From IMG/VR virus record IMGVR_UViG_3300048861_000257: 64,000 nucleotides of DNA; one strand, written 5' to 3'. Position numbers and translations under genes: made by a program. A model generated the notes under the pieces. The model was given only the letters and a program-made list of their open reading frames with translations, searched no databases and was not told the origin of the DNA. The stretch is from an uncultured virus (IMG/VR IMGVR_UViG_3300048861_000257) (taxonomy: Duplodnaviria; Heunggongvirae; Uroviricota; Caudoviricetes; Herelleviridae). Positions 1-64,000 of this stretch are shown one piece after another (within the stretch, counting starts at the first letter, position 1; the number at the start of each line of letters is the position of its first letter).

Positions 1-249
1 ATGACCTACTGCAGCAGAGAGAAGCGGGATTTCGACGCGCACGACTTCGTCTATACCCACGACGGAATCGTGCATATCATCGCCCCCGCTGGAGCTCGCG
101 AGGCAATAGAGGGTCACCGGATTGACGGCTTGCCGGTTCGAGATCTGCAGGCCGTTCGGGACAGCGATGGTTCGTGGCGGATCGTGAAGTTCGATCCTCG
201 AACCCGGGTACCCGTCTTGTTCGAGCGGGTCTTTCGAAGGAAGCGCTGA
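1..249 (+). CDS. Hypothetical protein, probably 5'-truncated by the window edge
   Basis: Open frame from base 1. Its TGA (247-249) overlaps the ATG (249-251) of the next gene. Confidence 0.5.
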   Translation: MTYCSREKRDFDAHDFVYTHDGIVHIIAPAGAREAIEGHRIDGLPVRDLQAVRDSDGSWRIVKFDPRTRVPVLFERVFRRKR

Positions 250-1091
250 TGTGGTGGCACAAGGCCAAGGCTCCCGACCCTGTACCGCCCGAGGCCCTCG
301 AGGAAACGAAGACCGACAATGCGAGTCTCGCAGCCTTTGAGGCGCAGATGTACGGGGTCGCCGTAGGCGGCTTGGACAGGGCGAAGAACGGTGCGACGGT
401 TGTCCAGACCGCATCGACCGCCATCGCAGCTCTCTTCACAGGCGTGCTCGGATTCGTGTTCTCGGCTCAGGGGACCACGTTTCCCCTGAGAGGCCTGATC
501 ACACCCCTGTTCCTCGGCGTCGCAGTGGTCCTGTCCACCTTCTACCTCGCCTTCATCACCCCCGCCTACACGGTGCTCAGAACGTGGCCTGGGGCGAAGA
601 GCCTGGGGGAGAACGTTCAAGACCGTATCGACTTCATCGGTGACTACGTCGAACGCGTGATTCGTAGACGATCATGGGCGCTCCGGGCCGCCGTGGTCGC
701 GCTGGCTGTGGGGCTCGTTGGCATGGCACTGCCCTTCATCAGCGGCTCGAGCTCTGAGCCCGCGCAACCAACCATGGCGTCGGTGTCTTCCGCGCCTGAG
801 CCGACGGGCTGGCCGACACCGGATCCGATCAACACGGAGGAGCCGGGCGCCGTGGATCTGGCGAAGATCAAGTACCAGGCGCAGATCGAGGAGTATCGGG
901 CCCACCTCAGCTACACAAAGTCCGTCCAGCCGGACGACCTCGACTCGATGGACTTCTTCCTCAAGGCGCTCTGGATTGGCATCGCGGCCGTCGTGTTCTT
1001 GCCGCTACTTCTGTTGTTCCTCGATTGGCTGTTTCACGAGGTTGCCGGATGGGTCGAGAAGAGACGCCTGCCCGACCCCCAGTCCGACTGA
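249..1091 (+). CDS. Multi-pass membrane protein of unknown function
   Basis: About four hydrophobic segments; TGATG coupling to the upstream ORF. Confidence 0.7.
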   Translation: MWWHKAKAPDPVPPEALEETKTDNASLAAFEAQMYGVAVGGLDRAKNGATVVQTASTAIAALFTGVLGFVFSAQGTTFPLRGLITPLFLGVAVVLSTFYLAFITPAYTVLRTWPGAKSLGENVQDRIDFIGDYVERVIRRRSWALRAAVVALAVGLVGMALPFISGSSSEPAQPTMASVSSAPEPTGWPTPDPINTEEPGAVDLAKIKYQAQIEEYRAHLSYTKSVQPDDLDSMDFFLKALWIGIAAVVFLPLLLLFLDWLFHEVAGWVEKRRLPDPQSD

Positions 1092-1113
1092 GGCCACTCG
1101 TCGAAGCTGATCT

Positions 1114-3126
1114 CTACGCCGCCGCGCGGTAGTCGCCGAGAGTCCAGCGCGACGACGGATCAAGCAGGCCGGCCTCAACGGCCTCTCGCGCTCGACGATG
1201 GTCGGCCAGGGCTCGTGGATCGTCGCCACGACGCGGATACATCGGCCATTCAATTTCTCCACGCCTCGAGCTGGTGACCAGGCGCAGCGCTCGGTCCGTG
1301 ATGTGTCGGCGCTTCGAGCGTTCCCACGGGGGAGTGGTCATGCGCTCGTACTCAGCTCTCCACCACTGCCAGATCGTGCGGTCGGTCTCATGACCAGCCG
1401 CGCGAGCCTCGACGACCCCGGTGCATCCGAGCCTCTCCGCAGCAGAGCGTCGGAGATCTCGTCGAGCAGCTGTCCAACCTTCGGAGCTGCTGCGGGCGAG
1501 CTTTAGCTGGCGGAGGCTGGAGAGGATCGCTGTTGCGCGCTTGAAGCTGATCTGGTGGAGGCGTGCCAGCTCCTCAACAGTCCAGGCGGCGCCAGCCCGC
1601 ATCAGGGACCACACCTGGCCGGCCTGGTGTCCGAGTCCACGGAAGCTGAAGACGTCGTGTTGGAGGTCGCTGAGGTATCGCTCGAACTGCTCCAACAGCG
1701 CAGCGCGTCGAGCATAGACAAGGCCCAACTCAGTAGAAGGTGCCGGGGGGCGGGGTGTGATGTCTAAGGGTTGTGTCGCACCTAGATCTGAAGGTGTGGA
1801 AAACCTGCGGCTCGGGGCCAAAGACCAGGCCGCTGCGTTCAACCCGTCCGCCGGGACGACACGAGCGATGAAGCCGTCCTCCTGCAGGTCGAGGAGGGCC
1901 CGTGCAGCTGTGGAGTGGTCGATGTTGCACAGCTCGGCCAGGGTGCGCGTGGAGGCCGCGACGGCCGTCTTCCCGGTCCGCAGCATGAGGAACAACAGAG
2001 CCGTCAGCACGGTGCGTCTGGTGGGCGCTCCGTAGCGGCCGCCCCAGAGCCCGGGGGTAATCCGGAACCGGCCGGCGAGACCCTCGGCGATCGCGACCTG
2101 GAACGCGAGCGTGGCTACGTCCTTCGGCTCGGCCGCCGGCGCCGCGCTGCGGACGCGAACACGCTTCTGAACCTTCTCCCAGGCGTCCTCGAAGCGGGAG
2201 CGCATCTGCTCGGCCGTTCGCGGTCGCCGTTCCCCGCGCTCACCGACACGACGGGTGCGGAAGTGTTCCAGGCCGGGAGCATCCTGTGCCGCCGCCCAGG
2301 CCTCGTCGAACGAGAACCCGTTGGAGGCGAGCACGAGCAGTGCAGTCCAGGCAGTTCGGGACGGGTCTTCGCCTCCGCGGTGGACCTGGAGCCAGCGCTC
2401 CTGCTTTTCGGATAGCTTGCGCCGGCCCACGAACGCCTGCGAGCGGATCTCGCCGTCGATGACGGAGTCCTCAGGGTTCTGGGCAGGGGAGCGCTCCAGA
2501 AGCGCCCGCAGCAGCGCCTCGAGGTCCGCCACGGTCGTCGTGGGCATCGTCAGGAAGCCGAGATCGCCCATCAGCACGCGGGAGAACGAGCCGTTGCGAT
2601 GCGGAGACAACGGCGGCCGCGCACCGCCCGTGCCGATGTTGGAGAGCATGCCGCGGTCCAACGAGGGGAGGATCGCCTTCGCTGCGATGCCGATCGCCTT
2701 GGTGAGCTCGACCGCAGCCCCTTCGGCCAGTGCTATCCAGACATGGCGGCCGCCTGTGGAGGAGGACTCGCAGATGACGTGCTGGATGGAGAGCTGCCCG
2801 AGGAGGTACGACAGCGCACGTGCTTGATCCTGAGCCTCCTCGACGCCGTAATCCTTGACGTCGAAGTCGAAGCAGAGCAGCCAGAAGATGCCGTCGCGGT
2901 CCGCGAGATGCACGAGCCACGGGCTCAGTGGCACGGCGGGGCCCAGAGCGTGGAAGGACGTGTAGGTGTTCACCGGGTTGTTGTACGCATCGCGAATCGC
3001 CTTGTGCACCTCAGGACGTGGCGAGATCTGCCGCGTCAGGTTCCATGCCTTCGCCCATGCCGGAGACGACACGCCGATGGGTTCCGCGCGGTCATCGACC
3101 ACGTGAGGCGCGAGATTCGCTACCAT
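1114..3126 (-). CDS. Replication initiator-like protein: N-terminal AEP/prim-pol-like domain plus C-terminal HTH domains
   Basis: LLCFDFD resembles AEP motif I, SSTGGRHVW motif II and RPPLSPH motif III. HTH-like segments STRTLAELCNIDHSTAARAL and TVEELARLHQISFKRATAIL. Start taken as ATG 3126 (ORF open to 3222). Confidence 0.7.
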   Translation of the reverse strand: MVANLAPHVVDDRAEPIGVSSPAWAKAWNLTRQISPRPEVHKAIRDAYNNPVNTYTSFHALGPAVPLSPWLVHLADRDGIFWLLCFDFDVKDYGVEEAQDQARALSYLLGQLSIQHVICESSSTGGRHVWIALAEGAAVELTKAIGIAAKAILPSLDRGMLSNIGTGGARPPLSPHRNGSFSRVLMGDLGFLTMPTTTVADLEALLRALLERSPAQNPEDSVIDGEIRSQAFVGRRKLSEKQERWLQVHRGGEDPSRTAWTALLVLASNGFSFDEAWAAAQDAPGLEHFRTRRVGERGERRPRTAEQMRSRFEDAWEKVQKRVRVRSAAPAAEPKDVATLAFQVAIAEGLAGRFRITPGLWGGRYGAPTRRTVLTALLFLMLRTGKTAVAASTRTLAELCNIDHSTAARALLDLQEDGFIARVVPADGLNAAAWSLAPSRRFSTPSDLGATQPLDITPRPPAPSTELGLVYARRAALLEQFERYLSDLQHDVFSFRGLGHQAGQVWSLMRAGAAWTVEELARLHQISFKRATAILSSLRQLKLARSSSEGWTAARRDLRRSAAERLGCTGVVEARAAGHETDRTIWQWWRAEYERMTTPPWERSKRRHITDRALRLVTSSRRGEIEWPMYPRRGDDPRALADHRRAREAVEAGLLDPSSRWTLGDYRAAA

Positions 3127-3440
3127 CGGGAACGTCCTTTCGTTTCGAAAAAGGCATACATATGCCGCCCGGTTCTGCCGGGAAGATCTGAACTGCACGA
3201 CCTGATCTGGTTCTCCCGCCAAGAATCACCGGATCAGGCAACAAACTTCGGCCCGTCGCTTTCGCGGCGGGCCACTTGTTTTAAGGGCTCTGGATGCGCG
3301 CCTCCACAGTTTTGAAGGGTGCCCGCACGGGTCCGCGCGGGAAGTCGGTGGGGGAGAGGGGCCGAACGAGCTCGACGCCGGCGACAGGCACGACGGAGCG
3401 GACGGCTGGCGACACGCCGACACGCGGGATACCCACGCAC

Positions 3441-3469
3441 GTGACGGAACCAGGAATCTGGGTTACGAT
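3441..3469 (+). promoter_or_regulatory. Housekeeping sigma-type promoter pointing antisense to the rep leader
   Basis: GTGACG (3441-3446), 17-bp spacer, TACGAT (3464-3469). Confidence 0.5.
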
Positions 3470-3475
3470 GCTGCT

Positions 3476-3619
3476 GTCCTCTCGAGGGAAGTGGAAAGCC
3501 TCCGGGCTTTCCGGCTTACTGGGTGGAAGTTCGATCCGTGACTTTGGCGAGTGTGGGGATCGGCTTCCGAAAGCGCTCTCGTGGAATGGCCCGCCTGTAA
3601 AGGCGGGCCTTCATTCTTT
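3476..3619 (+). ncRNA. Candidate ~140-nt countertranscript (copy-control antisense) RNA
   Basis: Promoter upstream; stem-loops at 3493-3512 and 3525-3568; terminator hairpin 3588-3609 followed by TTCATTCTTT. Lies between the RHH gene and rep, on the opposite strand. Confidence 0.45.
3588..3619 (+). terminator. Intrinsic terminator
   Basis: GGCCCGCCT-GTAA-AGGCGGGCC followed by TTCATTCTTT. Confidence 0.65.
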
Positions 3620-3842
3620 AAGCGGCTGTGATGGGCAGCTCCAGACGTGTGGGGTCGGCCGGCCGCGGCGCGAACTCGAGCATGTTCGTGTCCTGCGCGA
3701 TCAGCGTTGCGAGGTAGTCGTTGACGTTGAGGCCGAGCTCGGCCGCCTTGGTCCGCGCTGCTTCAGCGAGGGGGACGGGGGCTCGCGTACCGAGGAGTTC
3801 GCGCTGCCCTTTGGACTTACGGCCACCACGTGCGTTCGACAT
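3618..3842 (-). CDS. Small ribbon-helix-helix (CopG/HicB-like) DNA-binding protein
   Basis: 74 aa with an RHH-like pattern (GTRAPVPLAEAARTKAAELGLNVNDYLATLI); upstream of and co-directional with rep. Confidence 0.65.
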   Translation of the reverse strand: MSNARGGRKSKGQRELLGTRAPVPLAEAARTKAAELGLNVNDYLATLIAQDTNMLEFAPRPADPTRLELPITAA

Positions 3843-4089
3843 GTCCTGAGTCAAGCGTGAATCAGTAACAGTTACCGGAATTAAGGGGCCGCGTGTCGCG
3901 GACGCGTGATCCGAGTGCCGATCGGTGGTTCGGTGGAGAAGCGTCGTCGACGACCGGCTGATGCCTTGCTCTCGTACCAAAACTTGCTGTGCTCCCCGGC
4001 CCCATAACCCCTACTGCACTGTGCATCAGGGGGCGCCCACAGCTATCGACTGCGGCAAGCAGCACGTTAGGAAAATTCATAAAAAAATG

Positions 4090-4101
4090 CACGTTTACGA
4101 G
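4090..4101. promoter_or_regulatory. Palindromic box CTCRTWWAYGAG, copy 1
   Basis: CACGTTTACGAG, upstream of the RHH/rep unit. Confidence 0.55.
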
Positions 4102-4149
4102 CGGAGTGGCACCCTGACTGGGGGCAGATGAGTCGCCGGCGTGCAGTGG

Positions 4150-4425
4150 TCAGCTGTTCGCGGAGAGATACCCGATGAACTGCAGCCAGGCTGCGTTCGC
4201 GGCCTCGGCGCTCGGGTAGATCCCCAGGTGCCAGCGGTCTTCCGGAAGGCCCTGCAGCTTGATCGTCGCCAACAGCTCGACGCTTCGAGAGCCCAGCTCT
4301 TTCGTGATGGGCGTAGCGCTGGTCAGGTGGGTCGGGTTTATCCAACGCGCCGCCGGCGCGCCGTCCAAGGCGGAGTGCACGAGGGGTGCGTCGTCCGCGG
4401 AGGGTGGGAAGGGGACCAGGGCCAC
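4150..4425 (-). CDS. Small hypothetical protein (start uncertain)
   Basis: The C-terminal ~90 aa of ORF 4150..4728 look globular (RWINPTHLTS...WHLGIYPSAEAANAAW); GTG 4425 chosen as start. Confidence 0.4.
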   Translation of the reverse strand: MALVPFPPSADDAPLVHSALDGAPAARWINPTHLTSATPITKELGSRSVELLATIKLQGLPEDRWHLGIYPSAEAANAAWLQFIGYLSANS

Positions 4426-4528
4426 GGACGCCAGCGTAGTGGGCTGGTCCCGACGGTGACCGGAACGTGACCGGCTTGCGGCCATTTCTGGCCACTTGGC
4501 GGCCCTGGCCGGTGCCAATTGCCGCGGC

Positions 4529-4862
4529 GTACCTGCATGTACCTGGAGGGGTGCAGGTACGCCCGGAAGCGACGAAAGCGCCCGGTCAGGAGGCGGATCC
4601 GAACACTGACAGCAGATTGAGCGCCCATCGACTGAATTGGCTGCTGATCGGGCAATTGGCTCGATGTACCTGGTGTACCTGCTCGCTGTGCGATCTCTAT
4701 AGGGACGGCTAGCAGGTACGAGCGGCACGGAGGAGGGCCTTCAAGGAAGGGCTTCAACCATCTCTTTTCAATTAGAGACCAGGTACAGCAGGTACATACC
4801 CCGGAATGCCCCTCCTGAGCCCCGAATTCCTGCGGGCAACCGCGTACCTGGAGGCGTACCTG
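4529..4862. repeat. Iteron-like array of ten GTACCTG/CAGGTAC heptamers; putative origin
   Basis: GTACCTG at 4529, 4539, 4666, 4675, 4844, 4856; CAGGTAC at 4554, 4713, 4780, 4789. Non-coding, directly upstream of the helicase gene. Confidence 0.7.
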
Positions 4863-4877
4863 GAACCCTCATTTTCG

Positions 4878-4889
4878 CTCGTACATGAG
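4878..4889. promoter_or_regulatory. Palindromic box, copy 2
   Basis: CTCGTACATGAG, upstream of the helicase gene. Confidence 0.6.
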
Positions 4890-4997
4890 CAGTTACGGCC
4901 ATCTCGTGCTACGGTGACTCTCGCCTCGTGCAGTGGTACCAACTCGACCAGCCGGTCGAGCACGGCGGGGCAGTGCAAAGCCACCGAAGGGACCCCA

Positions 4998-6749
4998 ATG
5001 GGATCGACAACCGACGACGCCGAAAACGCCGGGCAGCGCAGTGCAGCGGCCGGCTTCCTGGACTTCACTCCCACCTCGGCTGAGACGCTCATCGAGCGCA
5101 CGGCCGCCACATACCTTTCCTCGATCGTCGACGACCCGGGTGTCGAACTCGGTCAGATCCGGGACGATCTGCTCCAGCGCATCAATGCCGAGCTCACCCT
5201 CGAGAACAAGATGCGCAAGGACACGTTCTCGAGCTCCCCGCCGCTGGTGAAGCTCCAGGCGCTGGATGAGATGACCGTCGTGCGTGTGCTGCTGGCCCGG
5301 CGCCGCATCGTCGCGGTCAGCCTCTCCGGCTCGAAGTCGCCCGACGACACCGTGCTGGCCATGTACTGCGACATGGGACCGGAAGAGGGGCTCTACGTTG
5401 TCAGTGATGCGCCGATCGCGCAGCTGGCAAGCGAGATTCGACCCTCGTTCTCGGCGACGGCGATCGACTCCCTGCTCAAGCGACTGCGCATCCACGCCGA
5501 GGTGGTCGCGAAGACCACCGACGCGAACCTCATCCCCGTCGCCAACGGGATCTTCGACCACTCGAAGCAGGAGCTGCTCCCGTTCACACCCGACCTGATC
5601 TTCCTCGCGAAGTCACCGGTCGACTTCGACCCCAACGCGGTGAACCCCATCATCCAGACCCCGCACGGCGACACCTGGGACGTTGAGACCTGGATCGGTG
5701 ACCTGTCGGACGACGAGGGTGTGCCCGAGCTGCTCTGGGAGATCCTGAGCGCCGTGGTGCGCCCTGGCGTCCGCTGGAACAAGGCCGCGTTCTTCCACTC
5801 CACGCGCGGCAACAACGGCAAGGGGACTCTCTGCGAGCTCATGCGAGGCCTCGTCGGCCCAGACGGCCACGCTTCGATCCCGATCGCGAACTTCGGCAAG
5901 CCGTTCGCGCTCTCCGAGCTCATCCACGCCCGCGCGATCATCACCGACGAGAACAGCGTCGGCGCCTTCGCCAAGGACCTCGGCGACTTCAAGAGCGTCG
6001 TCACCGGGGACACGTTCGTGCTGGATCGCAAGTACAAGGATCCAGTGAGCGTCAGCTTCTCGGGCATGGTCGTCCAGTGCGTGAACGACTTCCCGAAGAG
6101 CCGCGACAAGAGCGCCTCGTACAGCCGGCGGCAGATCTTCATCCCGTTCTCGAAGTGGTTCGGAGACACCGAACGGACGTACATCAAGAGCGACTACCTC
6201 CGTCGCCCGGAGGTGCTGCGCTACGTGCTGCGCCGAGCCCTGGCCATGCAGCACACTCAGTTCTCCAACCCGCCGGCGTGCCAGGCGCTCCTGGCTCAAT
6301 TCACCCGGGAGAACGATCCGGTCCGCGACTTCTGGTGCGAGTTCGAGGATGAGTTCGTTTGGGACCTGCTGCCGACGGCGTTCCTCTACGACCTGTTCGT
6401 GTCCTGGTTCCGCAAGACGCACCCCTCCGGAGTGCCGGTGAACCGCAACGACTTCGCCTCCCGGCTGGTCGAGGTCCTGGCCGGCGACGGCAGGTGGATC
6501 TACGCCGATCCGCAGAAGAAGCATCGACCCGGGCAGAAGATGGCCGCCCCTGAACCGCTGATCGCCACGTTCGACCTTCACGACTGGATGAACCCGAGCT
6601 ACTCGGGAACGAACAGCCTTATGCGATCCCAGCCCGTCCTGAAAACCAACTACATCGGCATCCTCCGCACACCGGTCGTGGTCGGTGCCGGTGGCGGAAG
6701 TGTGGCCCAACAGGATCGTGACGACCGCCCCGATGACCTCGCATCATAG
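4998..6749 (+). CDS. Phage/plasmid P4-family (D5-like) SF3 helicase ('DNA primase family protein' C-terminal type)
   Basis: D5_N-like LIPVANGIFD, Walker A RGNNGKGT, Walker B IITDEN, motif KSVVTGD..DRKYKDP and sensor QCVNDFP; RBS GAAGGGA before ATG 4998. Confidence 0.85.
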   Translation: MGSTTDDAENAGQRSAAAGFLDFTPTSAETLIERTAATYLSSIVDDPGVELGQIRDDLLQRINAELTLENKMRKDTFSSSPPLVKLQALDEMTVVRVLLARRRIVAVSLSGSKSPDDTVLAMYCDMGPEEGLYVVSDAPIAQLASEIRPSFSATAIDSLLKRLRIHAEVVAKTTDANLIPVANGIFDHSKQELLPFTPDLIFLAKSPVDFDPNAVNPIIQTPHGDTWDVETWIGDLSDDEGVPELLWEILSAVVRPGVRWNKAAFFHSTRGNNGKGTLCELMRGLVGPDGHASIPIANFGKPFALSELIHARAIITDENSVGAFAKDLGDFKSVVTGDTFVLDRKYKDPVSVSFSGMVVQCVNDFPKSRDKSASYSRRQIFIPFSKWFGDTERTYIKSDYLRRPEVLRYVLRRALAMQHTQFSNPPACQALLAQFTRENDPVRDFWCEFEDEFVWDLLPTAFLYDLFVSWFRKTHPSGVPVNRNDFASRLVEVLAGDGRWIYADPQKKHRPGQKMAAPEPLIATFDLHDWMNPSYSGTNSLMRSQPVLKTNYIGILRTPVVVGAGGGSVAQQDRDDRPDDLAS

Positions 6750-6762
6750 GTCCACAGATATA

Positions 6763-6774
6763 CTCATAAACGAG
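6763..6774. promoter_or_regulatory. Palindromic box, copy 3
   Basis: CTCATAAACGAG, upstream of the 6798 operon. Confidence 0.7.
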
Positions 6775-6797
6775 CAAAAACGACGATTGGGGAACAG

Positions 6798-7052
6798 GTG
6801 AAGAGCAACAGCAATGCGACCACGGACGCCGGGGTCCGTGACAGGCAGGTGTGGGCGGACAACGACCCGCGAAGCGCCGGGCGGAAGGTGCGGGTGATCT
6901 CCGTCGACGAGACGCACGCCACCGTCGTCGGTGTCGTGGCGAGCGGTGGCAAGTACGTGCCGTCGACCGCTGCCCGCAAGACGCGGATCAAGCTCACCCG
7001 GTTCAAGCCGACGAGCACCGGATATCGCCTCGTGCAGGATGCGGAGGACTGA
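6798..7052 (+). CDS. Small phage-like hypothetical protein
   Basis: 84 aa, beta-rich (QVWADNDPRSAGRKVRVISV); first gene of a three-gene operon. Confidence 0.6.
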   Translation: MKSNSNATTDAGVRDRQVWADNDPRSAGRKVRVISVDETHATVVGVVASGGKYVPSTAARKTRIKLTRFKPTSTGYRLVQDAED

Positions 7053-7055
7053 GCC

Positions 7056-7430
7056 ATGACCCAGCAGATCGAAGCATCCAGCGCGCAGCTCATCACCCCC
7101 GATGCACGCCTGGCGGATGCGCACGCGCGATTCGACGCCGGCGAGATCACCGTGTGGGCCCTGGCGGCCCTCGAGCATCGCGACCTGGCGGATCGACCGA
7201 CACTCGAGGTCGGCATGCGCGTGCCCCGCGGCACCCTCGTGCTCGACCGTGACGGCGACGTGTGGCGCAAGGGCAACACCCGCTGGACCTGCCTGGTCTC
7301 CGGCGACGGCGGCCGCGTCCGTGCCATTGGACGGTTGACGCAGTCCGAGCTGCTGCGTCAGCATGGCCCCGTTCGCGAGATCGGGACGCAGTCGAGATGG
7401 CGCTATCGCACCATCCGGGGCCGCGCCTGA
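7056..7430 (+). CDS. Hypothetical protein
   Basis: RBS GGAGGA; phage-like motif GTLVLDRDGDVWRK; TGATG coupling to the next gene. Confidence 0.6.
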   Translation: MTQQIEASSAQLITPDARLADAHARFDAGEITVWALAALEHRDLADRPTLEVGMRVPRGTLVLDRDGDVWRKGNTRWTCLVSGDGGRVRAIGRLTQSELLRQHGPVREIGTQSRWRYRTIRGRA

Positions 7431-7978
7431 TGGCGGAGAGCCTCTTCCCCGATCGCCAACGCTGCAGAAAGTGCTCGAAGGGCTTGGGGGCAACGGGCGC
7501 CCCCGTGTTCAACGGACTGTTCTGCAGCGCCCGCTGCGCGGGCCTCGCTGAGCTGCACACCGACCCAGAGCAGGCGCCGCGACAGTGCAAGACGCTCCGA
7601 GGTGGCCGCTGGGAGTTCAAGGTGCGGTACCGAAGCGTGGGCGAGATCCCGGCGCCGGTCCGCGATGATCCTTCCGCGAACTGGTACTGGTGCGGCCATT
7701 GCGGGGCCCTGCACATCGGGCACAGCCGCATCGACCTGGCCCAGGAGCAGTTCCGCATGCTTGCCAGCGCGGAGGACCTGGCCGATCTGCTGGTGAAGCT
7801 GCGCGGCCACGCCACGCGCAAGCAGGTCGCCGAGGTCGCAGGGATCCGGCCGATCCGCCTGAAAGAGCTCGAGGAGCCGGGCACGGCTGAGCGGGTCGAC
7901 CTCGGGGCCCTGTTCAAGGTGCTGGGGACCTATCGCACGCGGGCCGGCGTCGCGCTCAGGACGACCTCGCGAGCCTGA
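7430..7978 (+). CDS. Zinc-finger plus XRE-type HTH protein (putative regulator)
   Basis: CRKC, CSARC and YWCGHCGALHIGH Cys/His clusters; C-terminal HTH LRGHATRKQVAEVAGIRPIRLKELE. Confidence 0.65.
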   Translation: MAESLFPDRQRCRKCSKGLGATGAPVFNGLFCSARCAGLAELHTDPEQAPRQCKTLRGGRWEFKVRYRSVGEIPAPVRDDPSANWYWCGHCGALHIGHSRIDLAQEQFRMLASAEDLADLLVKLRGHATRKQVAEVAGIRPIRLKELEEPGTAERVDLGALFKVLGTYRTRAGVALRTTSRA

Positions 7979-7991
7979 TTCAACCCTTGTG

Positions 7992-8026
7992 GCCACCTAC
8001 TGACCAGCTCCTGGCCAGTAGGTGGC
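7992..8026 (+). terminator. Intrinsic terminator
   Basis: GCCACCTACTG...CAGTAGGTGGC hairpin after the stop codon, followed by a T-rich tail. Confidence 0.6.
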
Positions 8027-8041
8027 GATTCGTCGTTTTCA

Positions 8042-8053
8042 CTGATAAACGAG
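8042..8053. promoter_or_regulatory. Palindromic box, copy 4
   Basis: CTGATAAACGAG, upstream of the adhesin gene. Confidence 0.65.
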
Positions 8054-8140
8054 CGAGTTTAGATACTTTCGCATGGTAGGCTCGGAGCCGCATTTCGCCC
8101 GAATTTCTAGGGTTCCGATCCCGATACGGAGAGCAATCGC

Positions 8141-11065
8141 ATGGCACCGAACACCACCGACGAGGCCCCGGACAAGCGCCGCAAGAAGGGTCTGCTCTTC
8201 CTGCCGCTTCTGGGCATCCCGCTTCTTGTTGGGGGAGGTGTGGCGACTGTGGCGATGGTCAACGCGAGCCAAGACACCGCCGTCAGCTCCAGTGCTGCGG
8301 GCTCTGCAAAGCAGAGTGAGGGCACCGACGCGCCGCGGCTGGCGCCGGGCGGTCTCGGTGACATCCCGCTCCCGCTCGCCCCGGGAGAGCCGAATGGCCC
8401 CATCGGAGATGGTGGGATGCTCCCTCCTGTGCTCGGTGGCGGCACCGATGGTCAGACCATCGACGCTCCGTCCGATTCCCGCACCGACGAAGGCGGAAAG
8501 GGCTCGCCAACCGGCGACTCTCCGGCCACAGGCGGACAGGGCAACGCTGCGACGGGCGGCTCGGGTTCGGGATCCGGCAGTACGCCGCCGCCCTCGACCG
8601 GCACACCGTCGCCGGGTCCGACCAAGACCCCTGCCCCTGGGGGTACGCCCACGCCGGCTCCGACCACGACTCCCATCCCCGGCGGGACCCCGACACCGTC
8701 ACCCACCCCCGACATCGGAGGCTCGGCCGCTGAGTCAGCTCAGGGCCTGCCCACGGCTATCCGTGAGTACGGCTACGCGGCGCTGATGCACGTGACCGGG
8801 AAATTCGACCTCACGGGGGCGAAGTGGTCCGTTCAGCAAGGCGAGCTGCCCGTCGGCCTCGCGATCGATGAGAACACCGGCGCGATCAACGGCATCACCA
8901 CCGGCTCCGAAGGCCGGTACTCGTTCCAGCTGAAGGTCGTCGCGGCCTCTGGCTCGCTCACCGGCTGGTTCTTCATCGAGGTCCTCCCCGCACCAAACGG
9001 TGGCGACGGTACCGGCGGATCCGGACCGTCGACGCCGGGCGACGGCACGAAGCCGGGTGACGGCGGAACCACCGAGCCGGGCGGAACACCCGGAGACGGA
9101 TCGACCGAGCAGCCTGGTGGATCCACGGGGGGCGACGGAAGCACTGACCCGAACCAGCCCGGCCAGGGTGGGGACAACGGTTCCGGCGACGGCGGCAGTG
9201 GTCAGGCTCCCGACGAGAACGGCGGAAGCGGCACGCCCGGTTCCGGCGACGGTGGCACGGATGGCGGCTCGGAGCCGTCGCCCACTCCCGACCCGGGCAC
9301 CGGAACCGAAACCCCGACGCCTGGTGATGGGAGCACCTCGGACCCCGATGATCCGTCGCAAATCGATCCGGGCAGCGGAGGATCGCAGACGGACGTGCTG
9401 GCCTTCGACGTTCCTGAGAAGCTGCCGGTGACCGTGAGCGGCCGCATTGATCAGGATCTGGCCGCGACCTCCAGCCTGGGTCTGGCGATCAGCTACAGCG
9501 CGAGCGGCCTGCCGAGCTGGCTGTCCTTCGTCGATGGCCATCTGGCGGGCGACGCGCCGGACGTGGAGGGCGCGTTCAACGTCACGCTGACGGCGATCGA
9601 TGACAAGCACACCATCGCGCGCCAGCTGACGATCTCCGTCAACCCTGACGTGATCCAGGTGGACGCGGCGGGACTCTCGCTCTCCCAGGGCGCCACGGGC
9701 ACCCTCGAGCTGCACGCGACGAACGGCGCGAGCAACGCCAGCTTCACCTTCACGGTCACCGACCCCGCGTCGGGAGCCGTGAGCATCGACGGGACGACCC
9801 TGACCGCCTCGTTCGCCCAACCGGGCAGCTTCCAGGTCAGCGTGCTCGTGCGAGACGTGAACTCACCGAACTCCGCCAGCAAGACGATCATCATCCCGGT
9901 GGAGGTGACCCCGACCCCGATCGCGTTCGAGGCCGGGGGGCTCAATGCCACGCAATACGTCGCCTTCACTGGTCAACTCAGTGCGACCGGCGGATGGGGC
10001 CGCTACACCTACAAAGTGGTCGACGGCACGCTGCCCCCCGGCCTGAAGCTCGACGGCAGCGGGTCCATCACAGGAACGGCGTCGACCGCGGGCAGCTACA
10101 CCGCCACAGTCCAGGTGGCCGACTACAAGGGCCTCGTCGCACAGAGCACGCTCACTGTGACCGTGGCGACGAACCCGGCGATCTCACCGGCTACTACCAT
10201 CCAGGTGGCCACCGCGCCTGTGGACGAAGCGTTCTCCAGCGATGGATCGAAGCTCTACGTGGTGAGTAGCTTGGGGAAGACGTTGAGCGTCATCGACCGG
10301 GCGACCAGCACCGTGACCGGCATCATTCCCCTGACCGTCTATCCCAACGGGGTCGCCGCGTCGGCCGATGGTCGATACGTGGCGGTGAGCTACGCAACCG
10401 GAACCCAGGTCTTCGACGTCGCCACCAACGCGTTGGTCACGACGATCCTGGGCACCAACCCGCTCGATGTCTCGTGGTCAAGCGACAGCTCGCAGCTGTT
10501 CGTTCTGCGCGGGGCCTCCAGTGCAGCCCAGTTCGACATCATCGACGCCTCCACTTGGACGCTCGAGAAGACGATCAAGGTCGGTGCGACCACTAGCAAC
10601 TGGCGACTGACCGAGCTGCCCAACGGACACGTCCTCGCGAATAGCGGCTACTCGGCGACCGTGTACGAGATCGATCCGGTGGCGGGAACCGCGACCGCGA
10701 ACTTCTCCAACGGCGCCCAAGGCATCGGCGCGGTGGCATCCAGCGGTGACGGCACTGCATGGGTGGTCGGGTCGACCATGCTCCGACACATCGATCTCAC
10801 CACCAAGAAGCAGATCACTCAGACCGACCTGGGCTCGGGCGTTTCGGTGGTGGGGACGGCCCTCTCGCCGGATGGCCAGTGGCTCTACCTGCTGACAACC
10901 TCCGGCACGGTGATCGTCTTCGACACCCAAGCGAACACCGTGAACGCCCGTGTCCCTGTCGATGCGAGCACGGGCGGCAAACTCGTCGTGAGCGCCGACG
11001 GACGGGTCTACACCACGAGCGGCAGCAGCAAGACCGTCGTGACGGTGCTCGCGCCTTCGTTCTGA
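8141..11065 (+). CDS. Membrane-anchored surface protein/adhesin with putative Ig (He_PIG) repeats and a YVTN-type beta-propeller
   Basis: RRKK followed by a hydrophobic anchor; P/G/T/D-rich linkers; GxLPxGLxxDxxxGxIxG repeats; C-terminal SxDGxxxYV propeller repeats. Confidence 0.8.
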   Translation: MAPNTTDEAPDKRRKKGLLFLPLLGIPLLVGGGVATVAMVNASQDTAVSSSAAGSAKQSEGTDAPRLAPGGLGDIPLPLAPGEPNGPIGDGGMLPPVLGGGTDGQTIDAPSDSRTDEGGKGSPTGDSPATGGQGNAATGGSGSGSGSTPPPSTGTPSPGPTKTPAPGGTPTPAPTTTPIPGGTPTPSPTPDIGGSAAESAQGLPTAIREYGYAALMHVTGKFDLTGAKWSVQQGELPVGLAIDENTGAINGITTGSEGRYSFQLKVVAASGSLTGWFFIEVLPAPNGGDGTGGSGPSTPGDGTKPGDGGTTEPGGTPGDGSTEQPGGSTGGDGSTDPNQPGQGGDNGSGDGGSGQAPDENGGSGTPGSGDGGTDGGSEPSPTPDPGTGTETPTPGDGSTSDPDDPSQIDPGSGGSQTDVLAFDVPEKLPVTVSGRIDQDLAATSSLGLAISYSASGLPSWLSFVDGHLAGDAPDVEGAFNVTLTAIDDKHTIARQLTISVNPDVIQVDAAGLSLSQGATGTLELHATNGASNASFTFTVTDPASGAVSIDGTTLTASFAQPGSFQVSVLVRDVNSPNSASKTIIIPVEVTPTPIAFEAGGLNATQYVAFTGQLSATGGWGRYTYKVVDGTLPPGLKLDGSGSITGTASTAGSYTATVQVADYKGLVAQSTLTVTVATNPAISPATTIQVATAPVDEAFSSDGSKLYVVSSLGKTLSVIDRATSTVTGIIPLTVYPNGVAASADGRYVAVSYATGTQVFDVATNALVTTILGTNPLDVSWSSDSSQLFVLRGASSAAQFDIIDASTWTLEKTIKVGATTSNWRLTELPNGHVLANSGYSATVYEIDPVAGTATANFSNGAQGIGAVASSGDGTAWVVGSTMLRHIDLTTKKQITQTDLGSGVSVVGTALSPDGQWLYLLTTSGTVIVFDTQANTVNARVPVDASTGGKLVVSADGRVYTTSGSSKTVVTVLAPSF

Positions 11066-11130
11066 CGATCAGACCTGGCCGGTGGCGGACGCCGCTGCCG
11101 GCCAGGTCGTTCCGGCGATAACATCGACGG

Positions 11131-11448
11131 ATGAGCGAGGGACACATCGAGCGACTGCTGCTGGCCGATCTTGACTACCAGGCCGCCCTGGAGTTCCGGG
11201 CTGTGGCCGAGGAGGCCGTCAAGCTCCGCGAGCGAGCCGTCGAGCTGCATGTCGCGGTGGGCTCCATGGCGCCGACCAAGGCGACACGCGCACTGGCGAG
11301 GGCACAGCAGGAGTACAAGCAGCTCAACAGGATCTGCCTGCGTCACGCGGCCCGCCGGCTGGACGCGTCTCTGCGCGCTGAGGGCACGGCGAGCGAGATG
11401 GAGTCGGCGGTCATCCTCTTCGACATCACCCATCCTGTGGCGGCCTGA
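11131..11448 (+). CDS. Hypothetical helical protein
   Basis: 105-aa ORF with ATG start, filling the gap between neighbours. Confidence 0.5.
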   Translation: MSEGHIERLLLADLDYQAALEFRAVAEEAVKLRERAVELHVAVGSMAPTKATRALARAQQEYKQLNRICLRHAARRLDASLRAEGTASEMESAVILFDITHPVAA

Positions 11449-11498
11449 GCTCGAGCACGCGTTCACCCTTCGTCGGTGGGGTACGGGAAGATGACTCC

Positions 11499-11813
11499 AT
11501 GACCTTTCTGATCGACAACGGCTGGGCCGTCTTCCTGCTCGTCGGCCTCGTGCTGCTGGTCTTCGGCAGCCGTCGAGGTCGGGTCCGTCGTGAGAACGGG
11601 ACCGTGGCGATCGCCCCCAATCTCGTCAGCCGCCCACTCATCTCGGCTGGCATCACCGTTCTCGCCCTCGGCGGTGTCTTCGGTCTGGCGGTGGCGATCG
11701 CGAAGGGGAACCCGATCGGTGTCGTGATGTCGATCATCACACCCGCGATCTACGCCTTCGTGGCCTACACGATCCTTCGTGTCCAGCGACGGACGGGCGC
11801 CGCCAGCCGCTGA
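11499..11813 (+). CDS. Small membrane protein
   Basis: Three hydrophobic segments. Confidence 0.65.
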   Translation: MTFLIDNGWAVFLLVGLVLLVFGSRRGRVRRENGTVAIAPNLVSRPLISAGITVLALGGVFGLAVAIAKGNPIGVVMSIITPAIYAFVAYTILRVQRRTGAASR

Positions 11814-11824
11814 GTGCGACCGCA

Positions 11825-11867
11825 AACGAAGAAGCCCGGGAGGCGACACCTCCCGGGCTTCTTCGTT
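11825..11867. terminator. Bidirectional terminator between convergent genes
   Basis: Perfect 19-bp stem AACGAAGAAGCCCGGGAGG / CCTCCCGGGCTTCTTCGTT with a 5-nt loop. Confidence 0.8.
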
Positions 11868-11874
11868 CAAGCGG

Positions 11875-12069
11875 CTACGCGTTGTTCTTCAGCCACCACC
11901 CCACCCAGCCGATGGCCCCGATGACGAGCGCGACGGCTCCGAAGGCCCCGACGAAGTCGAGGAAAGTCTTGGCGCCGAAACTGGCGCCGAGGTAGAGGCT
12001 GAGCACGATGTAGCCCCCCAGTCCCACGAGGGCGAGGTAGAGCTTGGTGCGGGGGTCGATGGAACGCAT
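11875..12069 (-). CDS. Small two-helix membrane protein
   Basis: RBS GGAAGGAGG before ATG 12069; two hydrophobic helices. Confidence 0.6.
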   Translation of the reverse strand: MRSIDPRTKLYLALVGLGGYIVLSLYLGASFGAKTFLDFVGAFGAVALVIGAIGWVGWWLKNNA

Positions 12070-12460
12070 AGGCGTTCCTCCTTCCGAGTGTTGTTTCCGA
12101 GGATGTTGCTTCGGAGGCATCGGGCCTCCTGTGTCCAGCTATGCGAGCTACATGCCCGGCAGGTGTCGGGTCCCATCCCTGGGTGAAGCCAGCACTTGGT
12201 CTATGCATCGAGTTCGCCGCCAGCTGTGGTCACCTCGCTCCGGCTCCCGGAGCAGCTGCGCTGCTCGGAGGAGGCGTGCCGAAACCGAGCAGTCATCACG
12301 ACGCGATCGAACGCTCCGCGGCGCAACCTCAATCGGGTCAGCAACCGGTGCCGGCGCCAGGCGATCGACGGCCGTACATGGGCGGCTCACGTGGCTCGTT
12401 CTGGGGGTCGGATGATTGATTCTCTCGCCAATCCGCCTCGACGTCCCAGTTACAATTAGA

Positions 12461-12472
12461 CACGTATACGAG
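12461..12472. promoter_or_regulatory. Palindromic box, copy 5
   Basis: CACGTATACGAG, 4 bp after TACAAT, upstream of the topoisomerase gene. Confidence 0.7.
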
Positions 12473-12499
12473 GAAAAACGAGCACTCAAGGAGTCACCA

Positions 12500-14734
12500 A
12501 TGCCAGTTGCGATCCTCACCGAGAAGCCCTCAGCCGGCCGCGCTTTCGCCGGCGCGCTGGGTGGCACCCAGGGCACCTTCAACGGCGAGTCCTATGTCAT
12601 CGTTTCGGCGCGCGGCCATCTGTTCGAGCTCGCGCAACCGCAGGATCAGCTCGTCGGCGCGAGCGCGGATGAGGCGCAGCGGATGAAGTCGTGGAAGCTG
12701 GAGAACCTGCCCTGGGACGCATCGGCCTTCTCCTGGGCCCGTGTGCCGATCAAGGGGACCAGCGACACCCTGAAGCAGTTGCGTACCGTCCTGCCCCGGG
12801 TCGACGAGATCGTCATCGCGACCGACCTCGATCCCACGGGGGAGGGGGACGCGATCGCCTGGAACATCATCGACGAGCTGAAGCTGCACGGGAAGAATTT
12901 CTCCAGGATGGAGTTCACCGACGAGGCCCCGGCCTCGATCCAGAAGGCCTTCGTGAAGCGGCGGCCGGTGAAGTCGATGCTGGCCGAGGGCAACTACCTC
13001 ATGGCCGACTTCCGTAATCGATTCGACTTCCTCACCATGCAGTTCACCCGCGTGGCCTCGCTCACGGCCGCTCAGCGCACGGTGCTGCGGCAGGGTCGGC
13101 TCAAGTCGGTCATGGTGAAGCTCGTCGGCGAGCAGCTGGCCGCCCACAACAACTACGTGAAAGTGCCCCGGTACCAGAACCGGTTCCGCGACGAGAACGG
13201 GGTGCTCTACACGAACCCGGAGGAGCCACAGTTCGCCACCGAGGGCGAGGTCCCCCGGATCTACCAACCGTCCGCCGTCGTGCTCGACAAGCGCACGAAC
13301 AAGGCCACGGCACCGAAGCGTCTGCTGGATCTCGCGGGCCTCTCCGCGCGCCTATCCAGCAAGGGCGTGAAGGCTGATCAGGTCCTCGCGGTCTACCAGA
13401 AGATGTACGAGAACCAGGTGGTCTCCTACCCGCGAACCGAGGACAAGACGATCACCACCGAGCAGTTCAACGAACTGCTCCCGTACGTCAACAAGATCGC
13501 CGCCGTCGTCGGCGTGGACGTGACACTGCTCACCCACCGGCAGCCCCGGAAGACCCACGTGAAGGACTCCGGCGCGCACGGCGCCAACCGTCCCGGCCCC
13601 AAGGTCCCCGCCTCGCTCGACGCACTCAAGACGACGTACGGCACGATCGCCCCGCTGATCTACGTCGAGCTCGCGCGCTCCTACCTGGCCATGCTCGCCG
13701 AGGACTACCTCTACGAGGCGCAGGAGGGCCACCTGGAGCGCTACCCCGACTTCATCGGCCGGGCCAGCGTGCCGAAGAGCCTCGGCTGGAAGCAGGTGTT
13801 CTTCGACGTCGACGACAAGGACGACGACGAGGAGGATGAGGACAACCCGAAGGGGCTCGGCACCATTGGGCAGCCGATCGTCTACGAGATCATCCCGCCG
13901 CGGCCGGAGCACCCGTCGATGAAGTGGCTGATGAAGCAGCTGGAGAAGCGGGACGTGGGCACCGGTGCTACGCGGACCAGCACCTACGCCGACGTCACCA
14001 GCAACAGGGGCGACTACCCACTGTTGAGCGAGTCCCGCGGCAAGATCACGATGACCGAGTACGGCGACATGAGCTATCGGCTGCTGCCCGGAACGAGGAT
14101 CGGCGACCTGGAACTCACCGAGCGCGTCTACGCGACGATGCGCGACGTCGCGGCCGGGAAGACGAGCGCCGACGACGAGCTGAAGATCGTCGCACAATGG
14201 GTGCTCGAGGACATCAAGACGATGAGCGCCAACGCCGTCATCATGCGCAAGGAGCTCGGGCTCAACGAGGCGCAGCCTCGCAAGGAGCAGGTCTCCGGAG
14301 TGTGGGCCGTCACCGGTGAGCAGGTCCGATTCAGCCGGGAGTGGTCGGGACACACCTTCACCGACGCGGAGGTCGACGCTCTGCTCGCCGGCCAGGAGAT
14401 CTCCTTCACCGCCATCAACTCCTCCGACAAGAAGCAGTACACGGCGCGCGGAAAGCTCGCGCATCAGACGTTCACCAAGAACGGCCGCGATACGGCGTAC
14501 TTCGGCTTCAAACGCGACAGGGCACCGCGACTGGACGCCAGCGGTGCGGCGATCCCCCCGGCCGAATGGTGCGGACACGTATTCAGCCGCGACGAACTCA
14601 CGAAGCTGAAGGCCGGCTCCAAGATCTACGCCGACGACTTCGCGAGCAAGAAGGGGAAGACCTTCGCCGCGACCGTCCACTTCGGCCTCGAAAAGGGGTC
14701 GAAGGTGAAGAGGATCATTCCCGAGTTCGGCTGA
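12500..14734 (+). CDS. Type IA DNA topoisomerase (plasmid topo III-like)
   Basis: TOPRIM ILTEKPS, ARGHL and ATDLDPTGEG; QGRLKS; catalytic SYPRTE; GTGATR; RBS AAGGAG. Confidence 0.92.
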   Translation: MPVAILTEKPSAGRAFAGALGGTQGTFNGESYVIVSARGHLFELAQPQDQLVGASADEAQRMKSWKLENLPWDASAFSWARVPIKGTSDTLKQLRTVLPRVDEIVIATDLDPTGEGDAIAWNIIDELKLHGKNFSRMEFTDEAPASIQKAFVKRRPVKSMLAEGNYLMADFRNRFDFLTMQFTRVASLTAAQRTVLRQGRLKSVMVKLVGEQLAAHNNYVKVPRYQNRFRDENGVLYTNPEEPQFATEGEVPRIYQPSAVVLDKRTNKATAPKRLLDLAGLSARLSSKGVKADQVLAVYQKMYENQVVSYPRTEDKTITTEQFNELLPYVNKIAAVVGVDVTLLTHRQPRKTHVKDSGAHGANRPGPKVPASLDALKTTYGTIAPLIYVELARSYLAMLAEDYLYEAQEGHLERYPDFIGRASVPKSLGWKQVFFDVDDKDDDEEDEDNPKGLGTIGQPIVYEIIPPRPEHPSMKWLMKQLEKRDVGTGATRTSTYADVTSNRGDYPLLSESRGKITMTEYGDMSYRLLPGTRIGDLELTERVYATMRDVAAGKTSADDELKIVAQWVLEDIKTMSANAVIMRKELGLNEAQPRKEQVSGVWAVTGEQVRFSREWSGHTFTDAEVDALLAGQEISFTAINSSDKKQYTARGKLAHQTFTKNGRDTAYFGFKRDRAPRLDASGAAIPPAEWCGHVFSRDELTKLKAGSKIYADDFASKKGKTFAATVHFGLEKGSKVKRIIPEFG

Positions 14735-14758
14735 TCCGAGAGCACGCGTCCCGACCAG

Positions 14759-14793
14759 AGACCCCCATCTGCGAACCGAGCCGATGGGGGTCT
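14759..14793 (+). terminator. Intrinsic terminator
   Basis: AGACCCCCATC...GATGGGGGTCT hairpin after the topoisomerase gene. Confidence 0.6.
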
Positions 14794-14866
14794 TCGCGTG
14801 CCGGGATTGACTCTCTGAATCGTTGTGCCACCCCAAATGGGGACCCCGTAAATCCGTTCATTCTCG

Positions 14867-14878
14867 CTCGTTTTCGAG
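14867..14878. promoter_or_regulatory. Palindromic box, copy 6
   Basis: CTCGTTTTCGAG, upstream of the virB3/B4/B6-like operon. Confidence 0.6.
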
Positions 14879-14957
14879 CGAATACGTTAGCCCAGCAGGT
14901 AGGCTAGAGGGCAGTGTGGGCCGCCGACCGGCCTACCGAGATCAGGAGGCGGAACAC

Positions 14958-15824
14958 GTGGCGAAGAGCATCTACAAGATCCCGAGCTCACTCAACCGCT
15001 CGGTGCTCGACCACGAGATCACACTGAGCGGCGGCGGCCTGCAGATCAAGCCGCTACCGGTGAAGGTGATCGGGTTCTGGATCCTGTCGATCTTCGCCCT
15101 GTTCTGGCTGCTCACGAACACGTTCCTCAAGAGCGCCGACTGGTACCTCCTGGGCCTCATCGTCGTCTGGTGGTTGCTCGCGACCGCGTTCTTCGGCAAC
15201 TACTCCAAGACCAAGGAACTGAAGCTCAGCAGCGTCCCCGCGCTGCTCAACTACCTGCCGCGCTCGGCCCGACGAGTCTCGACTCGCAAGGCGGACGATC
15301 CGAGCGCCTTCTACGCGATCGCCGGCATCGACGGCATCGACGACTCGGGCTTCATCGCCTGGGGCGACGGCACTGTCGGCCAGGCGTACCAGGTGGTCGG
15401 CTCGGCATCGGTCCTCGTGTTCGCTCAGGACAAGACCTCGATCCTGGACCGGGTCGACGCCTTCTACCGCAAGGTCGACACGAGCGCTGAGTATCTCTGG
15501 TTGACGACGAAGGAGCCGCAGCGCGTATACCGCCAGCTCGGCAACCTCGAGAAGCGCAACCTCGCTCTCAACATCGATGACCCCGAGCTGTTCGAGCTGA
15601 TGCAGGAGCAGCACTCGATCCTGAAGGACTACGTCGGTGGGTCGTTCACCTCCATCCACCAGTACCTCGTCATCAAGGCCGACAACCTCGAGGCGCTGCG
15701 TCGAGCGCACGCCGTGGTCCGGGCCGAGGCCGAGGAGTCGGCGCTGATGATCAAGCAGCTCACGCAGCTGGACGGCGACGACACCAAGGAGATGTTCGCC
15801 AACTTCTACGGGCGTTCCGCCTGA
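14958..15824 (+). CDS. Conjugation membrane protein (VirB3/TrsD-like), directly upstream of virB4
   Basis: Two TM helices followed by a soluble domain; RBS AGGAGG with GTG start. The call rests mainly on position. Confidence 0.55.
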   Translation: MAKSIYKIPSSLNRSVLDHEITLSGGGLQIKPLPVKVIGFWILSIFALFWLLTNTFLKSADWYLLGLIVVWWLLATAFFGNYSKTKELKLSSVPALLNYLPRSARRVSTRKADDPSAFYAIAGIDGIDDSGFIAWGDGTVGQAYQVVGSASVLVFAQDKTSILDRVDAFYRKVDTSAEYLWLTTKEPQRVYRQLGNLEKRNLALNIDDPELFELMQEQHSILKDYVGGSFTSIHQYLVIKADNLEALRRAHAVVRAEAEESALMIKQLTQLDGDDTKEMFANFYGRSA

Positions 15825-15880
15825 GCCGCGTGGCGGCCACGATGACCTCTCCGACGATTCACGAGCACAGGGACCAGACC

Positions 15881-18115
15881 ATGAGCCTCAGCACCACACA
15901 GGACACCGCCTCGACCAGCCACTCCGCCCCGTGGGCCGCAAGCGCTGCTCCGTTCGCTGGCGAAGGGGGCCTCGCCTCCCTTCGACGCACGGCGGCCGAG
16001 ACCAAGGTCTCTGAGGCCGAGCGCGCGGAGGACGACGCAGACCCCTACGCCGGCCTCAGCCCGAAGGAGCGCCGGGCGGCCGAGCGTCAGGCACGCCGGT
16101 TGAAGGGCACCTTCGCCGACTACCCGCATCTGCTGGCCATCAAACCGCGCGAGGGCTACCTCTTCCGGAGCGACTACTTCGACGTCGACGGCGGGATGGC
16201 GTGCATCCTCGGCTTCTTCCACGACGAGGCAGCGCGCGACGACTTCGGTGCGTTCTGGGGCATCAACCGGGTCCCCTCCGGCCTGGGCGAGGGCGTCAGC
16301 GTGATCGTGCTGGAGCAGGTGCGCCGGATGGGCGAGAAGTGGATCGACGACCACGTCACCAGCACCGAGAGGCTGGAGAAGCTCTCCGACAACGAGCAGA
16401 ACGCGTCGGGCACCAACAGCTCTCGACGGAAGGCCAACAAGGTCGCCTCCGACGTCGAGATCGCCTCGGCCGAGATCCAGGACGGCGCCAGCTACCTCCA
16501 CGTGCACGACCGACTGCTGGTGAAGGCGCCCTCGCTGGCAGCATTGGACGAGACCCTCGAGCGCATCGGCCGGCTGTACGTCGATCGGTTCGCGACGCTC
16601 ACCGTGGCCGCCTACCCGGGGGAGCAGCGGCAGGAACTCTCCGCAGCGTTCCGGAAGAACGAGAAGAAGCGCGGCAAGGGTCAGCACTTCACCTCGATCG
16701 AGTTCGCCGGTTCGCACTCCCTGGTCACCAACGGGCTGAACGACGCAGCCGGAGAATACGTCGGTTCGATGCTCGGCGACGTGAACAACTCGGCCGTCCT
16801 CTTCGACGTCAACGGATACGAGCACCATGTCGTCGTCGCCGACGGGACGATGAACGCCGTCCTGGGCCGGGCGCACGTGCCCGACCTGTGGGGGAGCAAG
16901 GTGAGCCAGAGCGCGCTGCTGAACAACGGCCGCGTGGTCCACCTCATCCTCGACGGAGCTAACCTCGACGTCCTCGGTCCGAAGCTGACGAACATCACCG
17001 CGAGGCTGGACATGAACAGCGGCGACATCAACATGTTCGAGATGTTCGGCAACCGCGAGGACGAGCTCTCGATCTTTCCGGCGCACCTGGAGAAGATCGT
17101 GCTGATGGCCGAGCAGGCCTACGAGACCACCGACGACGACCGCTCGATCATCCGCGGATCGCTCAAGGAGACCCTGACCCAGTTCTACATCGACAAGGGA
17201 ATGTGGGCTCGCAACGCCAAGGTGAACCGCGACCGTCTGCGCCTGGTCGATCTCGACCACACGCACCTGCCTCGGCTCCAGGACCTGGTGACCTACTTCG
17301 ACACCCAGTACCGTGCGCTGGCCAACAGTCAGGCCCGCGACCCCGAAGCGCTGCACGCATACTCGGTCCTTCGGCTGGTGTTCAAGGACCTCCTGGACAA
17401 CAACGGCGACCTCTTCAACACGTACACCAGCGAGGAGATCGACGGGGTCGTCGAAGCCCGCCGCGTCCTCTACGACTTCTCCAAGCTGCTGCGCCGCGGC
17501 AAGGGCATCGCCATGGCACAGCTCGTCAACACCGTCGGTTTCGCCGTGGACAACCTCGGCCTCGGGGACACCGTCATCATCCACGGCACCGAGCACATCG
17601 ACGACCGGGTGAAGGCCTACATCACGACCCAGTTCGAGCGCCTGTTCGCGCGCGGCGGTCGGGTCGCCTACCTCTACAACGACGTCGACAAGATGCTCAA
17701 GGACTCGGAGTTCAACCGATTCGACCGAGCCGACTGGACCGTCCTCGGCCCCATGAGCGACCTGACCGTCGCGGCCTACCAGAAGCAGCTCTCCCAGGAC
17801 ATCCCGCCGGACCTCGAGCGCCTGGTCACCACCCGTGGTCAGGGGCTCGCATACCTCCGGCGCGGCGTCACCAACGTGGTCTTCCACCTCGACCTGGCAC
17901 TCGGTATCAATCCGCGCCGCGCCGCGCAGCGTGCTGAGGCCGAGCGTCTCGCAGCGGCCCTCCGCGCCACCCGCCGACCCATCACCGACACCACCGCGGC
18001 ACCCGCCACCAGCGGGGCGGAGCGATCGGTCAGGCCGAGCATGCGACCACGCGCCCTCCCCGACGCACCTGTACGGCAGGGCGTCACCACGACCTCCATG
18101 ATCCCGACGCGATGA
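15881..18115 (+). CDS. VirB4-like conjugation ATPase with degenerate Walker motifs
   Basis: VirB4-like layout (GEYVG...SAVLFD, RVVHLILD, INMFE, LPRLQDL, LYDFSKL, RGGRVAYLYNDV, RGQGL) but no GxxGxGK[ST] and no DE Walker B. Confidence 0.65.
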   Translation: MSLSTTQDTASTSHSAPWAASAAPFAGEGGLASLRRTAAETKVSEAERAEDDADPYAGLSPKERRAAERQARRLKGTFADYPHLLAIKPREGYLFRSDYFDVDGGMACILGFFHDEAARDDFGAFWGINRVPSGLGEGVSVIVLEQVRRMGEKWIDDHVTSTERLEKLSDNEQNASGTNSSRRKANKVASDVEIASAEIQDGASYLHVHDRLLVKAPSLAALDETLERIGRLYVDRFATLTVAAYPGEQRQELSAAFRKNEKKRGKGQHFTSIEFAGSHSLVTNGLNDAAGEYVGSMLGDVNNSAVLFDVNGYEHHVVVADGTMNAVLGRAHVPDLWGSKVSQSALLNNGRVVHLILDGANLDVLGPKLTNITARLDMNSGDINMFEMFGNREDELSIFPAHLEKIVLMAEQAYETTDDDRSIIRGSLKETLTQFYIDKGMWARNAKVNRDRLRLVDLDHTHLPRLQDLVTYFDTQYRALANSQARDPEALHAYSVLRLVFKDLLDNNGDLFNTYTSEEIDGVVEARRVLYDFSKLLRRGKGIAMAQLVNTVGFAVDNLGLGDTVIIHGTEHIDDRVKAYITTQFERLFARGGRVAYLYNDVDKMLKDSEFNRFDRADWTVLGPMSDLTVAAYQKQLSQDIPPDLERLVTTRGQGLAYLRRGVTNVVFHLDLALGINPRRAAQRAEAERLAAALRATRRPITDTTAAPATSGAERSVRPSMRPRALPDAPVRQGVTTTSMIPTR

Positions 18116-21100
18116 CGAGTCAGCGGACCATCAGCAGTCAGCCACGACGAGACCAGCAAGGACACACGATGACTGAGACCAGAAGCGTCCAGGGAGCACC
18201 GCGCACACTGCTCGCATTCCTTCGCGAAGGACGCGCCGGCGACGCCCAGTCGATCGCGCGCTCGCGCCGTGCCCGGCGACGCCCCTGGGGTCCGCGCCGA
18301 TGGATCGCGCTCGGCATGATGTTGCTCATCCCGCTCGTCGGTGTCTTCGGTGCGACCGCGGCCGCCAACGCCGACGACTCGAATGACGACGCGATGAAGT
18401 ACTCGTTCTACAAGGTCGCCTCTTCGACCACCGCGTTCTTCTCCACCATCCAGGAGCCCGGCAATAACAAGAGCTTCAGCGCACCCTGGACCACGATGCT
18501 CGCCGACCCCGGATCGGCCGGCTCGCTGCTGGGCTACGCGGACCCGGACTTCACCTCAGTGTCCGGCTGGCTGGCCTCCAAGCTCTCCGGCTCGTCGGAC
18601 GCGATCGGCTACGAGACGCTCCTGGTCCGCGATGCAGGCGACTCGGGCAACTATTCCAGCTCCAAGTACCAGGGCATGGTCGACTACGCGTACTTCGGCG
18701 CAGCGCTGAAGGGCATGGGTCTCGACGGCACCAGCACCGGCCTCTCGCTCGGGTTCATGAACTGGATCTCTGGCGGCATCGTCATGCTGCTGTTCATCTT
18801 CGGCGGGGCCGTCGACTTTGTCTTCAACTCCTTCATCAGCCTGCTGGGGATGCTGAACCCGTTCAAGCTCTTCTACCTCGGCGTGCAAGCGATCAGCCCC
18901 GAGCTCGCCAACGGCATGGTCGGCAACAGTGACAACACCAACGTCGGCCCGTTGAGCGGCCTCGTCAGCTGGATCGGTGGCTGGTACCAGGCGCTCCACG
19001 ACCTGTCATGGACCGTGCTGGTGCCCGTGTTCGTCGCGGTCCTCATCATCTCGCTGCTGCTGTTCAAGAAGGTCGACAAGGGTGGCGCCTTCAAGAAGAT
19101 CGTCATCCGCCTTCTGTTCATCGGCATCGGTCTGCCGCTGTTGGGCTCGATGTACACAGGCATGATCGACTCGATGGCGAGCGCCTCGACGTCGGGGAAC
19201 GCGGGCTCCGCCCGGGTGGTCATGAGCACCTACGTCGACTTCGAGAACTGGGCGGTGAAGAGCCGCCTGGCTATCCCCTCGAAGGCCATCATCGAATGGG
19301 ACTCGTCGTCCGCTCAGCCCAGTGGCAAGGCACAGTCCAACGTGCGCAACACCGCGCTTGCGATCAACAACCAGACGCACGGGCTGGGTCTGAACCAGAT
19401 CCTGACCTCCGGGTCCTACGACGCCAGCTGGGCCAACCAGATCATGGAGGGTAAGACCACCGACGCCACGACGAGCGCGAACATCTTCGCCAAGACCGTC
19501 GACATGCTGGTGCGGTACATGCAGGGATCGCAGATCTCGTCGGCCTCATTCGAGACCATCTCCAAGGGCGACCTGACGCAGTCGACGTTCTACTACGAAC
19601 ACGGCAACGACACTGTGAAGTCGTGGTTCGAGGACCTCACGAAGAAGGCCGACGACCTGAACAAGGACGACGCGACCCCCGGCTCGAACCCCCTCGTAGC
19701 AGTGCAGTCCGGAACCGGCTTGCGAGCGGACGGGACCGGAACGCGTACCTTCAGCTCGACGACCAGCGGCTGCAGCTTCACCGGTACGACCATCGTCGGC
19801 GCCGACGGCGCACCGCGCGCGTGCAACCTCTCGCCCCTGGCGATGTACAACTACCTGAACACCGACTTCGGCCCGACGTCGATGCGGATGTACTCGTCCT
19901 CGAACGTCGCCTCCGAGGCGACCCGGTCCATCCACAACTCGGTCGATCAGGTCGGTACGGGTGCGATGAGCTTCCTCTACTGGTTCAACGCCGTCGTGCT
20001 GCTGGGCTCGTTCGTGCTCATCGGGCTGGGCTACGCCTTCGCGCTGCTGTTCGCCAGCATCCGACGCTCGTTCCAGATCATCACGGCCGTGCCTTTCGCC
20101 ACGCTCGGCGCGCTGGCCGCGATCGCCAAGGTGGTCGTCTACTCGGTTGCCCTGGTGCTCGAGGTGGTTGTGACGATCTTCGTCTACAAGATCGTGCAGG
20201 AGTTCCTCACCTCGCTGCCCCAGATCATCGAGATGCCGTTCGCCTCGGTGCTCTCCAACGGTGCCACCGGTCCGCTCGCAGGATTCGTGGCGTTCCTGAT
20301 CAGCGGGTGGGGCTTCGGTCTGGTCGTCACGCTGCTGTCGATCCTGGGAGTCGTCGGCTTCACCGTTCTGGCGCTGCGCGTTCGGAAGGTGCTGGTCAAG
20401 GCCGTCGAGGAGGCGGTCACGAAGCTCGTCGAGAAGTTCATGGACACCCCGGTCGGGGTGCCCGGAGGCGGCAAGCTCGCCCCGGCCCTGGCGGGAGGCA
20501 TGGCCGCAGGTGCGGGCGCCGCAGCCGCGAACCGCATGATGGGCCACGGCGGCGGCAAGAGCCCTGTCGGCTCCCCGCTGCCCGGCAACCACGGCGGCCC
20601 CGACGGCATCACCACTGAGGGCGGCACCGTACCAACTGGTCCCGTCCCGGACGGTGGTGGCGACGGCCAGCTCGAGCTCACGGGCAAGATCGCCGGAGCC
20701 GATGGGAACGGCGACCCCGGTACCTCGGTCGGCGGCAGCCTTCCCGGTGGCCCGTCGAGTCAGGACGCGGCCAAGGAGGTCGCGCTGGGTCGCCAGGTCG
20801 AGGCGAACGGCCTGTCCAAGCGCGACGAGATCCGCGCTCCGCAGGTCGGTGACGATGCCCTCAGCTCGGCCTCCGACTCGGTGGACAAGTCCGCCGCGGG
20901 GTACGCTGCGGCCGACAAGAAGCAGCTCCAGGCGGGCACCGAGGGCGCTCAGGCGCTCGGGCACGGCGCGGTCGCGGCCGGTCGCGGTGTGGCCGGGGAC
21001 TACGCGGGAGCCGCGGAGTCCGGTGGCAAGGCGATCGAGCACGGGGGAGCGGCGGCAGCCGCCGGACACCGGGCGAAGCAGCTTGAGGCCGACGCCGGGC

Positions 21101-21513
21101 GCAGCTCGCTGGACAAGCCGAACCAGCGGCACGCCCAGCAGGCCGCGAAGGCGCAGCAGGTCTCGAGGGCGGGGACGGCTATCTCGCGGGCCGGTGGCAT
21201 GGCCGGAGGCTCGAAGGCCGCGACCTCGGTCGGACCCGTGAAGACCAAGCAGGGCTCTCCGCAGACCGCGAAGAAGGTCCAGCCGGCCCCGCCGAAGAAG
21301 CAGTCCGTGCCGACGGCTCCGCAGCCGGCTACCTCGAAGCCTGTCCCGCGGTCACCGAAGCCGGTCGTTCAGAAGGCCGAGACGGTACCCACTACATCGA
21401 AGCCTGCTCCTCAGCGGGCACCGCGTGCACCGCGCCCGTCCCGACCGGCTCCGCAGGCGCCGCGGCCGGCCACGAAGAGCAGCCCGCGCGACGAGGAGCG
21501 ATCCGGCAAGTAG
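18112..21513 (+). CDS. VirB6-like polytopic membrane protein with a G/A/P-rich cytoplasmic tail
   Basis: Multiple TM helices and a low-complexity C-terminal tail; ATGA overlap with virB4 (alternative start 18169). Confidence 0.65.
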   Translation: MTSQRTISSQPRRDQQGHTMTETRSVQGAPRTLLAFLREGRAGDAQSIARSRRARRRPWGPRRWIALGMMLLIPLVGVFGATAAANADDSNDDAMKYSFYKVASSTTAFFSTIQEPGNNKSFSAPWTTMLADPGSAGSLLGYADPDFTSVSGWLASKLSGSSDAIGYETLLVRDAGDSGNYSSSKYQGMVDYAYFGAALKGMGLDGTSTGLSLGFMNWISGGIVMLLFIFGGAVDFVFNSFISLLGMLNPFKLFYLGVQAISPELANGMVGNSDNTNVGPLSGLVSWIGGWYQALHDLSWTVLVPVFVAVLIISLLLFKKVDKGGAFKKIVIRLLFIGIGLPLLGSMYTGMIDSMASASTSGNAGSARVVMSTYVDFENWAVKSRLAIPSKAIIEWDSSSAQPSGKAQSNVRNTALAINNQTHGLGLNQILTSGSYDASWANQIMEGKTTDATTSANIFAKTVDMLVRYMQGSQISSASFETISKGDLTQSTFYYEHGNDTVKSWFEDLTKKADDLNKDDATPGSNPLVAVQSGTGLRADGTGTRTFSSTTSGCSFTGTTIVGADGAPRACNLSPLAMYNYLNTDFGPTSMRMYSSSNVASEATRSIHNSVDQVGTGAMSFLYWFNAVVLLGSFVLIGLGYAFALLFASIRRSFQIITAVPFATLGALAAIAKVVVYSVALVLEVVVTIFVYKIVQEFLTSLPQIIEMPFASVLSNGATGPLAGFVAFLISGWGFGLVVTLLSILGVVGFTVLALRVRKVLVKAVEEAVTKLVEKFMDTPVGVPGGGKLAPALAGGMAAGAGAAAANRMMGHGGGKSPVGSPLPGNHGGPDGITTEGGTVPTGPVPDGGGDGQLELTGKIAGADGNGDPGTSVGGSLPGGPSSQDAAKEVALGRQVEANGLSKRDEIRAPQVGDDALSSASDSVDKSAAGYAAADKKQLQAGTEGAQALGHGAVAAGRGVAGDYAGAAESGGKAIEHGGAAAAAGHRAKQLEADAGRSSLDKPNQRHAQQAAKAQQVSRAGTAISRAGGMAGGSKAATSVGPVKTKQGSPQTAKKVQPAPPKKQSVPTAPQPATSKPVPRSPKPVVQKAETVPTTSKPAPQRAPRAPRPSRPAPQAPRPATKSSPRDEERSGK

Positions 21514-21532
21514 CTCGCGACGAGCACCTCAT

Positions 21533-21569
21533 GGGCAGGTGGTCACGATTCGGTCGTGGCCACCTGCCC
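21533..21569 (+). terminator. Terminator-like hairpin
   Basis: GGGCAGGTGGTCACGA-TTCGG-TCGTGGCCACCTGCCC. Confidence 0.55.
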
Positions 21570-21592
21570 CCGTTCTTGGGGACACGGATTCA

Positions 21593-21604
21593 CTCGTTTA
21601 CGAA
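21593..21604. promoter_or_regulatory. Palindromic box, copy 7
   Basis: CTCGTTTACGAA, upstream of the pilin-like gene. Confidence 0.6.
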
Positions 21605-21695
21605 TGAGTTTGGAAGGATTTACATGTAGAGTGTTCAGCAGGGGTGCGACCCCGCAGGACCAGAGATTCCACTCACCGAACAGCGAGGACAACGC

Positions 21696-22067
21696 ATGAG
21701 CTACACGGAAATCATCGAGGCCGCGACGGCGGTGGGGACAGTGCACCCGGTTCTCCCGGTGGCCGACTGGGACATCGTCTCGCTGCTCACGAACGGCAAG
21801 GACCTCGGCAAGGTCATCGGCGGCGCGATCGTCGGCCTCATCGGCGTCATCCTCCTGATCGTGGGCTGCGTGTTCGTCGGCATCAAGCTGTGGGGCAACC
21901 CGCAGAACGGCGTCACCAAGAGCTGGCTGATCATCGGCCTCATGATCCTCATCGGAGGCGGCATGCTCACCGGCGGCTGGTCCCTCCTCGAGAACGTGTC
22001 CTCGGGCGGCCAGAAGACGATCGAGGAGCTCGGCGGCGGAATGATCGTCACGGACCTGTTCGGCTGA
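21696..22067 (+). CDS. VirB2/pilin-like small membrane protein
   Basis: 123 aa with two Gly-rich TM helices, inside the T4SS cluster; RBS GAGGA. Confidence 0.55.
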   Translation: MSYTEIIEAATAVGTVHPVLPVADWDIVSLLTNGKDLGKVIGGAIVGLIGVILLIVGCVFVGIKLWGNPQNGVTKSWLIIGLMILIGGGMLTGGWSLLENVSSGGQKTIEELGGGMIVTDLFG

Positions 22068-22099
22068 TCCCGTTGGGAAGCCACCCAAGCGCATAGGAG

Positions 22100-22134
22100 A
22101 GCGGGGCCGGCGGCACTTAGCCGTCGGCCCCGCT
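22100..22134 (+). terminator. Terminator-like hairpin
   Basis: AGCGGGGCCGGCGGC...GCCGTCGGCCCCGCT followed by TTCTC. Confidence 0.5.
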
Positions 22135-22199
22135 TTCTCGTCCGCGCGGCGAACCAGCTCACCAAGCACCCCCGACGGGACACGAGAAAGGCCAACAAC

Positions 22200-23495
22200 A
22201 TGGGCATGAAGGATTCGGCGAAGGGCCTTGCGGCGCGACTGCGGCTGGACTCGCACCACGCGATCGAACGGTTCGGGGTCCTGACGGCCGCTGTTGCCGT
22301 CAGCTGCGTGCTGATCTTCGGAGGGGCGTCTGCATCCTCGTTCGCGAACCAGCAGGCGAACCTCGACGCCACGACCCTCTACACGCCGAGCTTCACGACG
22401 TCCAAGACGCAGGTGTCCGGCGACGTCGCCGGTGTCTATGTGAACAGCCACCGCACCCGGGCGATGGTGCTCATGCACTTCAAGGACTCCAGCTCGATGT
22501 CGGCCGACGCGAGCAAGTACAAGGCCTACCTCACCGGCTCTGGCCGCGACCTTGTGGACCAGCCGCTGCAGAGCGCGGTCACGGGACAGATCGTCGCCTT
22601 CGGCTCCACTGGCTACATGGCCATGGTGCTCGACAGCGACAAGCCGTTCCAGCAGCAGATCCTCAACCTCACCATGCGTTCGAACTCCGAGCTCGTCTAC
22701 AAGCCGACGGAGACCCGCAAGGTGCGCGAGGACCTCCAGGGTCAGAAGACCTTCGCTGAGTTCGACCAGTGGAGGCTCTACTTCAACCCGGGCGCCTCCG
22801 GTGCGAAGAAGACCACCGTGCTGGATGGCGACGACTTCGACCCGGGTGCCGTCTATGCCGCGCTGGTCATTCGACCGGACGAGAAGAAGGCCCGTTCCGA
22901 CCTGGACACGCAGCTGGCCCAGCTCCAGGTCGACCAGGCGCGGATCGCCGAGTACACGACCGACATGGCGCGGGTGAACGTCGACGGCGTCTTCATCACG
23001 CCGCCCGCCGTTCCGAAGCAGATTGCAGGTGACATCGTGGATGGCAAGCCCGGGGTGGGTAAGACCCCCTCCACTCTCCGCCTCAAGCCGCAGTGGGTCA
23101 GCCCCCGCGGCTACGAATTCGACTGGCGCTCGGGGAACGTGGAGACGGGGTACCTCGACAGCATCGTCCCCGAGGGCGAGTCGTACGTGACCTTCCTGGC
23201 TGACAAGGCTGAGACGTCCACCAACGGCGACGACGGCCAGCTGCAGCCTGGTGACATCGAGTGGAAGCTGACCAACGGTCGCCTCCTGTCCGACTACGGA
23301 ACCACCGACAAGACGATGCAGCCACTCTTCGAGATCCGCAACAACCTCGCGCAGGCCTACCAGGACTACTACAAACACAAGGTCGACTACCAGACGAAGG
23401 CCTACTCCGAACTGATCGACCTCGAGGTGGACCTGCGCAACGTGCGCGCCGCCGCATCCGTGAACGACAACGCGAAGGCGCTGTTCACCTACTGA
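22200..23495 (+). CDS. Membrane-anchored conjugation protein
   Basis: Single N-terminal TM, extracytoplasmic domain with coiled coil; T4SS cluster context. Confidence 0.65.
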   Translation: MGMKDSAKGLAARLRLDSHHAIERFGVLTAAVAVSCVLIFGGASASSFANQQANLDATTLYTPSFTTSKTQVSGDVAGVYVNSHRTRAMVLMHFKDSSSMSADASKYKAYLTGSGRDLVDQPLQSAVTGQIVAFGSTGYMAMVLDSDKPFQQQILNLTMRSNSELVYKPTETRKVREDLQGQKTFAEFDQWRLYFNPGASGAKKTTVLDGDDFDPGAVYAALVIRPDEKKARSDLDTQLAQLQVDQARIAEYTTDMARVNVDGVFITPPAVPKQIAGDIVDGKPGVGKTPSTLRLKPQWVSPRGYEFDWRSGNVETGYLDSIVPEGESYVTFLADKAETSTNGDDGQLQPGDIEWKLTNGRLLSDYGTTDKTMQPLFEIRNNLAQAYQDYYKHKVDYQTKAYSELIDLEVDLRNVRAAASVNDNAKALFTY

Positions 23496-23553
23496 GCACG
23501 AGGCGGCCGCACCCGACGGTGCGGCCGTACCTGTGACGACGAAAGGACGACCG

Positions 23554-25419
23554 ATGGCTGAGAACCCCAGAGGCGGGGCCGGCGGGCTCGCATCCGGCGG
23601 ACCAGACATGCCGATCGACGCCGCGATTCAGAAGGCGGGTGCCGAGGCGGCTGAGCAGCACGACTCGGGGGCGGATGCCGCCTCGCAGTCGTCGACGACC
23701 CCCGTGGTTTCCAGCGCGAGCCAAAATGACGCCACTGAGCCGGCGGCGAAGGACGGCCCGCAGGAGCGTGGCGCGGGTGGTCTCGCGGAGCGGGTCGGCG
23801 CCGAGGAGCAGGAGAAGGCACCTGCGCTGGGCGCGGGCGGCACGTCTCCAGCCGTCAAGGAGCCTGCACCGGACGAGGCCCCCACGGTCGGCCGCGGTGG
23901 GGGCGGGGGGAAGGTCGCAGGCGCGGCGGCGGCCGTACCCGCAGCGGGGGCTGCTGGTCAGGTCATGCTGCTCGCGATGATCATCAACTGGCTCAAGGGC
24001 CTCATGTTCCAGCTGATGGCGATAGCCGCCAACCTCTGGAACCTCGCGCTCGGTCTGCTGCTCGCGATGGGAAAGGCCGCATTCGGCGCGGTGATCGGAG
24101 TCGGAACGGCGATCAGCTCGGCCGTGGGCGGCGCGGTGAGTGCCGTCGTCGCCGGCGTCGCGTCCTTCGCCGCTGGAGGCGTGGTGATCACCCTCGTGGT
24201 CGTCTCTTCCGTGATGATGATCGACAGCGGCAACGCGGTCGCGATGAGGGACAGCACAGTCGGCTGCCAGGTCGTCGCCAAGCGCGCCCTCGACAAGGTC
24301 GACGGCTCGGACACCAACGTCGACGCCAGCACCCTGGCAAACGCGAAGACGATCTACAGCGTGCTCAGCGCCTGGGGAATGCCCGACGAGAACATCGCAG
24401 GCATCATCGGCAACTGGGACGCCGAGTCGCACATCGACCCGACCAGTGTGCAGGGCGACTTCGACTCGCCGCAGGTGATGAGCGACGCCAAGAAGCAGAA
24501 GGCGACGGACACCGATAACGGCATCGGACTTGGACAGTGGACCTTTGGCCGTAACGCGAATCTCCGCGGCTACGCGGACGCGCTGGGCAAGGACTGGTGG
24601 ACGCTCGAGACGCAACTCGGCTTCATGGTCTCGGACGCAGAGGGCTTGGACGCCCGCGTCGTGAAGCTCATGATCAGCGAGTCGAAAGGCACGCCGAGCG
24701 ACGCCGCCCTCTACTTCCACGCCAACTGGGAGCGCTCAGCCGATACCCCGCAGATGGCGGAGCGACGCGCTACCTATGCGACGAAGTGGATGGGCCTGTT
24801 CAGCGGATGGACGAAGAACGAGGCGCTGGCCCAGTCGATCCTCGCCCAGGCAGGCACCACGGTCACCGGCGCGAACACCGCGCGAGCGAACGCTGTCCGC
24901 TCCGATTGCCGCAGCGTCGGCAATGCCGCGCTCACGATGAAGGAGGGCGGCCTCACCCTCGAGGAGGCCACCGCGCTGATGGCGGACTACAAGGTCAACG
25001 GTGAGGCCTTCCTGCAGGCGCGGTATCCCTCGGGTGGGCCGGACGATTGCGGTTACGGCAAGGCCGACAATTGCGTGGCGTTCTCGACCTACTTCGTGAA
25101 CAAGTACACGAGCTTCCAGAAGTACGCCCCGGGTAACGGCATCGACATCGCCGGGCGGATGGCCGAGATGATGGGCAAGCAGCTCACCAAGACGCCGACG
25201 GTCTACTCGGTCGCATCCGGCCCAGGCTCGGGCCCGGAGGGTCACACGTTCGTGGTGCTCGGTATCCAGGGTGATCAGGCCGTGATCGGTGAGGCGGCAT
25301 GTGGCACCAACCACAAGGGCACCCGTGCGTACCTCCGGCCGCTGTCCTCGATCACGAACGGCGACTGGGTGTTCGTCGACGTCGCGGACCTCATCACCGA
25401 GCAGCCCGCTGCCGCGTAG
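23554..25419 (+). CDS. Conjugative cell-wall hydrolase (VirB1-like): phage-tail-type lysozyme plus CHAP-like peptidase
   Basis: IAGIIGNWDAES...GIGLGQWT...TQLGF (tail-lysozyme-like); DNCVAFS (Cys) and GHTFVV (His) with IGEA (CHAP-like). Confidence 0.8.
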   Translation: MAENPRGGAGGLASGGPDMPIDAAIQKAGAEAAEQHDSGADAASQSSTTPVVSSASQNDATEPAAKDGPQERGAGGLAERVGAEEQEKAPALGAGGTSPAVKEPAPDEAPTVGRGGGGGKVAGAAAAVPAAGAAGQVMLLAMIINWLKGLMFQLMAIAANLWNLALGLLLAMGKAAFGAVIGVGTAISSAVGGAVSAVVAGVASFAAGGVVITLVVVSSVMMIDSGNAVAMRDSTVGCQVVAKRALDKVDGSDTNVDASTLANAKTIYSVLSAWGMPDENIAGIIGNWDAESHIDPTSVQGDFDSPQVMSDAKKQKATDTDNGIGLGQWTFGRNANLRGYADALGKDWWTLETQLGFMVSDAEGLDARVVKLMISESKGTPSDAALYFHANWERSADTPQMAERRATYATKWMGLFSGWTKNEALAQSILAQAGTTVTGANTARANAVRSDCRSVGNAALTMKEGGLTLEEATALMADYKVNGEAFLQARYPSGGPDDCGYGKADNCVAFSTYFVNKYTSFQKYAPGNGIDIAGRMAEMMGKQLTKTPTVYSVASGPGSGPEGHTFVVLGIQGDQAVIGEAACGTNHKGTRAYLRPLSSITNGDWVFVDVADLITEQPAAA

Positions 25420-25464
25420 CCCGCGCAACAGCATTCAGCACAGACGTAGACGGAGATCAGGAAC

Positions 25465-26355
25465 ATGGCGAAGAAGAACAAGTCGTCACCGACGATGGAG
25501 CACCTCGACGCACGCATCGCTGCACAGCAGGAGAAGGTGCGTGCTCGGCGCGCATCGAAGGTGACACCGGAGGATGTCGCGCGGCGTCTCGCGGAGCGTC
25601 GCGAGCGTAAGGCGGTGAAGCCGAGCACGAGGCGGGCCGGGCGCGTGGTCCCTCTCGTACTCGGCGGGGCCCTCCTTGCGATCAGCGGCATCGTCGCGAC
25701 CGCGACAGTGTCGGGCACCGAGACGTTCAAGATCACCAACCAGTCACTGCAGCAGCAGATCGCGGCCGCGCAGGGCGACCTCGACGCCCAGCCGGCTGCG
25801 GACCAGCAATCGGCGGCGGAGTACGCGGACCAGCTGAAGCAGCAGATCGCCGAGGCGATGGCGAAGGCAGAGAAGATCGCCACACTGCAGCAGGAGTTCG
25901 CTCAGATCCTGTTCAAGGGCAACAGCGAGCACACCGAGAACGGAGCGCCCAGCGCCGCGTTCCTGGAGTCGGTGCAGCACCGGAAGCTCCTCGCCCCGTA
26001 CTTCGTCGACCGGGCATTCCTCGTCGAAGACGCCGTCGCGTACGCCCCGGGGTCCACGCTGCCCTTCGACTCAGGCAAGATCGACCCCCGGTTCCCCTGG
26101 TTCCTCGCCCACCCGGCCGACGACCCTGTGAAGCTGCTCGACCCCAGTGGCTCGACGTGGACGGTCGCATCCGTCGTTGCGACCAAGACGCCGGGCGTCT
26201 TGGAGGCGACCTGGGTCGACAGCAACGCCGCCACCGGTCAGCTGTTCTCGTGGGCCACGGCCAGCTACTACAGCGACGAGGGCAAGTTCGGCAGCCTCAA
26301 GGTCGGCACCACCACACTCAGCAACGACGGCAGCATCCAGACGGCAGGGAACTGA
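25465..26355 (+). CDS. Bitopic membrane conjugation protein
   Basis: One TM followed by a coiled coil; operon context. Confidence 0.65.
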   Translation: MAKKNKSSPTMEHLDARIAAQQEKVRARRASKVTPEDVARRLAERRERKAVKPSTRRAGRVVPLVLGGALLAISGIVATATVSGTETFKITNQSLQQQIAAAQGDLDAQPAADQQSAAEYADQLKQQIAEAMAKAEKIATLQQEFAQILFKGNSEHTENGAPSAAFLESVQHRKLLAPYFVDRAFLVEDAVAYAPGSTLPFDSGKIDPRFPWFLAHPADDPVKLLDPSGSTWTVASVVATKTPGVLEATWVDSNAATGQLFSWATASYYSDEGKFGSLKVGTTTLSNDGSIQTAGN

Positions 26356-26356
26356 C

Positions 26357-27004
26357 ATGGGCATCTCGATCAAGACCGCAGCGTTCCCGCTGGTCGCCGC
26401 GGCAGTGCTGGTGGCGACCGCGACAGTCAGCGGGATCACGAACTCGCACCAGAACGCCGAGCTGCAGGGGCAACGAGACAAGCTCACGGCCGTGACTCAG
26501 AAGGTGGACGCTGCTCGTGCCGCCACGGCCAAGACGGAGACCATCAGCTCGCTGGACGCTCTCGGCGCCAGCAGCGGCCGCGTGAACGCGGACGAGAAGA
26601 TCCTCGACGACCTCGTCCAGCGCACCCTCACCTGGGACAGCGACGCCAGCTACCGAGATGCGCGCGCCAGCACGATGCGGGTCTACGGGCTCACCGAGGA
26701 CTCGCCCTTCATGAAGGCGTTCCTCCCGCCGGCGCCAGTGAACCGGGACAGCAAGGGCAACGAGTACCCCTACATCGACGCGGCGGGCCTCAACTCGGCA
26801 GTCGCGGACAGCACCGTGAAGCTGCTCGCCGTCGACGGCGTGAGCTACTCGTACATGGTGCTCGTCGACGTGCAGGCCACCTCCAGTGACGGGCTCGGCA
26901 CGTCCGGGAATGTGGCCACCATCTTCGCCACGATCGACGGCGACGGATCGGTAAGCAAGGTGTCCGGATTCGCCAGCACCCAGAAGCCTCTCACCTCGGA
27001 CTGA
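26357..27004 (+). CDS. Exported or anchored conjugation protein (possibly VirB8-like)
   Basis: N-terminal hydrophobic segment, alpha+beta C-terminal domain; starts 1 bp after the previous stop. Confidence 0.6.
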   Translation: MGISIKTAAFPLVAAAVLVATATVSGITNSHQNAELQGQRDKLTAVTQKVDAARAATAKTETISSLDALGASSGRVNADEKILDDLVQRTLTWDSDASYRDARASTMRVYGLTEDSPFMKAFLPPAPVNRDSKGNEYPYIDAAGLNSAVADSTVKLLAVDGVSYSYMVLVDVQATSSDGLGTSGNVATIFATIDGDGSVSKVSGFASTQKPLTSD

Positions 27005-27087
27005 TCCCCGGCACAGCGAGCCTCAATCGGCGGCGGCATACCCCCACAAAGGGACGTGTCCGCCGCCGTTCTGGCTGGTAGAGTTTC

Positions 27088-27099
27088 CTCATACACGAG
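27088..27099. promoter_or_regulatory. Palindromic box, copy 8
   Basis: CTCATACACGAG, 3 bp after TGGTAGAGT, upstream of the relaxase operon. Confidence 0.7.
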
Positions 27100-27151
27100 C
27101 AAATTTAGACACTTCGGCTCAGCCGAGAAATGCACTTCACGAGGAGATCAG

Positions 27152-27583
27152 ATGGCGAAGAACACGAACACCGACAGCCAGCGCGCGGGAGGCCTCCGAG
27201 GCAAGGTACGTCCCGTCGTCGCGGTTCTCGCGACGAAGACTGCGAGCCTGGTGGCCCTCCTGCTTGTCTACTACGTCGTCGTGTTCTTCCTGGCGATCCG
27301 CGTCGTGCCCCTGGTCTTCGGCTTCGTGAAGTCGGGCAGCGGCGTGACCATGGACATGCCGTTCGAGACCATCCTCTCGGTGTGGATCGCGCCGTCCGTC
27401 TTCCTGCTCGCCACGCTCTTCGCGGTGATGCTGATCGCGTGCCGTGCGCTCTGGCGTGCCCGCCGCCGCCTCGTCGAATCCGTCTCCGCCTGGGCGTTCG
27501 GACGCGAGGAAGGCGTCGCCCATGCGGTCGCGCCAGCCAACCTGAGCACGGCGCGCGCCCGCCGTACCCGCAAGTCCGCCTGA
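27152..27583 (+). CDS. Two-TM membrane protein
   Basis: RBS GAGGAG; two long hydrophobic helices. Confidence 0.7.
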   Translation: MAKNTNTDSQRAGGLRGKVRPVVAVLATKTASLVALLLVYYVVVFFLAIRVVPLVFGFVKSGSGVTMDMPFETILSVWIAPSVFLLATLFAVMLIACRALWRARRRLVESVSAWAFGREEGVAHAVAPANLSTARARRTRKSA

Positions 27584-27611
27584 ACGAACCCCCGAGAGAC
27601 GAGGAAAACGC

Positions 27612-28748
27612 ATGAAGATCGCACCCCTGAAGGTGAGCGACCCGTGGTTCGGGCGGATCGTCAATGACGAGCAGGTCCAGGCTGATTCGCTGCAGAGCGT
27701 CCCGATCGAGAGCACCGTGGACATGGAGCTCGTGGAGCTTCTTCACGCCGGACCTGAGGGCAACTACCGGCCGTACCTGCACCTGCGAGGCGAGCTCGTC
27801 GAAGCGCGTCCGGTCGTCGAGCTGCCCTACGGTGTCACCGAGCTGGCGCTGCGCAAGGGCGCCGGTCTGAGTGTGGACGCGTTCTACGACTTCAACCAGC
27901 AGCAGCTCAGCGACCTGGTCGCCAAAGGCTATTTCAGCGAAGCCTTCAAGGTGCCCGAGCAGATGTCTGGGATCCCGTGGACGCTTCCCGGGAAAGCCGA
28001 CTTCCTAGTGGTCGGCCCCGCATCCTCCGACGAGCCACCGCTGGTCTTCATGAGCGTGCACGAGCAGAACTCGCTGGAGCTGGATGAGGCGAACAGCGGG
28101 TACGAACTCGCGGGCTACTTCCCGGACTACTCCGACCAGATCGAGCAGGCCACTCCAGAGACACAGACCACCGAGCCGCTCGAGCACGACGGCTCTGGCC
28201 AGGACCTCTTCGCCGATGTCGACTTCCAGCTGCGACCCGAGCGCCTGACCGCGCCGGCCGTCGATGGTCGCCCGGACGACGTGGACCTTGACATGCGAGC
28301 GACGGTTCCCGATGGCGTTTTCAGCCGCCTGGTGTCCGAGATCCAGGCCAAGCAGCCCGTCGAGCCTGAACCCACGGTCGACGAGACCGAGCACGAGTCG
28401 ATCGTCCCGGGCAGTGCTGAGGACGTCTACCTGTCTCGCGTCGCGCCCGGAGTCGCTCACGTTCTTTCCGGCGAGCACGTGAAGGAGTCGGAGCACGAGG
28501 CTGAGCCCGTCGCCGACGACGTCCACACGGAACCGACCACTGAAGACGAAGGGCAGGAGAAGACTCCTGACGGCTTCCTCGACCTGTCGGAGCCCGAGGA
28601 AGAGATCGTCCCTCTGAACGTCCAGTTCGGAGAGGTGACCGCCGACGACCACCGCAAGGTCAACGACCGACGCGCCGCACGCATCCGCGCCGAGCTCGAG
28701 GCGGACGAAGCGTCTGCCACCGGCGACGAGGCCCAGCCGGTCCTCTGA
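27612..28748 (+). CDS. Acidic hypothetical protein upstream of the relaxase
   Basis: 378 aa with RBS GAGGA; globular N-terminal half, D/E-rich C-terminal half. Confidence 0.7.
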   Translation: MKIAPLKVSDPWFGRIVNDEQVQADSLQSVPIESTVDMELVELLHAGPEGNYRPYLHLRGELVEARPVVELPYGVTELALRKGAGLSVDAFYDFNQQQLSDLVAKGYFSEAFKVPEQMSGIPWTLPGKADFLVVGPASSDEPPLVFMSVHEQNSLELDEANSGYELAGYFPDYSDQIEQATPETQTTEPLEHDGSGQDLFADVDFQLRPERLTAPAVDGRPDDVDLDMRATVPDGVFSRLVSEIQAKQPVEPEPTVDETEHESIVPGSAEDVYLSRVAPGVAHVLSGEHVKESEHEAEPVADDVHTEPTTEDEGQEKTPDGFLDLSEPEEEIVPLNVQFGEVTADDHRKVNDRRAARIRAELEADEASATGDEAQPVL

Positions 28749-28830
28749 CAGCCAGTCGAATGGGCCCGCGCGGGACGACCTCCAGCGCGGGCCCTTCGCC
28801 ATCCAACAGATCAGATGGGGAGAGGAAGAC

Positions 28831-31053
28831 ATGGGCCTCAAGCAGGACGTCGTCATCGTCAACGAGTTCTCCGTGCCCTTGCCCTCCAAGGGGAAGAAGG
28901 GCAAGCGCGGCAGTCGCGGCGGCACGCCGGGCGACTACGTCACGCGCTACATGGCACGCGAGATGGCCACGGAATCACTCGCACCGATCCGCCGGCGCCG
29001 CACCGACGACTTCATCCTCCGCTACATGGCCCGCCAGACCGCGACCGAGAGCCTCGACATCCGTGATCGCGGCACCCTGAAGCGGCGGATGGCCAGCGCG
29101 CAGGGGGAAGGGGGTGTCGCCTTCGGGTACGACCAGGTGTCCCTCTCTCACGAACAGCTCCAGGCTGCCAGCGCGGACATCCAGCATCTGTTCGACGAGG
29201 GACACACCGTCATGAAGACCGTCCTCTCCTTCGACCAGGAGTACCTGCGCAAGCACAAGATCATCCCCGAGGACTTCGTCTGCGAGCAGCGCGGTGACTA
29301 CCGCGGACACATCGACCAGATGAAGCTGCGACTGGCGATCATGCACGGTCTGGAACGGATGGGTCGCGCGCTCTACGACGACCTGCGTTACGTCGCGGTG
29401 ATCCAGGTGGACACCGAGCACGTGCACTGCCACCTGGCGATGGTGGACGCCGGTCGCGGATCGCTCGCCGCCGACGGCACCCAGCGTGGCAAGCTCAGCT
29501 CCCGCGGTCGGAACCTCCTGCGCCGCGGCGTCGACTCCTGGCTCGACGAGAAGCAGACAGTCAGGCACCTCTCGAGCGCCGTGGGCTACGAACGCCGCAA
29601 CGTCACCACCTTCGTCAAGCGCTGGGCACATCAGCAGATGCTTCGAGAGTCGCTGCCCCAGTTCCTGCTCGCGTGCCTGCCCGAGGACCGTCGACTCTGG
29701 CGCTGGGGCACCAACAACGCGGCCATGAGGAAGCCCAACCGCATCGTGCACCAGATCGTGCGCGAGGTCCTCGACCGTGAGGGCTCACCGATGACCCAGG
29801 CGATGATCGAAGTGCGCGAGTACGCCGACCACCGCCGTCAGGCTGAGGGGCTTAGCGCCCGCGAATGGCGGCAGCTCGTGAAGACCGGCGAGGACCGCAT
29901 CATCGAGCGCAGCGTCAATGCCGTCTACGCACTGCTGCGGCAGCTGCCGGAAGACGCGCTTCGTGTCCGCACTCCGATGCTGGACGCCATGGGTCTGGAC
30001 TACGAAGCACTGGCCCAGCGTGCGCACCAGACCGAAGAGGACCGGGATCTCGTCGGGTTCGGCTTCCGGTTGCGCTCGTTCGCATCCCGCCTGGAACACC
30101 ACACCGAGCAGCGGCAGCACTATCACGAGCAGGTTCGCGCGTGGGAGGCCGCCGACGACCAAGGTCGCGCCTCGGCCGCATCCCGTGCGGTCTACGACTT
30201 CTATCTCGAGGAGGAGCAGTACCACGCACGCCTCTCCTCGAAGTACCGCAACTTCCTCGCGTTCACACCCGCCACGGAGACCTGGTACACGGAATGGGCC
30301 GAGGTCGCCGACTACGGGGAGCGGATCATCTCGCTCGAGTCGATGCGTCGCGACCAGTCGCTGCGCCGCACCAGAGATGAGGCGGAGGCCGAACGGCTCG
30401 GACGCGAGATCTACGGCCAGCCCGGCGGCCGGCTGGTCGCGCGCGGAGACGTCGACTCGGTTCGCGTCCTTGAAGATCGCGTGCGCCGCATGCGTGCCAC
30501 CTACGCGGGCAAGGTCGACGACCTCCGTGTGCAGCTCGCAGGCAAAGGGCTTCGTCTCAACGTCACCAGCGACCCGGCGTCTGGCCGGGAGACGGCCACC
30601 ATCACCCCCGGCGCCGAGCACCGATTCGAGGAGGTGAAAGGCCTGGACCTGCATCACATGCGCTACGACTTCTCCCACGACGTGGAAGTCGGCCGGCGCA
30701 CGCTCGCGGCCTTCACGACAGCAGCAGAGCAGCGCGCCGCGGCACTGGACGGTGCGATCGAGTACCTCATCGCATCGGGTCAGGAAGACGCAATCGCGGA
30801 GCTTCCGGTTTCAGACGTACGCAACATGGCTCGTCTCGCCGAACAGATCGAAGCCGACCCGAACACACTGTTGCCGAGCCACGTCGCGGAGCTCGCGCGC
30901 GAGCGTGCGATCGCGAAGCGGAGTCGTACCATCCGCCTGAGCACGCAGTTGGCCGAGCAGCTCACCGAGCAGGTGGAGAAGGTCGCCCGACAGCCGATGC
31001 TCGACAACGAGCATGAGCGACCCGTCGCGGGGCGCAGTGACGAACTTCGATGA
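28831..31053 (+). CDS. HUH relaxase (MobL/MobP2-like)
   Basis: N-terminal YVTRYMAR (candidate catalytic Tyr), KTVLSFD, and YVAVIQVDTEHVHCHLAMVD (HUH motif). Confidence 0.8.
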   Translation: MGLKQDVVIVNEFSVPLPSKGKKGKRGSRGGTPGDYVTRYMAREMATESLAPIRRRRTDDFILRYMARQTATESLDIRDRGTLKRRMASAQGEGGVAFGYDQVSLSHEQLQAASADIQHLFDEGHTVMKTVLSFDQEYLRKHKIIPEDFVCEQRGDYRGHIDQMKLRLAIMHGLERMGRALYDDLRYVAVIQVDTEHVHCHLAMVDAGRGSLAADGTQRGKLSSRGRNLLRRGVDSWLDEKQTVRHLSSAVGYERRNVTTFVKRWAHQQMLRESLPQFLLACLPEDRRLWRWGTNNAAMRKPNRIVHQIVREVLDREGSPMTQAMIEVREYADHRRQAEGLSAREWRQLVKTGEDRIIERSVNAVYALLRQLPEDALRVRTPMLDAMGLDYEALAQRAHQTEEDRDLVGFGFRLRSFASRLEHHTEQRQHYHEQVRAWEAADDQGRASAASRAVYDFYLEEEQYHARLSSKYRNFLAFTPATETWYTEWAEVADYGERIISLESMRRDQSLRRTRDEAEAERLGREIYGQPGGRLVARGDVDSVRVLEDRVRRMRATYAGKVDDLRVQLAGKGLRLNVTSDPASGRETATITPGAEHRFEEVKGLDLHHMRYDFSHDVEVGRRTLAAFTTAAEQRAAALDGAIEYLIASGQEDAIAELPVSDVRNMARLAEQIEADPNTLLPSHVAELARERAIAKRSRTIRLSTQLAEQLTEQVEKVARQPMLDNEHERPVAGRSDELR

Positions 31054-31088
31054 GTGTCCTCGTTTCTGAGGACAGTCGCTTTTTTTCA

Positions 31089-31100
31089 CACGTATATGAG
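31089..31100. promoter_or_regulatory. Palindromic box, copy 9
   Basis: CACGTATATGAG, upstream of the 31213 gene. Confidence 0.65.
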
Positions 31101-31212
31101 CGAGACTGTGCTACTGTCTGAAGTGTCATCCCGGGGGGCATCCGGGTGCGTTACCTAAAACCAACATGGTCGTAGGCGAGAGGCCACGACCCGAACGCAC
31201 AAGGAGAAGACA

Positions 31213-31860
31213 ATGGTGGATCTGCGCAAGGAGACTCACGGCCCGGGCTCGACGAAGGGCGTCAACCTCGTCGTCATCGCCTATGACAACCGGGTGAACA
31301 AGAACAAGGAGACCGGCGAGATCTCCACCCGCTACCTCGACGTCCGTATGCACCCGGACGACAAGCGTGCCGCCGGTCAGACCACGCTCGCCCTGGTGAC
31401 GAAGAAGGACGACAAGTCGCCGACCGGCTTCAACAACACGGCGCGCTACTCGGCCAGCCAGTTCGAGGCCATCCAGAAGGCCGCCGGCGACAACGCCGTC
31501 GACCTGACCAACACGGCAGGTGACGTGGTGGGCAAGATCTACGGCGTCAAGTCCGATCTGCTGATCAGCAACGGCGATGTCATCGCCAACACCAAGACGC
31601 TGGAGGCGAGCGAGCACTCGGTGGCGCCGAACGAGGCCGGTGTCGAGATCCGTCAGCAGATCTTCGATCGCATGGCGGAGAGCAAGGCCGCCCGTGAAGC
31701 CGCCAAGGCCGCTCCGGCTGCCGAGGCTCAGGCCGCCGAGAAGCCCGCGACGAAGACGGCCGCCAAGCGCACGTCGACCCGCAAGACCGCTGTGAAGGAG
31801 CCGGCTCTGGTCGGCGCCGGCGCTCCGGTGGCGTCGTCCGACGAGCCGGAACTGGGCTAA
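31213..31860 (+). CDS. Hypothetical protein with a beta-rich domain and a K/A/T-rich tail (possibly nucleic-acid binding)
   Basis: RBS AAGGAG; strongly biased codon use; histone-like tail KPATKTAAKRTSTRK. Confidence 0.7.
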   Translation: MVDLRKETHGPGSTKGVNLVVIAYDNRVNKNKETGEISTRYLDVRMHPDDKRAAGQTTLALVTKKDDKSPTGFNNTARYSASQFEAIQKAAGDNAVDLTNTAGDVVGKIYGVKSDLLISNGDVIANTKTLEASEHSVAPNEAGVEIRQQIFDRMAESKAAREAAKAAPAAEAQAAEKPATKTAAKRTSTRKTAVKEPALVGAGAPVASSDEPELG

Positions 31861-31868
31861 CCCCCAAT

Positions 31869-31908
31869 CGAAGGCCCCGCATCCGAGTTGCTCGGTGCGG
31901 GGCCTTCG
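31869..31908 (+). terminator. Intrinsic terminator
   Basis: CGAAGGCCCCGCA...TGCGGGGCCTTCG hairpin. Confidence 0.6.
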
Positions 31909-31983
31909 GTCGTTCCGGCGAGAACGGCAGAATCTTAGAGACACAAGGGCACGAGCCCTCAACACACGAAAGGGGCCAGCGAA

Positions 31984-32403
31984 ATGGCTATCGACTTCGA
32001 GCGGGAAGGGCAGCCCGAGAAGGCGGCCCAGCGGGATCAGGAGCGGCAGCCCCGCCGTCACCTGTCGATCTCGGACCTCGCAACGGAGGCTGGCTTCGAG
32101 CGTCGCGCACGAGCAGAACGTCAGAGCGATGAGGAGGAGCGCTCGGTCGGGGAGGCTGCACGGAAGGGCTTCACAGATGGCCTCTCGGATGAGCTCAGCC
32201 CAGGCTCTCCGCTGGGCGCACTGGCTCGGATCGCAGAGTCCGTCGACGGCATTGGGACCAAGGACGTCCAGGACAGGATGAACCGATTCCCCGAGCTTCG
32301 GGAAGTTGAGCTCCCCAGCGGCAAAGCGGCGCGCTTCCCGGAGCTTGCTGAGCAACCCAAGAGCACGGAGCAGCGCACCACTGACGACGAGATGGAGCGC
32401 TGA
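31984..32403 (+). CDS. Charged hypothetical protein
   Basis: RBS GAAAGGGG; 139 aa. Confidence 0.6.
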   Translation: MAIDFEREGQPEKAAQRDQERQPRRHLSISDLATEAGFERRARAERQSDEEERSVGEAARKGFTDGLSDELSPGSPLGALARIAESVDGIGTKDVQDRMNRFPELREVELPSGKAARFPELAEQPKSTEQRTTDDEMER

Positions 32404-32408
32404 GCCCC

Positions 32409-32735
32409 TCAGGGTTGGTTCATCGGGCCGTCCACGTTCCTCTGGAACTGGGCGGCCCACTGTCGTTCCCGCTCGAGTCGGCGCTGCAGGTCGATGTCGG
32501 CGGCCCCATTCAACACCCATGTCATCCTTCCGAAGAACAGGAAGATGCCGAGGACGATCACGACGACGCTTCCGATTAGGACAGCCAAGAAGAAGTGGAA
32601 CCACTCCGGATACGCCATGCCGGCCGGACTGCCGAACTCGTCCGTCTGGGTGCGGCTCGTGACGCCGGTGGCCACGACGCTTATCGCGAGAGCGACGCAC
32701 GCGACCACCATCGCCCACTTCGCCCAGATGGGCAT
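32409..32735 (-). CDS. Small two-TM membrane protein
   Basis: Two hydrophobic helices; the only - strand gene within the 12.5-50 kb transfer region. Confidence 0.55.
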   Translation of the reverse strand: MPIWAKWAMVVACVALAISVVATGVTSRTQTDEFGSPAGMAYPEWFHFFLAVLIGSVVVIVLGIFLFFGRMTWVLNGAADIDLQRRLERERQWAAQFQRNVDGPMNQP

Positions 32736-32833
32736 CAGATCGGAGCGGACAGGGGGTGTGGGCACGGCGTCTCCAATGGGTGTTGAGCTGCCCAACTCCA
32801 GCAGCGGGTGTAGGGGTGTCACGGCAGCCCGCG

Positions 32834-32842
32834 TGCTATAAT
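32834..32842 (+). promoter_or_regulatory. Extended -10 promoter of the Clp-type ATPase gene
   Basis: TGCTATAAT is a perfect TGn-TATAAT; the palindromic box follows 4 bp later at 32847. Confidence 0.7.
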
Positions 32843-32846
32843 TACA

Positions 32847-32858
32847 CTCGTTTATCAG
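32847..32858. promoter_or_regulatory. Palindromic box, copy 10
   Basis: CTCGTTTATCAG, 4 bp after TGCTATAAT, upstream of the Clp-type ATPase gene. Confidence 0.7.
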
Positions 32859-32893
32859 TGTTTTTGAACAAGTCGACAGCGGGGGCAAGCAGC

Positions 32894-34669
32894 GTGTTCG
32901 TGGCAACGGAACTGAATCAGAAGTACCAGACGCTGGCCAAGTACAGCGCGCCGCTTAAGCCCTCCGAACGGGATATCGTCGGACGGGACTACGAGATCGC
33001 GCAGCTCATGGCCGCGATGAGCCGGCCCGAGCTCTGCAACGCCCTCCTGCTCGCACCTCCCGGTTCGGGTAAGACTGCGCTGGTGAAGGCTGCGATGGAG
33101 AAGGACCCCGAGAGAAGCTACCTCGAGGTCGACCTCGCCAAGATGATCGCCGGCCTTCGAAACCCGGACGAGATGGCAGCACTGCTCAAGACGCTCTTCG
33201 ACGAGGCCGAGTCGTACAGTGCCGAGGAAGAGCGCGAACTGGTGCTCTTCATCGACGAGTTCCACCAGATCGTGCAGCTGAGCCCTGCCGCGGTCGAGGC
33301 GCTGAAGCCGGTGCTGGCAGAGTCCGGAGCCCGCGGCATCCGCGTGATCGCGGCTACGACCGACGACGAGTTCGATCGATACGTCAAGCCGAACCAGCCC
33401 CTGGTGGAGCGTCTGCAGCGCATCATCGTGAGCCCGCCCGGCCGCGACACAACCGTGGAGATCCTCCGCGGCATGGCCGAGCGATACGAGGTCTCCGACC
33501 AGTTCTACGACAACCACATGTTCGAGCTGATCCACGAGTTCACCGAGCGCTACGTCCCCGCAGCCACGCAACCGCGCAAATCGATCCTCGTGCTCGACGC
33601 GATGGTCGGCTGGCACCGTCAGAGTAAGAGGCCGATGGACCGCGCGCTGCTGGCCGACGTGCTGCTCGAGTCGGTCGGCGTGAACGTCGCCTTCCGCGTT
33701 GACGCGGTGCAGATCAAGGCGCAGCTGGACCGCAAGGTCTTCAGCCAGCACTTCGCGACCTCCGTCGTCGCCAAGCGCCTCCAGCTCTGCGTCGCAGATC
33801 TGCACGACAAGACCAAGCCCGCATCCTCGTTCCTCTTCACCGGCTCAACCGGTGTCGGCAAGTCGGAGCTGACCAAGCAGCTCGCTCAGCTGATGTTCGG
33901 GGACGCCCGGAAGCACCTCATCCGCTTCGACATGTCCGAGTATGCCCGCGACGAGTCGCTCGACCTGTTCCGCACCGAACTGACCAGTCGGGTCTGGCAC
34001 ACCAGCCACGCCGTCGTGCTGCTGGACGAGATCGAGAAGGCGTCACCCCTCGTCACCCGCATGCTCCTGCAGGTGCTCGACGACGGCCGCCTGTCGGACG
34101 CCAACGGACGACAGGTCTCCTTCCTGAACACCTACATCGTGATGACGACCAACGCGGGCTCGGAGATCTACGAGACGATCGCGCAGTACAACGTCGACGA
34201 CACCGGCTCCGGCAAGGAGCTGAAGGAGAAGATGAAGGAGATCCGCCGCTCGATCACCAGCACACAGGGGGACAACCGCTTCCCGCCCGAACTGCTCGGC
34301 CGTATCGACGCGATCGTTCCTTTCCAGCCACTGTCACGGACCACTCAACGCACGATCGTGAAGGAGAAGCTGCGGTCGTTCGTTCAGGAGGTCCTGACGA
34401 AGCACGGCACCCGCGTCTTCGTCAACGAGAAGGTGCTGGAGTACCTGGTCGAGGACAAGACCGACACAGACTCCGACGCCGGTGGAGCTCGTGCGGCGAT
34501 CGCGCGTCTCACCGACGAGGTCGCCACCGAGGTGGCCGCGTTCCTCAACAAGCACCCGAACGAGCGCGCCATCCAGGTCGACATCCGGGGCGAACTCAAG
34601 AGCGGGGACAAGACCCGACTCAAGAGCGAGGCCGAGGTCGTCGTGACCCTCCCACCGATGGCTGCCTGA
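32894..34669 (+). CDS. ClpA/ClpB-family double AAA+ ATPase lacking the N-domain
   Basis: NBD1: IVGRDYEI, PPGSGKT, LFIDEFH, ATTDDE. NBD2: GSTGVGKSE, RFDMSEY, LLDEIEKA, LQVLDDGRL, PELLGRID, GAR. Confidence 0.9.
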   Translation: MFVATELNQKYQTLAKYSAPLKPSERDIVGRDYEIAQLMAAMSRPELCNALLLAPPGSGKTALVKAAMEKDPERSYLEVDLAKMIAGLRNPDEMAALLKTLFDEAESYSAEEERELVLFIDEFHQIVQLSPAAVEALKPVLAESGARGIRVIAATTDDEFDRYVKPNQPLVERLQRIIVSPPGRDTTVEILRGMAERYEVSDQFYDNHMFELIHEFTERYVPAATQPRKSILVLDAMVGWHRQSKRPMDRALLADVLLESVGVNVAFRVDAVQIKAQLDRKVFSQHFATSVVAKRLQLCVADLHDKTKPASSFLFTGSTGVGKSELTKQLAQLMFGDARKHLIRFDMSEYARDESLDLFRTELTSRVWHTSHAVVLLDEIEKASPLVTRMLLQVLDDGRLSDANGRQVSFLNTYIVMTTNAGSEIYETIAQYNVDDTGSGKELKEKMKEIRRSITSTQGDNRFPPELLGRIDAIVPFQPLSRTTQRTIVKEKLRSFVQEVLTKHGTRVFVNEKVLEYLVEDKTDTDSDAGGARAAIARLTDEVATEVAAFLNKHPNERAIQVDIRGELKSGDKTRLKSEAEVVVTLPPMAA

Positions 34670-34726
34670 CCCCAGTTCGGGGCCGTTCGGGCCTCTTCCG
34701 CGACACCTTCCAAATCCTCATATATG

Positions 34727-34738
34727 CTCGTATATGAG
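34727..34738. promoter_or_regulatory. Palindromic box, copy 11 (with an overlapping partial copy at 34717)
   Basis: CTCGTATATGAG, preceded by CTCATATATG. Confidence 0.7.
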
Positions 34739-34762
34739 AGAGATCAGGAAAGGACGTTGACC

Positions 34763-37042
34763 ATGGCATTCGGTCGAGGCAGGAAGAACAAGGGGGATGC
34801 CCCCGAGGCGGTGGAGACGACCGTCGAGGCACAATCCGCACCCGCGGACGCCAAGCGTTCGGGTCAGAAGAAGCGCAAGCCGCAGGAGCTGCTCTCCAGC
34901 GTCGTCAACGAGACCGCCGTCGGCGCGGCCATCGACGTGATGAAGCGCAATGACGCGTTCGCGCTCCCCAACGGCGCCTCCTGGGTGGGTCTTCTGCTGT
35001 CGGCGGACGCCATCGGCGGGCTCAACCAGAAGCAGAAGAGCGACGCCGCCAAGGGCTCCATCATCGAGTTGATCGCCGCCGACAAGATCCAGGTCGTCGC
35101 GACCAAGGCAATGCTGGACGAGGAGTTCCTCGGCCTCATCCCGACGGCGGAGACGCTGGAACGGATGGAGGAGTACCGGCTTCTCACCGACGCGCCGTAC
35201 TACTGGGTGGTCTTCCGCACCGAGGACGGCGGCCACTCGCTGATCGCCGATGCCGTGCACGACACGCCCGCGACGTACGCGGATGCTGTGGCCGTCTCGC
35301 GCGGCACCGAGACGATCCAGAGCCTGCTCCCGGCGGTCTGGCAGTGGTCGGGCGGCACGGTCGAGTCCGCAGCGGAGAGCGACTTCGAGCGCGTGCTCGT
35401 GGGTGCCGCCGCCAGTGGCGCATCCGTCTCCACGACCGGCGCGGCCCCGGCCGACACCGACCCGCTCGGGGACGCGTTCAGCTTCGATGACGACGACGAG
35501 GTCGACTACTCGAGCCTCGCAGCCGACGGCAGCCTCGACCTGGACTCCGGTGAGGTAACTGACGGCGAGCCGGCGCTCGAATTCGACGCTGCGCGATTCG
35601 AGGCTGAGTTCGCCGGGCCGGAGACCACGTTCCCGGACGCCGACGACGAGGAACCGGAATTCGACACCACCTGGCAGACCGACGATCCGGACGAGGGCCA
35701 GACGGCCGCCGGCGAGACCGGTGACGAGGACAACAGCTACTTCCAGTACCTCGCTGAGAACCGCAACCGCGTCGTCGACGAGGACGAGGTGCGCGACACC
35801 ATTGCCCGCCGCTTCCTCAGTGACGACCTGAACCTGGTGGTCGACTTGGCCGAGTTCGAGCGGGTCTTCAACACCGACACCGAGGGCATCGCCCTGGAGA
35901 TCGCCGACGACCCCTCCGACTGGCTCGGCTCCCAGGTGGCCCAGCTCAGCCGACAGGCCAACGCCGAGCTGCGCGCACTTCACCAGGGTCACGTCGATGA
36001 GCTGCGCCAGCTCTACGTTGAGACGGCCGCTCTGCACGTTGAGCGCACCATGGCGGCGGTGTCCACCAGCACCCCGGGTTCGCAGTACGCCGAGCTGATG
36101 GAGGGTGCCAAGCGCGACTTCGAGAGCCAGCGGACCAACGCCCAGCAGGAGATCGCTGAGCAGCGCCGTGAGATCACCGCTCGCTTCGAGGCCGCAGCCC
36201 AGAGCCGAGCCGAGCAGGCCGCGGCCCACGCCCGTGCCGTGTACGAGGACAAGAACCGCCCCAAGCTGGAGCGCGACCTCGCCGAGGTCGGCCAGGAGGT
36301 CGACCGTCGTCACGAGGAGCAGTACTCGCACAACCGTCAGACCGTGCTCGAGATGCGCCGCAAGGACGCCAACGTACGCATCGACGTCGGCAACAACCGC
36401 ATCTTCGAGTTGTTGCGCGAGCGGCAGGCCGAGCAGCGCGAAGGCGAGCGCGCCCTCCTGGAGCGCTGGAACCACCAGCTGATCCAGTTCATCGACGAGA
36501 ACCGCAAGGACGACATCGCCCGCTCCATCGCTCTCGCCGAGCAGCTCGACCGGACGAACAAGGTCGATGAGCTGGAGGAGAAGCACCGCGAAGAGCTGGA
36601 GCGCCTGCGCCGTGAGCACGCCGAGCGCGAGGACACACTCCGCGCCGAGCAGGTGCGCATCCGCGAAGAGGCCCTGGCCGAGCTCCAGTCCCGACAGGCT
36701 GCCTGGGACAGCGCGGCGACTATCGAGCAGGAGCGTGCGACCGCCAGCAGCGGCCTCATCGATCAGCTGCGCGAACAGGTCGGGTCGCTCAGGGAGCAGT
36801 ACGACGCTGAGTACAAGGCACGAATCACCTCGCTCGAGGAGGACAAGAAGGCCTCCGCCGAGGCGCTGGATCGTGCTCACGGCCTGCAGAAGCGTGCGAC
36901 CTTCATCCTCGTAGCGCTCGCCCTGGTTCTGGCGATCGCCTCGATCGCGATCGGCGTGATCCTCGGCTGGAGCTGGGGCCACAACCAGGCTGTGCAGACA
37001 GTTCCCGCCGGCTTCGCCGCGCTGGGCTCGCTGCTTCCATAG
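34763..37042 (+). CDS. Acidic coiled-coil protein with a C-terminal membrane anchor
   Basis: RBS GAAAGGA; D/E-rich linker, long heptad region, C-terminal TM. Confidence 0.75.
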   Translation: MAFGRGRKNKGDAPEAVETTVEAQSAPADAKRSGQKKRKPQELLSSVVNETAVGAAIDVMKRNDAFALPNGASWVGLLLSADAIGGLNQKQKSDAAKGSIIELIAADKIQVVATKAMLDEEFLGLIPTAETLERMEEYRLLTDAPYYWVVFRTEDGGHSLIADAVHDTPATYADAVAVSRGTETIQSLLPAVWQWSGGTVESAAESDFERVLVGAAASGASVSTTGAAPADTDPLGDAFSFDDDDEVDYSSLAADGSLDLDSGEVTDGEPALEFDAARFEAEFAGPETTFPDADDEEPEFDTTWQTDDPDEGQTAAGETGDEDNSYFQYLAENRNRVVDEDEVRDTIARRFLSDDLNLVVDLAEFERVFNTDTEGIALEIADDPSDWLGSQVAQLSRQANAELRALHQGHVDELRQLYVETAALHVERTMAAVSTSTPGSQYAELMEGAKRDFESQRTNAQQEIAEQRREITARFEAAAQSRAEQAAAHARAVYEDKNRPKLERDLAEVGQEVDRRHEEQYSHNRQTVLEMRRKDANVRIDVGNNRIFELLRERQAEQREGERALLERWNHQLIQFIDENRKDDIARSIALAEQLDRTNKVDELEEKHREELERLRREHAEREDTLRAEQVRIREEALAELQSRQAAWDSAATIEQERATASSGLIDQLREQVGSLREQYDAEYKARITSLEEDKKASAEALDRAHGLQKRATFILVALALVLAIASIAIGVILGWSWGHNQAVQTVPAGFAALGSLLP

Positions 37043-37181
37043 ACCGGCGGTGTGGCCGGTTTCCTGATCTCCCTGCCACACCGCCAGCAACGGAACGGGG
37101 CGCGTCGCCACAGAGGCGTCGTGCCCCGTTCCCACGTCAAGACAAGACTTATCGACTCGCTCGGTGAACGAGCACAGGAAG

Positions 37182-40100
37182 ATGGGAAGCCCCGTGCCGA
37201 AGACGGAGACCAACCCGAAGGCGACGAACTGGGAGAAGCTCTCCAATCGCCGCGCCGACCAAACGCTGCAGAACCGCGACGTCTACGAGAGCCAGCAACT
37301 CGATCGGTCCCGTATCGATCCGCGCCGGACCAAGACGAGCCGCTCCATCGCCTCAGCTGTCATCGGAGTCCTTGTCACCCTCCTGGTCTGGGTGCTGCTG
37401 TCCTTCGCTGGCGCGGTCGTTGCCATGTTCAACCCGCACACCGGCCCGTTGGAGAGCCAGGGCGAGTTCTACAAGGTCGCCCAGGTCAACGGATCTTCCG
37501 TCTTCCACTGCTTCCAGATCTTGGACGAATCCGGCCACGCTGCGCCCGGACTGCCCTGCTACAAGACCGAGCGGGAAGCCCAGGACAACCCGCCCACCTG
37601 GTGGGTTGAGAAGCAGACCGCGAGCAACACCGACACGAAGGGCAAGCCGCTGGTTCGTGCCGCGTCCACGGGCATCGTCGGCCAGCTGCTGAACTTCGAG
37701 CTCTGGAAGCTGATCGCCTCGGCGCTCACCGGGCTCATCGTTTTCGCGATCGTTCACCAGGTGATGATGCGCAACCTGGACGCTCAGAACCTGATGAACG
37801 ACACCACCGACATCAATCAGTACGAGGGCGACCAGCACGTCGCGCTGCCCGAAGAGGTGATGCGGAAGTTCGACTGGTTCCCCGACGCCGGCGCCCACTC
37901 GAGCGTGCAGTTCAGCTCGATGATCAGCCACGTCATGCTGACCAACAAGGGCCTGAAGAAGATCGAGATATCTGTCCGAGCCGAGAAAGATATCGAGGAC
38001 GAGGACGGTGACGTCGAGTACCTCAAGGGCGAGATCATTCGCGACGACAACGAGCAGGCGATCACCCGCACGGTGCCGCTGATCGACGAGGACTTCGGAG
38101 ACGCGTTGTTCGACGCGTCGGGCATGCCCAAGGAGAAGCGGCTGCGGAAGAAGTACGACACCACGGTGATCCCCTACAACGCCGACGGCAGCGACCGCGG
38201 CAAGCTCGGCACCCACAAGTCCGTGGCCGACCTCATCAACAGCGACTGGGAGCTGCCCGAATACGAAGTGCAGCGCCCCGGCGGCGCGTACCTGGTGGAC
38301 ACCGCACCGGTGAACACCATGGTGCTCGCGATCACCCGGGCCGGTAAGGGCCAGACCTACATCGAGCCGGTCATCGACATGTGGCTGCGCGAGAAGCGCC
38401 CCAGCAACATGGTCATCAACGACCCCAAGGGCGAGCTCCTGGTCAAGAACTACGTCCCGGCCACCATGCGCGGCTACCAGGCAGTCCAGTTCAACCTCAT
38501 CAACGCGATGAAGACCGACATCTACAACCCGCTCGGCATGGCGGCCGACGCCGCACGTGAGGGAGATGCGCCGAAGTGCGCGCTGTACGTCGAGAACATC
38601 GCGGACGTGTTCTTCCCGCTCGACGGCGGCGAGGACCCGGTGTGGCCGAACGCCGCCAACAACGCGTTCAAGCGTGCCGCCTACGGCCTGATCGACTACT
38701 ACCTCGAGGAGGAGCGCGAGCTGCGCGCCTTCGCTGCCCGCACCAACATGGACGCCAAGGTGCTGGAGACGCGCTTGGACGAGATGTGGGGCAAGGTCAC
38801 GCTCTACAACTGCTACCAGCTGTTCGTGCAGCTCACGGCCAAGAAGATGAAGAACCCGCTCAAGGCGCTGGAGGCACGCGCCAAGCGCGGCGAGTTCGGT
38901 GATCCGCAGGGTGACGACTTCGACGACGACGCCTACGAGGCCGAGCGTGAGGTCGCGATGCGGAAGGCCTTCCTCTGGGAGGACAAGGACGAGCTGGACA
39001 TGCTCACCCTGTACTTCAACGCCACAGGTGGTCTGCCCCAGAACTCAATGCGCACGCTCGTCAGCAACGCCGACAACGCACTGCGCGCGATGGGCGCGGC
39101 CGAGAAGATGCTCGCGAGCGTCTACGGCATCGCGATCACCGCCATGTCCTTCTTCACGGACCCGACCATCTCCACGCTGACCTCGGGCACCCCGTCGCAG
39201 AACACCGACCTCGGGGGACTGTCGTTCCCGCGGCGCATGGGTGTGCGGTTCGGCATGAACTTCCTCAAGCGCGACCACCTCATCGGCTCGCAGGTGAAGT
39301 GGGATGCATACGCCGACACCGGCTTCGAGAAGCCGCTGGGCGCCGACTTCGAGCACGAGGACATCGTGTCCCGCGAAGGCTGGGCGCGCTACTACTTCAA
39401 GGGGAAGTTCGCAGGTGACGTGGCGTACCTGCGGCTGCGGCTGCTGAACGCCCAGACCGGAATGCTCATCCGCACCTTCCACTTCCGCTTCACGAAGGAC
39501 TACCAGACCTCGCTCAACGGCCGGTACTTCATCACCGACCCGGTCCTGGGCGAGAAGATCGTGAAGAACGGCATCCTGATCGAGCTGCGCCGCAACGAGC
39601 AGACCGGCGTGTTCGAGCCCGGCCACACGACCTACCCGCAGATGCGGCTGACGAACATCAACTTCGGCATCCCGGACAAGGAGCTCGGGCAGGCCGAGGC
39701 CATCGTCTCGACGATGGTCCGCTACAGCGAGAAGCCGAAGGCCGTGTTCCTGGTCACGCCGCCGCACCTGATGAAGTACGCCAAGCTGATCCTGATCCTG
39801 GTCAAGCAGCTCGTCGACCTCAACTTCGACAAGTCATACATGACCAAGAGCGACCAGAAGCCGCTCTACCGCACCCGGTTCATGTTCGACGAGCTCGGCA
39901 ACCTGCAGTCCGAAGGTCACGGCATCGCCGGCTTCGAGACGATGCTGTCCATCGGCCTCGGCCAGGAGCAGCAGTTCACTCTCATCCTGCAGACGCTGCA
40001 GCAGCTGCGCGCGGTGTACGGCGAAGACGTCGACAAGATCGTCCAGGGCAACACCTCGAACATCATCTTCCTGAAGTCGACCGACGACGCGATGATCGAC

Positions 40101-41183
40101 ACCCTTCAGAAGATGTCGGGCACGCGGCACCGCGCGTACCGCGACTCGAAGACGGTCACCAAGGACACCGAGCGCCTCATCAAGGGGCTCAACGTCGAGG
40201 GCAAGGTGTCGTACACGATGACGGCGAAGGAGGAGCCGGTCATCTCGTACAACGACCTGGCCTTCATCTCCGAGCGCAACAGCATCGTGTTCCGCGCCGG
40301 TGACGCCGTCGTCTGGAACCGCAACGAGACGATCCTCCCGATGTCCTGGCGCCTGTTCAAAGACACGATCGTCCACCCCGGGCACAAGTACACGCTGCAG
40401 ACCATTCCCACGCTGAGCTCCGCACTCGACTTCGACGTGCGACTGAACCAGCCGGACTTCGAGAAGATGCTCGCTAAGCGCATGCTGCAGGCTGAAAACG
40501 CGGTGGACTGCAAGACCGTCTACCAGGCCGCATTCGACTACAGCGACGTGGACATCACCCGCCTCGACCCCGACGTGTACAGCGACGAGGTCATGGAGCT
40601 GGTCGACGTGTCGCTGCGCGAGAGCGTGTCGGGGGAGACCGGACTGGACCCGGACGAGGTCGACCTCGACGACGCGCCGGAGGGCTTCTACGACAACGGC
40701 GACTGGGAGGCCGACATCGAGATGCAGCAGGCGGTGCGGGACGCCCAGGCCACCGCGGCCGCTCGCCAGGCACCGATCTACGCCGGGAACCAGATCAGCC
40801 GGGAGATGCTCGTGCGCGCCGACGGACGCGCACTGCAGAACCCGCTCGATCGCGAGATCGTCCAGGCGTACAAGGCAGCCAGAGCGTACATGGAACGTGA
40901 CAGCGCACACTTCACCGTGGGCGCGGGCGGCTCGCTGCGCTCCGCGGACGGCCAGACCCTCTACATCGACCGACTCGACGAGTCCGCATCCATGAAGGAG
41001 CTGAACGAGGCGGCCAAGGCTGCCTCGTCGCGTGTCTACGCCGAAGAGGACCTCGATGATCTCACCGGGTACGAGGTCACGGGCGAGTTCTACGAGTTCC
41101 TGGCCTCGCTCGACAGCTGGCAGGGGATCGCCGGCGGCGAGTTCGAGCGGGCCATGATGCTCGCGATGCGCGATCCGGAGTAG
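37182..41183 (+). CDS. virD4: Type IV coupling protein (VirD4/TraG-like)
   Basis: Two N-terminal TMs; Walker A AITRAGKGQT; VINDPKGEL, YNPL; Walker B FMFDELGN; LILQTLQQLRAVYG; IVQGNT. Confidence 0.85.
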   Translation: MGSPVPKTETNPKATNWEKLSNRRADQTLQNRDVYESQQLDRSRIDPRRTKTSRSIASAVIGVLVTLLVWVLLSFAGAVVAMFNPHTGPLESQGEFYKVAQVNGSSVFHCFQILDESGHAAPGLPCYKTEREAQDNPPTWWVEKQTASNTDTKGKPLVRAASTGIVGQLLNFELWKLIASALTGLIVFAIVHQVMMRNLDAQNLMNDTTDINQYEGDQHVALPEEVMRKFDWFPDAGAHSSVQFSSMISHVMLTNKGLKKIEISVRAEKDIEDEDGDVEYLKGEIIRDDNEQAITRTVPLIDEDFGDALFDASGMPKEKRLRKKYDTTVIPYNADGSDRGKLGTHKSVADLINSDWELPEYEVQRPGGAYLVDTAPVNTMVLAITRAGKGQTYIEPVIDMWLREKRPSNMVINDPKGELLVKNYVPATMRGYQAVQFNLINAMKTDIYNPLGMAADAAREGDAPKCALYVENIADVFFPLDGGEDPVWPNAANNAFKRAAYGLIDYYLEEERELRAFAARTNMDAKVLETRLDEMWGKVTLYNCYQLFVQLTAKKMKNPLKALEARAKRGEFGDPQGDDFDDDAYEAEREVAMRKAFLWEDKDELDMLTLYFNATGGLPQNSMRTLVSNADNALRAMGAAEKMLASVYGIAITAMSFFTDPTISTLTSGTPSQNTDLGGLSFPRRMGVRFGMNFLKRDHLIGSQVKWDAYADTGFEKPLGADFEHEDIVSREGWARYYFKGKFAGDVAYLRLRLLNAQTGMLIRTFHFRFTKDYQTSLNGRYFITDPVLGEKIVKNGILIELRRNEQTGVFEPGHTTYPQMRLTNINFGIPDKELGQAEAIVSTMVRYSEKPKAVFLVTPPHLMKYAKLILILVKQLVDLNFDKSYMTKSDQKPLYRTRFMFDELGNLQSEGHGIAGFETMLSIGLGQEQQFTLILQTLQQLRAVYGEDVDKIVQGNTSNIIFLKSTDDAMIDTLQKMSGTRHRAYRDSKTVTKDTERLIKGLNVEGKVSYTMTAKEEPVISYNDLAFISERNSIVFRAGDAVVWNRNETILPMSWRLFKDTIVHPGHKYTLQTIPTLSSALDFDVRLNQPDFEKMLAKRMLQAENAVDCKTVYQAAFDYSDVDITRLDPDVYSDEVMELVDVSLRESVSGETGLDPDEVDLDDAPEGFYDNGDWEADIEMQQAVRDAQATAAARQAPIYAGNQISREMLVRADGRALQNPLDREIVQAYKAARAYMERDSAHFTVGAGGSLRSADGQTLYIDRLDESASMKELNEAAKAASSRVYAEEDLDDLTGYEVTGEFYEFLASLDSWQGIAGGEFERAMMLAMRDPE

Positions 41184-41194
41184 CCTTAAAACAC

Positions 41195-41206
41195 CTCGTT
41201 TATGAG
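41195..41206. promoter_or_regulatory. Palindromic box, copy 12
   Basis: CTCGTTTATGAG, upstream of the RNAP gene. Confidence 0.72.
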
Positions 41207-41295
41207 GAAATCCGTTCAAATTTACACTAGGATTGTGGGTGAGATCAGCATCACCGAGGCCGGTTGAACCGGCCTTCCAAGAGGGGAAAGAACCC

Positions 41296-44200
41296 ATGGA
41301 TCCACGCAGTCCCGGTATGCGCCGCTATCTGTACGAGCACCTCTTCCAGCAGACGATCGAGCGGACGCAGGACGCGACCGGGAAGACCATCCTGGTCTCC
41401 GCGGCGCGTGACCTGCGCTCGAAGGTAGAGCAGAAGCTCACCGGCGAGGGCCTCTCAATGGCCGACGCGAATCTGTCGATTTCGCCGGTGCTGCGGGCGA
41501 TCGAGAGCACGATGCAGGAGAACGTCCCGGGCTACCCGGGCATCTTCGGCGACGCGACTCCCGAGTCGCCGGCGTACCAGCAGATGAAGGATGCGTTCTT
41601 CGACATGGCCGGCTTCTCTCGCAAGGGCGCTGACGGCACCATCGTGCAGCCGTCGACCGGTCAGGCGGGTCCCCGCCTTCCGCTCTCGCCCTACGACCCG
41701 CGCTGGGCCGTACGCAGCACGGTGAAGCAGGCCGGCTCCGGTGTGCGCTACGTGCTGGCCAACGAGGTGGAAGAGTACGCGGGTGGCAACGCCTCCCGGA
41801 TCAGTGAGCTGCGCACCGAGAATCTCCGGCTCTACACCCTGGACGAGAAGGGGCAGGCTGTCGAGGCTGGGGCGGCGTACAGCGACGACGACGCCAGCGG
41901 GATGACCGAGCTGATGAGCCGGATGAGTGAGCCGGAGTACCGCAACGTCCGCGACTGGGTGATCAACGGGGCCCGCGGCCAGGACGAACGACTGAACCCG
42001 GACCGGTTCATGACTCCCGAGGCTCTCGAGCGCGCCGCCGCCATCCTCGACGAGCTGCGCAGCCAGGGTGTCGGCTACAAAGTCCGTCGCGACCGCAACC
42101 CGGGCCAGATCCGCGCTGAGATCGAGGGCACCAAGATCTCCGTGCGACTGACCGAGCTGCGCGAGAACGAGCACTTCGTAGGCCGGGTCTACGACGACGG
42201 CGTCTCCACCTACTACTCGACCAACGTCAAGGCGGACGGGTCGCAGAAGACGCTGCCGTACACGCCGACCGCAGCAGAGGCGGTCGCTCTCCTGCGCATC
42301 GCCCAGGGCAAGCCGGTGGAGCGCGCCGACGGCAAGGGCCTGATCGGCGAGCTTGGCACGCACACCGAGACCGAGTGGAACGCCCGCGCGGGCCGTCGTA
42401 TCCCCGTGGACGTTCAGGACTCGTACTACACCAAGAACGACCGCGCTTCGATGGCGGTGGTCGGAGACCTGGTGATCAACGGCCGCATCCCCGAGCCCGG
42501 CGCCAAGGTCCTCGTGCGCCGTTCGGCCAAGGCACGCACCGCGACCGCGCAGTTCTTCCTGGACGCCGAGCGCGGTGAGGCATACCTGCGCGAGGCGATC
42601 GAAAGCGCCCGCGAGAACCTCGGGGCAGCACTCGACGTCGACCGGCTGGTCGCCGACTACCGCGACCACTCCGACGAGGCCTCCGCGGGGGAGTGGTTCC
42701 CCGAGTTCAGCGGAGACGCAGAGGTCGCGGCAATCCAGCGGTCCTACTGGGATGTCCTCCGCGGCACGCAGACCACCCTGCTTCGCTCCGGTGCGACCGA
42801 GGAGGAGTATCAGGCCAAGGTCGGTGTCATCGGAGAGCTTCAGGTCGACACCGACGAGGCCCGCAATGTGCATGACATGCTCGTCAGCGACCTGGCCTAT
42901 GTCGGATCGGCCGAGCAGAAGGTGCGTGACCACGCCGCCGACGTCGTCGACGAGCTGGTCGGCACGTACGAGCCTCACGACCAGCTGCTGCTGGACGGCG
43001 AGCTGGTGCAGCGCCGGTTCGACCCGGTCCGCGTCGCCAAGCACATGACCAGCGAGTTCGGCACATGGCGGAACAACGCCGACATCGTGGCCGCCCTCCG
43101 CGCCACCGGCATCAACGGTGACGATCTCATGGGATCGAGCTTTTACGCCACCGCCGTGAAGGACCGCCTCGTGCAGTTCGATCCGGAGACCGCCGTCGAG
43201 CCCAACATGCACCCGGACCCGTTCGTCAGCGAGATGGGAAGCGCCATCGGCTATGCCATCGAGCGGAACGGCGGCCGGGTCACTCGGCTCGAGATCGACG
43301 ACCAGGGCATCGCGTCCTGGGAGGCCGAGCGGTTCAGCCGCACCGGCGAAGTCGAGACCGTCCGCGGCCAGGTCGGCCAGATCTTCGGACGCGGCGAGCA
43401 CGGAGAGGTCGTCACCAGGTACGCCGGCGGCCAGAACTACCTGTTCGTCCCCGGCTACGAGGCTCGCATCTCGTCTCAGCGCGCCGGCGAAGACCTAAGC
43501 GTGGAGGAGCGGACCCTGCTGCGCGGGTACGAGCAGATCATGCGCGACCAGATCGAGTACCAGGTCGCCAACGACATGCTCGTCATGCGCACCGAGGTCG
43601 GCGAGCCGACGTCCCTGAACGGCGTCTACCGCCGCCTGTACGACGTGCGGCACGAGGTCGACTTCATCGAGCGCGCGTCGGAGGAGGGCCTCGGCAGTGA
43701 GTGGGTGAACGCGATCCTCGCGACGGAGGCTCGTCGCGTGCGCTACCCGAGCGAGATCGCCTCCGGCTCCACCGTGCACGCCGCATGGCGGGCGGAGAAC
43801 TCGACGCAAGCGGTGGACCCCGCCAACGACAACCGCTTCGACCCGTGGATCCTCACCGGCGGCCGCAACATGGCGATCATGACCGAAGAGGGCGACGGCT
43901 TCTTCGACCCGGTGATGACCAACGGCGCGGTCTACCAGGGCATCACCCGGTACCTCGTGGAAGGCGCCCAGGTCGACCCGGCCACCGGCAAGATCGTCCC
44001 GAGCGCGGACCCCGCCGATCGGACGCCGCTGATGAAGCTGCCCGAGACCGAGATGATGCGCTTCGACCCGTACGACCGGCAGCAGATGTCCGCGTCGAAC
44101 CTGCTGAACGCGGCCGCGGTCACCGAACCGGTCGGCGTGGCGATGATGACCTTTGGCGGCTGGACGGCCGACGACCCGATGGTGGTCAGCAAGGAGTTCG

Positions 44201-46869
44201 CGGAGAAGCACGCCATCCGCGGTGCCGACGGCCAGGCCCGCCCGCTGGTCCCCGGTGACAAGCTCAGCGACATGCACGGTAACAAGGGCGTCATCTCCCT
44301 CGTCATCGACCGGGACCAGGACCTCGCCGAGACGGTCGAGGACCGGAACCTGTTCCGCGCTCTGGACATCTTCAAGGAGAACCCCGAGTTGGACGTCGTG
44401 ATGAGTCCGTTCTCCGCGGTGTCGCGCTTCAACGGCGGCACGGCGCGCGAGCTCATGCAGGAACCCAGCAGCCTGTACATCCCCGAACGCGGATTCACGG
44501 AGAACGCGCTCGGCAAGATGCGGCTCATCGTCACCCACAAGGACGTCGAGCGCGGCACCCGGGTGTACGACGACCAGGCGCTCCTCGAGGGCCGCGGCCG
44601 GAAGGCATCGAGCCAGTTGGCTTGGGCACTCGGTTCTCAGGGCGCAGACAAGGTGATGGCCGAGTTCTACGGGCCGAACAACTCCGCCGTGGCGAACTTC
44701 CGCGAGATGCTGGTGACGATGGGCCTCGACCTCGAGCCTGACGGCACCCTGCGAGTCGGCTACGACGACCTGGCCGAGGGCGCCGAGCGCCGGCTGTTCC
44801 CGATGCCCGAGCTCGCGCTCACGGCGAGGGGAACGCTGAACGCCGGGAAGATGAAGGCCGAGTTCGGTCAGCTCATCGGTGACCGCGGCGGTGACCTCGA
44901 GCTGCCCTTCCCGCTGCGGTTCCCGACCGGTGAGCGCATCCCGACGGCGAGCGACTCGACGTGGAAGCTGCCGATCATGAGCTCGCACCTGCGAAGCGGC
45001 CAGGACCTCGACGACGGACAGAGCACCGCTCACGACTACACGAACCAGTACCTGGCCGTGTACGAGATGGCGAGCCGGTACCGCTTCGCCAAGGACGAGA
45101 TCGCCCGCAACGGCGAGGTGCTCAGCCCGAAGCGCCGGAACGACCTGGAGGCGATCATCGCCGAAGCGCCGCGGCGTGCCCAGGCTGCATTCGACACGAT
45201 CACCGACGACCTGAAGCAGAAGCGCTTCTCCGGTAAGCGGAATGTCTTCAAGGAGGGGCTGATGTCCTCGCGGCTGCCGAACTCGGCAACCGCCGTGTGG
45301 ACCTCGGACCCGCGCCTGGACATCGACCAGGTCGCGGTCGGCCCGGCGATGGCTGAGGCGCTCGGGCTCGAGGACGACGACTACGCACTGATCTGGCGCG
45401 ACCCCGTGCTCCGCGACGGTGGCGTGCGCTACCTCCGAGTGAAAGTCGACGAGCGCCTGACCGGCGTTGCGATCAGCCCGGTGATGGACAAGTCCTTCGA
45501 CGGCGACTTCGACGGTGACTCGGTCGCCGTCGTCCGGCTGACCAGCGAAGCGGCACGTCATCAGGCGCTGCAGAAGCTCACTGTCGAGGCGAACCTCCTG
45601 GACCTGGGCCAGTTCGGCGACGACGCGCTGCACCCGCTCATGATGCAGGACTCGTTGGACGTGAAGGTTTCCCAGCACGTCGACCCGCGACGAGCCGAGA
45701 CGTTCGCGGCGCTGAAGATGCGGGCCAACGAGATCCAGAGTGACCTCGAGGACGGTGCAACGACGGACGCCGAGGCGTGGGAGGAACGGCACGAGCTTGT
45801 CGGGCAGCTCTCGGACTACTACCGAGAGGTGATGGAGTCGCAGTTCGGCGACGCGTTGCTCCGATTCGGCGACGCCGGCGACCACGTCAAGAGCGTGATC
45901 GAGGCTTGCATCGACACCGGCGCCAAGGGCTCGATGTCCAAGATTGGTGACTACTGCCGCCACCTCGGTGTCGACCCCGTCACGATGGCGGACCTGGGCG
46001 ACACCCAGCACACCCGGGTGGAGGACGAGGGCGTCATGATGGCCACGGCCGTCAAGTCGCACGGCACCGGCATCGCCGGCGCGTTCTCCCAGCGCGGCGT
46101 CAAGGCGCTGCGCAACGCGGAGCTGAAGGCGGTGCTGGAGCTGACCTACCCGGTCACCCAGTCCGTGCTGCAGTCCAAGCACGACCCCGAGGAGGCGCGC
46201 CAGAAGTACAACATGCTGATGGGCCCGGCTAGGGCGCTGTGGAAGGGCCGCAAGCTGGAGGTGCTCCCCAACGAGGACGGCACTCGCGAGTGGGCCGTCG
46301 TGCGCGATGACAACGGCAAGGAGGTGCAGGCCGACGTCGAGACCTGGAAGTCGCAGTTCGTCGAGCTCTACACCGCCAAGGACGGGCTCAACGTATCGGT
46401 GAACACCGCCAACGTGGAGAAGGTGGCCACGGCCCTCACCGGCCCGGACGGCCGTATCGTTGACATCGAAGACCTCGAGAACGACGCTCTCCCGGGCGCC
46501 GGTTCCACCATGGACCGGTTGGCCTACGGCGGCACGTTCGAGCATGTTCTCGCTGCGGCTGCCGCTCGCGAGAACATCTTCGACGGCTCCGAGAACGGGC
46601 ACTTCGCTCCCTACCAGGTCCGTAGCAACCAGCGGGCGATCGCCGAGTGGGAGAGGGCCACCGAGGAGGGCCTGGAGGTCGAGGCACCGGAGGTGAAGGT
46701 ACTCGTGAACCGCGACGTCCTCGCCGACCACGACGCGCGCGCCCGTGCACGAGGCGAGGGTCGAACCTCCTCGGTGGCGACGACCGTTCGTGCGCCGCGG
46801 CCACGTCCGGTGTTCGGCATGGCGGAAGCCGAGCAGGCAGCCGAGGGGGTCGAGGAGTACCAGCTGTAA
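41296..46869 (+). CDS. Single-polypeptide two-barrel (beta/beta'-like) DNA-dependent RNA polymerase
   Basis: Beta-like: GWTADDPMVVS, PGDKLSDMHGNKGVIS, DVVMSPFSAVSRFN. Beta'-like: GKRNVFKEGLMSSRLPNSATAV, IWRDPVL, DGDFDGD, TGAKGS, bridge helix ATAVKSHGTG..SQRGVKAL, trigger loop YPVTQSVLQSKH. RBS GAGGGGAAAG before ATG 41296. Confidence 0.88.
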   Translation: MDPRSPGMRRYLYEHLFQQTIERTQDATGKTILVSAARDLRSKVEQKLTGEGLSMADANLSISPVLRAIESTMQENVPGYPGIFGDATPESPAYQQMKDAFFDMAGFSRKGADGTIVQPSTGQAGPRLPLSPYDPRWAVRSTVKQAGSGVRYVLANEVEEYAGGNASRISELRTENLRLYTLDEKGQAVEAGAAYSDDDASGMTELMSRMSEPEYRNVRDWVINGARGQDERLNPDRFMTPEALERAAAILDELRSQGVGYKVRRDRNPGQIRAEIEGTKISVRLTELRENEHFVGRVYDDGVSTYYSTNVKADGSQKTLPYTPTAAEAVALLRIAQGKPVERADGKGLIGELGTHTETEWNARAGRRIPVDVQDSYYTKNDRASMAVVGDLVINGRIPEPGAKVLVRRSAKARTATAQFFLDAERGEAYLREAIESARENLGAALDVDRLVADYRDHSDEASAGEWFPEFSGDAEVAAIQRSYWDVLRGTQTTLLRSGATEEEYQAKVGVIGELQVDTDEARNVHDMLVSDLAYVGSAEQKVRDHAADVVDELVGTYEPHDQLLLDGELVQRRFDPVRVAKHMTSEFGTWRNNADIVAALRATGINGDDLMGSSFYATAVKDRLVQFDPETAVEPNMHPDPFVSEMGSAIGYAIERNGGRVTRLEIDDQGIASWEAERFSRTGEVETVRGQVGQIFGRGEHGEVVTRYAGGQNYLFVPGYEARISSQRAGEDLSVEERTLLRGYEQIMRDQIEYQVANDMLVMRTEVGEPTSLNGVYRRLYDVRHEVDFIERASEEGLGSEWVNAILATEARRVRYPSEIASGSTVHAAWRAENSTQAVDPANDNRFDPWILTGGRNMAIMTEEGDGFFDPVMTNGAVYQGITRYLVEGAQVDPATGKIVPSADPADRTPLMKLPETEMMRFDPYDRQQMSASNLLNAAAVTEPVGVAMMTFGGWTADDPMVVSKEFAEKHAIRGADGQARPLVPGDKLSDMHGNKGVISLVIDRDQDLAETVEDRNLFRALDIFKENPELDVVMSPFSAVSRFNGGTARELMQEPSSLYIPERGFTENALGKMRLIVTHKDVERGTRVYDDQALLEGRGRKASSQLAWALGSQGADKVMAEFYGPNNSAVANFREMLVTMGLDLEPDGTLRVGYDDLAEGAERRLFPMPELALTARGTLNAGKMKAEFGQLIGDRGGDLELPFPLRFPTGERIPTASDSTWKLPIMSSHLRSGQDLDDGQSTAHDYTNQYLAVYEMASRYRFAKDEIARNGEVLSPKRRNDLEAIIAEAPRRAQAAFDTITDDLKQKRFSGKRNVFKEGLMSSRLPNSATAVWTSDPRLDIDQVAVGPAMAEALGLEDDDYALIWRDPVLRDGGVRYLRVKVDERLTGVAISPVMDKSFDGDFDGDSVAVVRLTSEAARHQALQKLTVEANLLDLGQFGDDALHPLMMQDSLDVKVSQHVDPRRAETFAALKMRANEIQSDLEDGATTDAEAWEERHELVGQLSDYYREVMESQFGDALLRFGDAGDHVKSVIEACIDTGAKGSMSKIGDYCRHLGVDPVTMADLGDTQHTRVEDEGVMMATAVKSHGTGIAGAFSQRGVKALRNAELKAVLELTYPVTQSVLQSKHDPEEARQKYNMLMGPARALWKGRKLEVLPNEDGTREWAVVRDDNGKEVQADVETWKSQFVELYTAKDGLNVSVNTANVEKVATALTGPDGRIVDIEDLENDALPGAGSTMDRLAYGGTFEHVLAAAAARENIFDGSENGHFAPYQVRSNQRAIAEWERATEEGLEVEAPEVKVLVNRDVLADHDARARARGEGRTSSVATTVRAPRPRPVFGMAEAEQAAEGVEEYQL

Positions 46870-46881
46870 CAACGGCACAGA

Positions 46882-46915
46882 AGGAAGCCCCGTACCGAAT
46901 GGTGCGGGGCTTCCT
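46882..46915 (+). terminator. Intrinsic terminator after the RNAP gene
   Basis: AGGAAGCCCCGTACC-GAAT-GGTGCGGGGCTTCCT. Confidence 0.65.
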
Positions 46916-46928
46916 CCTGTTGAATTGC

Positions 46929-46940
46929 CTCATTTACGAG
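46929..46940. promoter_or_regulatory. Palindromic box, copy 13
   Basis: CTCATTTACGAG, upstream of the 47024 gene. Confidence 0.72.
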
Positions 46941-47023
46941 CAAACACGATAAGATCGGCTCATCTACAAGCGAGATGGTTCCGGCATCGGAATCCCGCTC
47001 CGCACGACGCAGAGGACCGTGAC

Positions 47024-49183
47024 ATGGCAGCCCAGAACAAGCGCAAGCTCGGCATCCCGATCTACGACGCCCGCGTGGTGCCCGAAGGTACGGTGCTCGA
47101 TGACGAGGGGGTGCTCGAAGCCGAGGTGATTGGCGACGGCCCCACGTTGGGGGAGCGGGTCCGTTCTCGCGTTTCTGCCGGGGCCGAAGCTGCTGCGGAG
47201 ACCGCTCGCAACATCCGGGCGAACGGCGCCCGCGACGCCCTGTTCACCGAGCGATTCGATGAGGCCCGCACGGCCGCCGGCGACGCCGACCCGCGCATCC
47301 AAGAACGGCAGCAGGGTCGTGCCCGTCGTCGCGATCAGGAGCGTGTCCGGCGCGAGCAGACCGCAGACGTCAAGCGGGACCGTGCCGAACGCTCGAAGCT
47401 TGCTCAGGACGCGAAGACTGACCCGCTTGCCAAGCTGAAGCTCGACACGATCCGCGCGGGAGAGAGCTACATGGACAGCCTCCGCCGATCGCAGATCCTG
47501 GCTGCCGGCCAGACCAAGGCCACGCAGCGCAAACAGCTCAGCGACATGCACCAGGTGTACGCGTCGATGATGGTGCTGCAGTGCGTCGAGCCGCTGCGCC
47601 AGGGGCTTCGCGGACACAACATCGTCAACGCGCTCGGCATGGGTGCCTCGATGTGGCTGCTCTCGCCGAACTTCCGTGTGCAGGTGCAGAACTTCGTCGG
47701 CCAGGTGGGCGACGCGATCCGGGAAAAGATCGACGGTCGCGGTGACAAGAAGGACGCGAAGGCCCAGAGCCGCTTCGAGAAGCTGGCCAGCCGCGGCAAG
47801 GGTGACCAGCTCGCCGCCCGTTGGCGGAAGCGGCTGGACCGGATCGAGAACGCCGAGCGCGGCCACCGCCTGCCGTTCACCGCACAGAGCGCGGCGATGA
47901 CCGAGGTCGCGCTTGCCGAGGCCGCCTACGCTGACATGCGACGCCCCGGCGCTGACCGCCGCGCGGTGCAGGACCGCTACGAGTCTGCGCTGTCCGCCCT
48001 GTACGAGTACGTCGATGACGACGGGCTGGACCGCGACGAGGTCTCGCGCTCGATGCGTGTGATCGTGGGCCAGCGGTTGGAGGCAGACCCGTCGATCGCG
48101 AACGTCTTCAGCGAGTTGGGTCACGGGCGTTTCACCAAAAGCGAGCCGCGCGAGGTCTACATCAACGGCACCACCGACACCGCGACCGTGTGGACCGGTG
48201 ACTTCGTCGACTCCTACGAAGGGCGCACGATCTCCGCAGGCTCCTTCAGCCTGCGGCCACCCATGGGCGTGAACGAGCACCGGGTGCTCTCTGCGGAAAC
48301 ACTCGCGGCGGAGCTGACCAGCGCCCGCACCGTCGCAGAGATGAACGACGCTCTCTCGCAGTACGTCGTCGCCGCGTCGGTCGGCCAGTACCCGGCGGTG
48401 GTCGACGAGCTCGAGGACCGCGCCGCACAGCGCCGGTTTGGCAAGGTGCACACGATGTTCGCGTCGATGCAGGCTGACGGACTCAGCGCCGAAGAGCAGC
48501 ACTTCGCCTACAGCGCCGCGTACGTGGACGCCGTCGAGGTCGCTCAGCGTCTGAAGCCGGAGCTCAGCGCCGCGTGGGTCGCCCAGTACGGCGAGAACTG
48601 GCGGGAGAAGGTCGCCGAGGACATCGCTCGCTACAACGCCATGGGCGCGGCCGCGGAGCGCGAGAGGCGCGGCCCGACCGATGGTGGCCACTTCCCGTCG
48701 TCGGGCACCCACCCGCACGGACAGGCTCGCGATGAAGAGGCATACTCCACTGAGGACATCGTCGACGCCGAGGTCGTCGACGACTTGGATGCGCACCAGA
48801 TGCCGAGTCGAGGCGACCGTTCGCGGCCCACCCCGCCTCGGCCAGGTACAGCTCGTCGCTCGCGGGCGCTGGAAGACCTCGTCTATGAGGGAGACGTGCT
48901 GCCCGACACGACGCGCGGGGCGGACGCCGAGATCATTAACGGTGAACTCGTAGAAACGGCCGAGCTCGGCGCAGCACCCAACCGCGCAGCCATCCTCGCC
49001 GGGGCGGCGAGCACGGTGGAAGGGCTCGACGAGGACGAGCACGCCGACCGGTCGACCGCCGCCGGACGCATCCGCCGCGCCCGCGTGAACCAGCACTACA
49101 ACGAAGTGGACACCGGCGGCATCACCGGCATCGGTCGGGACGACGCCGAGCCACTGCAGGACGTGGATTTCCAGCTGGGTTGA
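47024..49183 (+). CDS. Large helical hypothetical protein downstream of the RNAP
   Basis: RBS AGAGGA before ATG 47024; ~719 aa; no motif recognised. Confidence 0.75.
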   Translation: MAAQNKRKLGIPIYDARVVPEGTVLDDEGVLEAEVIGDGPTLGERVRSRVSAGAEAAAETARNIRANGARDALFTERFDEARTAAGDADPRIQERQQGRARRRDQERVRREQTADVKRDRAERSKLAQDAKTDPLAKLKLDTIRAGESYMDSLRRSQILAAGQTKATQRKQLSDMHQVYASMMVLQCVEPLRQGLRGHNIVNALGMGASMWLLSPNFRVQVQNFVGQVGDAIREKIDGRGDKKDAKAQSRFEKLASRGKGDQLAARWRKRLDRIENAERGHRLPFTAQSAAMTEVALAEAAYADMRRPGADRRAVQDRYESALSALYEYVDDDGLDRDEVSRSMRVIVGQRLEADPSIANVFSELGHGRFTKSEPREVYINGTTDTATVWTGDFVDSYEGRTISAGSFSLRPPMGVNEHRVLSAETLAAELTSARTVAEMNDALSQYVVAASVGQYPAVVDELEDRAAQRRFGKVHTMFASMQADGLSAEEQHFAYSAAYVDAVEVAQRLKPELSAAWVAQYGENWREKVAEDIARYNAMGAAAERERRGPTDGGHFPSSGTHPHGQARDEEAYSTEDIVDAEVVDDLDAHQMPSRGDRSRPTPPRPGTARRSRALEDLVYEGDVLPDTTRGADAEIINGELVETAELGAAPNRAAILAGAASTVEGLDEDEHADRSTAAGRIRRARVNQHYNEVDTGGITGIGRDDAEPLQDVDFQLG

Positions 49184-49206
49184 TCCGGCAGTTCACGCTA
49201 GACTTA

Positions 49207-49218
49207 CTCATATACGAG
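49207..49218. promoter_or_regulatory. Palindromic box, copy 14
   Basis: CTCATATACGAG, 2 bp after TAGACT, upstream of the 49270 gene. Confidence 0.72.
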
Positions 49219-49269
49219 CGAATCCGCACCGCGCGGAATCGGAAGACCGATAACAGAGAGAGGTGCGGC

Positions 49270-49596
49270 ATGGCGATCCCGGGTTTCCCCAACGAGGCCG
49301 AGCTGTCGTCGATGATGGGCTTCGTCACCGACGAGGACCGAGAGCGCTGGGACAAGATGAAGGCCGCATCCGACAAGCAGCTGGACGAGGCGCGAAGTGG
49401 CCTGACCGCACGCGGTCTTGCGTCACAGTCCGCGGGACCGGCCATGCACTTCGCTGAGCGGGCAATCAGCGCGAAGATGACCGGCGCGGAGATGGAAGCG
49501 CGTCGCGAGACATCCCGCAAGGAGACGAAGCGAACCGTAACGACGTTTGAGACGGTCGAGCCAGTAAAGTCTGACGGAGCCGGCCTGGAGTTCTGA
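49270..49596 (+). CDS. Small hypothetical protein
   Basis: RBS GAGGTG before ATG 49270. Confidence 0.6.
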   Translation: MAIPGFPNEAELSSMMGFVTDEDRERWDKMKAASDKQLDEARSGLTARGLASQSAGPAMHFAERAISAKMTGAEMEARRETSRKETKRTVTTFETVEPVKSDGAGLEF

Positions 49597-49713
49597 CGAA
49601 CTCCGTTCGGTATCCGAAATTGCCCGGTTCCGCTAGGCCCTAGCACCTGCCGGAACGACGAATAACATGCTTGAATACGAGATAATTCGAGCGGATTCCC
49701 CATTGGAGACCAG

Positions 49714-50061
49714 ATGACCAACACCCCGGAAGGCAACGCCGCGGATCGAGTGAACCGCCGTGAGTTCACCCAGCGCGTCGCCCAGCGCGCGGGCGTCCCC
49801 GAGCGTGTCGCAGCGTCCGTGTATTCGGCTCTCGTTGACGAGCTGGTGGAGATCACCAAGAACGGCTACAGCGTCACGCTGTCCGGGTTCGGTCGGTTCT
49901 ATCCGCAGACGCATGGAGGGCACAAAGTTCGTGCTCGGTTCGACAACCCGCAGGAGATGAAGGAGGTTGAGGACTACGCGGTCCTCAAGTTCTCCGCAAC
50001 ACGGGAAGTGAACAAACGAGTCAGTGGCCAGGACAAGCCCGACAAGAAGAAGAGGGGCTGA
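49714..50061 (+). CDS. HU/IHF-family DNA-binding protein
   Basis: VNRREFTQRVAQRAG...VTLSGFGRF...LKFSA HU signature. Confidence 0.85.
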   Translation: MTNTPEGNAADRVNRREFTQRVAQRAGVPERVAASVYSALVDELVEITKNGYSVTLSGFGRFYPQTHGGHKVRARFDNPQEMKEVEDYAVLKFSATREVNKRVSGQDKPDKKKRG

Positions 50062-50079
50062 CCGGCCTACGTTGACGAC

Positions 50080-50112
50080 AGAGACCCCGAGGGCATCGCC
50101 CCCGGGGTCTCT
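50080..50112 (+). terminator. Terminator ending the + strand core
   Basis: AGAGACCCCG...CGGGGTCTCT hairpin. Confidence 0.6.
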
Positions 50113-50189
50113 TCGCGTCTGCACGCTGTTCTCGTGGCTGCCGCGAGAACGCGAGCGTTCTCTTTGCCTTCGACGTGGGCGTGGAGGCG

Positions 50190-50230
50190 AAAAAGAGAAC
50201 CCCCGGAGGCTGATGCCCCGGGGGTTCTCT
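50190..50230 (-). terminator. Terminator ending the - strand accessory cluster
   Basis: AGAGAACCCCCGG...CCGGGGGTTCTCT hairpin with a T run on the - strand. Confidence 0.65.
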
Positions 50231-50265
50231 CGCGTGTTGCAGGGTGGTGCCGTGACCTGACAGCG

Positions 50266-51111
50266 TCAGCCGAACAGGATCTTCCCGAACGCGGCGTACT
50301 GGACGATGAGGTCGGTGGTCGAGGCGTCGCCGTCCGCGTGCTCAGGATCGGTGAGATAGTCGTTGCCAGCGCGCACCTGGTAGGGGTCCTTGTTGATCTC
50401 GCCTCGCTGCAGCGCGACGAGCGCGGCGACGAGCTCCTGGTAACAGACGGTCTTTGTGCGATAGGTCACAGTCCCGAACTTGTGGGTGAAGACGGTGCCA
50501 TCGGTCGGCGAGTTCGACGGCTCCCACTTCTCGCCGTCTTCCCAGTAGCCGACGATGACGGCAACGTCGGTCGCCGCATGCTCGAGCTTCTGGTCGCTCG
50601 GCAGGGTCACGCTGTGCGCCCACCACCAGTCGAAGCCCAGGTCCTCGACAACCTCGCGGAGTGTCTCGCGCGCGACAGTCAGATGCTCGGCCGGCCCATC
50701 GACAACGGTGAAGTGCTGTGTTCCTGCGGTCATCGGGTCCTCTCTTGTCTCGAAGGTGTTCACGATCTTGGTCAGCACCCGACGCGCGTGCTCCCGCCTC
50801 TCTTCCGAGATTCCCATGGCGATCCCCATGTCGCGCACGCTGGCCAGATAGTGCCGGGCCGCGTTCGCCTTATGAGCCGGCGGCGCCTGCTCGTAGAGGG
50901 CTCGGAAGGACGAGATGATCGCATCGTGGTTGTCGAACTCCGGGCGCGGGCGCTCGAAGGCGGCCTCGCCAGCTCTCCCGGCGGAGAACGGCACGGCGTA
51001 GCGCTTCCCGGTCTCGACACCGACGAGCGGCTCCGGGTCTCGATGGTGCGTGCCACTGGTCATCCGCTGAGGGCTATCGAACGCGAAGTTCCTCACGGTC
51101 GTCTCGGTCAT
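50266..51111 (-). CDS. Phage-like hypothetical protein (possibly two fused ORFs)
   Basis: ATG 51111 with RBS GAGAGGA; second RBS+ATG in frame at 50733; C-terminus DADxIxQxAxFGxIxFG-like. Confidence 0.6.
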   Translation of the reverse strand: MTETTVRNFAFDSPQRMTSGTHHRDPEPLVGVETGKRYAVPFSAGRAGEAAFERPRPEFDNHDAIISSFRALYEQAPPAHKANAARHYLASVRDMGIAMGISEERREHARRVLTKIVNTFETREDPMTAGTQHFTVVDGPAEHLTVARETLREVVEDLGFDWWWAHSVTLPSDQKLEHAATDVAVIVGYWEDGEKWEPSNSPTDGTVFTHKFGTVTYRTKTVCYQELVAALVALQRGEINKDPYQVRAGNDYLTDPEHADGDASTTDLIVQYAAFGKILFG

Positions 51112-51113
51112 GG

Positions 51114-51332
51114 TCAGTCCTCTCCGTTGGCATCGGCCATGCCGGCGCTGAACCCGCGTGAATACTCGCTTCGCCCCAGCGCCTCGATAGTTCCGATCTC
51201 GATGGTGTGGCCCGGATCGATAAGCATCCGGCGGATGATGTCGAGCTTCGTGGCGCGGGTCTTCGCGGTCGAGATTGCCCCTCGGGCGTTGATGTTTGCG
51301 CGCTCGGCGTCGGTCTTGCGCGGTGCGCTCAC
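51114..51332 (-). CDS. Small hypothetical protein
   Basis: GTGA overlap with the upstream gene. Confidence 0.5.
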   Translation of the reverse strand: MSAPRKTDAERANINARGAISTAKTRATKLDIIRRMLIDPGHTIEIGTIEALGRSEYSRGFSAGMADANGED

Positions 51333-51688
51333 TGGGCGGCCGCCGGCGGATGAGCGCCGGGTGCGAAGTCGCACGAGATGGAGTCCGACCCGTTGCTGCT
51401 GCCGCCGTAGCGAATGCACAGCATCCGGTGGCCATCGGACGTGATGACCCACTCGGCGACATACCCGCGGCCGTATGGGTCGTTCGGGGCACTGTAGGGG
51501 TTCTCCGAGCTGCCTGGCGCCGGGGTTGGTGTCGCGTCGTCCGCGGCGCCGAGCAGATCGGTGACGGACCAAGGCTTTTCGGTCCCCTCGGACTGCGTGG
51601 AGCCGTCCCCTGCAGCGCACCCGGTGAGGAGGAGCAGGCCGACGCCGAGTAGAACCGCTGCGGCGGTGGTCCTGAGCTTCACAGTCAC
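51329..51688 (-). CDS. Putative lipoprotein
   Basis: Signal peptide with lipobox LLTGC. Confidence 0.65.
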   Translation of the reverse strand: MTVKLRTTAAAVLLGVGLLLLTGCAAGDGSTQSEGTEKPWSVTDLLGAADDATPTPAPGSSENPYSAPNDPYGRGYVAEWVITSDGHRMLCIRYGGSSNGSDSISCDFAPGAHPPAAAQ

Positions 51689-51975
51689 GCCGCTCCCTCG
51701 ATCGCGCTGACGGACGCCTCGAGCACGTACGGGCCCTCGTAGCCGCCCCAGGTGGGGCGCTCATCGGTCTCGCCCGTGCGGTAGGCGTTCAGCTCCTCGA
51801 CGGTCGTGCCGTAGTCGCCGAGGAACGGGTGCTCGCGGCTGGTGAGGTACTCCTTCAGGAGCCCGAACATCTCGTTGGATGCCTGCTCCGGGGTCTGGCC
51901 TTCGGCCGGGGTGACGGTGAGGGTGATGTTCGCCTGCACGGTCGCGGTCTCGATGATGGTGGTGCTGTTCGTCAC
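51685..51975 (-). CDS. Hypothetical protein
   Basis: RBS GAGAGGA; GTGA coupling to the downstream gene. Confidence 0.55.
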   Translation of the reverse strand: MTNSTTIIETATVQANITLTVTPAEGQTPEQASNEMFGLLKEYLTSREHPFLGDYGTTVEELNAYRTGETDERPTWGGYEGPYVLEASVSAIEGAA

Positions 51976-51987
51976 GGTGACGTCCTC

Positions 51988-52692
51988 TCAGTTGCTGGTG
52001 CGGAGGGCGGGACCCGTCCGCTGCTCGTGCAGGGGGTGCATTCGGCGCAGGTGCTCCGGTGCGGTTCGGTAAATGTCGGTGTGGGTGATCATCGTTTCGC
52101 CGATGACCTGCTCCGGAGTCGTGCCAGGGCGATACACGCTGTAGGGCTTCAGCCCGTCGAGGCGACCGACTTCGAAGGTGCGGTTCGGTGAGTGCGGCCA
52201 CTGGTTCTCGTATGCAGCCCACAGCTCGCGGTACAGCGGCAGGAGGGTGTGGAGCATCCCTTCGTCGGGCGACACGACCCAGGCGTGTGGCCGGGGTCGT
52301 AGGACCCCCTCGTTGCGTGGCGAGTCGGCCGGCTCGTAGATGCACGGGAAGCCGTCGGGCAGAGCAAGGCTCTGGTGCTGCTCGAGGCGGAGCACGGCCG
52401 CACGGATGCGGTCCTCCCAGCGCGGGGAGAGCGACAGAAGGAGAGTCTCCAGCGGCGGCAGCTCAGCGGCGGCCGCGCTCTCGATGGTGTCGTCATCGCG
52501 AAAGGGCAACGCGGTGTTCACGTTCGCCAGGTCGTATCGATGGTTGTCCCTGAGCGCCGTCGACGGCGCATAGCTGAGGGGCGACGCGTCCTGAGCTCCG
52601 GCCGCGGCGACTGCATCCCGGTACTCGGTGAGTGCGGCGATGGCCGTGGTCCTGGCCAAAGCGACTCGCTGGGCGGTGGTGTTCTCGGTCAT
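51988..52692 (-). CDS. Hypothetical protein
   Basis: ATG 52692 overlaps the upstream stop (ATGA); RBS AGGAG. Confidence 0.6.
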   Translation of the reverse strand: MTENTTAQRVALARTTAIAALTEYRDAVAAAGAQDASPLSYAPSTALRDNHRYDLANVNTALPFRDDDTIESAAAAELPPLETLLLSLSPRWEDRIRAAVLRLEQHQSLALPDGFPCIYEPADSPRNEGVLRPRPHAWVVSPDEGMLHTLLPLYRELWAAYENQWPHSPNRTFEVGRLDGLKPYSVYRPGTTPEQVIGETMITHTDIYRTAPEHLRRMHPLHEQRTGPALRTSN

Positions 52693-53123
52693 GCTCGGTT
52701 CTCCTGTCCGACGAGGACCGAGTCCCGGTCGTTGTCCGTGGGGTGCTGCTCGATGAGGATGCGTGCAGCGCACTTGGCGATGCAGATGAGGTCCGCGCGA
52801 CTGATGAAGTCGCCGGCCTCGCGGACTGCGCCCCGATCGAAGGGGATTGCGGCCGCGAAGGGGCCGGAGCTGCGAAGGCCGATCCACGGCTGGTCGACGT
52901 CGAGTTCACGGATGGCCAGGCGATCCCACTTCCGAATCGAGATCGTGTTGAGGTGCTTGTCGCGGGCGAACGCGTCGCACAGCGTCTCGACGTCGAATGC
53001 CGCGCGCACGTGGCGCAGCGTGGCGTCGGTGACGAACTGTGCGTAGTAGTCGTGGTGGGAGATCGTCTTCTCGCGCACGTACTCGGTTCGCGTGTAGATC
53101 CTGGTGGTGGTCTGCGTGCTCAC
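52689..53123 (-). CDS. Phage-like hypothetical protein
   Basis: GTG 53123 with RBS GGAAGG; HHDYYAQFVT...HLNTISIRKWD. Confidence 0.55.
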   Translation of the reverse strand: MSTQTTTRIYTRTEYVREKTISHHDYYAQFVTDATLRHVRAAFDVETLCDAFARDKHLNTISIRKWDRLAIRELDVDQPWIGLRSSGPFAAAIPFDRGAVREAGDFISRADLICIAKCAARILIEQHPTDNDRDSVLVGQENRA

Positions 53124-53143
53124 GGCATGCCCTTCCGGTCTGG

Positions 53144-53584
53144 CTACCGGCGCTGGCCGGTCAGCAGGAACGTGATGATCCAGCCGACGGTCGCTGCGCG
53201 GCGCGCGCTCGACATCCCGGCGAGCTGGTCGCGGATGGGCGCGAGCACCGTGCGCAGCGGATCCTGGCCGGCCTGGACGATCCGCTTCGATTCCAGCTGC
53301 TGCTGGTGCTGTGCGACATCGGCCTCCTGCTCGATGGACCACCGCAGAAGCTGGTCTTCGTCGGTGGACTGGGCGATGGCCTGCGGGCCGTTCGCGCCGC
53401 TCGTGTAGTAGCCGTCGCCGTCTTCCTGGATGCGGACGATGGTGCCGATCTTGTGACCGGTGACGAGTGGCCTTTTGAAGCCGCGCAGGGTGCCGGGCTT
53501 CCCGACCGGCTCGTAGAAGTACGCAAGGGCGTTTTTCACGGTGAGCCGGCGGCCGACGAAGATGAGATCGACCTCGGTGGTCAT
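53144..53584 (-). CDS. Hypothetical protein
   Basis: RBS GAGGAG before ATG 53584. Confidence 0.6.
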   Translation of the reverse strand: MTTEVDLIFVGRRLTVKNALAYFYEPVGKPGTLRGFKRPLVTGHKIGTIVRIQEDGDGYYTSGANGPQAIAQSTDEDQLLRWSIEQEADVAQHQQQLESKRIVQAGQDPLRTVLAPIRDQLAGMSSARRAATVGWIITFLLTGQRR

Positions 53585-53666
53585 GGGTGCTCCTCTCGTG
53601 AGCGGGTACGACGAAGGGCGGCGACCGCTCGTGTGAGCTCGTCGCCGCCCTGTCGTGGCGGGTCGG

Positions 53667-54533
53667 TCAGGATTGGTCGCGCTGGATGCGCTGCCGCTCA
53701 TCGCGGATCGCGTCCGCGATCGCTCCTTGCTCGAAGTTCTCCAGCTCGGCAACGCCGATGTTGTACATCGGGGCCTCGTTCTCGTTGAGGAAGTAGAGGC
53801 GCATCGCGGCGGCCGTTTCCCGGGCGCCGCGTTCGAAGTCGGCAGACACCGCCGGGCGGAGGGTGACCGAGTCGCGAGGTCCGTAGAGGCGTGCGTAAAC
53901 CGCGGCGAGGTCCGGGGGCGAGTAGTTCTCACCCTTCAGGACCTTCCCGGCGGGGTAGCCGTCGAGATCGACACCACGGGAGTGGATCGGCTTTCCGTCG
54001 GCGCCGAGCTTCGACATGTTGGCCCGTTGGACCTCATCGAAGAACGGCTGCGGGTCGATCCCGGCGTTGAGCAGCGTGAAGATCGCGCTGTTGAGGATGG
54101 TGTCCAGCAACTCGACCGACCGCGTGGTGTCCTGGCGGCGGAATGCCGCCTCGAGCATCGCGAGGTACATCTCGTACGCGATCACGCATCCGCTCGCGGT
54201 ATCCATGAGGATGTCGAGGTTGAACGGGCGCTCTTCGCGGTTCACGTGGCTCAGCGGGTTGCTGGCGTCGTGCCCCATCTCGACCAGCGCGCCCAGTGTC
54301 ACGTAGACCGTGTCGATGAGTGCGTCGATCACGAGCACGGGGTCGCGCTTCTCGACGGCCTGCCGGAGTTCAACGATTCCCTCCTCGCGGAGCAGGCCGA
54401 TCCTCAGTTCGATACGGTCGAGCGGGAGCGGTCCTGGCGTCGCGACGAGGTTCGGCATGTCGAACGCATCGTGGAAGGCGGCGACGTCCTGCTGCATCGG
54501 CAGCCCGTACGTCGCAGTGCGGGTCGTGTTCAT
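53667..54533 (-). CDS. MazG-like / all-alpha NTP pyrophosphohydrolase
   Basis: VAAFHDAF, LLREEGIVEL, DALIDTVYV, DEVQRANMSKLG.DGKP, GKVLKG..YSPPDL. Confidence 0.8.
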   Translation of the reverse strand: MNTTRTATYGLPMQQDVAAFHDAFDMPNLVATPGPLPLDRIELRIGLLREEGIVELRQAVEKRDPVLVIDALIDTVYVTLGALVEMGHDASNPLSHVNREERPFNLDILMDTASGCVIAYEMYLAMLEAAFRRQDTTRSVELLDTILNSAIFTLLNAGIDPQPFFDEVQRANMSKLGADGKPIHSRGVDLDGYPAGKVLKGENYSPPDLAAVYARLYGPRDSVTLRPAVSADFERGARETAAAMRLYFLNENEAPMYNIGVAELENFEQGAIADAIRDERQRIQRDQS

Positions 54534-55369
54534 TCGGGCTCGCTTTCGGTCAAGGGGAGCGGGGAGAGGTCCTCGACCTCGTACGGCCGCAGCGGGAGGG
54601 CCTCCACGGTCACGAGGGTGCCTTGGCCGAGGCTCTCAACCTCAGGAGGGAGGTGTGGCGCGTAGGGGTGGCGCTCACCGCAGTACTTGCCGTCGCACCA
54701 TTCGCCGCCGGTGGTGTCCTGATCGGACATCGTCAGCGGATCGGTTCCGATGGGGTAGAGGTACGCCTTCGTGAGCAGGGCGGTGAGCTTCACATGGCCG
54801 TAGCCGGCGAAGGTCGGCTGCGACACCGCGATCAGCTCGAGCTTGGCGGCGCTGCTCGCGTCGTGCTCGAAGTCGGTCGCGTTCTCGTGGCGCGCCTGCA
54901 CATCGAACCGCGAAGTACCGTTGCGGCTATCGCGGGACTCGATGTCGCCGCCGACCAGCACGGCGAGCAGGCGCCTCTCGTGTTCGTACTCGTCGGTTCT
55001 GCTGATTCGGATGAGCTGGGAGCCGCGGCCGTACGCGACGGTGTACTGCTTGTCCACGGTCGTCGCGTAGAGGCTCTTGAAGTCGGGCGAGTACGTGGCG
55101 AGCCGGGCGGCTTCCAGCTCGGCGATCGCCGCGAACATCCGCTCGGTGGGCTGGAAGGCCTCTGCCTCGTCGTCCTTCACCCAGGCATGGAGTCGGGTGT
55201 CGTCGAAGACGTCGCGGTCGAGCTTCTGCTTGCGCCGTGCGGCGCGGTGGAGCAGCTGGGCATCCTCGCTCACCGACGACACCGGACCGAGCGGGTAGTC
55301 GATCGGCATGTCGTTCATGGGCCTGACGGGCAGCGCCTTGCCAGGTGTGATGGTGGTCTTCTTGGGCAC
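54530..55369 (-). CDS. Hypothetical protein with a Cys/His cluster
   Basis: GTG 55369 with RBS GGAG; WCDGKYCGERH; ATGA coupling to the MazG-like gene. Confidence 0.55.
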   Translation of the reverse strand: MPKKTTITPGKALPVRPMNDMPIDYPLGPVSSVSEDAQLLHRAARRKQKLDRDVFDDTRLHAWVKDDEAEAFQPTERMFAAIAELEAARLATYSPDFKSLYATTVDKQYTVAYGRGSQLIRISRTDEYEHERRLLAVLVGGDIESRDSRNGTSRFDVQARHENATDFEHDASSAAKLELIAVSQPTFAGYGHVKLTALLTKAYLYPIGTDPLTMSDQDTTGGEWCDGKYCGERHPYAPHLPPEVESLGQGTLVTVEALPLRPYEVEDLSPLPLTESEPE

Positions 55370-55446
55370 GATGGTGCTCCGTTTCTGCGCGGGGCGCACC
55401 GCGAGGCGGGGCGCGCGTGAAGGTGTCGCCCCGGGTCCGGAGCGAC

Positions 55447-56712
55447 TCAGATGGCGTGGGCGGTGGCGAGCTCGGACCAGTGGGTCGTCGCACGGAGGGA
55501 GAGCATCTCTCGGCGCATCTCGAAGCCGCGCCCGAGTCGCATTCCGGCCATGCCGAGACCGATGGTCTGCTCGCCGTGGCGGCGGTGGACCTTGTCGAGC
55601 AGATCACCGACGCCGCGGTGGTCGTAGTCGGGCTGGAACATCGGCAGGAACGAGTGCGAACTGGCGGGGGAGAGGTCGTTCAACATGACGCCGGCGCGGA
55701 CGTACTTCGCGCCCGGCCGCAGCTTGCCACGCAGGCTCTCGGCGGCCGCCTTGGCGATCGCCACCGGGTCATCCGTTGGCATCGCGAACGCTGCCTGGCC
55801 CCAGGCGGACGTGTAGTTGTCGGCGTACGGCGAGGATGCCGCAAACGCCGAGACGAGACCGGCGACGGACTTGTCGCGCCGCATCCGAGCCGTGGCCCGC
55901 TGCGCGTAGACCGAGAGCACGTGCTCGACCGTCGCGGGGTCCGTGACGGGGTGTCCGAACATGCGCGAGGAGATGATCTGCTGCTTCACCTTGCGCTCTG
56001 GCTCGAGCTCGATGCACGAGATCCCATTGAGCTCATAGACGGTGCGCTGGACGACGACGCCGAAGGCCTTCTTGATGGCCGCGGGGTCCGCGTTCTTCAG
56101 GTCGAGCATCGTGTGGATGTCGCGCTCGGCGAGACGACGTTCGAGGCGACCAGCGATGCCCCAGGTCTCGCTCGTGGGGTAGGAAGCCATGATGCGTTCC
56201 TGCTGCTCGGACGAGTAGCCGCCCCAGTCGCAGACGCCGTCGAGCTGCTTGTTCCGCTTCGCGCCATGGTTGGCCAGTTTCGAAAGTGTCTTCGATTTCC
56301 CGAAGCCGATCGACACGGGGAGGCCCACATTGCGGCGGATGCGCTGACGGATCTCGCGACCCAGCGCGGCGAGGTCGGTTCGCTCCTCATTCACCACGAG
56401 CCACGCCTCATCGATCGAGTAGGGCTCGATCACGCCGTAGCGTCCGATGACTTCGTGCATTCTGCTCGAGAGGTCACCATACAGCTCGTAGTTACTTGAA
56501 CGTGCCGTCAACCCCCAGTGCTCGGCGGCACCCTTGATCTTGAACCACGGAGTGCCCATTTTGACGCCGAGCGCCTTCGCCTCGGCATTGAGCGAAACGA
56601 TGCATCCGTCGTTGTTGGACAAGACACAAATCGCGGTGCCGGCCAGCTTGGGGTTGAACACCACCTCGCAGGACGCATAGAACGAATTGCCGTCGCAAAG
56701 CGCGTAGATCAT
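55447..56712 (-). CDS. umuC: Y-family DNA polymerase V catalytic subunit (UmuC-like)
   Basis: CDGNSFYASCE, VLSNNDGC, SSNYELYGDLS, YSIDEAW, SKTLSKLAN; C-terminal MRREMLS...TTHWSEL. Confidence 0.92.
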   Translation of the reverse strand: MIYALCDGNSFYASCEVVFNPKLAGTAICVLSNNDGCIVSLNAEAKALGVKMGTPWFKIKGAAEHWGLTARSSNYELYGDLSSRMHEVIGRYGVIEPYSIDEAWLVVNEERTDLAALGREIRQRIRRNVGLPVSIGFGKSKTLSKLANHGAKRNKQLDGVCDWGGYSSEQQERIMASYPTSETWGIAGRLERRLAERDIHTMLDLKNADPAAIKKAFGVVVQRTVYELNGISCIELEPERKVKQQIISSRMFGHPVTDPATVEHVLSVYAQRATARMRRDKSVAGLVSAFAASSPYADNYTSAWGQAAFAMPTDDPVAIAKAAAESLRGKLRPGAKYVRAGVMLNDLSPASSHSFLPMFQPDYDHRGVGDLLDKVHRRHGEQTIGLGMAGMRLGRGFEMRREMLSLRATTHWSELATAHAI

Positions 56713-56719
56713 TGATAGA

Positions 56720-57160
56720 TCAACGATGCCGGTGGATGTTGAAGGTCACGACACCCCAGACGACCATCTCGGTGTCGCCTTCCAGGGGGATGGATCTGAA
56801 CGCGGGATTTTCGGCCTGAAGGATCAGCCCCCCGGTCGAGCGCGCGAGGCGCTTGAGGGTGAGTTCGCCGTCGACAATTGCGACAACGACGTCTCCGATG
56901 TCAGGCTCGATGCTCCGGTCCACGAGGATCTGATCGCCGTCGAAAATGCCTGCGCCGATCATCGAATCGCCGGCCACATTCAGGATGAATGTCGACGTGC
57001 GATCGAGGATCAGGTTCTCGTTCAGGTCGACGGGACCCCGATAATGGTCCTGGGCTGGCGAGGGGAAACCCGCAGACACGGCAGCGGCGACCGGCGTCAG
57101 CACGCCGCCTGGTGGGGCGAATGCATCGACGGGGCCGAGGACTTCCAGCATCGCGCACAT
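56720..57160 (-). CDS. umuD: UmuD-like S24 autoprotease subunit
   Basis: VSAGFPSPAQD (Ala-Gly cleavage site), VAGDSM (Ser), LTLKRL (Lys), VWGVV. Confidence 0.9.
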   Translation of the reverse strand: MCAMLEVLGPVDAFAPPGGVLTPVAAAVSAGFPSPAQDHYRGPVDLNENLILDRTSTFILNVAGDSMIGAGIFDGDQILVDRSIEPDIGDVVVAIVDGELTLKRLARSTGGLILQAENPAFRSIPLEGDTEMVVWGVVTFNIHRHR

Positions 57161-57173
57161 CCTTCCCGAAGCA

Positions 57174-57189
57174 TCGAACTTATGTTCGA
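57174..57189. promoter_or_regulatory. Actinobacterial LexA (SOS) box upstream of umuDC
   Basis: TCGAAC-TTAT-GTTCGA matches TCGAAC-N4-GTTCGA exactly, 13 bp upstream of the umuD ATG. Confidence 0.88.
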
Positions 57190-57271
57190 TATCTCCGGAG
57201 TGTACGTCCGACAGTCGACACTGTAAAAGTGGACAAGTCCGGGATCGTCTGCAAGAAGGTGGCGCCGCAGG

Positions 57272-57793
57272 CTAGTGGCGTCGGTTGAGGAGAACGAAGA
57301 CCACGACGAGAAGGATTGCGGCTGGTACGACCGTGACGGGCCACCAGTCGATGAGCATCTGCGGAAGGATGCCAGTACCTGCTCCTTCTCGAAACAGCTC
57401 TCCCACCAGCACCGACTTGGCCCCCGCCATACGATTTGACTGGACGTTCATGTACACGGAGAAGGCGAACCACTCGAGGAAGACGACGGCTGCAGTACCG
57501 AGAAGGACCATCAGGCCGTAGCCGAGCCATTGCCGGGCCAGCCGGTAGCCGACGACTGCTCCGGAGGCGACGAGGATCCCGATGATCATGAAGTTGATGT
57601 TGGCGAAGTAGTTCCCGACACCGCGGATGTTCGAGTCCCACGATGTCGTCGATGCGATCCAGTGCGTGACTGCGAAAGTAACCGCGAGGACGAATACGGC
57701 GCCGAAGACCACGAGACGGTTTCGCGCGGCGATGTGCTCCCGGGGTCGCTTCGCCGCCGAGGTCAAATCGACCGTCGGTATCGCGTTGTCCAT
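57272..57793 (-). CDS. Four-TM membrane protein
   Basis: Four hydrophobic helices; RBS GAGGA before ATG 57793. Confidence 0.65.
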   Translation of the reverse strand: MDNAIPTVDLTSAAKRPREHIAARNRLVVFGAVFVLAVTFAVTHWIASTTSWDSNIRGVGNYFANINFMIIGILVASGAVVGYRLARQWLGYGLMVLLGTAAVVFLEWFAFSVYMNVQSNRMAGAKSVLVGELFREGAGTGILPQMLIDWWPVTVVPAAILLVVVFVLLNRRH

Positions 57794-57891
57794 GCTGCTG
57801 TCCTCACGTTGCGGATCCCCGCTCACCATTCCTCCTCAACATAGGGCAGCGGTACGACATGGCCGTTTGGCCATGTCGTACCGCTGCAGGG

Positions 57892-58497
57892 TCACGCGGC
57901 CGCGGCGCGGAGAGCTTCGAGCCCGCCGCGAGCGTCCTCGAAACGGGCCTTCATGGTCGCCAGCTCCGCCTCGGTGTAGTGGTTCCGGACGTCGATGGCG
58001 CCGAGCTCACGCGAGAGCCCACGCTCTGCGAACTCGATGACGGCGGCGAGCTGCGCCGGTGTCGGCGTGGGCGTGCCGAGGTCGGGGTAGAGCAGCTCCG
58101 GCTCCTGACGTTCGACCGTGCCGTCGACGAGACGAACGAGGCGATACTCGCCGCCATCCACCTCGTCGTCGCGGACCGTCACCATGCCGCCCGGAGCGGC
58201 GAAGTCGAGCAGACCGGTGAGGTCGTCTGAGGTGCCGTAGGCGATGTCCTCGACTCCGCGCGACCAGCTAAAGGTGAGCTCGCCGTTGGGGGTGACGGTG
58301 GTCTTGGGGTCCGTGTCGGCATGGCCGGCGTTGTCGGTGATCGCCTCGAGGATCTGCACCACCGTGTCGGCGGGACTGATCTCCAGTTGATCCTCGTGGT
58401 CGTCGAGGTACTCGTCGCCGTGCTTCTCGATGATCGCGGGCAGCGATGCGGCCGGGAAGACGACGTTCTCGAAGTTGAAGCCTCGATAGGCGCTCAT
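57892..58497 (-). CDS. Acidic hypothetical protein
   Basis: RBS AAGGAG; 201 aa. Confidence 0.65.
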   Translation of the reverse strand: MSAYRGFNFENVVFPAASLPAIIEKHGDEYLDDHEDQLEISPADTVVQILEAITDNAGHADTDPKTTVTPNGELTFSWSRGVEDIAYGTSDDLTGLLDFAAPGGMVTVRDDEVDGGEYRLVRLVDGTVERQEPELLYPDLGTPTPTPAQLAAVIEFAERGLSRELGAIDVRNHYTEAELATMKARFEDARGGLEALRAAAA

Positions 58498-58500
58498 GGT

Positions 58501-59676
58501 CTACTCCTTGGTCTGGGTGGCGAGGCGCTCGGCCTCGATGGCGTCGATCGCTTCGATTGCCTCCGGTGAACCGTTGGCGTGGACGAAGCGGAGAAGGTCT
58601 GCCAGTGCGCGGTGAAGGCCGGTACGGGCAGTAGGGTGCGCGAGGATGCGCTCGTAGAGGTCGAGTGCCTCGTCGGCGCCGCTCTCGTTGGATGAGGCGT
58701 TGTCGAGCAAGTCGATGTCGAACACCGGCAGCGCAGGGTTGTTCTGCACCAAGCCACCCTCGACGAGGATGTAGCTGTCGCCCGGGTTGCGGCGCGCGAC
58801 CGCCTCGGGCGTCTTCTCGTACTCGCGCCAGAGCTGCACGGTCAGGTCGATGGCGTAGCAGGCGAAGAGGAAATGCACCGTGTAGTCGCGCACCGAGATT
58901 TCCCACCAGTCCGAGCCGAAAAGCTCCTCGTGGTTGGACAGGAACTCGCGCGCTTCGTGCTCGGTGTCGGAGTAGATCCGCGCATCTTCCAGCACCTCGG
59001 CGCGGCGTTCCGCGGGCGAGCGCTCGGGGATGACCTGGCCGAACAGCTCGTCTGCCTCGTCGTCGCCTTCGGGGAGAATCACCGACGGGAGGTCGACGCG
59101 GCCGAGCACGCTGAGGCTGTAGGTCTTGCGCGACTTGAGCATGTAGTCCCGCTCACGCAGCTTGGCGACGTACTCGTCGTAGTCGACGTTGTTGAACGCG
59201 CAGACACGCTTCGTGACAGCGACGAGCTTCTGGTGCTCTGCCTCCGCCTCGTCGCCGAGCTCGTCATTCTCAGCGAGCACGGACTCGACCTGGGACAGGA
59301 ACTTCCGCCCCGAGTACTCGCGGATGCCAGAGTCGCGCGCGGGCCCACGCAATTTCTCCGCCCAGTAGCGGAAGTCGATGCTGGGGGCGCCGTCCGAGTA
59401 GTACGCGCGGTGGTCGCGGCGGTCGAAGAAGCCGATCATGTCCTCCTCGCGCGTGAACATGAAGCCGTCGGCGATGTCGCCGTAGGTGGCCAGGTACCCG
59501 GGCCAGGTGATGACGTTCCACGACCAATAGCCGAAGCCCGGGTTGTCGACGCGCATCCGGCGGTTCATCCCGTCGTCGGTGATGACAGTCAGAACGTGGT
59601 CCTTGGTCTGCTCAAGGAAGTTCGCGTACGTGTCGGCGTACGGGTTCTCGGGCTTGTTGGTGGGGTCATAGACCAT
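58501..59676 (-). CDS. Phage-like hypothetical protein
   Basis: WNVITWPGYLATYGD...FTREEDMIGFF...IDFRYWAEKL; ATG 59676. Confidence 0.65.
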   Translation of the reverse strand: MVYDPTNKPENPYADTYANFLEQTKDHVLTVITDDGMNRRMRVDNPGFGYWSWNVITWPGYLATYGDIADGFMFTREEDMIGFFDRRDHRAYYSDGAPSIDFRYWAEKLRGPARDSGIREYSGRKFLSQVESVLAENDELGDEAEAEHQKLVAVTKRVCAFNNVDYDEYVAKLRERDYMLKSRKTYSLSVLGRVDLPSVILPEGDDEADELFGQVIPERSPAERRAEVLEDARIYSDTEHEAREFLSNHEELFGSDWWEISVRDYTVHFLFACYAIDLTVQLWREYEKTPEAVARRNPGDSYILVEGGLVQNNPALPVFDIDLLDNASSNESGADEALDLYERILAHPTARTGLHRALADLLRFVHANGSPEAIEAIDAIEAERLATQTKE

Positions 59677-59772
59677 GATGATTTTCGCTTTCTCGCGGAG
59701 ATGGGGTGCAGACGACAACGCCCCCGCGGCTCGTGAAGAGCGGACGGGGGCGAGACGGCATTAGGACGGGGG

Positions 59773-60147
59773 TTAGAGCGCGGCGGATGAGCCCCCGGCT
59801 TGCAGAGGGGAGCGCCAGAGGGTGTCGAGAATCGTTACGCCACCGTCGGCCGGCGAGCTGATGCTGACGGTGGTCTGGAGGACCCACCCGTCAGCCGCGG
59901 CCATCTGGAGCTCGCGATTGCGGTCGACGAGAAGGGACTGCAGGTCTTGGAACTGCCAGCCTGGCTCAGGTCGGTACGAGGGGTCCCAGACCTCAGCGTC
60001 GGCTGGAAGACGGGTGACGAGGCTTCGGACGATCGGCTGGTCAGGCGCAGGCACCCCGGTCGCCGTACCACGAGACCCCATACCCTCCGCCGTTGCCGCT
60101 GTGAGCGAGGCCGCGACGGAGGGCATGGTGGGAGCGTGCGTTGTCAA
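59773..60147 (-). CDS. Hypothetical protein
   Basis: TTG start overlaps the upstream stop (TTGA); start uncertain. Confidence 0.45.
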   Translation of the reverse strand: MTTHAPTMPSVAASLTAATAEGMGSRGTATGVPAPDQPIVRSLVTRLPADAEVWDPSYRPEPGWQFQDLQSLLVDRNRELQMAAADGWVLQTTVSISSPADGGVTILDTLWRSPLQAGGSSAAL

Positions 60148-61232
60148 AACCCGTCGAAGGCGAAGCTGGCCTGCCCGACGAGCGTGAGCGTGACGCTCAA
60201 GGGCGGCTCGTCGAAGTAGTCATCGTCATCGTCGCAGGGGGTGAGCTTGTCCACGGGGATGTGAATCACGCCGTCGTCGGAGTACCAGAGGTCCTTCGGG
60301 ATGAAGGAGAAGTAGAACGACTTGCTGGCGTTGCTCAACTCGATGGTGCGGCCGTCTCCACTGCGCTCGAAGAGATTCAGCGGCACTTCGTCCGACAAGA
60401 CCACTCCGTTGTCGAACTTCGCCTCGACGCGGTAGAGGCTGGGCTCGACCGGCTTGATGTTGAGGTCCTGGACGATTTCGGCGAACTGCGCGTTGGGGTC
60501 GTTGAGCTCGAACGCGATCGCCTCCAGGTGGTCGTAGTTCAGATTCACCCGCAGCGAGAAGTTCGCGACGTTCTCCACTTCCTCGGCCAGAGCGGCGGGG
60601 GCCTGTTCGGTGAGGTACTCGCGCACCTCGTCGGGGCCCGGGTACTCGAAACGCATGTGGTAGTGGAAGCGGCCCGGACGGTTGAGGATGTAGCTGCTGA
60701 CGTCGGCGAGATCGTTCACCGTGACGCAGTAGATGCGTCGAGCGGACGAGATGCCGTCGAACAGCGGAAGGAACTGGTTCTGCCGGTTGCGACCTTCGTA
60801 CTGATTCCGGCCGCTCGAGAAGACCTTCTCGAACTCGTCGAAGATGACGAGGCACTCATCCAGCGTGTCCAGGAAGTCAGCGATCCCCTCAGCATCCTCG
60901 GTGACGAGGACCACCGGGATTCCCTCGTCGATCGAGCGCTCTGCGAGCATCCGGGCGAACTGGGACTTTCCAATCCCCTTGTCGCCGGAGAGCAGCACTC
61001 CGAGCTTCCGCTGAGCACGTCGGTAGGCCTTGAAGACCTTCTCGACTTTGCGTTCGCGGTGGCCGTAGATTCGCTCGGTCCCGACAACCAGGTCCGGGAT
61101 CCGCAGCAGGCTGAAGCCCGCCTTCGGATCAAAGTGCACCTTATAGGTGCCGAGGGGGAGCGCATCGTGTGCGCGAACTGCTGAGTCAAAAACCCGGATC
61201 TGCGGGCCGGTCTCGATGTAGGTACTAGTCAC
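60144..61232 (-). CDS. Phage-type AAA+ ATPase
   Basis: Walker A GDKGIGKS, Walker B IFDEFEK, sensor/arginine finger TVN...NRPGRF. Confidence 0.85.
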   Translation of the reverse strand: MTSTYIETGPQIRVFDSAVRAHDALPLGTYKVHFDPKAGFSLLRIPDLVVGTERIYGHRERKVEKVFKAYRRAQRKLGVLLSGDKGIGKSQFARMLAERSIDEGIPVVLVTEDAEGIADFLDTLDECLVIFDEFEKVFSSGRNQYEGRNRQNQFLPLFDGISSARRIYCVTVNDLADVSSYILNRPGRFHYHMRFEYPGPDEVREYLTEQAPAALAEEVENVANFSLRVNLNYDHLEAIAFELNDPNAQFAEIVQDLNIKPVEPSLYRVEAKFDNGVVLSDEVPLNLFERSGDGRTIELSNASKSFYFSFIPKDLWYSDDGVIHIPVDKLTPCDDDDDYFDEPPLSVTLTLVGQASFAFDGF

Positions 61233-61378
61233 GTATCTTTCTTCCTGCTCTCACAGCAAGTTATCGACTCGCTGGGTGCCGTTGTAAGGGCCTTCCCCCG
61301 TACTGGGGGTGGGTGTGCGAGGTTCCCTGACGTGAACGCGGGTGGTATCGCGTTCTCACTCTTATCCGAGAGAATCTG

Positions 61379-62158
61379 TCACGCGGCCGCGGGGGCCTCC
61401 GGAGCCTCTGGGCACGGCCACGGACCGTCGCAAGTGCAGTAGTCATCCGCGCCCATTCCGCGCCGGACGTGGACCGTCTCCACGGTGTCGTCAGGGGTTG
61501 ATCCTTCGTTCGTGAGGCGGCTGTTCCACCCGCCCAGCACATGCGCCGGCGTGGGCCAGACGTCGAACTGTTCGAGGGTGAGCGTATTGCCATGCACGAT
61601 CAGCGCCGGGATAAAGGCGAGGGAGGTCTGCACGTAGGCCATGTGGACGGCAGTCGAGTCCAAATCCGTTGCGGTTACGTGCAGCTTGCGCTGGTAGTTG
61701 ATGCCTTCATCACGCAGCGTGTCGGCCATCGCGAGGATCATGCCGCCGCTGCCGCAGGCGGGCTCCTGGACGGTGATGAACTCCTTCCCCGCCGCAAGCT
61801 GCTTCGGCAGCTCGCCGACAGTCATCTTCGCCATCACGATGGAAACCTCGAAAGGGGTGAAGAACTGCCCAAGGACCTCGTTGCCGAGGTCGAGGCTCAT
61901 GTAGAGCTTCCCGAGTACGTCGGATAGCCCTTTCTCCAGCTCGAGCGTGAGTTCGGCGAGCACTTGCGGGAAGCGCTCGAACTCCTCCCGGGAATAGCCC
62001 TGGGCGATCTCGTGGTATCGGGCCTCGCGCGCGTCCCATCCGGTGGGGTCGACGGTGTTGCGGATCGTGATGGCCGACAACTCGCAGAAGTCTCGGAAGA
62101 CCTCGGAGACGCGGCGTCGGCCGGAGGCGGTGTTCGCCTGGAGGAGCTTTTTCATCAT
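61379..62158 (-). CDS. N6-adenine MTase-like (HsdM-type) protein lacking catalytic motif IV
   Basis: DVLGKLYM, GQFFTP, QEPACGSGGM (SAM-binding motif I), DLD, GNTL; no NPP[YF]. Confidence 0.75.
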   Translation of the reverse strand: MMKKLLQANTASGRRRVSEVFRDFCELSAITIRNTVDPTGWDAREARYHEIAQGYSREEFERFPQVLAELTLELEKGLSDVLGKLYMSLDLGNEVLGQFFTPFEVSIVMAKMTVGELPKQLAAGKEFITVQEPACGSGGMILAMADTLRDEGINYQRKLHVTATDLDSTAVHMAYVQTSLAFIPALIVHGNTLTLEQFDVWPTPAHVLGGWNSRLTNEGSTPDDTVETVHVRRGMGADDYCTCDGPWPCPEAPEAPAAA

Positions 62159-62751
62159 GCGGAATCCACCTGTCTGATCTCGGAGAAGTCGAAGGCCTCG
62201 AGCTTCATGTCCTGGCGGTTGCGCAGGACGGTTCGTTCGTCGAGGTGAAGGGCGCGGCCGATGCGTTTGTCGCTCCAGCGGCGGGAGTGGAGACGCCGGA
62301 TGGCTTCTTGGCGCTCGGCATGGGTGAGCTTGACCTTGTCGCCCCGCATCGCGAGGTGGACGGCGATCTCGTCGATGTATCCCTTGCCGTCGGCACGCTC
62401 CTTGGCCACACCTCGGATGTTCGGACGTGCCTTGGGGTCGTCGATGTCGTCCCAGGCGAGCGGACTGACCCAATTGTTGGCCTTGGCCTTGTTCCGCGAA
62501 CGTTCTCCCTCGGGGCCCTCGACTGGTTGTGTCCAGAGTTCGCTGTAGAGCTTGGCTACCGACCAATACGTCTGGATCGACACGCGATCATGCCGCGGGT
62601 GAATCAGGACCGAGATGGTCGGCGGTGTCACGCCGAGGCGTGTTGCGAGAGCGGTCTGGGAGTGACCGATGGCCACCAGAGCTCGAAGCCGGCGAACGGT
62701 GCCCGTGGCGTCGATGAGACCGGCTCTGGTTCTGGTGCTCGTCTTGCTCAC
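62155..62751 (-). CDS. Phage-like double-HTH DNA-binding protein
   Basis: RRLRALVAIGHSQTALATRLGV, SPLAWDDIDDP, and a second HTH WSDKRIGRALHLDERTVLR. Confidence 0.7.
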   Translation of the reverse strand: MSKTSTRTRAGLIDATGTVRRLRALVAIGHSQTALATRLGVTPPTISVLIHPRHDRVSIQTYWSVAKLYSELWTQPVEGPEGERSRNKAKANNWVSPLAWDDIDDPKARPNIRGVAKERADGKGYIDEIAVHLAMRGDKVKLTHAERQEAIRRLHSRRWSDKRIGRALHLDERTVLRNRQDMKLEAFDFSEIRQVDSA

Positions 62752-62835
62752 GTTCCCGTCCTTCCTGTGTCGGAAGCGACGACGCCCCCTCCGTAGGAAG
62801 GGGGCGTCGGGCTTGGGAGAGAACCCCCTGCGGGG

Positions 62836-63510
62836 TCATGACTGGGCAGACAGCCCCAGTGCGTGCTGAACGTCCGCGAGGGCCGCGTCGCGGGCGGGCT
62901 GCGCTTCGTAGAGGCTGCGGTAGGAGTCCAGTTCCGTAGCGACGAGCAGCAGTGCGCGGCTCAGCGCATCGACACGCTGGTCGGTGGTCTGTCCAGCGAG
63001 GGCGTCGATCTCCTTGGCGATGTCGACGCCGTTGAGCTTGACGTGCTCCTCCCACTTCCGGAACAGCCCGTGGGTGTTCGGATTGCGGCCGATGCTCATC
63101 GAGAGCGCCAGCGCGGCGTCTACATCCCGGATGCGGTCCTCGGGGACGACGCCCATCTTGCGACGGAGGCGGGATGCGTCGACGGAGTGGACCTGCTCGC
63201 ACAGTGCCATGGCGGTCCCGGTGCCTTCCGGTGCCGGGAGCTCCACATGGGTGGGGCCGCTGCGCTTGCGGGTGGCTGTGGAGAGGTAGACCACCTGGGC
63301 GAAGCCCGATCGCGCGTTGAGGACGTTGTTCGAGACGATCACGGCTGGCCGGTTGCTCCAGATCTCGTTTCCCACGGCGGGAGTGCTGGGATCGGCGAGG
63401 ACCATCCAGATGTCGCCGCGGCGGTATCTGAACTCGGGTCCGGCGCCGGCCGCCGCCGCGCCGCGCATACGGCCTGCGATGTTCGCCGGGGTCGGTGCTG
63501 TGTCCGTCAT
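62836..63510 (-). CDS. PemK/MazF-family endoribonuclease fold with a C-terminal helical extension
   Basis: RRGDIWMV...GNEI..RPAVIVSN...ALCEQVHSVD..RL...IRDVDAAL. Confidence 0.8.
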   Translation of the reverse strand: MTDTAPTPANIAGRMRGAAAAGAGPEFRYRRGDIWMVLADPSTPAVGNEIWSNRPAVIVSNNVLNARSGFAQVVYLSTATRKRSGPTHVELPAPEGTGTAMALCEQVHSVDASRLRRKMGVVPEDRIRDVDAALALSMSIGRNPNTHGLFRKWEEHVKLNGVDIAKEIDALAGQTTDQRVDALSRALLLVATELDSYRSLYEAQPARDAALADVQHALGLSAQS

Positions 63511-63971
63511 GGTGCAATCACCCCTGTGGTATCCACCGGGGTCTGGTAGCTGTAGCTCTCGCCTTCGTCGTGGCGGTTGGCCTCGAGGATGAAGACGCGG
63601 CCGCGGCTGGGCGTCAGCGCGAATTCGATGTGCTTCTTGCAGGTCTCCTCATCAGCCGTGTCGAAGAATGCGGCGGTGTAGCCCTCGGAGAGGTTCGCGG
63701 CACGCTGCCGGAGCTCCTGGAGGCGTGCCTCGCGGGTGGGGTAGTGCTCGATGGCGGTCTTGCCGTCGCCATAGTCAGTGAAGGTCGTGTAGAGCACGGC
63801 GGGACCGGCATCCCGCTGGTACTCGCCGAGGTGGACATCCACGCCGTAACCCGCGTAGAGAGCGACGACCTGCCGGAGCGCTTCATCGGCGTTCGCGCCG
63901 CCGAACGGGGCGAGGATCTCGTCCACCTCTTCCGCGGAGACCTCGTCGTGGTTGACGAGCAGTAACTGCAC
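63507..63971 (-). CDS. Hypothetical protein, frame open to the window edge (may be 5'-truncated)
   Basis: No in-frame stop up to 64000; ATGA coupling to the PemK-like gene. Confidence 0.55.
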   Translation of the reverse strand: MQLLLVNHDEVSAEEVDEILAPFGGANADEALRQVVALYAGYGVDVHLGEYQRDAGPAVLYTTFTDYGDGKTAIEHYPTREARLQELRQRAANLSEGYTAAFFDTADEETCKKHIEFALTPSRGRVFILEANRHDEGESYSYQTPVDTTGVIAP

Positions 63972-64000
63972 GACAGCATCACGACGGGCCGACGGGTTCT

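Follow-up and report, generated by a model that had tools for sequence, protein, structure and literature searches.

A large conjugative element of actinobacterial type has its transfer region in the window, a 64,000-nucleotide stretch of a soil-metagenome contig. A co-directional transfer block on the + strand (12416-50061) carries a topoisomerase, membrane proteins, a lysozyme/CHAP hydrolase, a MobL relaxase, a ClpB-like ATPase, and VirD4, followed by the gene of an RNA polymerase (RNAP; Table 1). The family matches bear out the first-pass annotation, which had placed the RNAP directly behind virD4 in a block with topoisomerase, hydrolase, relaxase, Clp ATPase, and HU genes; the gap between virD4 and the RNAP gene is about 110 nt. 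Of the components expected of a T4SS-type element, a relaxase (MobL) and a type IV coupling protein are present. No integrase family was detected among the scanned ORFs and no tRNA gene within the window, and the element seems to run past both window ends. The only sequencing run known to contain this DNA is a DNA run.

Table 1. Features of the transfer region, in window coordinates
Feature	Position	Strand	Match or evidence
P4/D5-type primase-helicase, upstream part of the element; box sites reach this far	4806..6749	+	
Type IA topoisomerase (topo III-like)	12416..14734	+	Topoisom_bac 7.3e-30, Toprim 1.4e-12
VirB3-like by position alone; two predicted membrane spans	14823..15824	+	
VirB4-position protein, 761 aa, without Walker A motif	15830..18115	+	
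VirB6/ConG-like by position alone; 1133 aa, seven predicted membrane spans	18112..21513	+	
Membrane-anchored cell-wall hydrolase	23533..25419	+	Phage_lysozyme2 1.7e-33; CHAP weak, 0.01
MobL-family relaxase	28831..31053	+	Family match 6.2e-78
Small conserved protein u31213; C-terminus of relatives ...[DE][DE]P-x-[VL]-G	31213..31860	+	
ClpB/ClpA-like double-AAA ATPase	32756..34669	+	AAA_2 4.3e-39
Conserved protein u34724, between Clp ATPase and VirD4; single C-terminal membrane span	34724..37042	+	
VirD4-type coupling protein, 1339 aa, two N-terminal membrane spans	37164..41183	+	
Exact CTCGTTTATGAG box before RNAP gene	41195..41206	+	
-10-like TACACT/TAGGAT after RNAP-gene box	41223-41233	+	
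Hairpin GGCCGG-TTGAA-CCGGCC, RNAP 5' leader, just ahead of ribosome-binding site	41257..41275	+	
Single-chain beta::beta'-type RNA polymerase, 1857 aa	41296..46869	+	Pfam, motifs, profile, model
G+C-rich terminator-like hairpin right behind RNAP stop; 20-nt arms, 90% complementary	46877..46920	+	
Box copy CTCATTTACGAG ahead of u46745 gene	46929..46940	+	
Conserved protein u46745, 719 aa from ATG 47025, next after RNAP; C-terminal tip	47025..49183	+	
Small conserved protein u49180, 138 aa, with common C-terminal tip	49180..49596	+	
HU/IHF-family DNA-binding protein, last gene of block	49714..50061	+	Family match 1e-8
Other intergenic or near-start box copies	6763, 8042, 14867, 21593, 27088, 31089, 32847, 34727, 49207		

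The coupling protein matches T4SS-DNA_transf (1.3e-17) as well as TraG-D_C and TrwB_AAD_bind, and its match to the conju_CD1115 model (1.5e-42) falls under the cut-off of that model; identity across 18 relatives is 58-82%. The match of the Clp-type ATPase to the ClpB model (7.8e-79) is likewise under the model's cut-off. Sequence searches against solved structures returned no match for u34724 or u46745. The lysozyme domain of the hydrolase matches PHROGs tail and lysis families.

The VirB3/B4/B6/B2-like genes of the first-pass annotation stand on gene order, predicted membrane spans, and the language-model neighbours of the VirB4-position protein, and find no support from family models. The latter protein has no Pfam, NCBIfam, or PHROGs match and no PDB sequence match; its language-model neighbours are the P-loop_TraG, DUF87, AAA_10, and CagE_TrbE_VirB clusters (score 0.96), and it shares 55-77% identity with four relatives found in other genera. 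Family-model scans gave no match for the VirB6/ConG-like protein. Some 56-264 kb lie between the VirB4-position gene and the RNAP gene in genomes of Streptomyces, Kribbella, Saccharopolyspora, and Arthrobacter, and these four genera therefore provide no case for "one machine".

The placement of the RNAP outside a prophage is upheld. A PHROGs scan of 47 ORFs (16 + 31) detected no capsid, portal, or tail-structure family; the sole head-and-packaging match was a weak P-loop similarity between the Clp ATPase and a terminase family (E 1.9e-4). A search of 50,697 phage records found no RNAP homologue.

For the RNAP start we take the ATG that follows the AGAGGGGAAAG ribosome-binding site; in the database the protein begins instead at 41317 (1850 aa). 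Pfam matches are Rpb2_6 (4.6e-6, residues 1001-1027) and Rpb1_2 (8.6e-6), and the catalytic motifs GDKLSDMHGNKGVIS and FDGDFDGD can be read from the sequence. Residues D981, K982, G988, N989, K990, and G991 of the beta-type barrel (GDK..GNKGV) and D1395, D1397, D1399, and D1401 of the beta'-type barrel (D.DFDGD) are invariant in 15/15 aligned relatives, down to 27% identity. FDGDFDGD aligns with NADFDGD of beta', the metal-binding triad, and the family profile matches beta'/Rpb1 at 1.8e-13 over beta' residues 239-493, metal-binding site included. Foldseek searches with the core model (pLDDT 89.6, pTM 0.84) yield bacterial beta' as the top matches (2e-11), and VIA comparisons give Z scores of 16.7-17.4 and rmsd of 3.2-4.7 over 316-467 residues, with Z near 17 over 320-430 residues for Rpb1, RPC1, and archaeal A'. 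Some VIA alignments extend to Rpb1 residue ~1400. In a weak second stretch, TGAKGS aligns to beta' region F, which may mark the bridge helix and trigger loop.

As modeled, the chain features a beta-like double-psi barrel followed by a beta'-like half that starts with the clamp, continues through the metal-binding barrel, and reaches the funnel and the putative bridge-helix region. The N-terminal 640 aa are specific to this family, and their confident fold prediction matches no clear known fold. Because the two beta-barrel halves are just 28 positions apart (D314 to D342, alignment A3), the enzyme is without a beta flap. It would have to start transcription without a flap or a known factor. Judged at the sequence level, the RNAP is demonstrably intact, under strong conservation, and catalytically complete by motif.

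The RNAP has proved to be a core gene of a VirD4/MobL conjugative-element family. The order u34724-VirD4-RNAP-u46745 is kept on the same strand in all 50 flanked loci, which represent nine actinobacterial genera; the Clp ATPase precedes it in 49 and HU follows in 47, while u49180 is found in 28. The Clp-like ATPase, the tail-anchored protein, VirD4, the RNAP, two further proteins, and HU form a fixed module. This synteny agrees with the earlier expectation that RNAP homologues would be linked to virD4 and Clp genes. The same neighbour set is carried by the plasmids Gordonia pGKT2, R. fascians pGS01, and Staphylococcus SAP020A, of which pGKT2 has been moved from one genus to another in laboratory work (Jung et al. 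2011, as related in the available part of review PMC5640721). In a set of 401 genomes from one family, just 2 carry the RNAP, and the same 2 are the only ones with this VirD4 type. The first-pass annotation had assigned the RNAP to the transfer programme; this is well supported as genomic linkage, because the gene is position-fixed in 50/50 loci, present on plasmids, and absent from the phage records.

These data also bear on the idea that the gene no longer has a role and is decaying, as what is left of a prophage or plasmid polymerase. Such decay would fit the weak Pfam scores of the window's copy and the sporadic occurrence of the gene (0/400 other genomes in a class-wide sample). It is contradicted by the conservation data and very improbable: the frames are full-length in the 50 loci, the catalytic residues are invariant, the fold is confident, and synteny is fixed across several actinobacterial orders and a Staphylococcus plasmid.

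A 12-nt pseudo-palindromic box, CTCGTTTATGAG, occurs with up to two mismatches at 19 sites, as against 2.25 expected, and none of 100 shuffles matches this count. All sites lie within 4090-49842, about 11 of them just upstream of + strand units, and box positions are kept at orthologous places in the related loci L001-L003, which also have a similar leader hairpin at the same place. As the first-pass annotation had stated, the RNAP gene has the same upstream palindrome as the other units of the block; no early/late split is visible. In the virD4-RNAP spacer, 50/50 relatives feature a terminator-like hairpin, behind which A+T-rich sequence leads up to TAGGCT/TATGAT-like hexamers.

The explanation we prefer, with belief and doubt about evenly balanced, is that the RNAP works as a DNA-dependent RNA polymerase dedicated to the element, whose genes it would transcribe. 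Since the enzyme is carried by the element, element genes may be read without the host polymerase, and across a broad range of hosts the programme of transfer and establishment would be expressed independently of the host holoenzyme. More speculatively, the CTCRTWWAYGAG boxes, which precede at least 11 units, could mark promoters at which the RNAP acts, either by itself or helped by a factor of the element, for example the HU-like protein.

TAnnnT hexamers follow most boxes. The main sigma factor of the host would be expected to fit such hexamers, and every unit may thus be under the control of host RNAP; moreover, a near-palindrome is more typical of a dimeric regulator's operator than of a polymerase promoter. 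Host RNAP would then read all units under a box-binding element regulator, and the job of the element's enzyme would be narrower or different, for example one operon, a non-coding RNA, or transcription while host RNAP is blocked. The two-fold symmetry of the box with hexamers behind it is consistent with this arrangement, as are the hairpin and hexamers of the virD4-RNAP spacer. Yet no obvious dedicated regulator was found beside the boxes, and why a costly 5.6-kb gene stays at a fixed place in 50/50 loci is left unexplained. We consider this alternative unlikely.

The RNAP and three other element proteins have in common a conserved acidic-hydrophobic C-terminal tip, which is a new observation here. 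A descriptive motif, composed after viewing the tails of these related loci (33 distinct last-8 tails among 49 RNAPs), occurs within the last 8 residues of 38/49 RNAPs, 35/49 u46745, and 23/28 u49180 proteins, and of 0/49 VirD4, 0/47 Clp, 1/46 HU, and 0/49 u34724 proteins. Shifted 8-40 residues upstream, the same test finds 0-2 sequences each for RNAP, u46745, and u49180, and 0-3 for HU. Related tips are present on u31213 relatives and on RNAP homologues of Gordonia, Rhodococcus, and Staphylococcus.

Such tips raise the prospect, in our judgment a fairly unlikely one, that the RNAP is itself a T4SS substrate, unfolded by the Clp-like ATPase, passed to VirD4, and moved into the recipient along with the DNA, where it would transcribe early genes from the incoming single strand in the manner of the N4 and crAss-like virion polymerases. 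Its fixed position between VirD4 and conserved proteins, near an AAA+ ATPase, is in keeping with export, as are the tip common to the RNAP and its two downstream neighbours and the related tips on u31213 relatives and on the Gordonia, Rhodococcus, and Staphylococcus homologues. Viral models close to the RNAP in structure include proteins of crAss-like phages as well as a "minor tail protein", and primases are documented to travel with DNA (PMC5512222, available part). On the other hand, the motif was written post hoc on related loci, the tip could bind another partner, and a 200-kDa enzyme would need to refold in the recipient; the RNAP gene also has an ordinary promoter-like region, and the enzyme could just be made after entry. 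Similarly improbable is the specific proposal that the common tip is an export tag, with VirD4, aided by the Clp-like ATPase, injecting a small set of proteins, RNAP included, along with the DNA.

Alternatively, the RNAP might mainly make primers, producing RNA on the single strand that has entered, or at the element's origin, from which complementary-strand or vegetative replication would start. It does reside among DNA-processing genes (relaxase, topoisomerase, HU), and primases of plasmids cross during transfer and then prime the replication that follows, according to the available part of PMC5512222. We regard this role as quite unlikely: the element already has a P4/D5-type primase-helicase, and an 1857-aa enzyme whose beta' half seems to extend from clamp to bridge helix suits processive synthesis, not short primers.

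The description "new system" was an overstatement. Because fused beta::beta' polymerases of mobile elements (NCgl1702-like) are already in print (PMC7824862, PMC2919709), as is YonO (PMC5467207), all as far as the available excerpts describe them, the RNAP is not a new kind of enzyme. By its description, the NCgl1702-like fusion is a ~2000-aa beta::beta' protein of an actinobacterium; the RNAP resembles this description in joining beta and beta' in that order, in a single chain of about that length, and in having a beta barrel free of any flap insert. The excerpted accounts (PMC7824862, PMC2919709) mention no T4SS context, promoter box, or C-terminal tips, and our literature search found no paper tying a fused beta::beta' polymerase to a T4SS element.

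YonO, a single-chain RNA polymerase encoded by the Bacillus prophage SPbeta, is responsible for transcription of that prophage's late genes (PMC5467207, available part), and by analogy the RNAP would read element genes in much the same way. Both are single polypeptides with two catalytic barrels encoded by a mobile element, and the HU-family gene yonN (Pfam 1.7e-36) adjoins yonO as an HU gene closes the RNAP block. YonO has 839 aa and lies among virion genes, whereas the RNAP has 1857 aa and no such context. An hhalign comparison of the family profile (A1) with YonO gave a probability of 0.5 and E 0.12, with sensitivity limited by the use of YonO as a single sequence. The RNAP keeps a long beta'-like half with a profile match to beta'/Rpb1 of 1e-13, unlike its comparison with YonO. 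The RNAP shows neither a sequence relationship to YonO, at this sensitivity, nor a prophage context with virion genes.

The N4 and crAss-like virion polymerases, the model for delivery, are large, enter the target cell with the DNA, and read early genes, but they are packed in capsids; the N4 enzyme is T7-like and unrelated in fold (PMC5512222, in part). TraC1 of RP4 and Sog of R64 are element-encoded polymerases exported through the conjugation channel onto the incoming strand (same source), but are Toprim primases rather than two-barrel RNA polymerases. Orf6 of the yeast killer plasmid pGKL2, an Rpb2::Rpb1 fusion, gives its plasmid its own transcription (PMC2919709, available part); that plasmid is eukaryotic, cytoplasmic, and linear, with no link to conjugation.

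If the tip were an export tag, a complete cellular-type RNAP would read the incoming strand ahead of any host enzyme, and conjugation would have its counterpart of the N4 and crAss-like virion polymerases. The element family described here comprises widespread DNA-transfer elements of soil bacteria. Should the RNAP indeed be dedicated to element genes, transcription of these elements would free itself of the host enzyme.

The RNA polymerase (RNAP) gene of the window, encoding a single-chain β::β′-type protein of 1857 aa, lies outside any prophage, as the first-pass annotation had stated: a PHROGs scan of the 47 window ORFs detects no capsid, portal or tail-structure family, and a search of phage records yields no match to RNAP. 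The sole head-and-packaging row belongs to the Clp ATPase (a weak P-loop match to a terminase family, E 1.9e-4), and tail and lysis families are matched by the lysozyme domain of the hydrolase. Family scans confirm that RNAP sits directly behind virD4 in a co-directional block with a topoisomerase, a hydrolase, a relaxase, a Clp ATPase and HU. From 12416 to 50061, long ORFs are nearly all on the + strand. The G+C content of the window is 62-69%, and no Rfam family or tRNA gene was found in it. G+C-rich hairpins that follow many genes look like terminators; they were rejected as a palindrome common to the genes, every sequence being different.

Features of the window (tips are the C-terminal ends described in the text)
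Feature	Coordinates	Strand	Basis or remark
702-aa protein	1114-3222	-	weak matches
P4/D5-type primase-helicase	4806-6749		upstream of block
Large Ig/PKD/beta-propeller protein	8141-11065		upstream of block
Type IA topoisomerase	12416-14734	+	family scan
u15830, VirB4-position protein, 761 aa	15830-18115	+	position; no Walker A motif, no family-model match
Membrane-anchored lysozyme/CHAP hydrolase	23533-25419	+	Phage_lysozyme2 1.7e-33, CHAP just 0.01
Inverted repeat, candidate oriT hairpin	28762-28794
MobL relaxase	28831-31053	+	family scan 6.2e-78
u31213 tip	31840-31860
Double-AAA ClpB/ClpA-like ATPase	32756-34669	+	family scan
u34724	34724-37042		no known family
VirD4-type coupling protein, 1339 aa	37164-41183	+	family scan
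RNAP 5′-leader hairpin	41257-41275
RNAP	41296-46869	+	likely ATG start
RNAP tip	46804-46869
u46745 tip	49162-49183
u49180 tip	49576-49596
HU/IHF-like protein	49714-50061	+	family scan
UmuD/UmuC-like, MazG-like (pyrophosphohydrolase), AAA ATPase and N6 DNA methylase genes	50134-64000	-	converging on block

The gene set that converges on the block resembles plasmid 'leading-region' cargo; at the corresponding place, plasmids pGKT2 and pGS01 carry an SSB gene. The 702-aa protein gives weak AEP-primase (TOTE) and MarR-type HTH matches, and may be a second primase-like gene on the element. A 14-nt inverted repeat (GGGCCCGCGCGGGA / TCCAGCGCGGGCCC), a candidate oriT hairpin, lies immediately 5′ of the relaxase gene. 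In u34724, which belongs to no known family, a conserved N-terminal part leads into a long charged middle region, with one C-terminal membrane span; the protein may act as an adaptor for the coupling protein. Profiles of u34724 and of u46745, a further conserved protein, find nothing meaningful among PDB sequences.

No family model supports the VirB-like genes proposed earlier: none of the proteins between topoisomerase and hydrolase has a match even at E 5. Two membrane spans are predicted in the 14823 protein and seven in the 18112 protein, and u15830 is predicted to be soluble; by position and predicted spans, the three fit a Gram-positive mating channel. A five-sequence profile of u15830 finds nothing among PDB sequences. 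Its language-model neighbors include VirB4/TraG P-loop clusters (score 0.96), a lead and a pointer rather than family membership. Four relatives in other genera (L055-L058) share 55-77% identity with the protein, a higher conservation than that of RNAP. Relatives stand ~56-264 kb from RNAP in Kribbella, Saccharopolyspora, Arthrobacter and Streptomyces genomes (G003, G404, G405, G406), on the side opposite to that in the window; either the modules are separable, or these are permuted elements of very large size.

Read directly, the RNAP ORF carries GDKLSDMHGNKGVIS and, ~400 residues downstream, FDGDFDGDSVAV, the hallmark motifs of the β and β′ barrels. Both Pfam matches are weak (Rpb2_6 4.6e-6, Rpb1_2 8.6e-6). 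Across 15 aligned relatives, the most distant at 27% identity, the β and β′ catalytic motifs are invariant. The family profile finds both bacterial β′ and eukaryotic Rpb1, with matches of 1e-13 to 1e-10 over β′ residues 239-493. An AlphaFold model of residues 640-1720, built from a 39-row alignment, has a pLDDT of 89.6 and a pTM of 0.84. The best solved Foldseek matches of this core model are bacterial β′ chains (2e-11), and VIA aligns it with Rpb1, RPC1, A190 and archaeal A′ at Z scores of 16.7-17.4, with model residues ~501-964 (to 1081 in some rows) covering Rpb1 residues ~17-872. Since the β-barrel halves are separated by just 28 positions (D314 to D342), the flap insert of cellular β is absent. 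The first 640 residues have a confident predicted fold (pLDDT 90.5); for the N-terminal 710 residues, Foldseek returns no match at E <= 0.001, and the VIA-wide search reaches Z 5.8 at most, confined to residues 1-85. As judged from sequence and predicted structure, RNAP is a fused, flap-less, otherwise rather complete cellular-type core. Translation likely starts at the ATG at 41296, preceded by AGAGGGGAAAG, and the three closest relatives (L001-L003) share the MDPRSPGM N-terminus. These relatives also have a hairpin similar to that immediately before the ribosome-binding site in the RNAP 5′ leader, which may control translation.

A near-length search returned 573 RNAP relatives, mostly 'hypothetical proteins' without a name, and an exhaustive representative search 560 clusters at E <= 1e-3, 371 of them at <= 1e-30. 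In a survey of one genome per species, 145 RNAP stretches were confirmed, and the best 80 of these gave 51 loci (L001-L051), which include Leifsonia, Plantibacter, Microbacterium, Actinomyces, Arthrobacter, Pseudarthrobacter, Kribbella, Promicromonospora, Streptomyces and Saccharopolyspora. The window proteins were searched against these loci by tblastn, with L035, a 5.5-kb contig, set aside (n = 50). The expected linkage to virD4 and Clp is borne out: VirD4, u34724 and u46745 are each found in 50/50 loci, the Clp ATPase in 49/50, HU in 47/50 and u49180 in 28/50, always in the order and on the strand seen in the window, though with loci confined to the closest relatives (47-86% identity) these counts shed little light on the more distant family members. 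Linkage to the relaxase was recovered in part, with MobL in 11 loci and u31213 in 19, both lower bounds because the flank was limited to 10 kb. The observation holds, on solid statistics, and its interpretation is supported as linkage. In some loci the VirD4 homologs (1706-1717 aa) and Clp homologs (980-1070 aa) have ~350-aa inserts. These match LAGLIDADG_3 (1.8e-9 in L023:4686-9806 and 1.1e-10 in L022:201-3413; ~20 other Streptomyces loci), and are probably inteins within the element's own ATPase genes.

Part of the distant-family gap is filled by a plasmid search, which found RNAP homologs in 13 records. The series AAA ATPase, hypothetical protein, coupling protein, RNAP is seen on pGKT2 (Gordonia) and on pGS01 (R. 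fascians). The 1807-aa homolog of Staphylococcus plasmid SAP020A (Rpb2_6 2e-16, Rpb1_2 1.6e-10) is accompanied on the plasmid by genes for topoisomerase III, a lysozyme/CHAP hydrolase, a VirD4-like protein and a Clp-like ATPase. On a Lactococcus plasmid, a homolog of 2382 aa is encoded close to a lysozyme/CHAP gene; no VirD4 was found there. RNAP occurs sporadically: none was found in a class-wide sample of 400 other genomes, and within one family (401 genomes) just 2 carry RNAP, the same 2 that alone carry this VirD4 type. The small proteins after RNAP in pGKT2, pGS01 and SAP020A have no HU match; the RNAP-HU link is limited to the 47/50 closer loci and, in parallel, yonN. In SPbeta, yonN (L063:15834-16112) adjoins yonO and encodes an HU-family protein. 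By analogy, this pair and the HU gene closing the RNAP block may reflect a polymerase-HU partnership.

The common upstream palindrome, RNAP gene included, withstood counting: CTCGTTTATGAG, a 12-nt pseudo-palindrome (the box), occurs with <=2 mismatches at 19 sites, all within 4090-49842, against 2.25 expected and a maximum of 8 in 100 shuffles. Of these, about 11 occupy A+T-rich spots immediately 5′ of + strand units, most with a TAnnnT-like hexamer ~5-25 nt further on. An exact copy lies 90 nt upstream of the RNAP start codon, and another is 3′ of the terminator-like hairpin behind the RNAP stop. Orthologous places in the three closest relatives also hold boxes. In more distant relatives, the virD4-RNAP spacer keeps its layout of hairpin, A+T-rich stretch and TAGGCT/TATGAT-like hexamer, with different A+T-rich repeats. 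From the counts and kept positions, the box is therefore a real cis-element of the family. It could be a promoter used by RNAP or an operator of a regulator; the symmetry of the box and the host-like -10 hexamers tilt the balance toward the operator. A host RNAP working with a regulator at the boxes would leave the element enzyme a narrower job, a scheme we regard as decidedly unlikely.

RNAP, u46745, u49180 and u31213 relatives in L001-L051 share a C-terminal tip: an acidic stretch leads to one aromatic or hydrophobic residue, after which comes a short tail. Examples are ...DDDYGMGY, ...DDGFEL and ...EEYQL (RNAP), ...EDYQPA and ...DVDFQLG (u46745), ...EPDLEL and ...DPDFEL (u49180), and ...EEPAVG and ...DQPELG (u31213). 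The 40-100 residues ahead of the tip are poorly conserved; RNAP has a basic patch (..RxRG..RRSxHAV..) ~30 residues ahead of it. With a descriptive pattern composed after the tails were seen (L035 and the frameshifted L007 excluded), the last 8 residues match in 38/49 RNAP, 35/49 u46745 and 23/28 u49180 sequences, as against 0/49 VirD4, 0/47 Clp, 1/46 HU and 0/49 u34724. Shifting the test 8-40 residues upstream leaves 0-2 matches in RNAP, u46745 and u49180 and 0-3 in HU. The tips are not independent events because the loci are related (33 distinct RNAP tails). Similar ends occur on homologs from Gordonia (..SEGLGA), Rhodococcus (..HEGMGA) and Staphylococcus (..DKGFELEM). A tip in common suggests a partner in common. 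That it might be an export signal read by VirD4 we can only infer; a complex prediction of VirD4 640-1339 with the last 69 RNAP residues, run without controls, scored 0.00 and is neutral on this point. Delivery of RNAP into the recipient gains weight from the shared tips, from the presence of a Clp-like ATPase and from the fixed position by VirD4, yet we consider it unlikely.

Our preferred function for RNAP, to which we give an even chance, is that of a transcriptase dedicated to the element's own genes, because this intact, processive-type enzyme is costly and strictly kept, and because YonO is the nearest functional precedent. YonO transcribes genes of its own element (PMC5467207). The RNAP family profile shows no similarity to YonO, and RNAP is therefore not a YonO-family member. 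A primer-making role is very improbable, as the element has a separate primase. One sequencing run, of soil-metagenome DNA, contains window DNA and may be where it came from; no RNA run is listed.

The enzyme class is already known from computation, since Ruprich-Robert & Thuriaux (2010, PMC2919709) and Iyer et al. describe such fusions; the former present NCgl1702, a β::β′ fusion of 2169 aa, as enigmatic and as possibly derived from a mobile element. In the accessible parts of the searchable literature, no account was found of strict linkage to VirD4, of an extension to Staphylococcus plasmids, of the box or of the shared tips, though Iyer et al. 2003 and Iyer & Aravind 2012 may already describe the family's neighborhoods. 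The actinobacterial ICE surveys examined do not mention a polymerase, and 'YonO' matches in Clostridium perfringens plasmid papers are an author's name.

Conjugation is usually portrayed as reliant on host RNA polymerase. Here, the conjugative elements of a whole family keep a cellular-type polymerase of their own, in a 5.6-kb gene fixed beside the coupling protein; the family spans Microbacteriaceae, Streptomyces and plasmids of Staphylococcus. If RNAP transcribes the element, this would be an orthogonal expression system, probably rifampicin-insensitive, and would help account for cross-genus transfer. The 'enigmatic' actinobacterial β::β′ fusions gain a concrete, testable biological setting, with the transferable plasmid pGKT2 at hand.

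Follow-up and report, generated by a model that had tools for sequence, protein, structure and literature searches.

A putative single-chain two-barrel RNA polymerase of the NCgl1702-like family encoded next to the coupling protein in a Gram-positive conjugation module

Here, we present an analysis of a gene for a putative single-chain RNA polymerase (RNAP) in a conjugation module. The window, i.e. the whole stretch of DNA that was analysed, comprises 64 kb of a contig of ~189 kb. Judging from sequence comparisons, the encoded protein is a new member of the NCgl1702-like family, known earlier from computation. We consider it probable that this protein is an active, sigma-independent, two-barrel RNAP that provides the element with host-independent RNA synthesis during transfer or establishment. 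In the mechanism that we propose, the beta-like half would supply two lysines, while the beta'-like half would supply the DFDGD magnesium site, a switch-2-like segment, the bridge helix and the trigger loop, and the two halves would fold into one active centre. The element could then have RNA made without host RNAP and sigma factors in the course of transfer or establishment, and the enzyme might transcribe the genes of the element itself, make primers on the transferred strand, or do both. Because the gene is fixed in a Gram-positive conjugation module, RNA synthesis for the element independently of host RNAP and sigma is its most likely job.

The gene is an intact open frame, and its start codon (ATG at 41296) is backed by an alignment of relatives in which M1, G7, R9 and Y11 are conserved. 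An earlier note on this DNA had listed catalytic motifs of both large subunits of cellular RNAP; all of them are present in the translation of 41296-46869 and lie where they had been placed.

41296..46869, plus strand: gene for the predicted single-chain two-barrel RNAP (NCgl1702-like), 1857 aa (open frame, translation)
aa 928-940, plus strand: RQQMSASNLLNAA (translation)
aa 948-965, plus strand: VAMMTFGGWTADDPMVVS (translation)
44254..44298 (aa 987-1001), plus strand: GDKLSDMHGNKGVIS, beta-type active-site motif with lysines K989 and K997
aa 1033-1046, plus strand: DVVMSPFSAVSRFN (translation)
aa 1313-1334, plus strand: GKRNVFKEGLMSSRLPNSATAV (translation)
aa 1367-1372, plus strand: WRDPVL (translation)
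45505..45519 (aa 1404-1408), plus strand: DFDGD, Mg-binding aspartate triad in the second barrel
aa 1541-1546, plus strand: TGAKGS (translation)
aa 1584-1592, plus strand: TAVKSHGTG, putative bridge-helix motif (translation)
46147..46182 (aa 1618-1629), plus strand: YPVTQSVLQSKH, putative trigger-loop motif

The Pfam families RNA_pol_Rpb2_6 (E 4.5e-6, aa 980-1006) and RNA_pol_Rpb1_2 (E 8.4e-6) both matched above their gathering scores. A family profile built from 68 relatives matched beta'/Rpb1/A' chains in the PDB over ~210 positions (E 2.7e-16), and this region takes in the LPVL..LR..DG segment, the switch-2-like segment, WRDP and DFDGD; hhalign against actinobacterial RpoB gave 88% probability for 60 columns over the beta barrel lysine motif. 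Among the 68 sequences, which have identities down to 31%, D988, K989, N996 and K997 are invariant, as are the D, D, G and D residues of DFDGD. Among 298 family proteins of at least 1500 aa that were compared, D-x-DGD is present in 297, the sole exception being a 1500-aa piece. Altogether, the frame, the motifs and the profile and structure matches are more than chance. The protein is not a cellular ortholog, as it scored 11-20 bits against the NCBIfam rpoB/rpoC equivalogs with cut-offs of 801-1042, and no primase catalytic domain was found in it with Pfam or NCBIfam. A Pfam scan of the 41 large and 47 small ORFs gave no alpha, omega or sigma subunit, in agreement with the earlier note.

The NCgl1702-like family was reportedly first described by Iyer, Koonin and Aravind in 2003. 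Scoring 8000 candidates, we found 777 relatives at E<=1e-3 with 559 representatives at 50% identity, of which 385 reached E<=1e-30; at a threshold of 50% identity, the family thus comprises at least 385 clusters. Its members occur in Actinomycetota, relatives are also present on plasmids of Staphylococcus and Lactococcus, and the distribution is sporadic (one of 401 sampled genomes of the phylum, namely the centre genome itself). A tblastn search of 50,697 phage records returned no match to the RNAP. In 20 long members (2299-2884 aa), RNAP domains were the only ones found, except for a C-terminal YpsA/SLOG domain in one of them (P0217). Membership in the family had been suggested as a possibility in the earlier note and was borne out by six printed segments of NCgl1702 (PMC2919709, Supplementary data S1), which, compared by eye, are near-identical to the window protein. 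In both proteins, the beta-like motifs precede the beta'-like ones within a single very large chain, of 2169 aa in NCgl1702 versus 1857 aa here, and the near-identical blocks include the switch-2-like block, WRDPV.RDGGVRYLRV...SFDGDFDGDSVG, TGAKGS and GDKLSD.HGNK...VVM.PFSA.SRFNGGTARE. Other traits of the family are also found, i.e. a beta-like plus beta'-like core, one chain of ~1800-2500 aa and a location on a mobile element. In the accessible part of PMC7824862, the family is filed under mobile elements and is described as lacking the SBHM insert of cellular beta; in our model, the beta-like half has only ~470 residues, which would leave little room for an SBHM (flap) insert in the beta-type barrel. 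NCgl1702 is called an orphan without relatives in the available text of PMC2919709, in contrast to the many clusters and the fixed place in a conjugation module found here. The 23 RNAP families aligned in PMC10770324, as far as its accessible text goes, may already include the NCgl1702-like family.

The predicted fold agrees with these assignments. An AlphaFold2 model of aa 658-1857 (pLDDT 88.2, pTM 0.85) contains two halves and a region with helices at fragment residues 917-969 and 974-992:

43267..44679, plus strand: beta-like (second-largest-subunit-like) half, aa 658-1128, bearing the lysine barrel (structure alignment)
44734..46680, plus strand: beta'-like (largest-subunit-like) half, aa 1147-1795 (structure and profile alignment)
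46015..46242, plus strand: bridge-helix and trigger-loop-like region, aa 1574-1649 (model, conservation)

Model residues 1-471 aligned with yeast Rpa2 (4c2m_B; Z 12.3, 405 residues aligned, rmsd 3.7) and with bacterial beta (6j9e_C; Z 12.3, 394 aligned, rmsd 3.2), while model residues 490-1117/1138 aligned with human Pol I A190 (7ob9_A; Z 16.2, 481 aligned, rmsd 3.8). The beta'-like half also matched Drosophila Rpb1 (Z 16.0), archaeal A' (Z 15.7) and Mycobacterium tuberculosis beta' (Z 12.9), Foldseek placed beta' chains on top (best, 5x22_D, E 1.8e-12), and designed and Cdc48-type double-psi barrels aligned to model residues 672-758 (Z 8-9). In the bridge/trigger region, G1595 and K1628 are invariant and H1629 is conserved in at least 90% of the 68 sequences; the sequence match of this stretch is weak (E 0.13-1.9), Rpb1-type structure alignments run through it, and it is also conserved in the Staphylococcus plasmid relative. 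The claim that one chain contains a beta-like half and, after it, a beta'-like half therefore holds, as both barrels and the catalytic residues are conserved and the halves of the model match. By contrast, the term minimal is too strong for a polymerase part of ~1150 aa, of which ~400 residues align with beta and ~480-540 with beta'/Rpb1. Moreover, because model residue 1 already aligns to beta, the RNAP fold begins at or before aa 658, and the N-terminal part has ~640 aa instead of the ~900 aa proposed before. Conservation and predicted fold argue for an enzymatically active RNAP.

We regard it as highly improbable that the polymerase fold has been kept for some other task, such as RNA-templated synthesis as in QDE-1/RDR, counter-defence, or a structural or motor role at the transfer origin. 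Such a task would fit the large N-terminal part without a known fold and the matches to single-chain QDE-1 (Z 13.3, 483 aligned, rmsd 4.9, spanning model residues 58-1115) and plant RDR2 (Z 10.8), both of which extend across both barrels. However, DNA-dependent large subunits score at least as high in sequence and in structure, with the reservation that the Z scores of 13.3 for QDE-1, 16.2 for Pol I A190 and 12.3 for beta stem from alignments of different lengths and are not decisive; in addition, the invariance of the full set of catalytic residues speaks against a non-catalytic role.

The polymerase part is flanked by two regions of a different kind:

41296..43215, plus strand: family-specific N-terminal region, aa 1-~640, without known domain (model, searches)
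46732..46866, plus strand: disordered C-terminal tail, aa 1813-1857 (pLDDT <50, fragment residues 1156-1200)

The N-terminal part has 23-44% identity across 35 relatives, and an AF2 model of aa 1-735 reached a pLDDT of 89.4 and a pTM of 0.73. Searches with this model gave nothing at E<=0.001 with Foldseek against the PDB (best E 0.048), nothing at E<=0.001 in BFVD (best E 9e-3) and nothing at Z>=5 with VIA-align among 48,161 chains; in the last search, the best match was that of aa 230-339 to the C-terminal DNA-binding domain of T4 MotA, with a Z of 4.8, which is below noise level. For the promoter recognition that the earlier note tentatively ascribed to the N-terminus, this match is the sole hint. 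Neither Pfam nor NCBIfam gave a match for this part, and the ESM Atlas, queried with aa 1-660, did not yield a usable one either. The ~640 N-terminal residues are therefore predicted to fold confidently and match no known fold. As for standalone copies, only four short proteins were found at E<=1e-3 among the 8000 candidates scored, and these look like contig-end pieces. At the other end of the protein, an R-D-V motif (R1806, D1807, V1808) lies just before the disordered tail, an Arg patch (R1819, S1825, A1828) inside it is invariant in 12 sequences, and an acidic-plus-hydrophobic tip ends most of the 68 relatives.

The RNAP gene lies in a set of genes with a conserved order:

28831..31053, plus strand: MobL-family relaxase (Pfam MobL 6.2e-78)
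32756..34669, plus strand: ClpB/ClpA/ClpV-like double-AAA+ ATPase, 637 aa (Pfam AAA_2 4.3e-39)
34724..37042, plus strand: conserved protein without family, 772 aa, between the ATPase and the coupling protein (18/18 loci)
37164..41183, plus strand: type IV coupling protein (VirD4/TraG type), 1339 aa; its gene immediately precedes that of the RNAP
47024..49183, plus strand: conserved protein directly downstream of the RNAP gene (start judged from RBS and ATG)

A MobL relaxase (E 6.2e-78) and a VirD4-type coupling protein support the earlier assignment of the RNAP gene to a conjugative element, probably a plasmid or ICE, and not a virion, of a high-GC Gram-positive bacterium. The coupling protein matched Pfam T4SS-DNA_transf (1.3e-17) and TraG-D_C (4e-12), and its match to NCBIfam conju_CD1115 (1.5e-42) is below the cut-off of that model. 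The ATPase scored far below the cut-off of NCBIfam ClpB (7.8e-79) and is therefore a ClpB relative rather than an ortholog. Neither the 772-aa protein nor the downstream protein matched a family; in the PDB, the former had no match and the latter none below E 0.1. The order ATPase, 772-aa protein, coupling protein, RNAP and downstream protein is the same in all 18 actinobacterial loci (in L013, only an edge piece of the ATPase is present), and it is also kept in Gordonia pGKT2; in a Staphylococcus plasmid, the coupling-protein gene is two genes upstream of the RNAP relative. A MobL fragment was found at the upstream edge of eight of the 18 loci, where the analysed flank ends. The window also contains a cell-wall hydrolase, multi-pass membrane proteins and an ORF with a Walker A motif (22200-23495). 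Because no VirB4-type ATPase was recognised within the 64 kb by Pfam, NCBIfam and PDB searches, only part of the transfer machinery is accounted for. Among the other products of the element are an AEP-primase-like protein and a D5-type primase-helicase, and a priming role of the RNAP is therefore not obviously needed. In the searchable literature, which did not extend to the original family description of 2003, we found no two-barrel RNAP tied to bacterial conjugation; in the accessible parts of two surveys of conjugation systems (PMC4027160 and PMC3218068), the term 'RNA polymerase' is absent, searches on the leading region gave nothing pertinent, and those under cg1995 gave only unrelated methylation-probe papers.

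Because the RNAP gene directly follows the coupling-protein gene in 18 of 18 loci, it is conceivable, although we find it doubtful, that the RNAP is itself a substrate of the type IV secretion system (T4SS), enters the recipient with the single strand and makes primers or first transcripts there. The neighbouring coupling protein would recruit the RNAP by its disordered C-terminal tail, and the ClpB-like ATPase would perhaps unfold it, giving a conjugative counterpart of phage virion RNAPs and of the transferred primases Sog and TraC. The ~45-aa tail with its flanking R-D-V, internal Arg patch and terminal tip, the conservation of a Clp-type double-AAA+ ATPase in the module, and the finding that the best single-sequence PDB match (E 2.2e-5) is gp96 of phage P23-45, an injected RNAP fused to a tape measure, are in line with such a route. 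However, T4SS secretion signals of Gram-positive bacteria are poorly defined and the tail motifs prove nothing; also, the element has primase-like genes of its own. Moreover, the model is that of a full-size, clamp-bearing enzyme, in contrast to the flat, clamp-less shape of gp96 that is argued, in the available portion of PMC10770324, to suit passage through a narrow channel.

The sequences around the gene contain further features:

41195..41206, plus strand: 12-bp palindrome CTCRTNTAYGAG, 89 nt before the RNAP start codon (motif scan)
41256..41276, plus strand: hairpin in the RNAP leader (-18.8 kcal/mol, z -2.6)
46878..46919, plus strand: GC-rich, terminator-like hairpin right after the RNAP stop codon, with a weak T tract (-35 kcal/mol)
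46929..46970, plus strand: two copies of the palindrome (46929-46940 and 46959-46970) with TAAGAT between them, ahead of the next gene

The stem of the leader hairpin, compared by eye, keeps pairing despite changes on both sides in three other loci (L004, L005 and L007), and similar hairpins follow the RNAP gene in the same three loci. The hairpin after the stop codon has a z of -7.7, and none of 200 shuffles was as stable; a simple terminator scan did not call it, and a sigma-70 scan of 40900-47300 gave zero promoter-like sites. The palindrome was first noticed by eye and tested afterwards. A 17-mer pattern of it has 13 matches in the window versus 0.32 expected, and the 12-mer with at most one mismatch has 19, compared with 0-4 in 20 Markov shuffles. 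When repeats of any kind were sought in the window, only chance-like families emerged. About 15 of the matches lie in AT-rich gaps, 26-93 nt before plus-strand gene starts, that of the RNAP gene included, and none lies in 50-64 kb. Close relatives have the palindrome at the same gaps and distant ones have a different palindrome there; a related motif is found at the same gap before the RNAP gene in L005, L007 and L017. About 6 of the 15 sites are preceded, at a distance of 2-5 nt, by a TANNNT hexamer of the host type, such as TATAAT, TACAAT or TAAGAT.

These palindromes could mark element-specific promoters that are read by the RNAP itself, which would then act in the element-bearing cell and transcribe the plus-strand cluster of ~45 kb, an alternative that we entertain only tentatively. 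YonO transcribes the late genes of SPbeta in this manner, and gp64 has a comparable role in P23-45. The number and placement of the palindromes, their recurrence at the same gaps in relatives, and the retention of elements of a processive RNAP are consistent with this function, and no helix-turn-helix regulator was found among the 47 small and 41 large ORFs of the window. However, a palindrome is the usual shape of the site of a dimeric regulator, TANNNT at these positions fits sigma-A promoters of the host that have an operator at their start site, and a regulator may lie on the contig beyond the window. Thus, host promoters with a repressor site fit the palindrome and TANNNT as well as a private promoter does. 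Because the RNAP gene is inside the cluster that is possibly its target, host RNAP must express it at least once.

The observations on the tail and the palindromes may also be combined. We speculate that the coupling protein recruits the sigma-free RNAP of ~1850 aa via the tail and that, in the recipient, the RNAP reads hairpin palindromes of the CTCGTATACGAG type on the single strand; we consider this combination unlikely. Primers and the first transcripts of the element would then start before any host factor is needed. If so, the same solution would have arisen convergently in conjugation and in phage injection, and the elements would depend little on sigma factors of the host.

Two-barrel RNAPs of the cellular type are known in phages and eukaryotic killer plasmids. 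Here, a large RNAP family is a fixed neighbour of a coupling protein. Under the reading that we prefer, an active RNAP in the service of the element, the element would bring its own machine for transcription or priming, which would bear on the establishment of conjugative DNA in new hosts and on host range, and it would offer a compact, sigma-free RNAP of the cellular type for structural and biotechnological work. The N-terminal part would be the place to seek new modes of promoter or template recognition.

Compared with cellular RpoB and RpoC, the window protein has the catalytic motifs and the fold in common over ~400 and ~500 residues, but has one chain with ~1150 polymerase residues versus ~2500 in RpoB plus RpoC. 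YonO and QDE-1/RDR also have both barrels in one chain; however, the sequence profiles point to beta'/Rpb1, neither YonO nor QDE-1/RDR is among the sequence-level matches listed (PDB single-sequence, PDB profile and phage tblastn), and no YonO structure is among the structural matches listed. The conjugative primases Sog (ColIb-P9) and TraC (RP4), which are transferred and of the DnaG type, and the virion RNAP of phage N4, which has a T7-like fold, are very large polymerases encoded by mobile elements. They accompany the DNA into the new cell and are the first to act on it there; the likeness to them would be a functional analogy only, as their folds are unrelated to that of the window protein. 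P23-45 gp96 (8h2n/8h2m) and P74 gp62 (8f5m) are single-chain two-barrel RNAPs of a mobile genome as well, and gp96 is part of a giant protein that is delivered with the DNA. The sequence match to gp96 covers aa 1344-1447 of the window protein, and the structural matches are Z 10.7 (282 aligned) for gp96 and Z 11.4 (355 aligned) for the non-virion 8f5m. The window protein differs in stemming from a plasmid or ICE and not from a virion; it scores higher against large subunits of the cellular type (Z 13-16) than against these phage enzymes, and it aligns with clamp-containing regions (3qqc_A, Z 9.0), while gp96 is flat. Finally, Orf6 of the yeast killer plasmid pGKL2 is described in the accessible text of PMC2919709 as an Rpb2::Rpb1 fusion, and is thus plasmid-encoded with the second-largest and then the largest subunit core, in the same order as in the window protein. 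It differs in stemming from a eukaryotic cytoplasmic linear plasmid, and, according to the available part of PMC7824862, the killer-plasmid enzymes keep the SBHM insert that is absent from the NCgl1702-like family.

The plus-strand frame at 41296-46869 runs for 1857 codons without a stop, and its start at ATG 41296 agrees with the conserved N-terminus of its relatives. The motifs listed in the earlier note are all present in the translation where it had placed them, including the beta-type active-site motif GDKLSDMHGNKGVIS (nt 44254-44298), the Mg-binding DFDGD (45505-45519) and the trigger-loop-like motif YPVTQSVLQSKH (46147-46182). Pfam recognizes only two short stretches, both above the curated cut-offs (RNA_pol_Rpb2_6, aa 980-1006; RNA_pol_Rpb1_2, aa 1358-1425). 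The rpoB/rpoC models of NCBIfam score 11-20 bits against cut-offs of >800 and, therefore, the protein is not a cellular rpoB/rpoC ortholog. With a 68-sequence profile, 177 PDB sequences were matched at E<=1 (top, 6j9e_D, 2.7e-16), and the best 60 of the 177 are without exception largest subunits (beta', Rpb1, A', gamma). The match extends from an LPVL..LR..DG segment through a switch-2-like block and WRDP to DFDGD, with a weak second stretch over GAKGS. RpoB, represented by three actinobacterial sequences, was found by profile-profile comparison with 88% probability across the GDK...HGNKGV...SRFN block. In a single-sequence PDB search, the top match is gp96 (8h2n_A, E 2.2e-5), described in PMC10770324 as the tape-measure-fused virion RNA polymerase of phage P23-45. 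The link to Corynebacterium glutamicum NCgl1702 suggested in the earlier note was correct; the six NCgl1702 segments printed in PMC2919709 are near-identical to the window protein. We conclude that this protein belongs both to the two-barrel RNAP superfamily and to the NCgl1702-like family.

The predicted structure shows a confident beta-plus-beta' fold. The AlphaFold2 model of aa 658-1857 (model residue + 657 = protein residue), built from 40 aligned sequences, has a mean pLDDT of 88.2 and a pTM of 0.85. At E<=0.001, Foldseek returned at least 500 matches in PDB, with beta' chains from bacteria at the top (5x22_D, E 1.8e-12, TM 0.32/0.27). In a second structure search independent of Foldseek, second-largest subunits align to model residues 1-471 (4c2m_B, Z 12.3, 405 aligned, rmsd 3.7; 6j9e_C, Z 12.3, 394 aligned, rmsd 3.2), as do the beta-like chains of phiKZ and AR9 (Z 13.0 and 11.8), and largest subunits align to 490-1117/1138 (7ob9_A, Z 16.2, 481 aligned, rmsd 3.8; 9mu7_A, Z 16.0; 2pmz_A, Z 15.7; 6edt_D, Z 12.9). 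Single-chain enzymes cover both halves (QDE-1 7y7p_A, Z 13.3, 483 aligned; P74 gp62, Z 11.4; RDR2, Z 10.8; gp96, Z 10.7), isolated double-psi barrels match model residues 672-758 (Z 8-9), and the match to PolD has Z 8.1. Thus, the model splits into a beta-like and a beta'-like half rather than lacking the two barrels, the absence of which the earlier note took as speaking against its reading.

The family is large. A word-indexed search with aa 900-1700, in which 8000 candidates were scored, returned 777 proteins at E<=1e-3. The 120 of these that were listed are 1389-2327 aa long and nearly all labelled hypothetical; their named sources are Plantibacter, Cryobacterium, Microbacterium, Arthrobacter, Nocardiopsis, Actinomadura and Streptomyces. 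When the representatives were searched exhaustively with aa 658-1857, 559 clusters passed E<=1e-3. Across 68 members with 31-55% identity to the window protein, D988, K989, N996, K997, R1368, P1370, D1404, D1406, G1407, D1408, K1544, G1595 and K1628 are invariant, and D-x-DGD is kept in 297 of the 298 family proteins of >=1500 aa examined, the lone exception being a 1500-aa piece; this conservation argues that the catalytic set is under strong purifying selection. In P0217, a metagenomic family member of 2393 aa, we noticed a C-terminal YpsA/SLOG domain (E 9.8e-12), which is the sole additional known domain among 20 long family members.

The earlier note had described an unrecognized N-terminus of ~900 aa. 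That it is unrecognized was borne out, while its size was not: the RNAP fold begins at aa 658 or earlier, so that the N-terminal part without explanation comprises ~640 aa. This part is conserved among relatives (23-44% identity), and its predicted model is confident (pLDDT 89.4, pTM 0.73). Nothing convincing was matched by this model with Foldseek in PDB (best E 0.048) or in BFVD (best E 9e-3), and none of 48,161 chains reached Z>=5 in VIA-align. The top VIA-align row, the DNA-binding C-terminal domain of T4 MotA, covers aa 230-339 (88 aligned, rmsd 2.9), which overlaps the best-conserved N-terminal stretch; because its Z of 4.8 is under the tool's noise level, a MotA-like DNA-binding domain is a lead only. 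At the other end, the last ~45 residues are predicted to be disordered. An R-D-V motif just upstream of this tail and an Arg patch within it are both invariant in 12 sequences, and most of the 68 relatives have an acidic-plus-hydrophobic C-terminal tip.

The window is one third of a ~189-kb contig and has a G+C content of ~66%. From ~4 to 50 kb, it holds a co-directional gene cluster encoding a D5-type primase-helicase, a surface protein with PKD/He_PIG repeats, a type IA topoisomerase, membrane proteins, a lysozyme-type hydrolase, a MobL relaxase (E 6e-78), a ClpB/ClpA/ClpV-like double-AAA+ ATPase, a VirD4-type coupling protein, the RNAP, an unknown protein and an HU-like protein. The relaxase and the coupling protein in the same cluster support that the RNAP gene lies on a conjugative element, as had been proposed. 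The following features are referred to below.

1114-3222, minus strand, AEP-primase-like protein with a weak TOTE-AEP match below cut-off and MarR-like stretches
4806-6749, plus strand, D5-type primase-helicase
21696-22067, holin-like small ORF preceding ORF 22200-23495 (region 21543-23609)
22200-23495, ORF with Walker A motif GKPGVGKT and no family match
32756-34669, plus strand, ClpB/ClpA/ClpV-like ATPase carrying a pair of AAA+ modules (Walker A motifs at aa 100 and 363)
37164-41183, plus strand, coupling protein of 1339 aa, recognizable as VirD4 only from ~aa 640, followed by ~290 more residues
49714-50061, plus strand, HU-like DNA-binding protein (Bac_DNA_binding, E 1e-8), last gene of the plus-strand cluster
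55447-57160, minus strand, umuDC-like pair (Y-family polymerase, 55447-56712; UmuD-like S24 peptidase, 56720-57160)

Replication of the element is probably served by the AEP-primase-like and D5-type genes on the left side of the cluster. No VirB4-type ATPase was recognized by family among the window ORFs. The ClpB-like ATPase, at 637 aa, is short compared with ClpB models of ~850 positions, and could act by unfolding protein substrates or by remodelling the relaxosome; it is unusual to find a Clp-type ATPase partnered with a type IV system. The minus-strand block with the umuDC-like pair also encodes a MazG/PRA-PH-like protein, an AAA ATPase and an N6 DNA methyltransferase.

The RNAP gene has a fixed place in the conjugation module. 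The order ClpB-like ATPase, unknown protein, coupling protein, RNAP, unknown protein is the same in 18 of 18 related loci from species genomes (Leifsonia, Microbacterium, Plantibacter, Arthrobacter, Psychromicrobium, Kribbella, Actinomadura, Streptomyces and Nocardiopsis) and the Gordonia plasmid pGKT2. In two of the loci (L008 and L013), ~2 kb separates the RNAP gene from the matching part of the coupling protein; there, the coupling-protein ORF (L008, 4663-9801; L013, 2655-7781) reaches ~1710 aa. At a third (L014, G002:C1:133956-137555, chromosome of Arthrobacter sp. Hiyo8), the RNAP match is split between two adjoining segments (query 5-398 and 401-1178) and its neighbors are fragmented too, which may reflect a decayed integrated copy or sequencing errors. 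Most contigs of the related loci are 120-410 kb; two loci are on 4.7- and 7.7-Mb contigs, so integrated forms exist. Among 72,556 plasmid records, 13 match, three at full length (Streptomyces, Rhodococcus fascians and Gordonia) and 10 partially, on Staphylococcus and Lactococcus plasmids. Two of the relatives, both annotated as hypothetical, are:

L002:13321-18744, Staphylococcus plasmid SAP020A, 1807 aa
L003:12787-19935, Lactococcus cremoris plasmid pJM4A, 2382 aa

The SAP020A protein aligns to aa 653-1436 and 1582-1651 of the window protein, retains both catalytic motifs, matches Pfam Rpb2_6 (2e-16) and Rpb1_2 (1.6e-10), and is encoded two genes downstream of a coupling-protein gene; a topoisomerase III gene lies on its downstream side. 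On pJM4A, a Y-family polymerase gene also adjoins the RNAP relative. The RNAP had no tblastn match in 50,697 phage records and, among 401 sampled genomes of the phylum, its gene is in the centre genome alone. Therefore, it is a sporadic, element-borne gene.

As claimed earlier, the RNAP gene has no alpha, omega or sigma partner nearby; no such domain was found in the 41 large and 47 small window ORFs scanned. Altogether, the observation is confirmed and its main interpretation holds: we infer that the protein would be a DNA-dependent RNAP, active without a sigma factor, and would serve the element during transfer or establishment. The RNAP might travel with the transferred DNA as a pilot polymerase, by analogy with injected phage RNAPs and also with transferred conjugative primases. 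The adjoining coupling-protein gene, the predicted disordered tail with its conserved short motifs and the conserved Clp-type unfoldase-like ATPase of the module are consistent with such a role; however, the element already has primase-like genes. About equally probable is that the RNAP is a private transcriptase that reads element promoters marked by a 12-bp palindrome, CTCRTNTAYGAG (perfect form, CTCGTATACGAG). This palindrome is strongly over-represented in the window (17-mer pattern, 13 matches versus 0.32 expected; 12-mer with <=1 mismatch, 19 matches versus 0-4 in 20 Markov shuffles), and ~15 copies lie in AT-rich gaps between 4 and 50 kb, 26-93 nt ahead of plus-strand start codons, including on both sides of the RNAP gene, with no copy (<=1 mismatch) in 50-64 kb.

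Palindrome 12-mer starts: 4090, 4878, 6763, 12461, 14867, 21593, 27088, 31059, 31089, 32847, 34727, 41195, 46929, 46959, 49207

Close relatives keep the palindrome in the same gaps, where distant relatives have a different one, a further point in favor of the private transcriptase. However, a TANNNT hexamer 2-5 nt upstream at ~6 of the 15 sites resembles a host sigma-A promoter whose start site carries an operator and, therefore, the motif fits a site for a regulator as well as a promoter specific to the element and does not decide between the two. One copy of the palindrome is embedded in a more extensive inverted repeat at 34719-34738 (-9.7 kcal/mol, z -3.7). The RNAP leader contains a hairpin at 41256-41276 (GGCCGGTTGAACCGGCC type; -18.8 kcal/mol, z -2.6), the stem pairing of which, by eye, survives changes on both sides in three related loci (L004, L005 and L007; ~10001-60..-30), and which may exert control at the RNA level. 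On its 3' side, the RNAP gene has another hairpin, of very high stability (-35 kcal/mol, z -7.7).

In the literature searched, we found no paper linking two-barrel RNAPs with conjugation, and two surveys of conjugation systems, searched by term, do not mention RNA polymerase; an earlier mention, for example in the founding papers of the family, is possible. The NCgl1702-like family is known but uncharacterized, and the window protein adds another member. It is of interest for its conserved conjugative context, for an N-terminus without explanation and for a possible role of a cell-type RNAP in DNA transfer that can be tested directly. Where the 2010 paper (PMC2919709) describes NCgl1702, it takes this protein for an orphan; in contrast, the family as found here is large, with 385 clusters at E<=1e-30.
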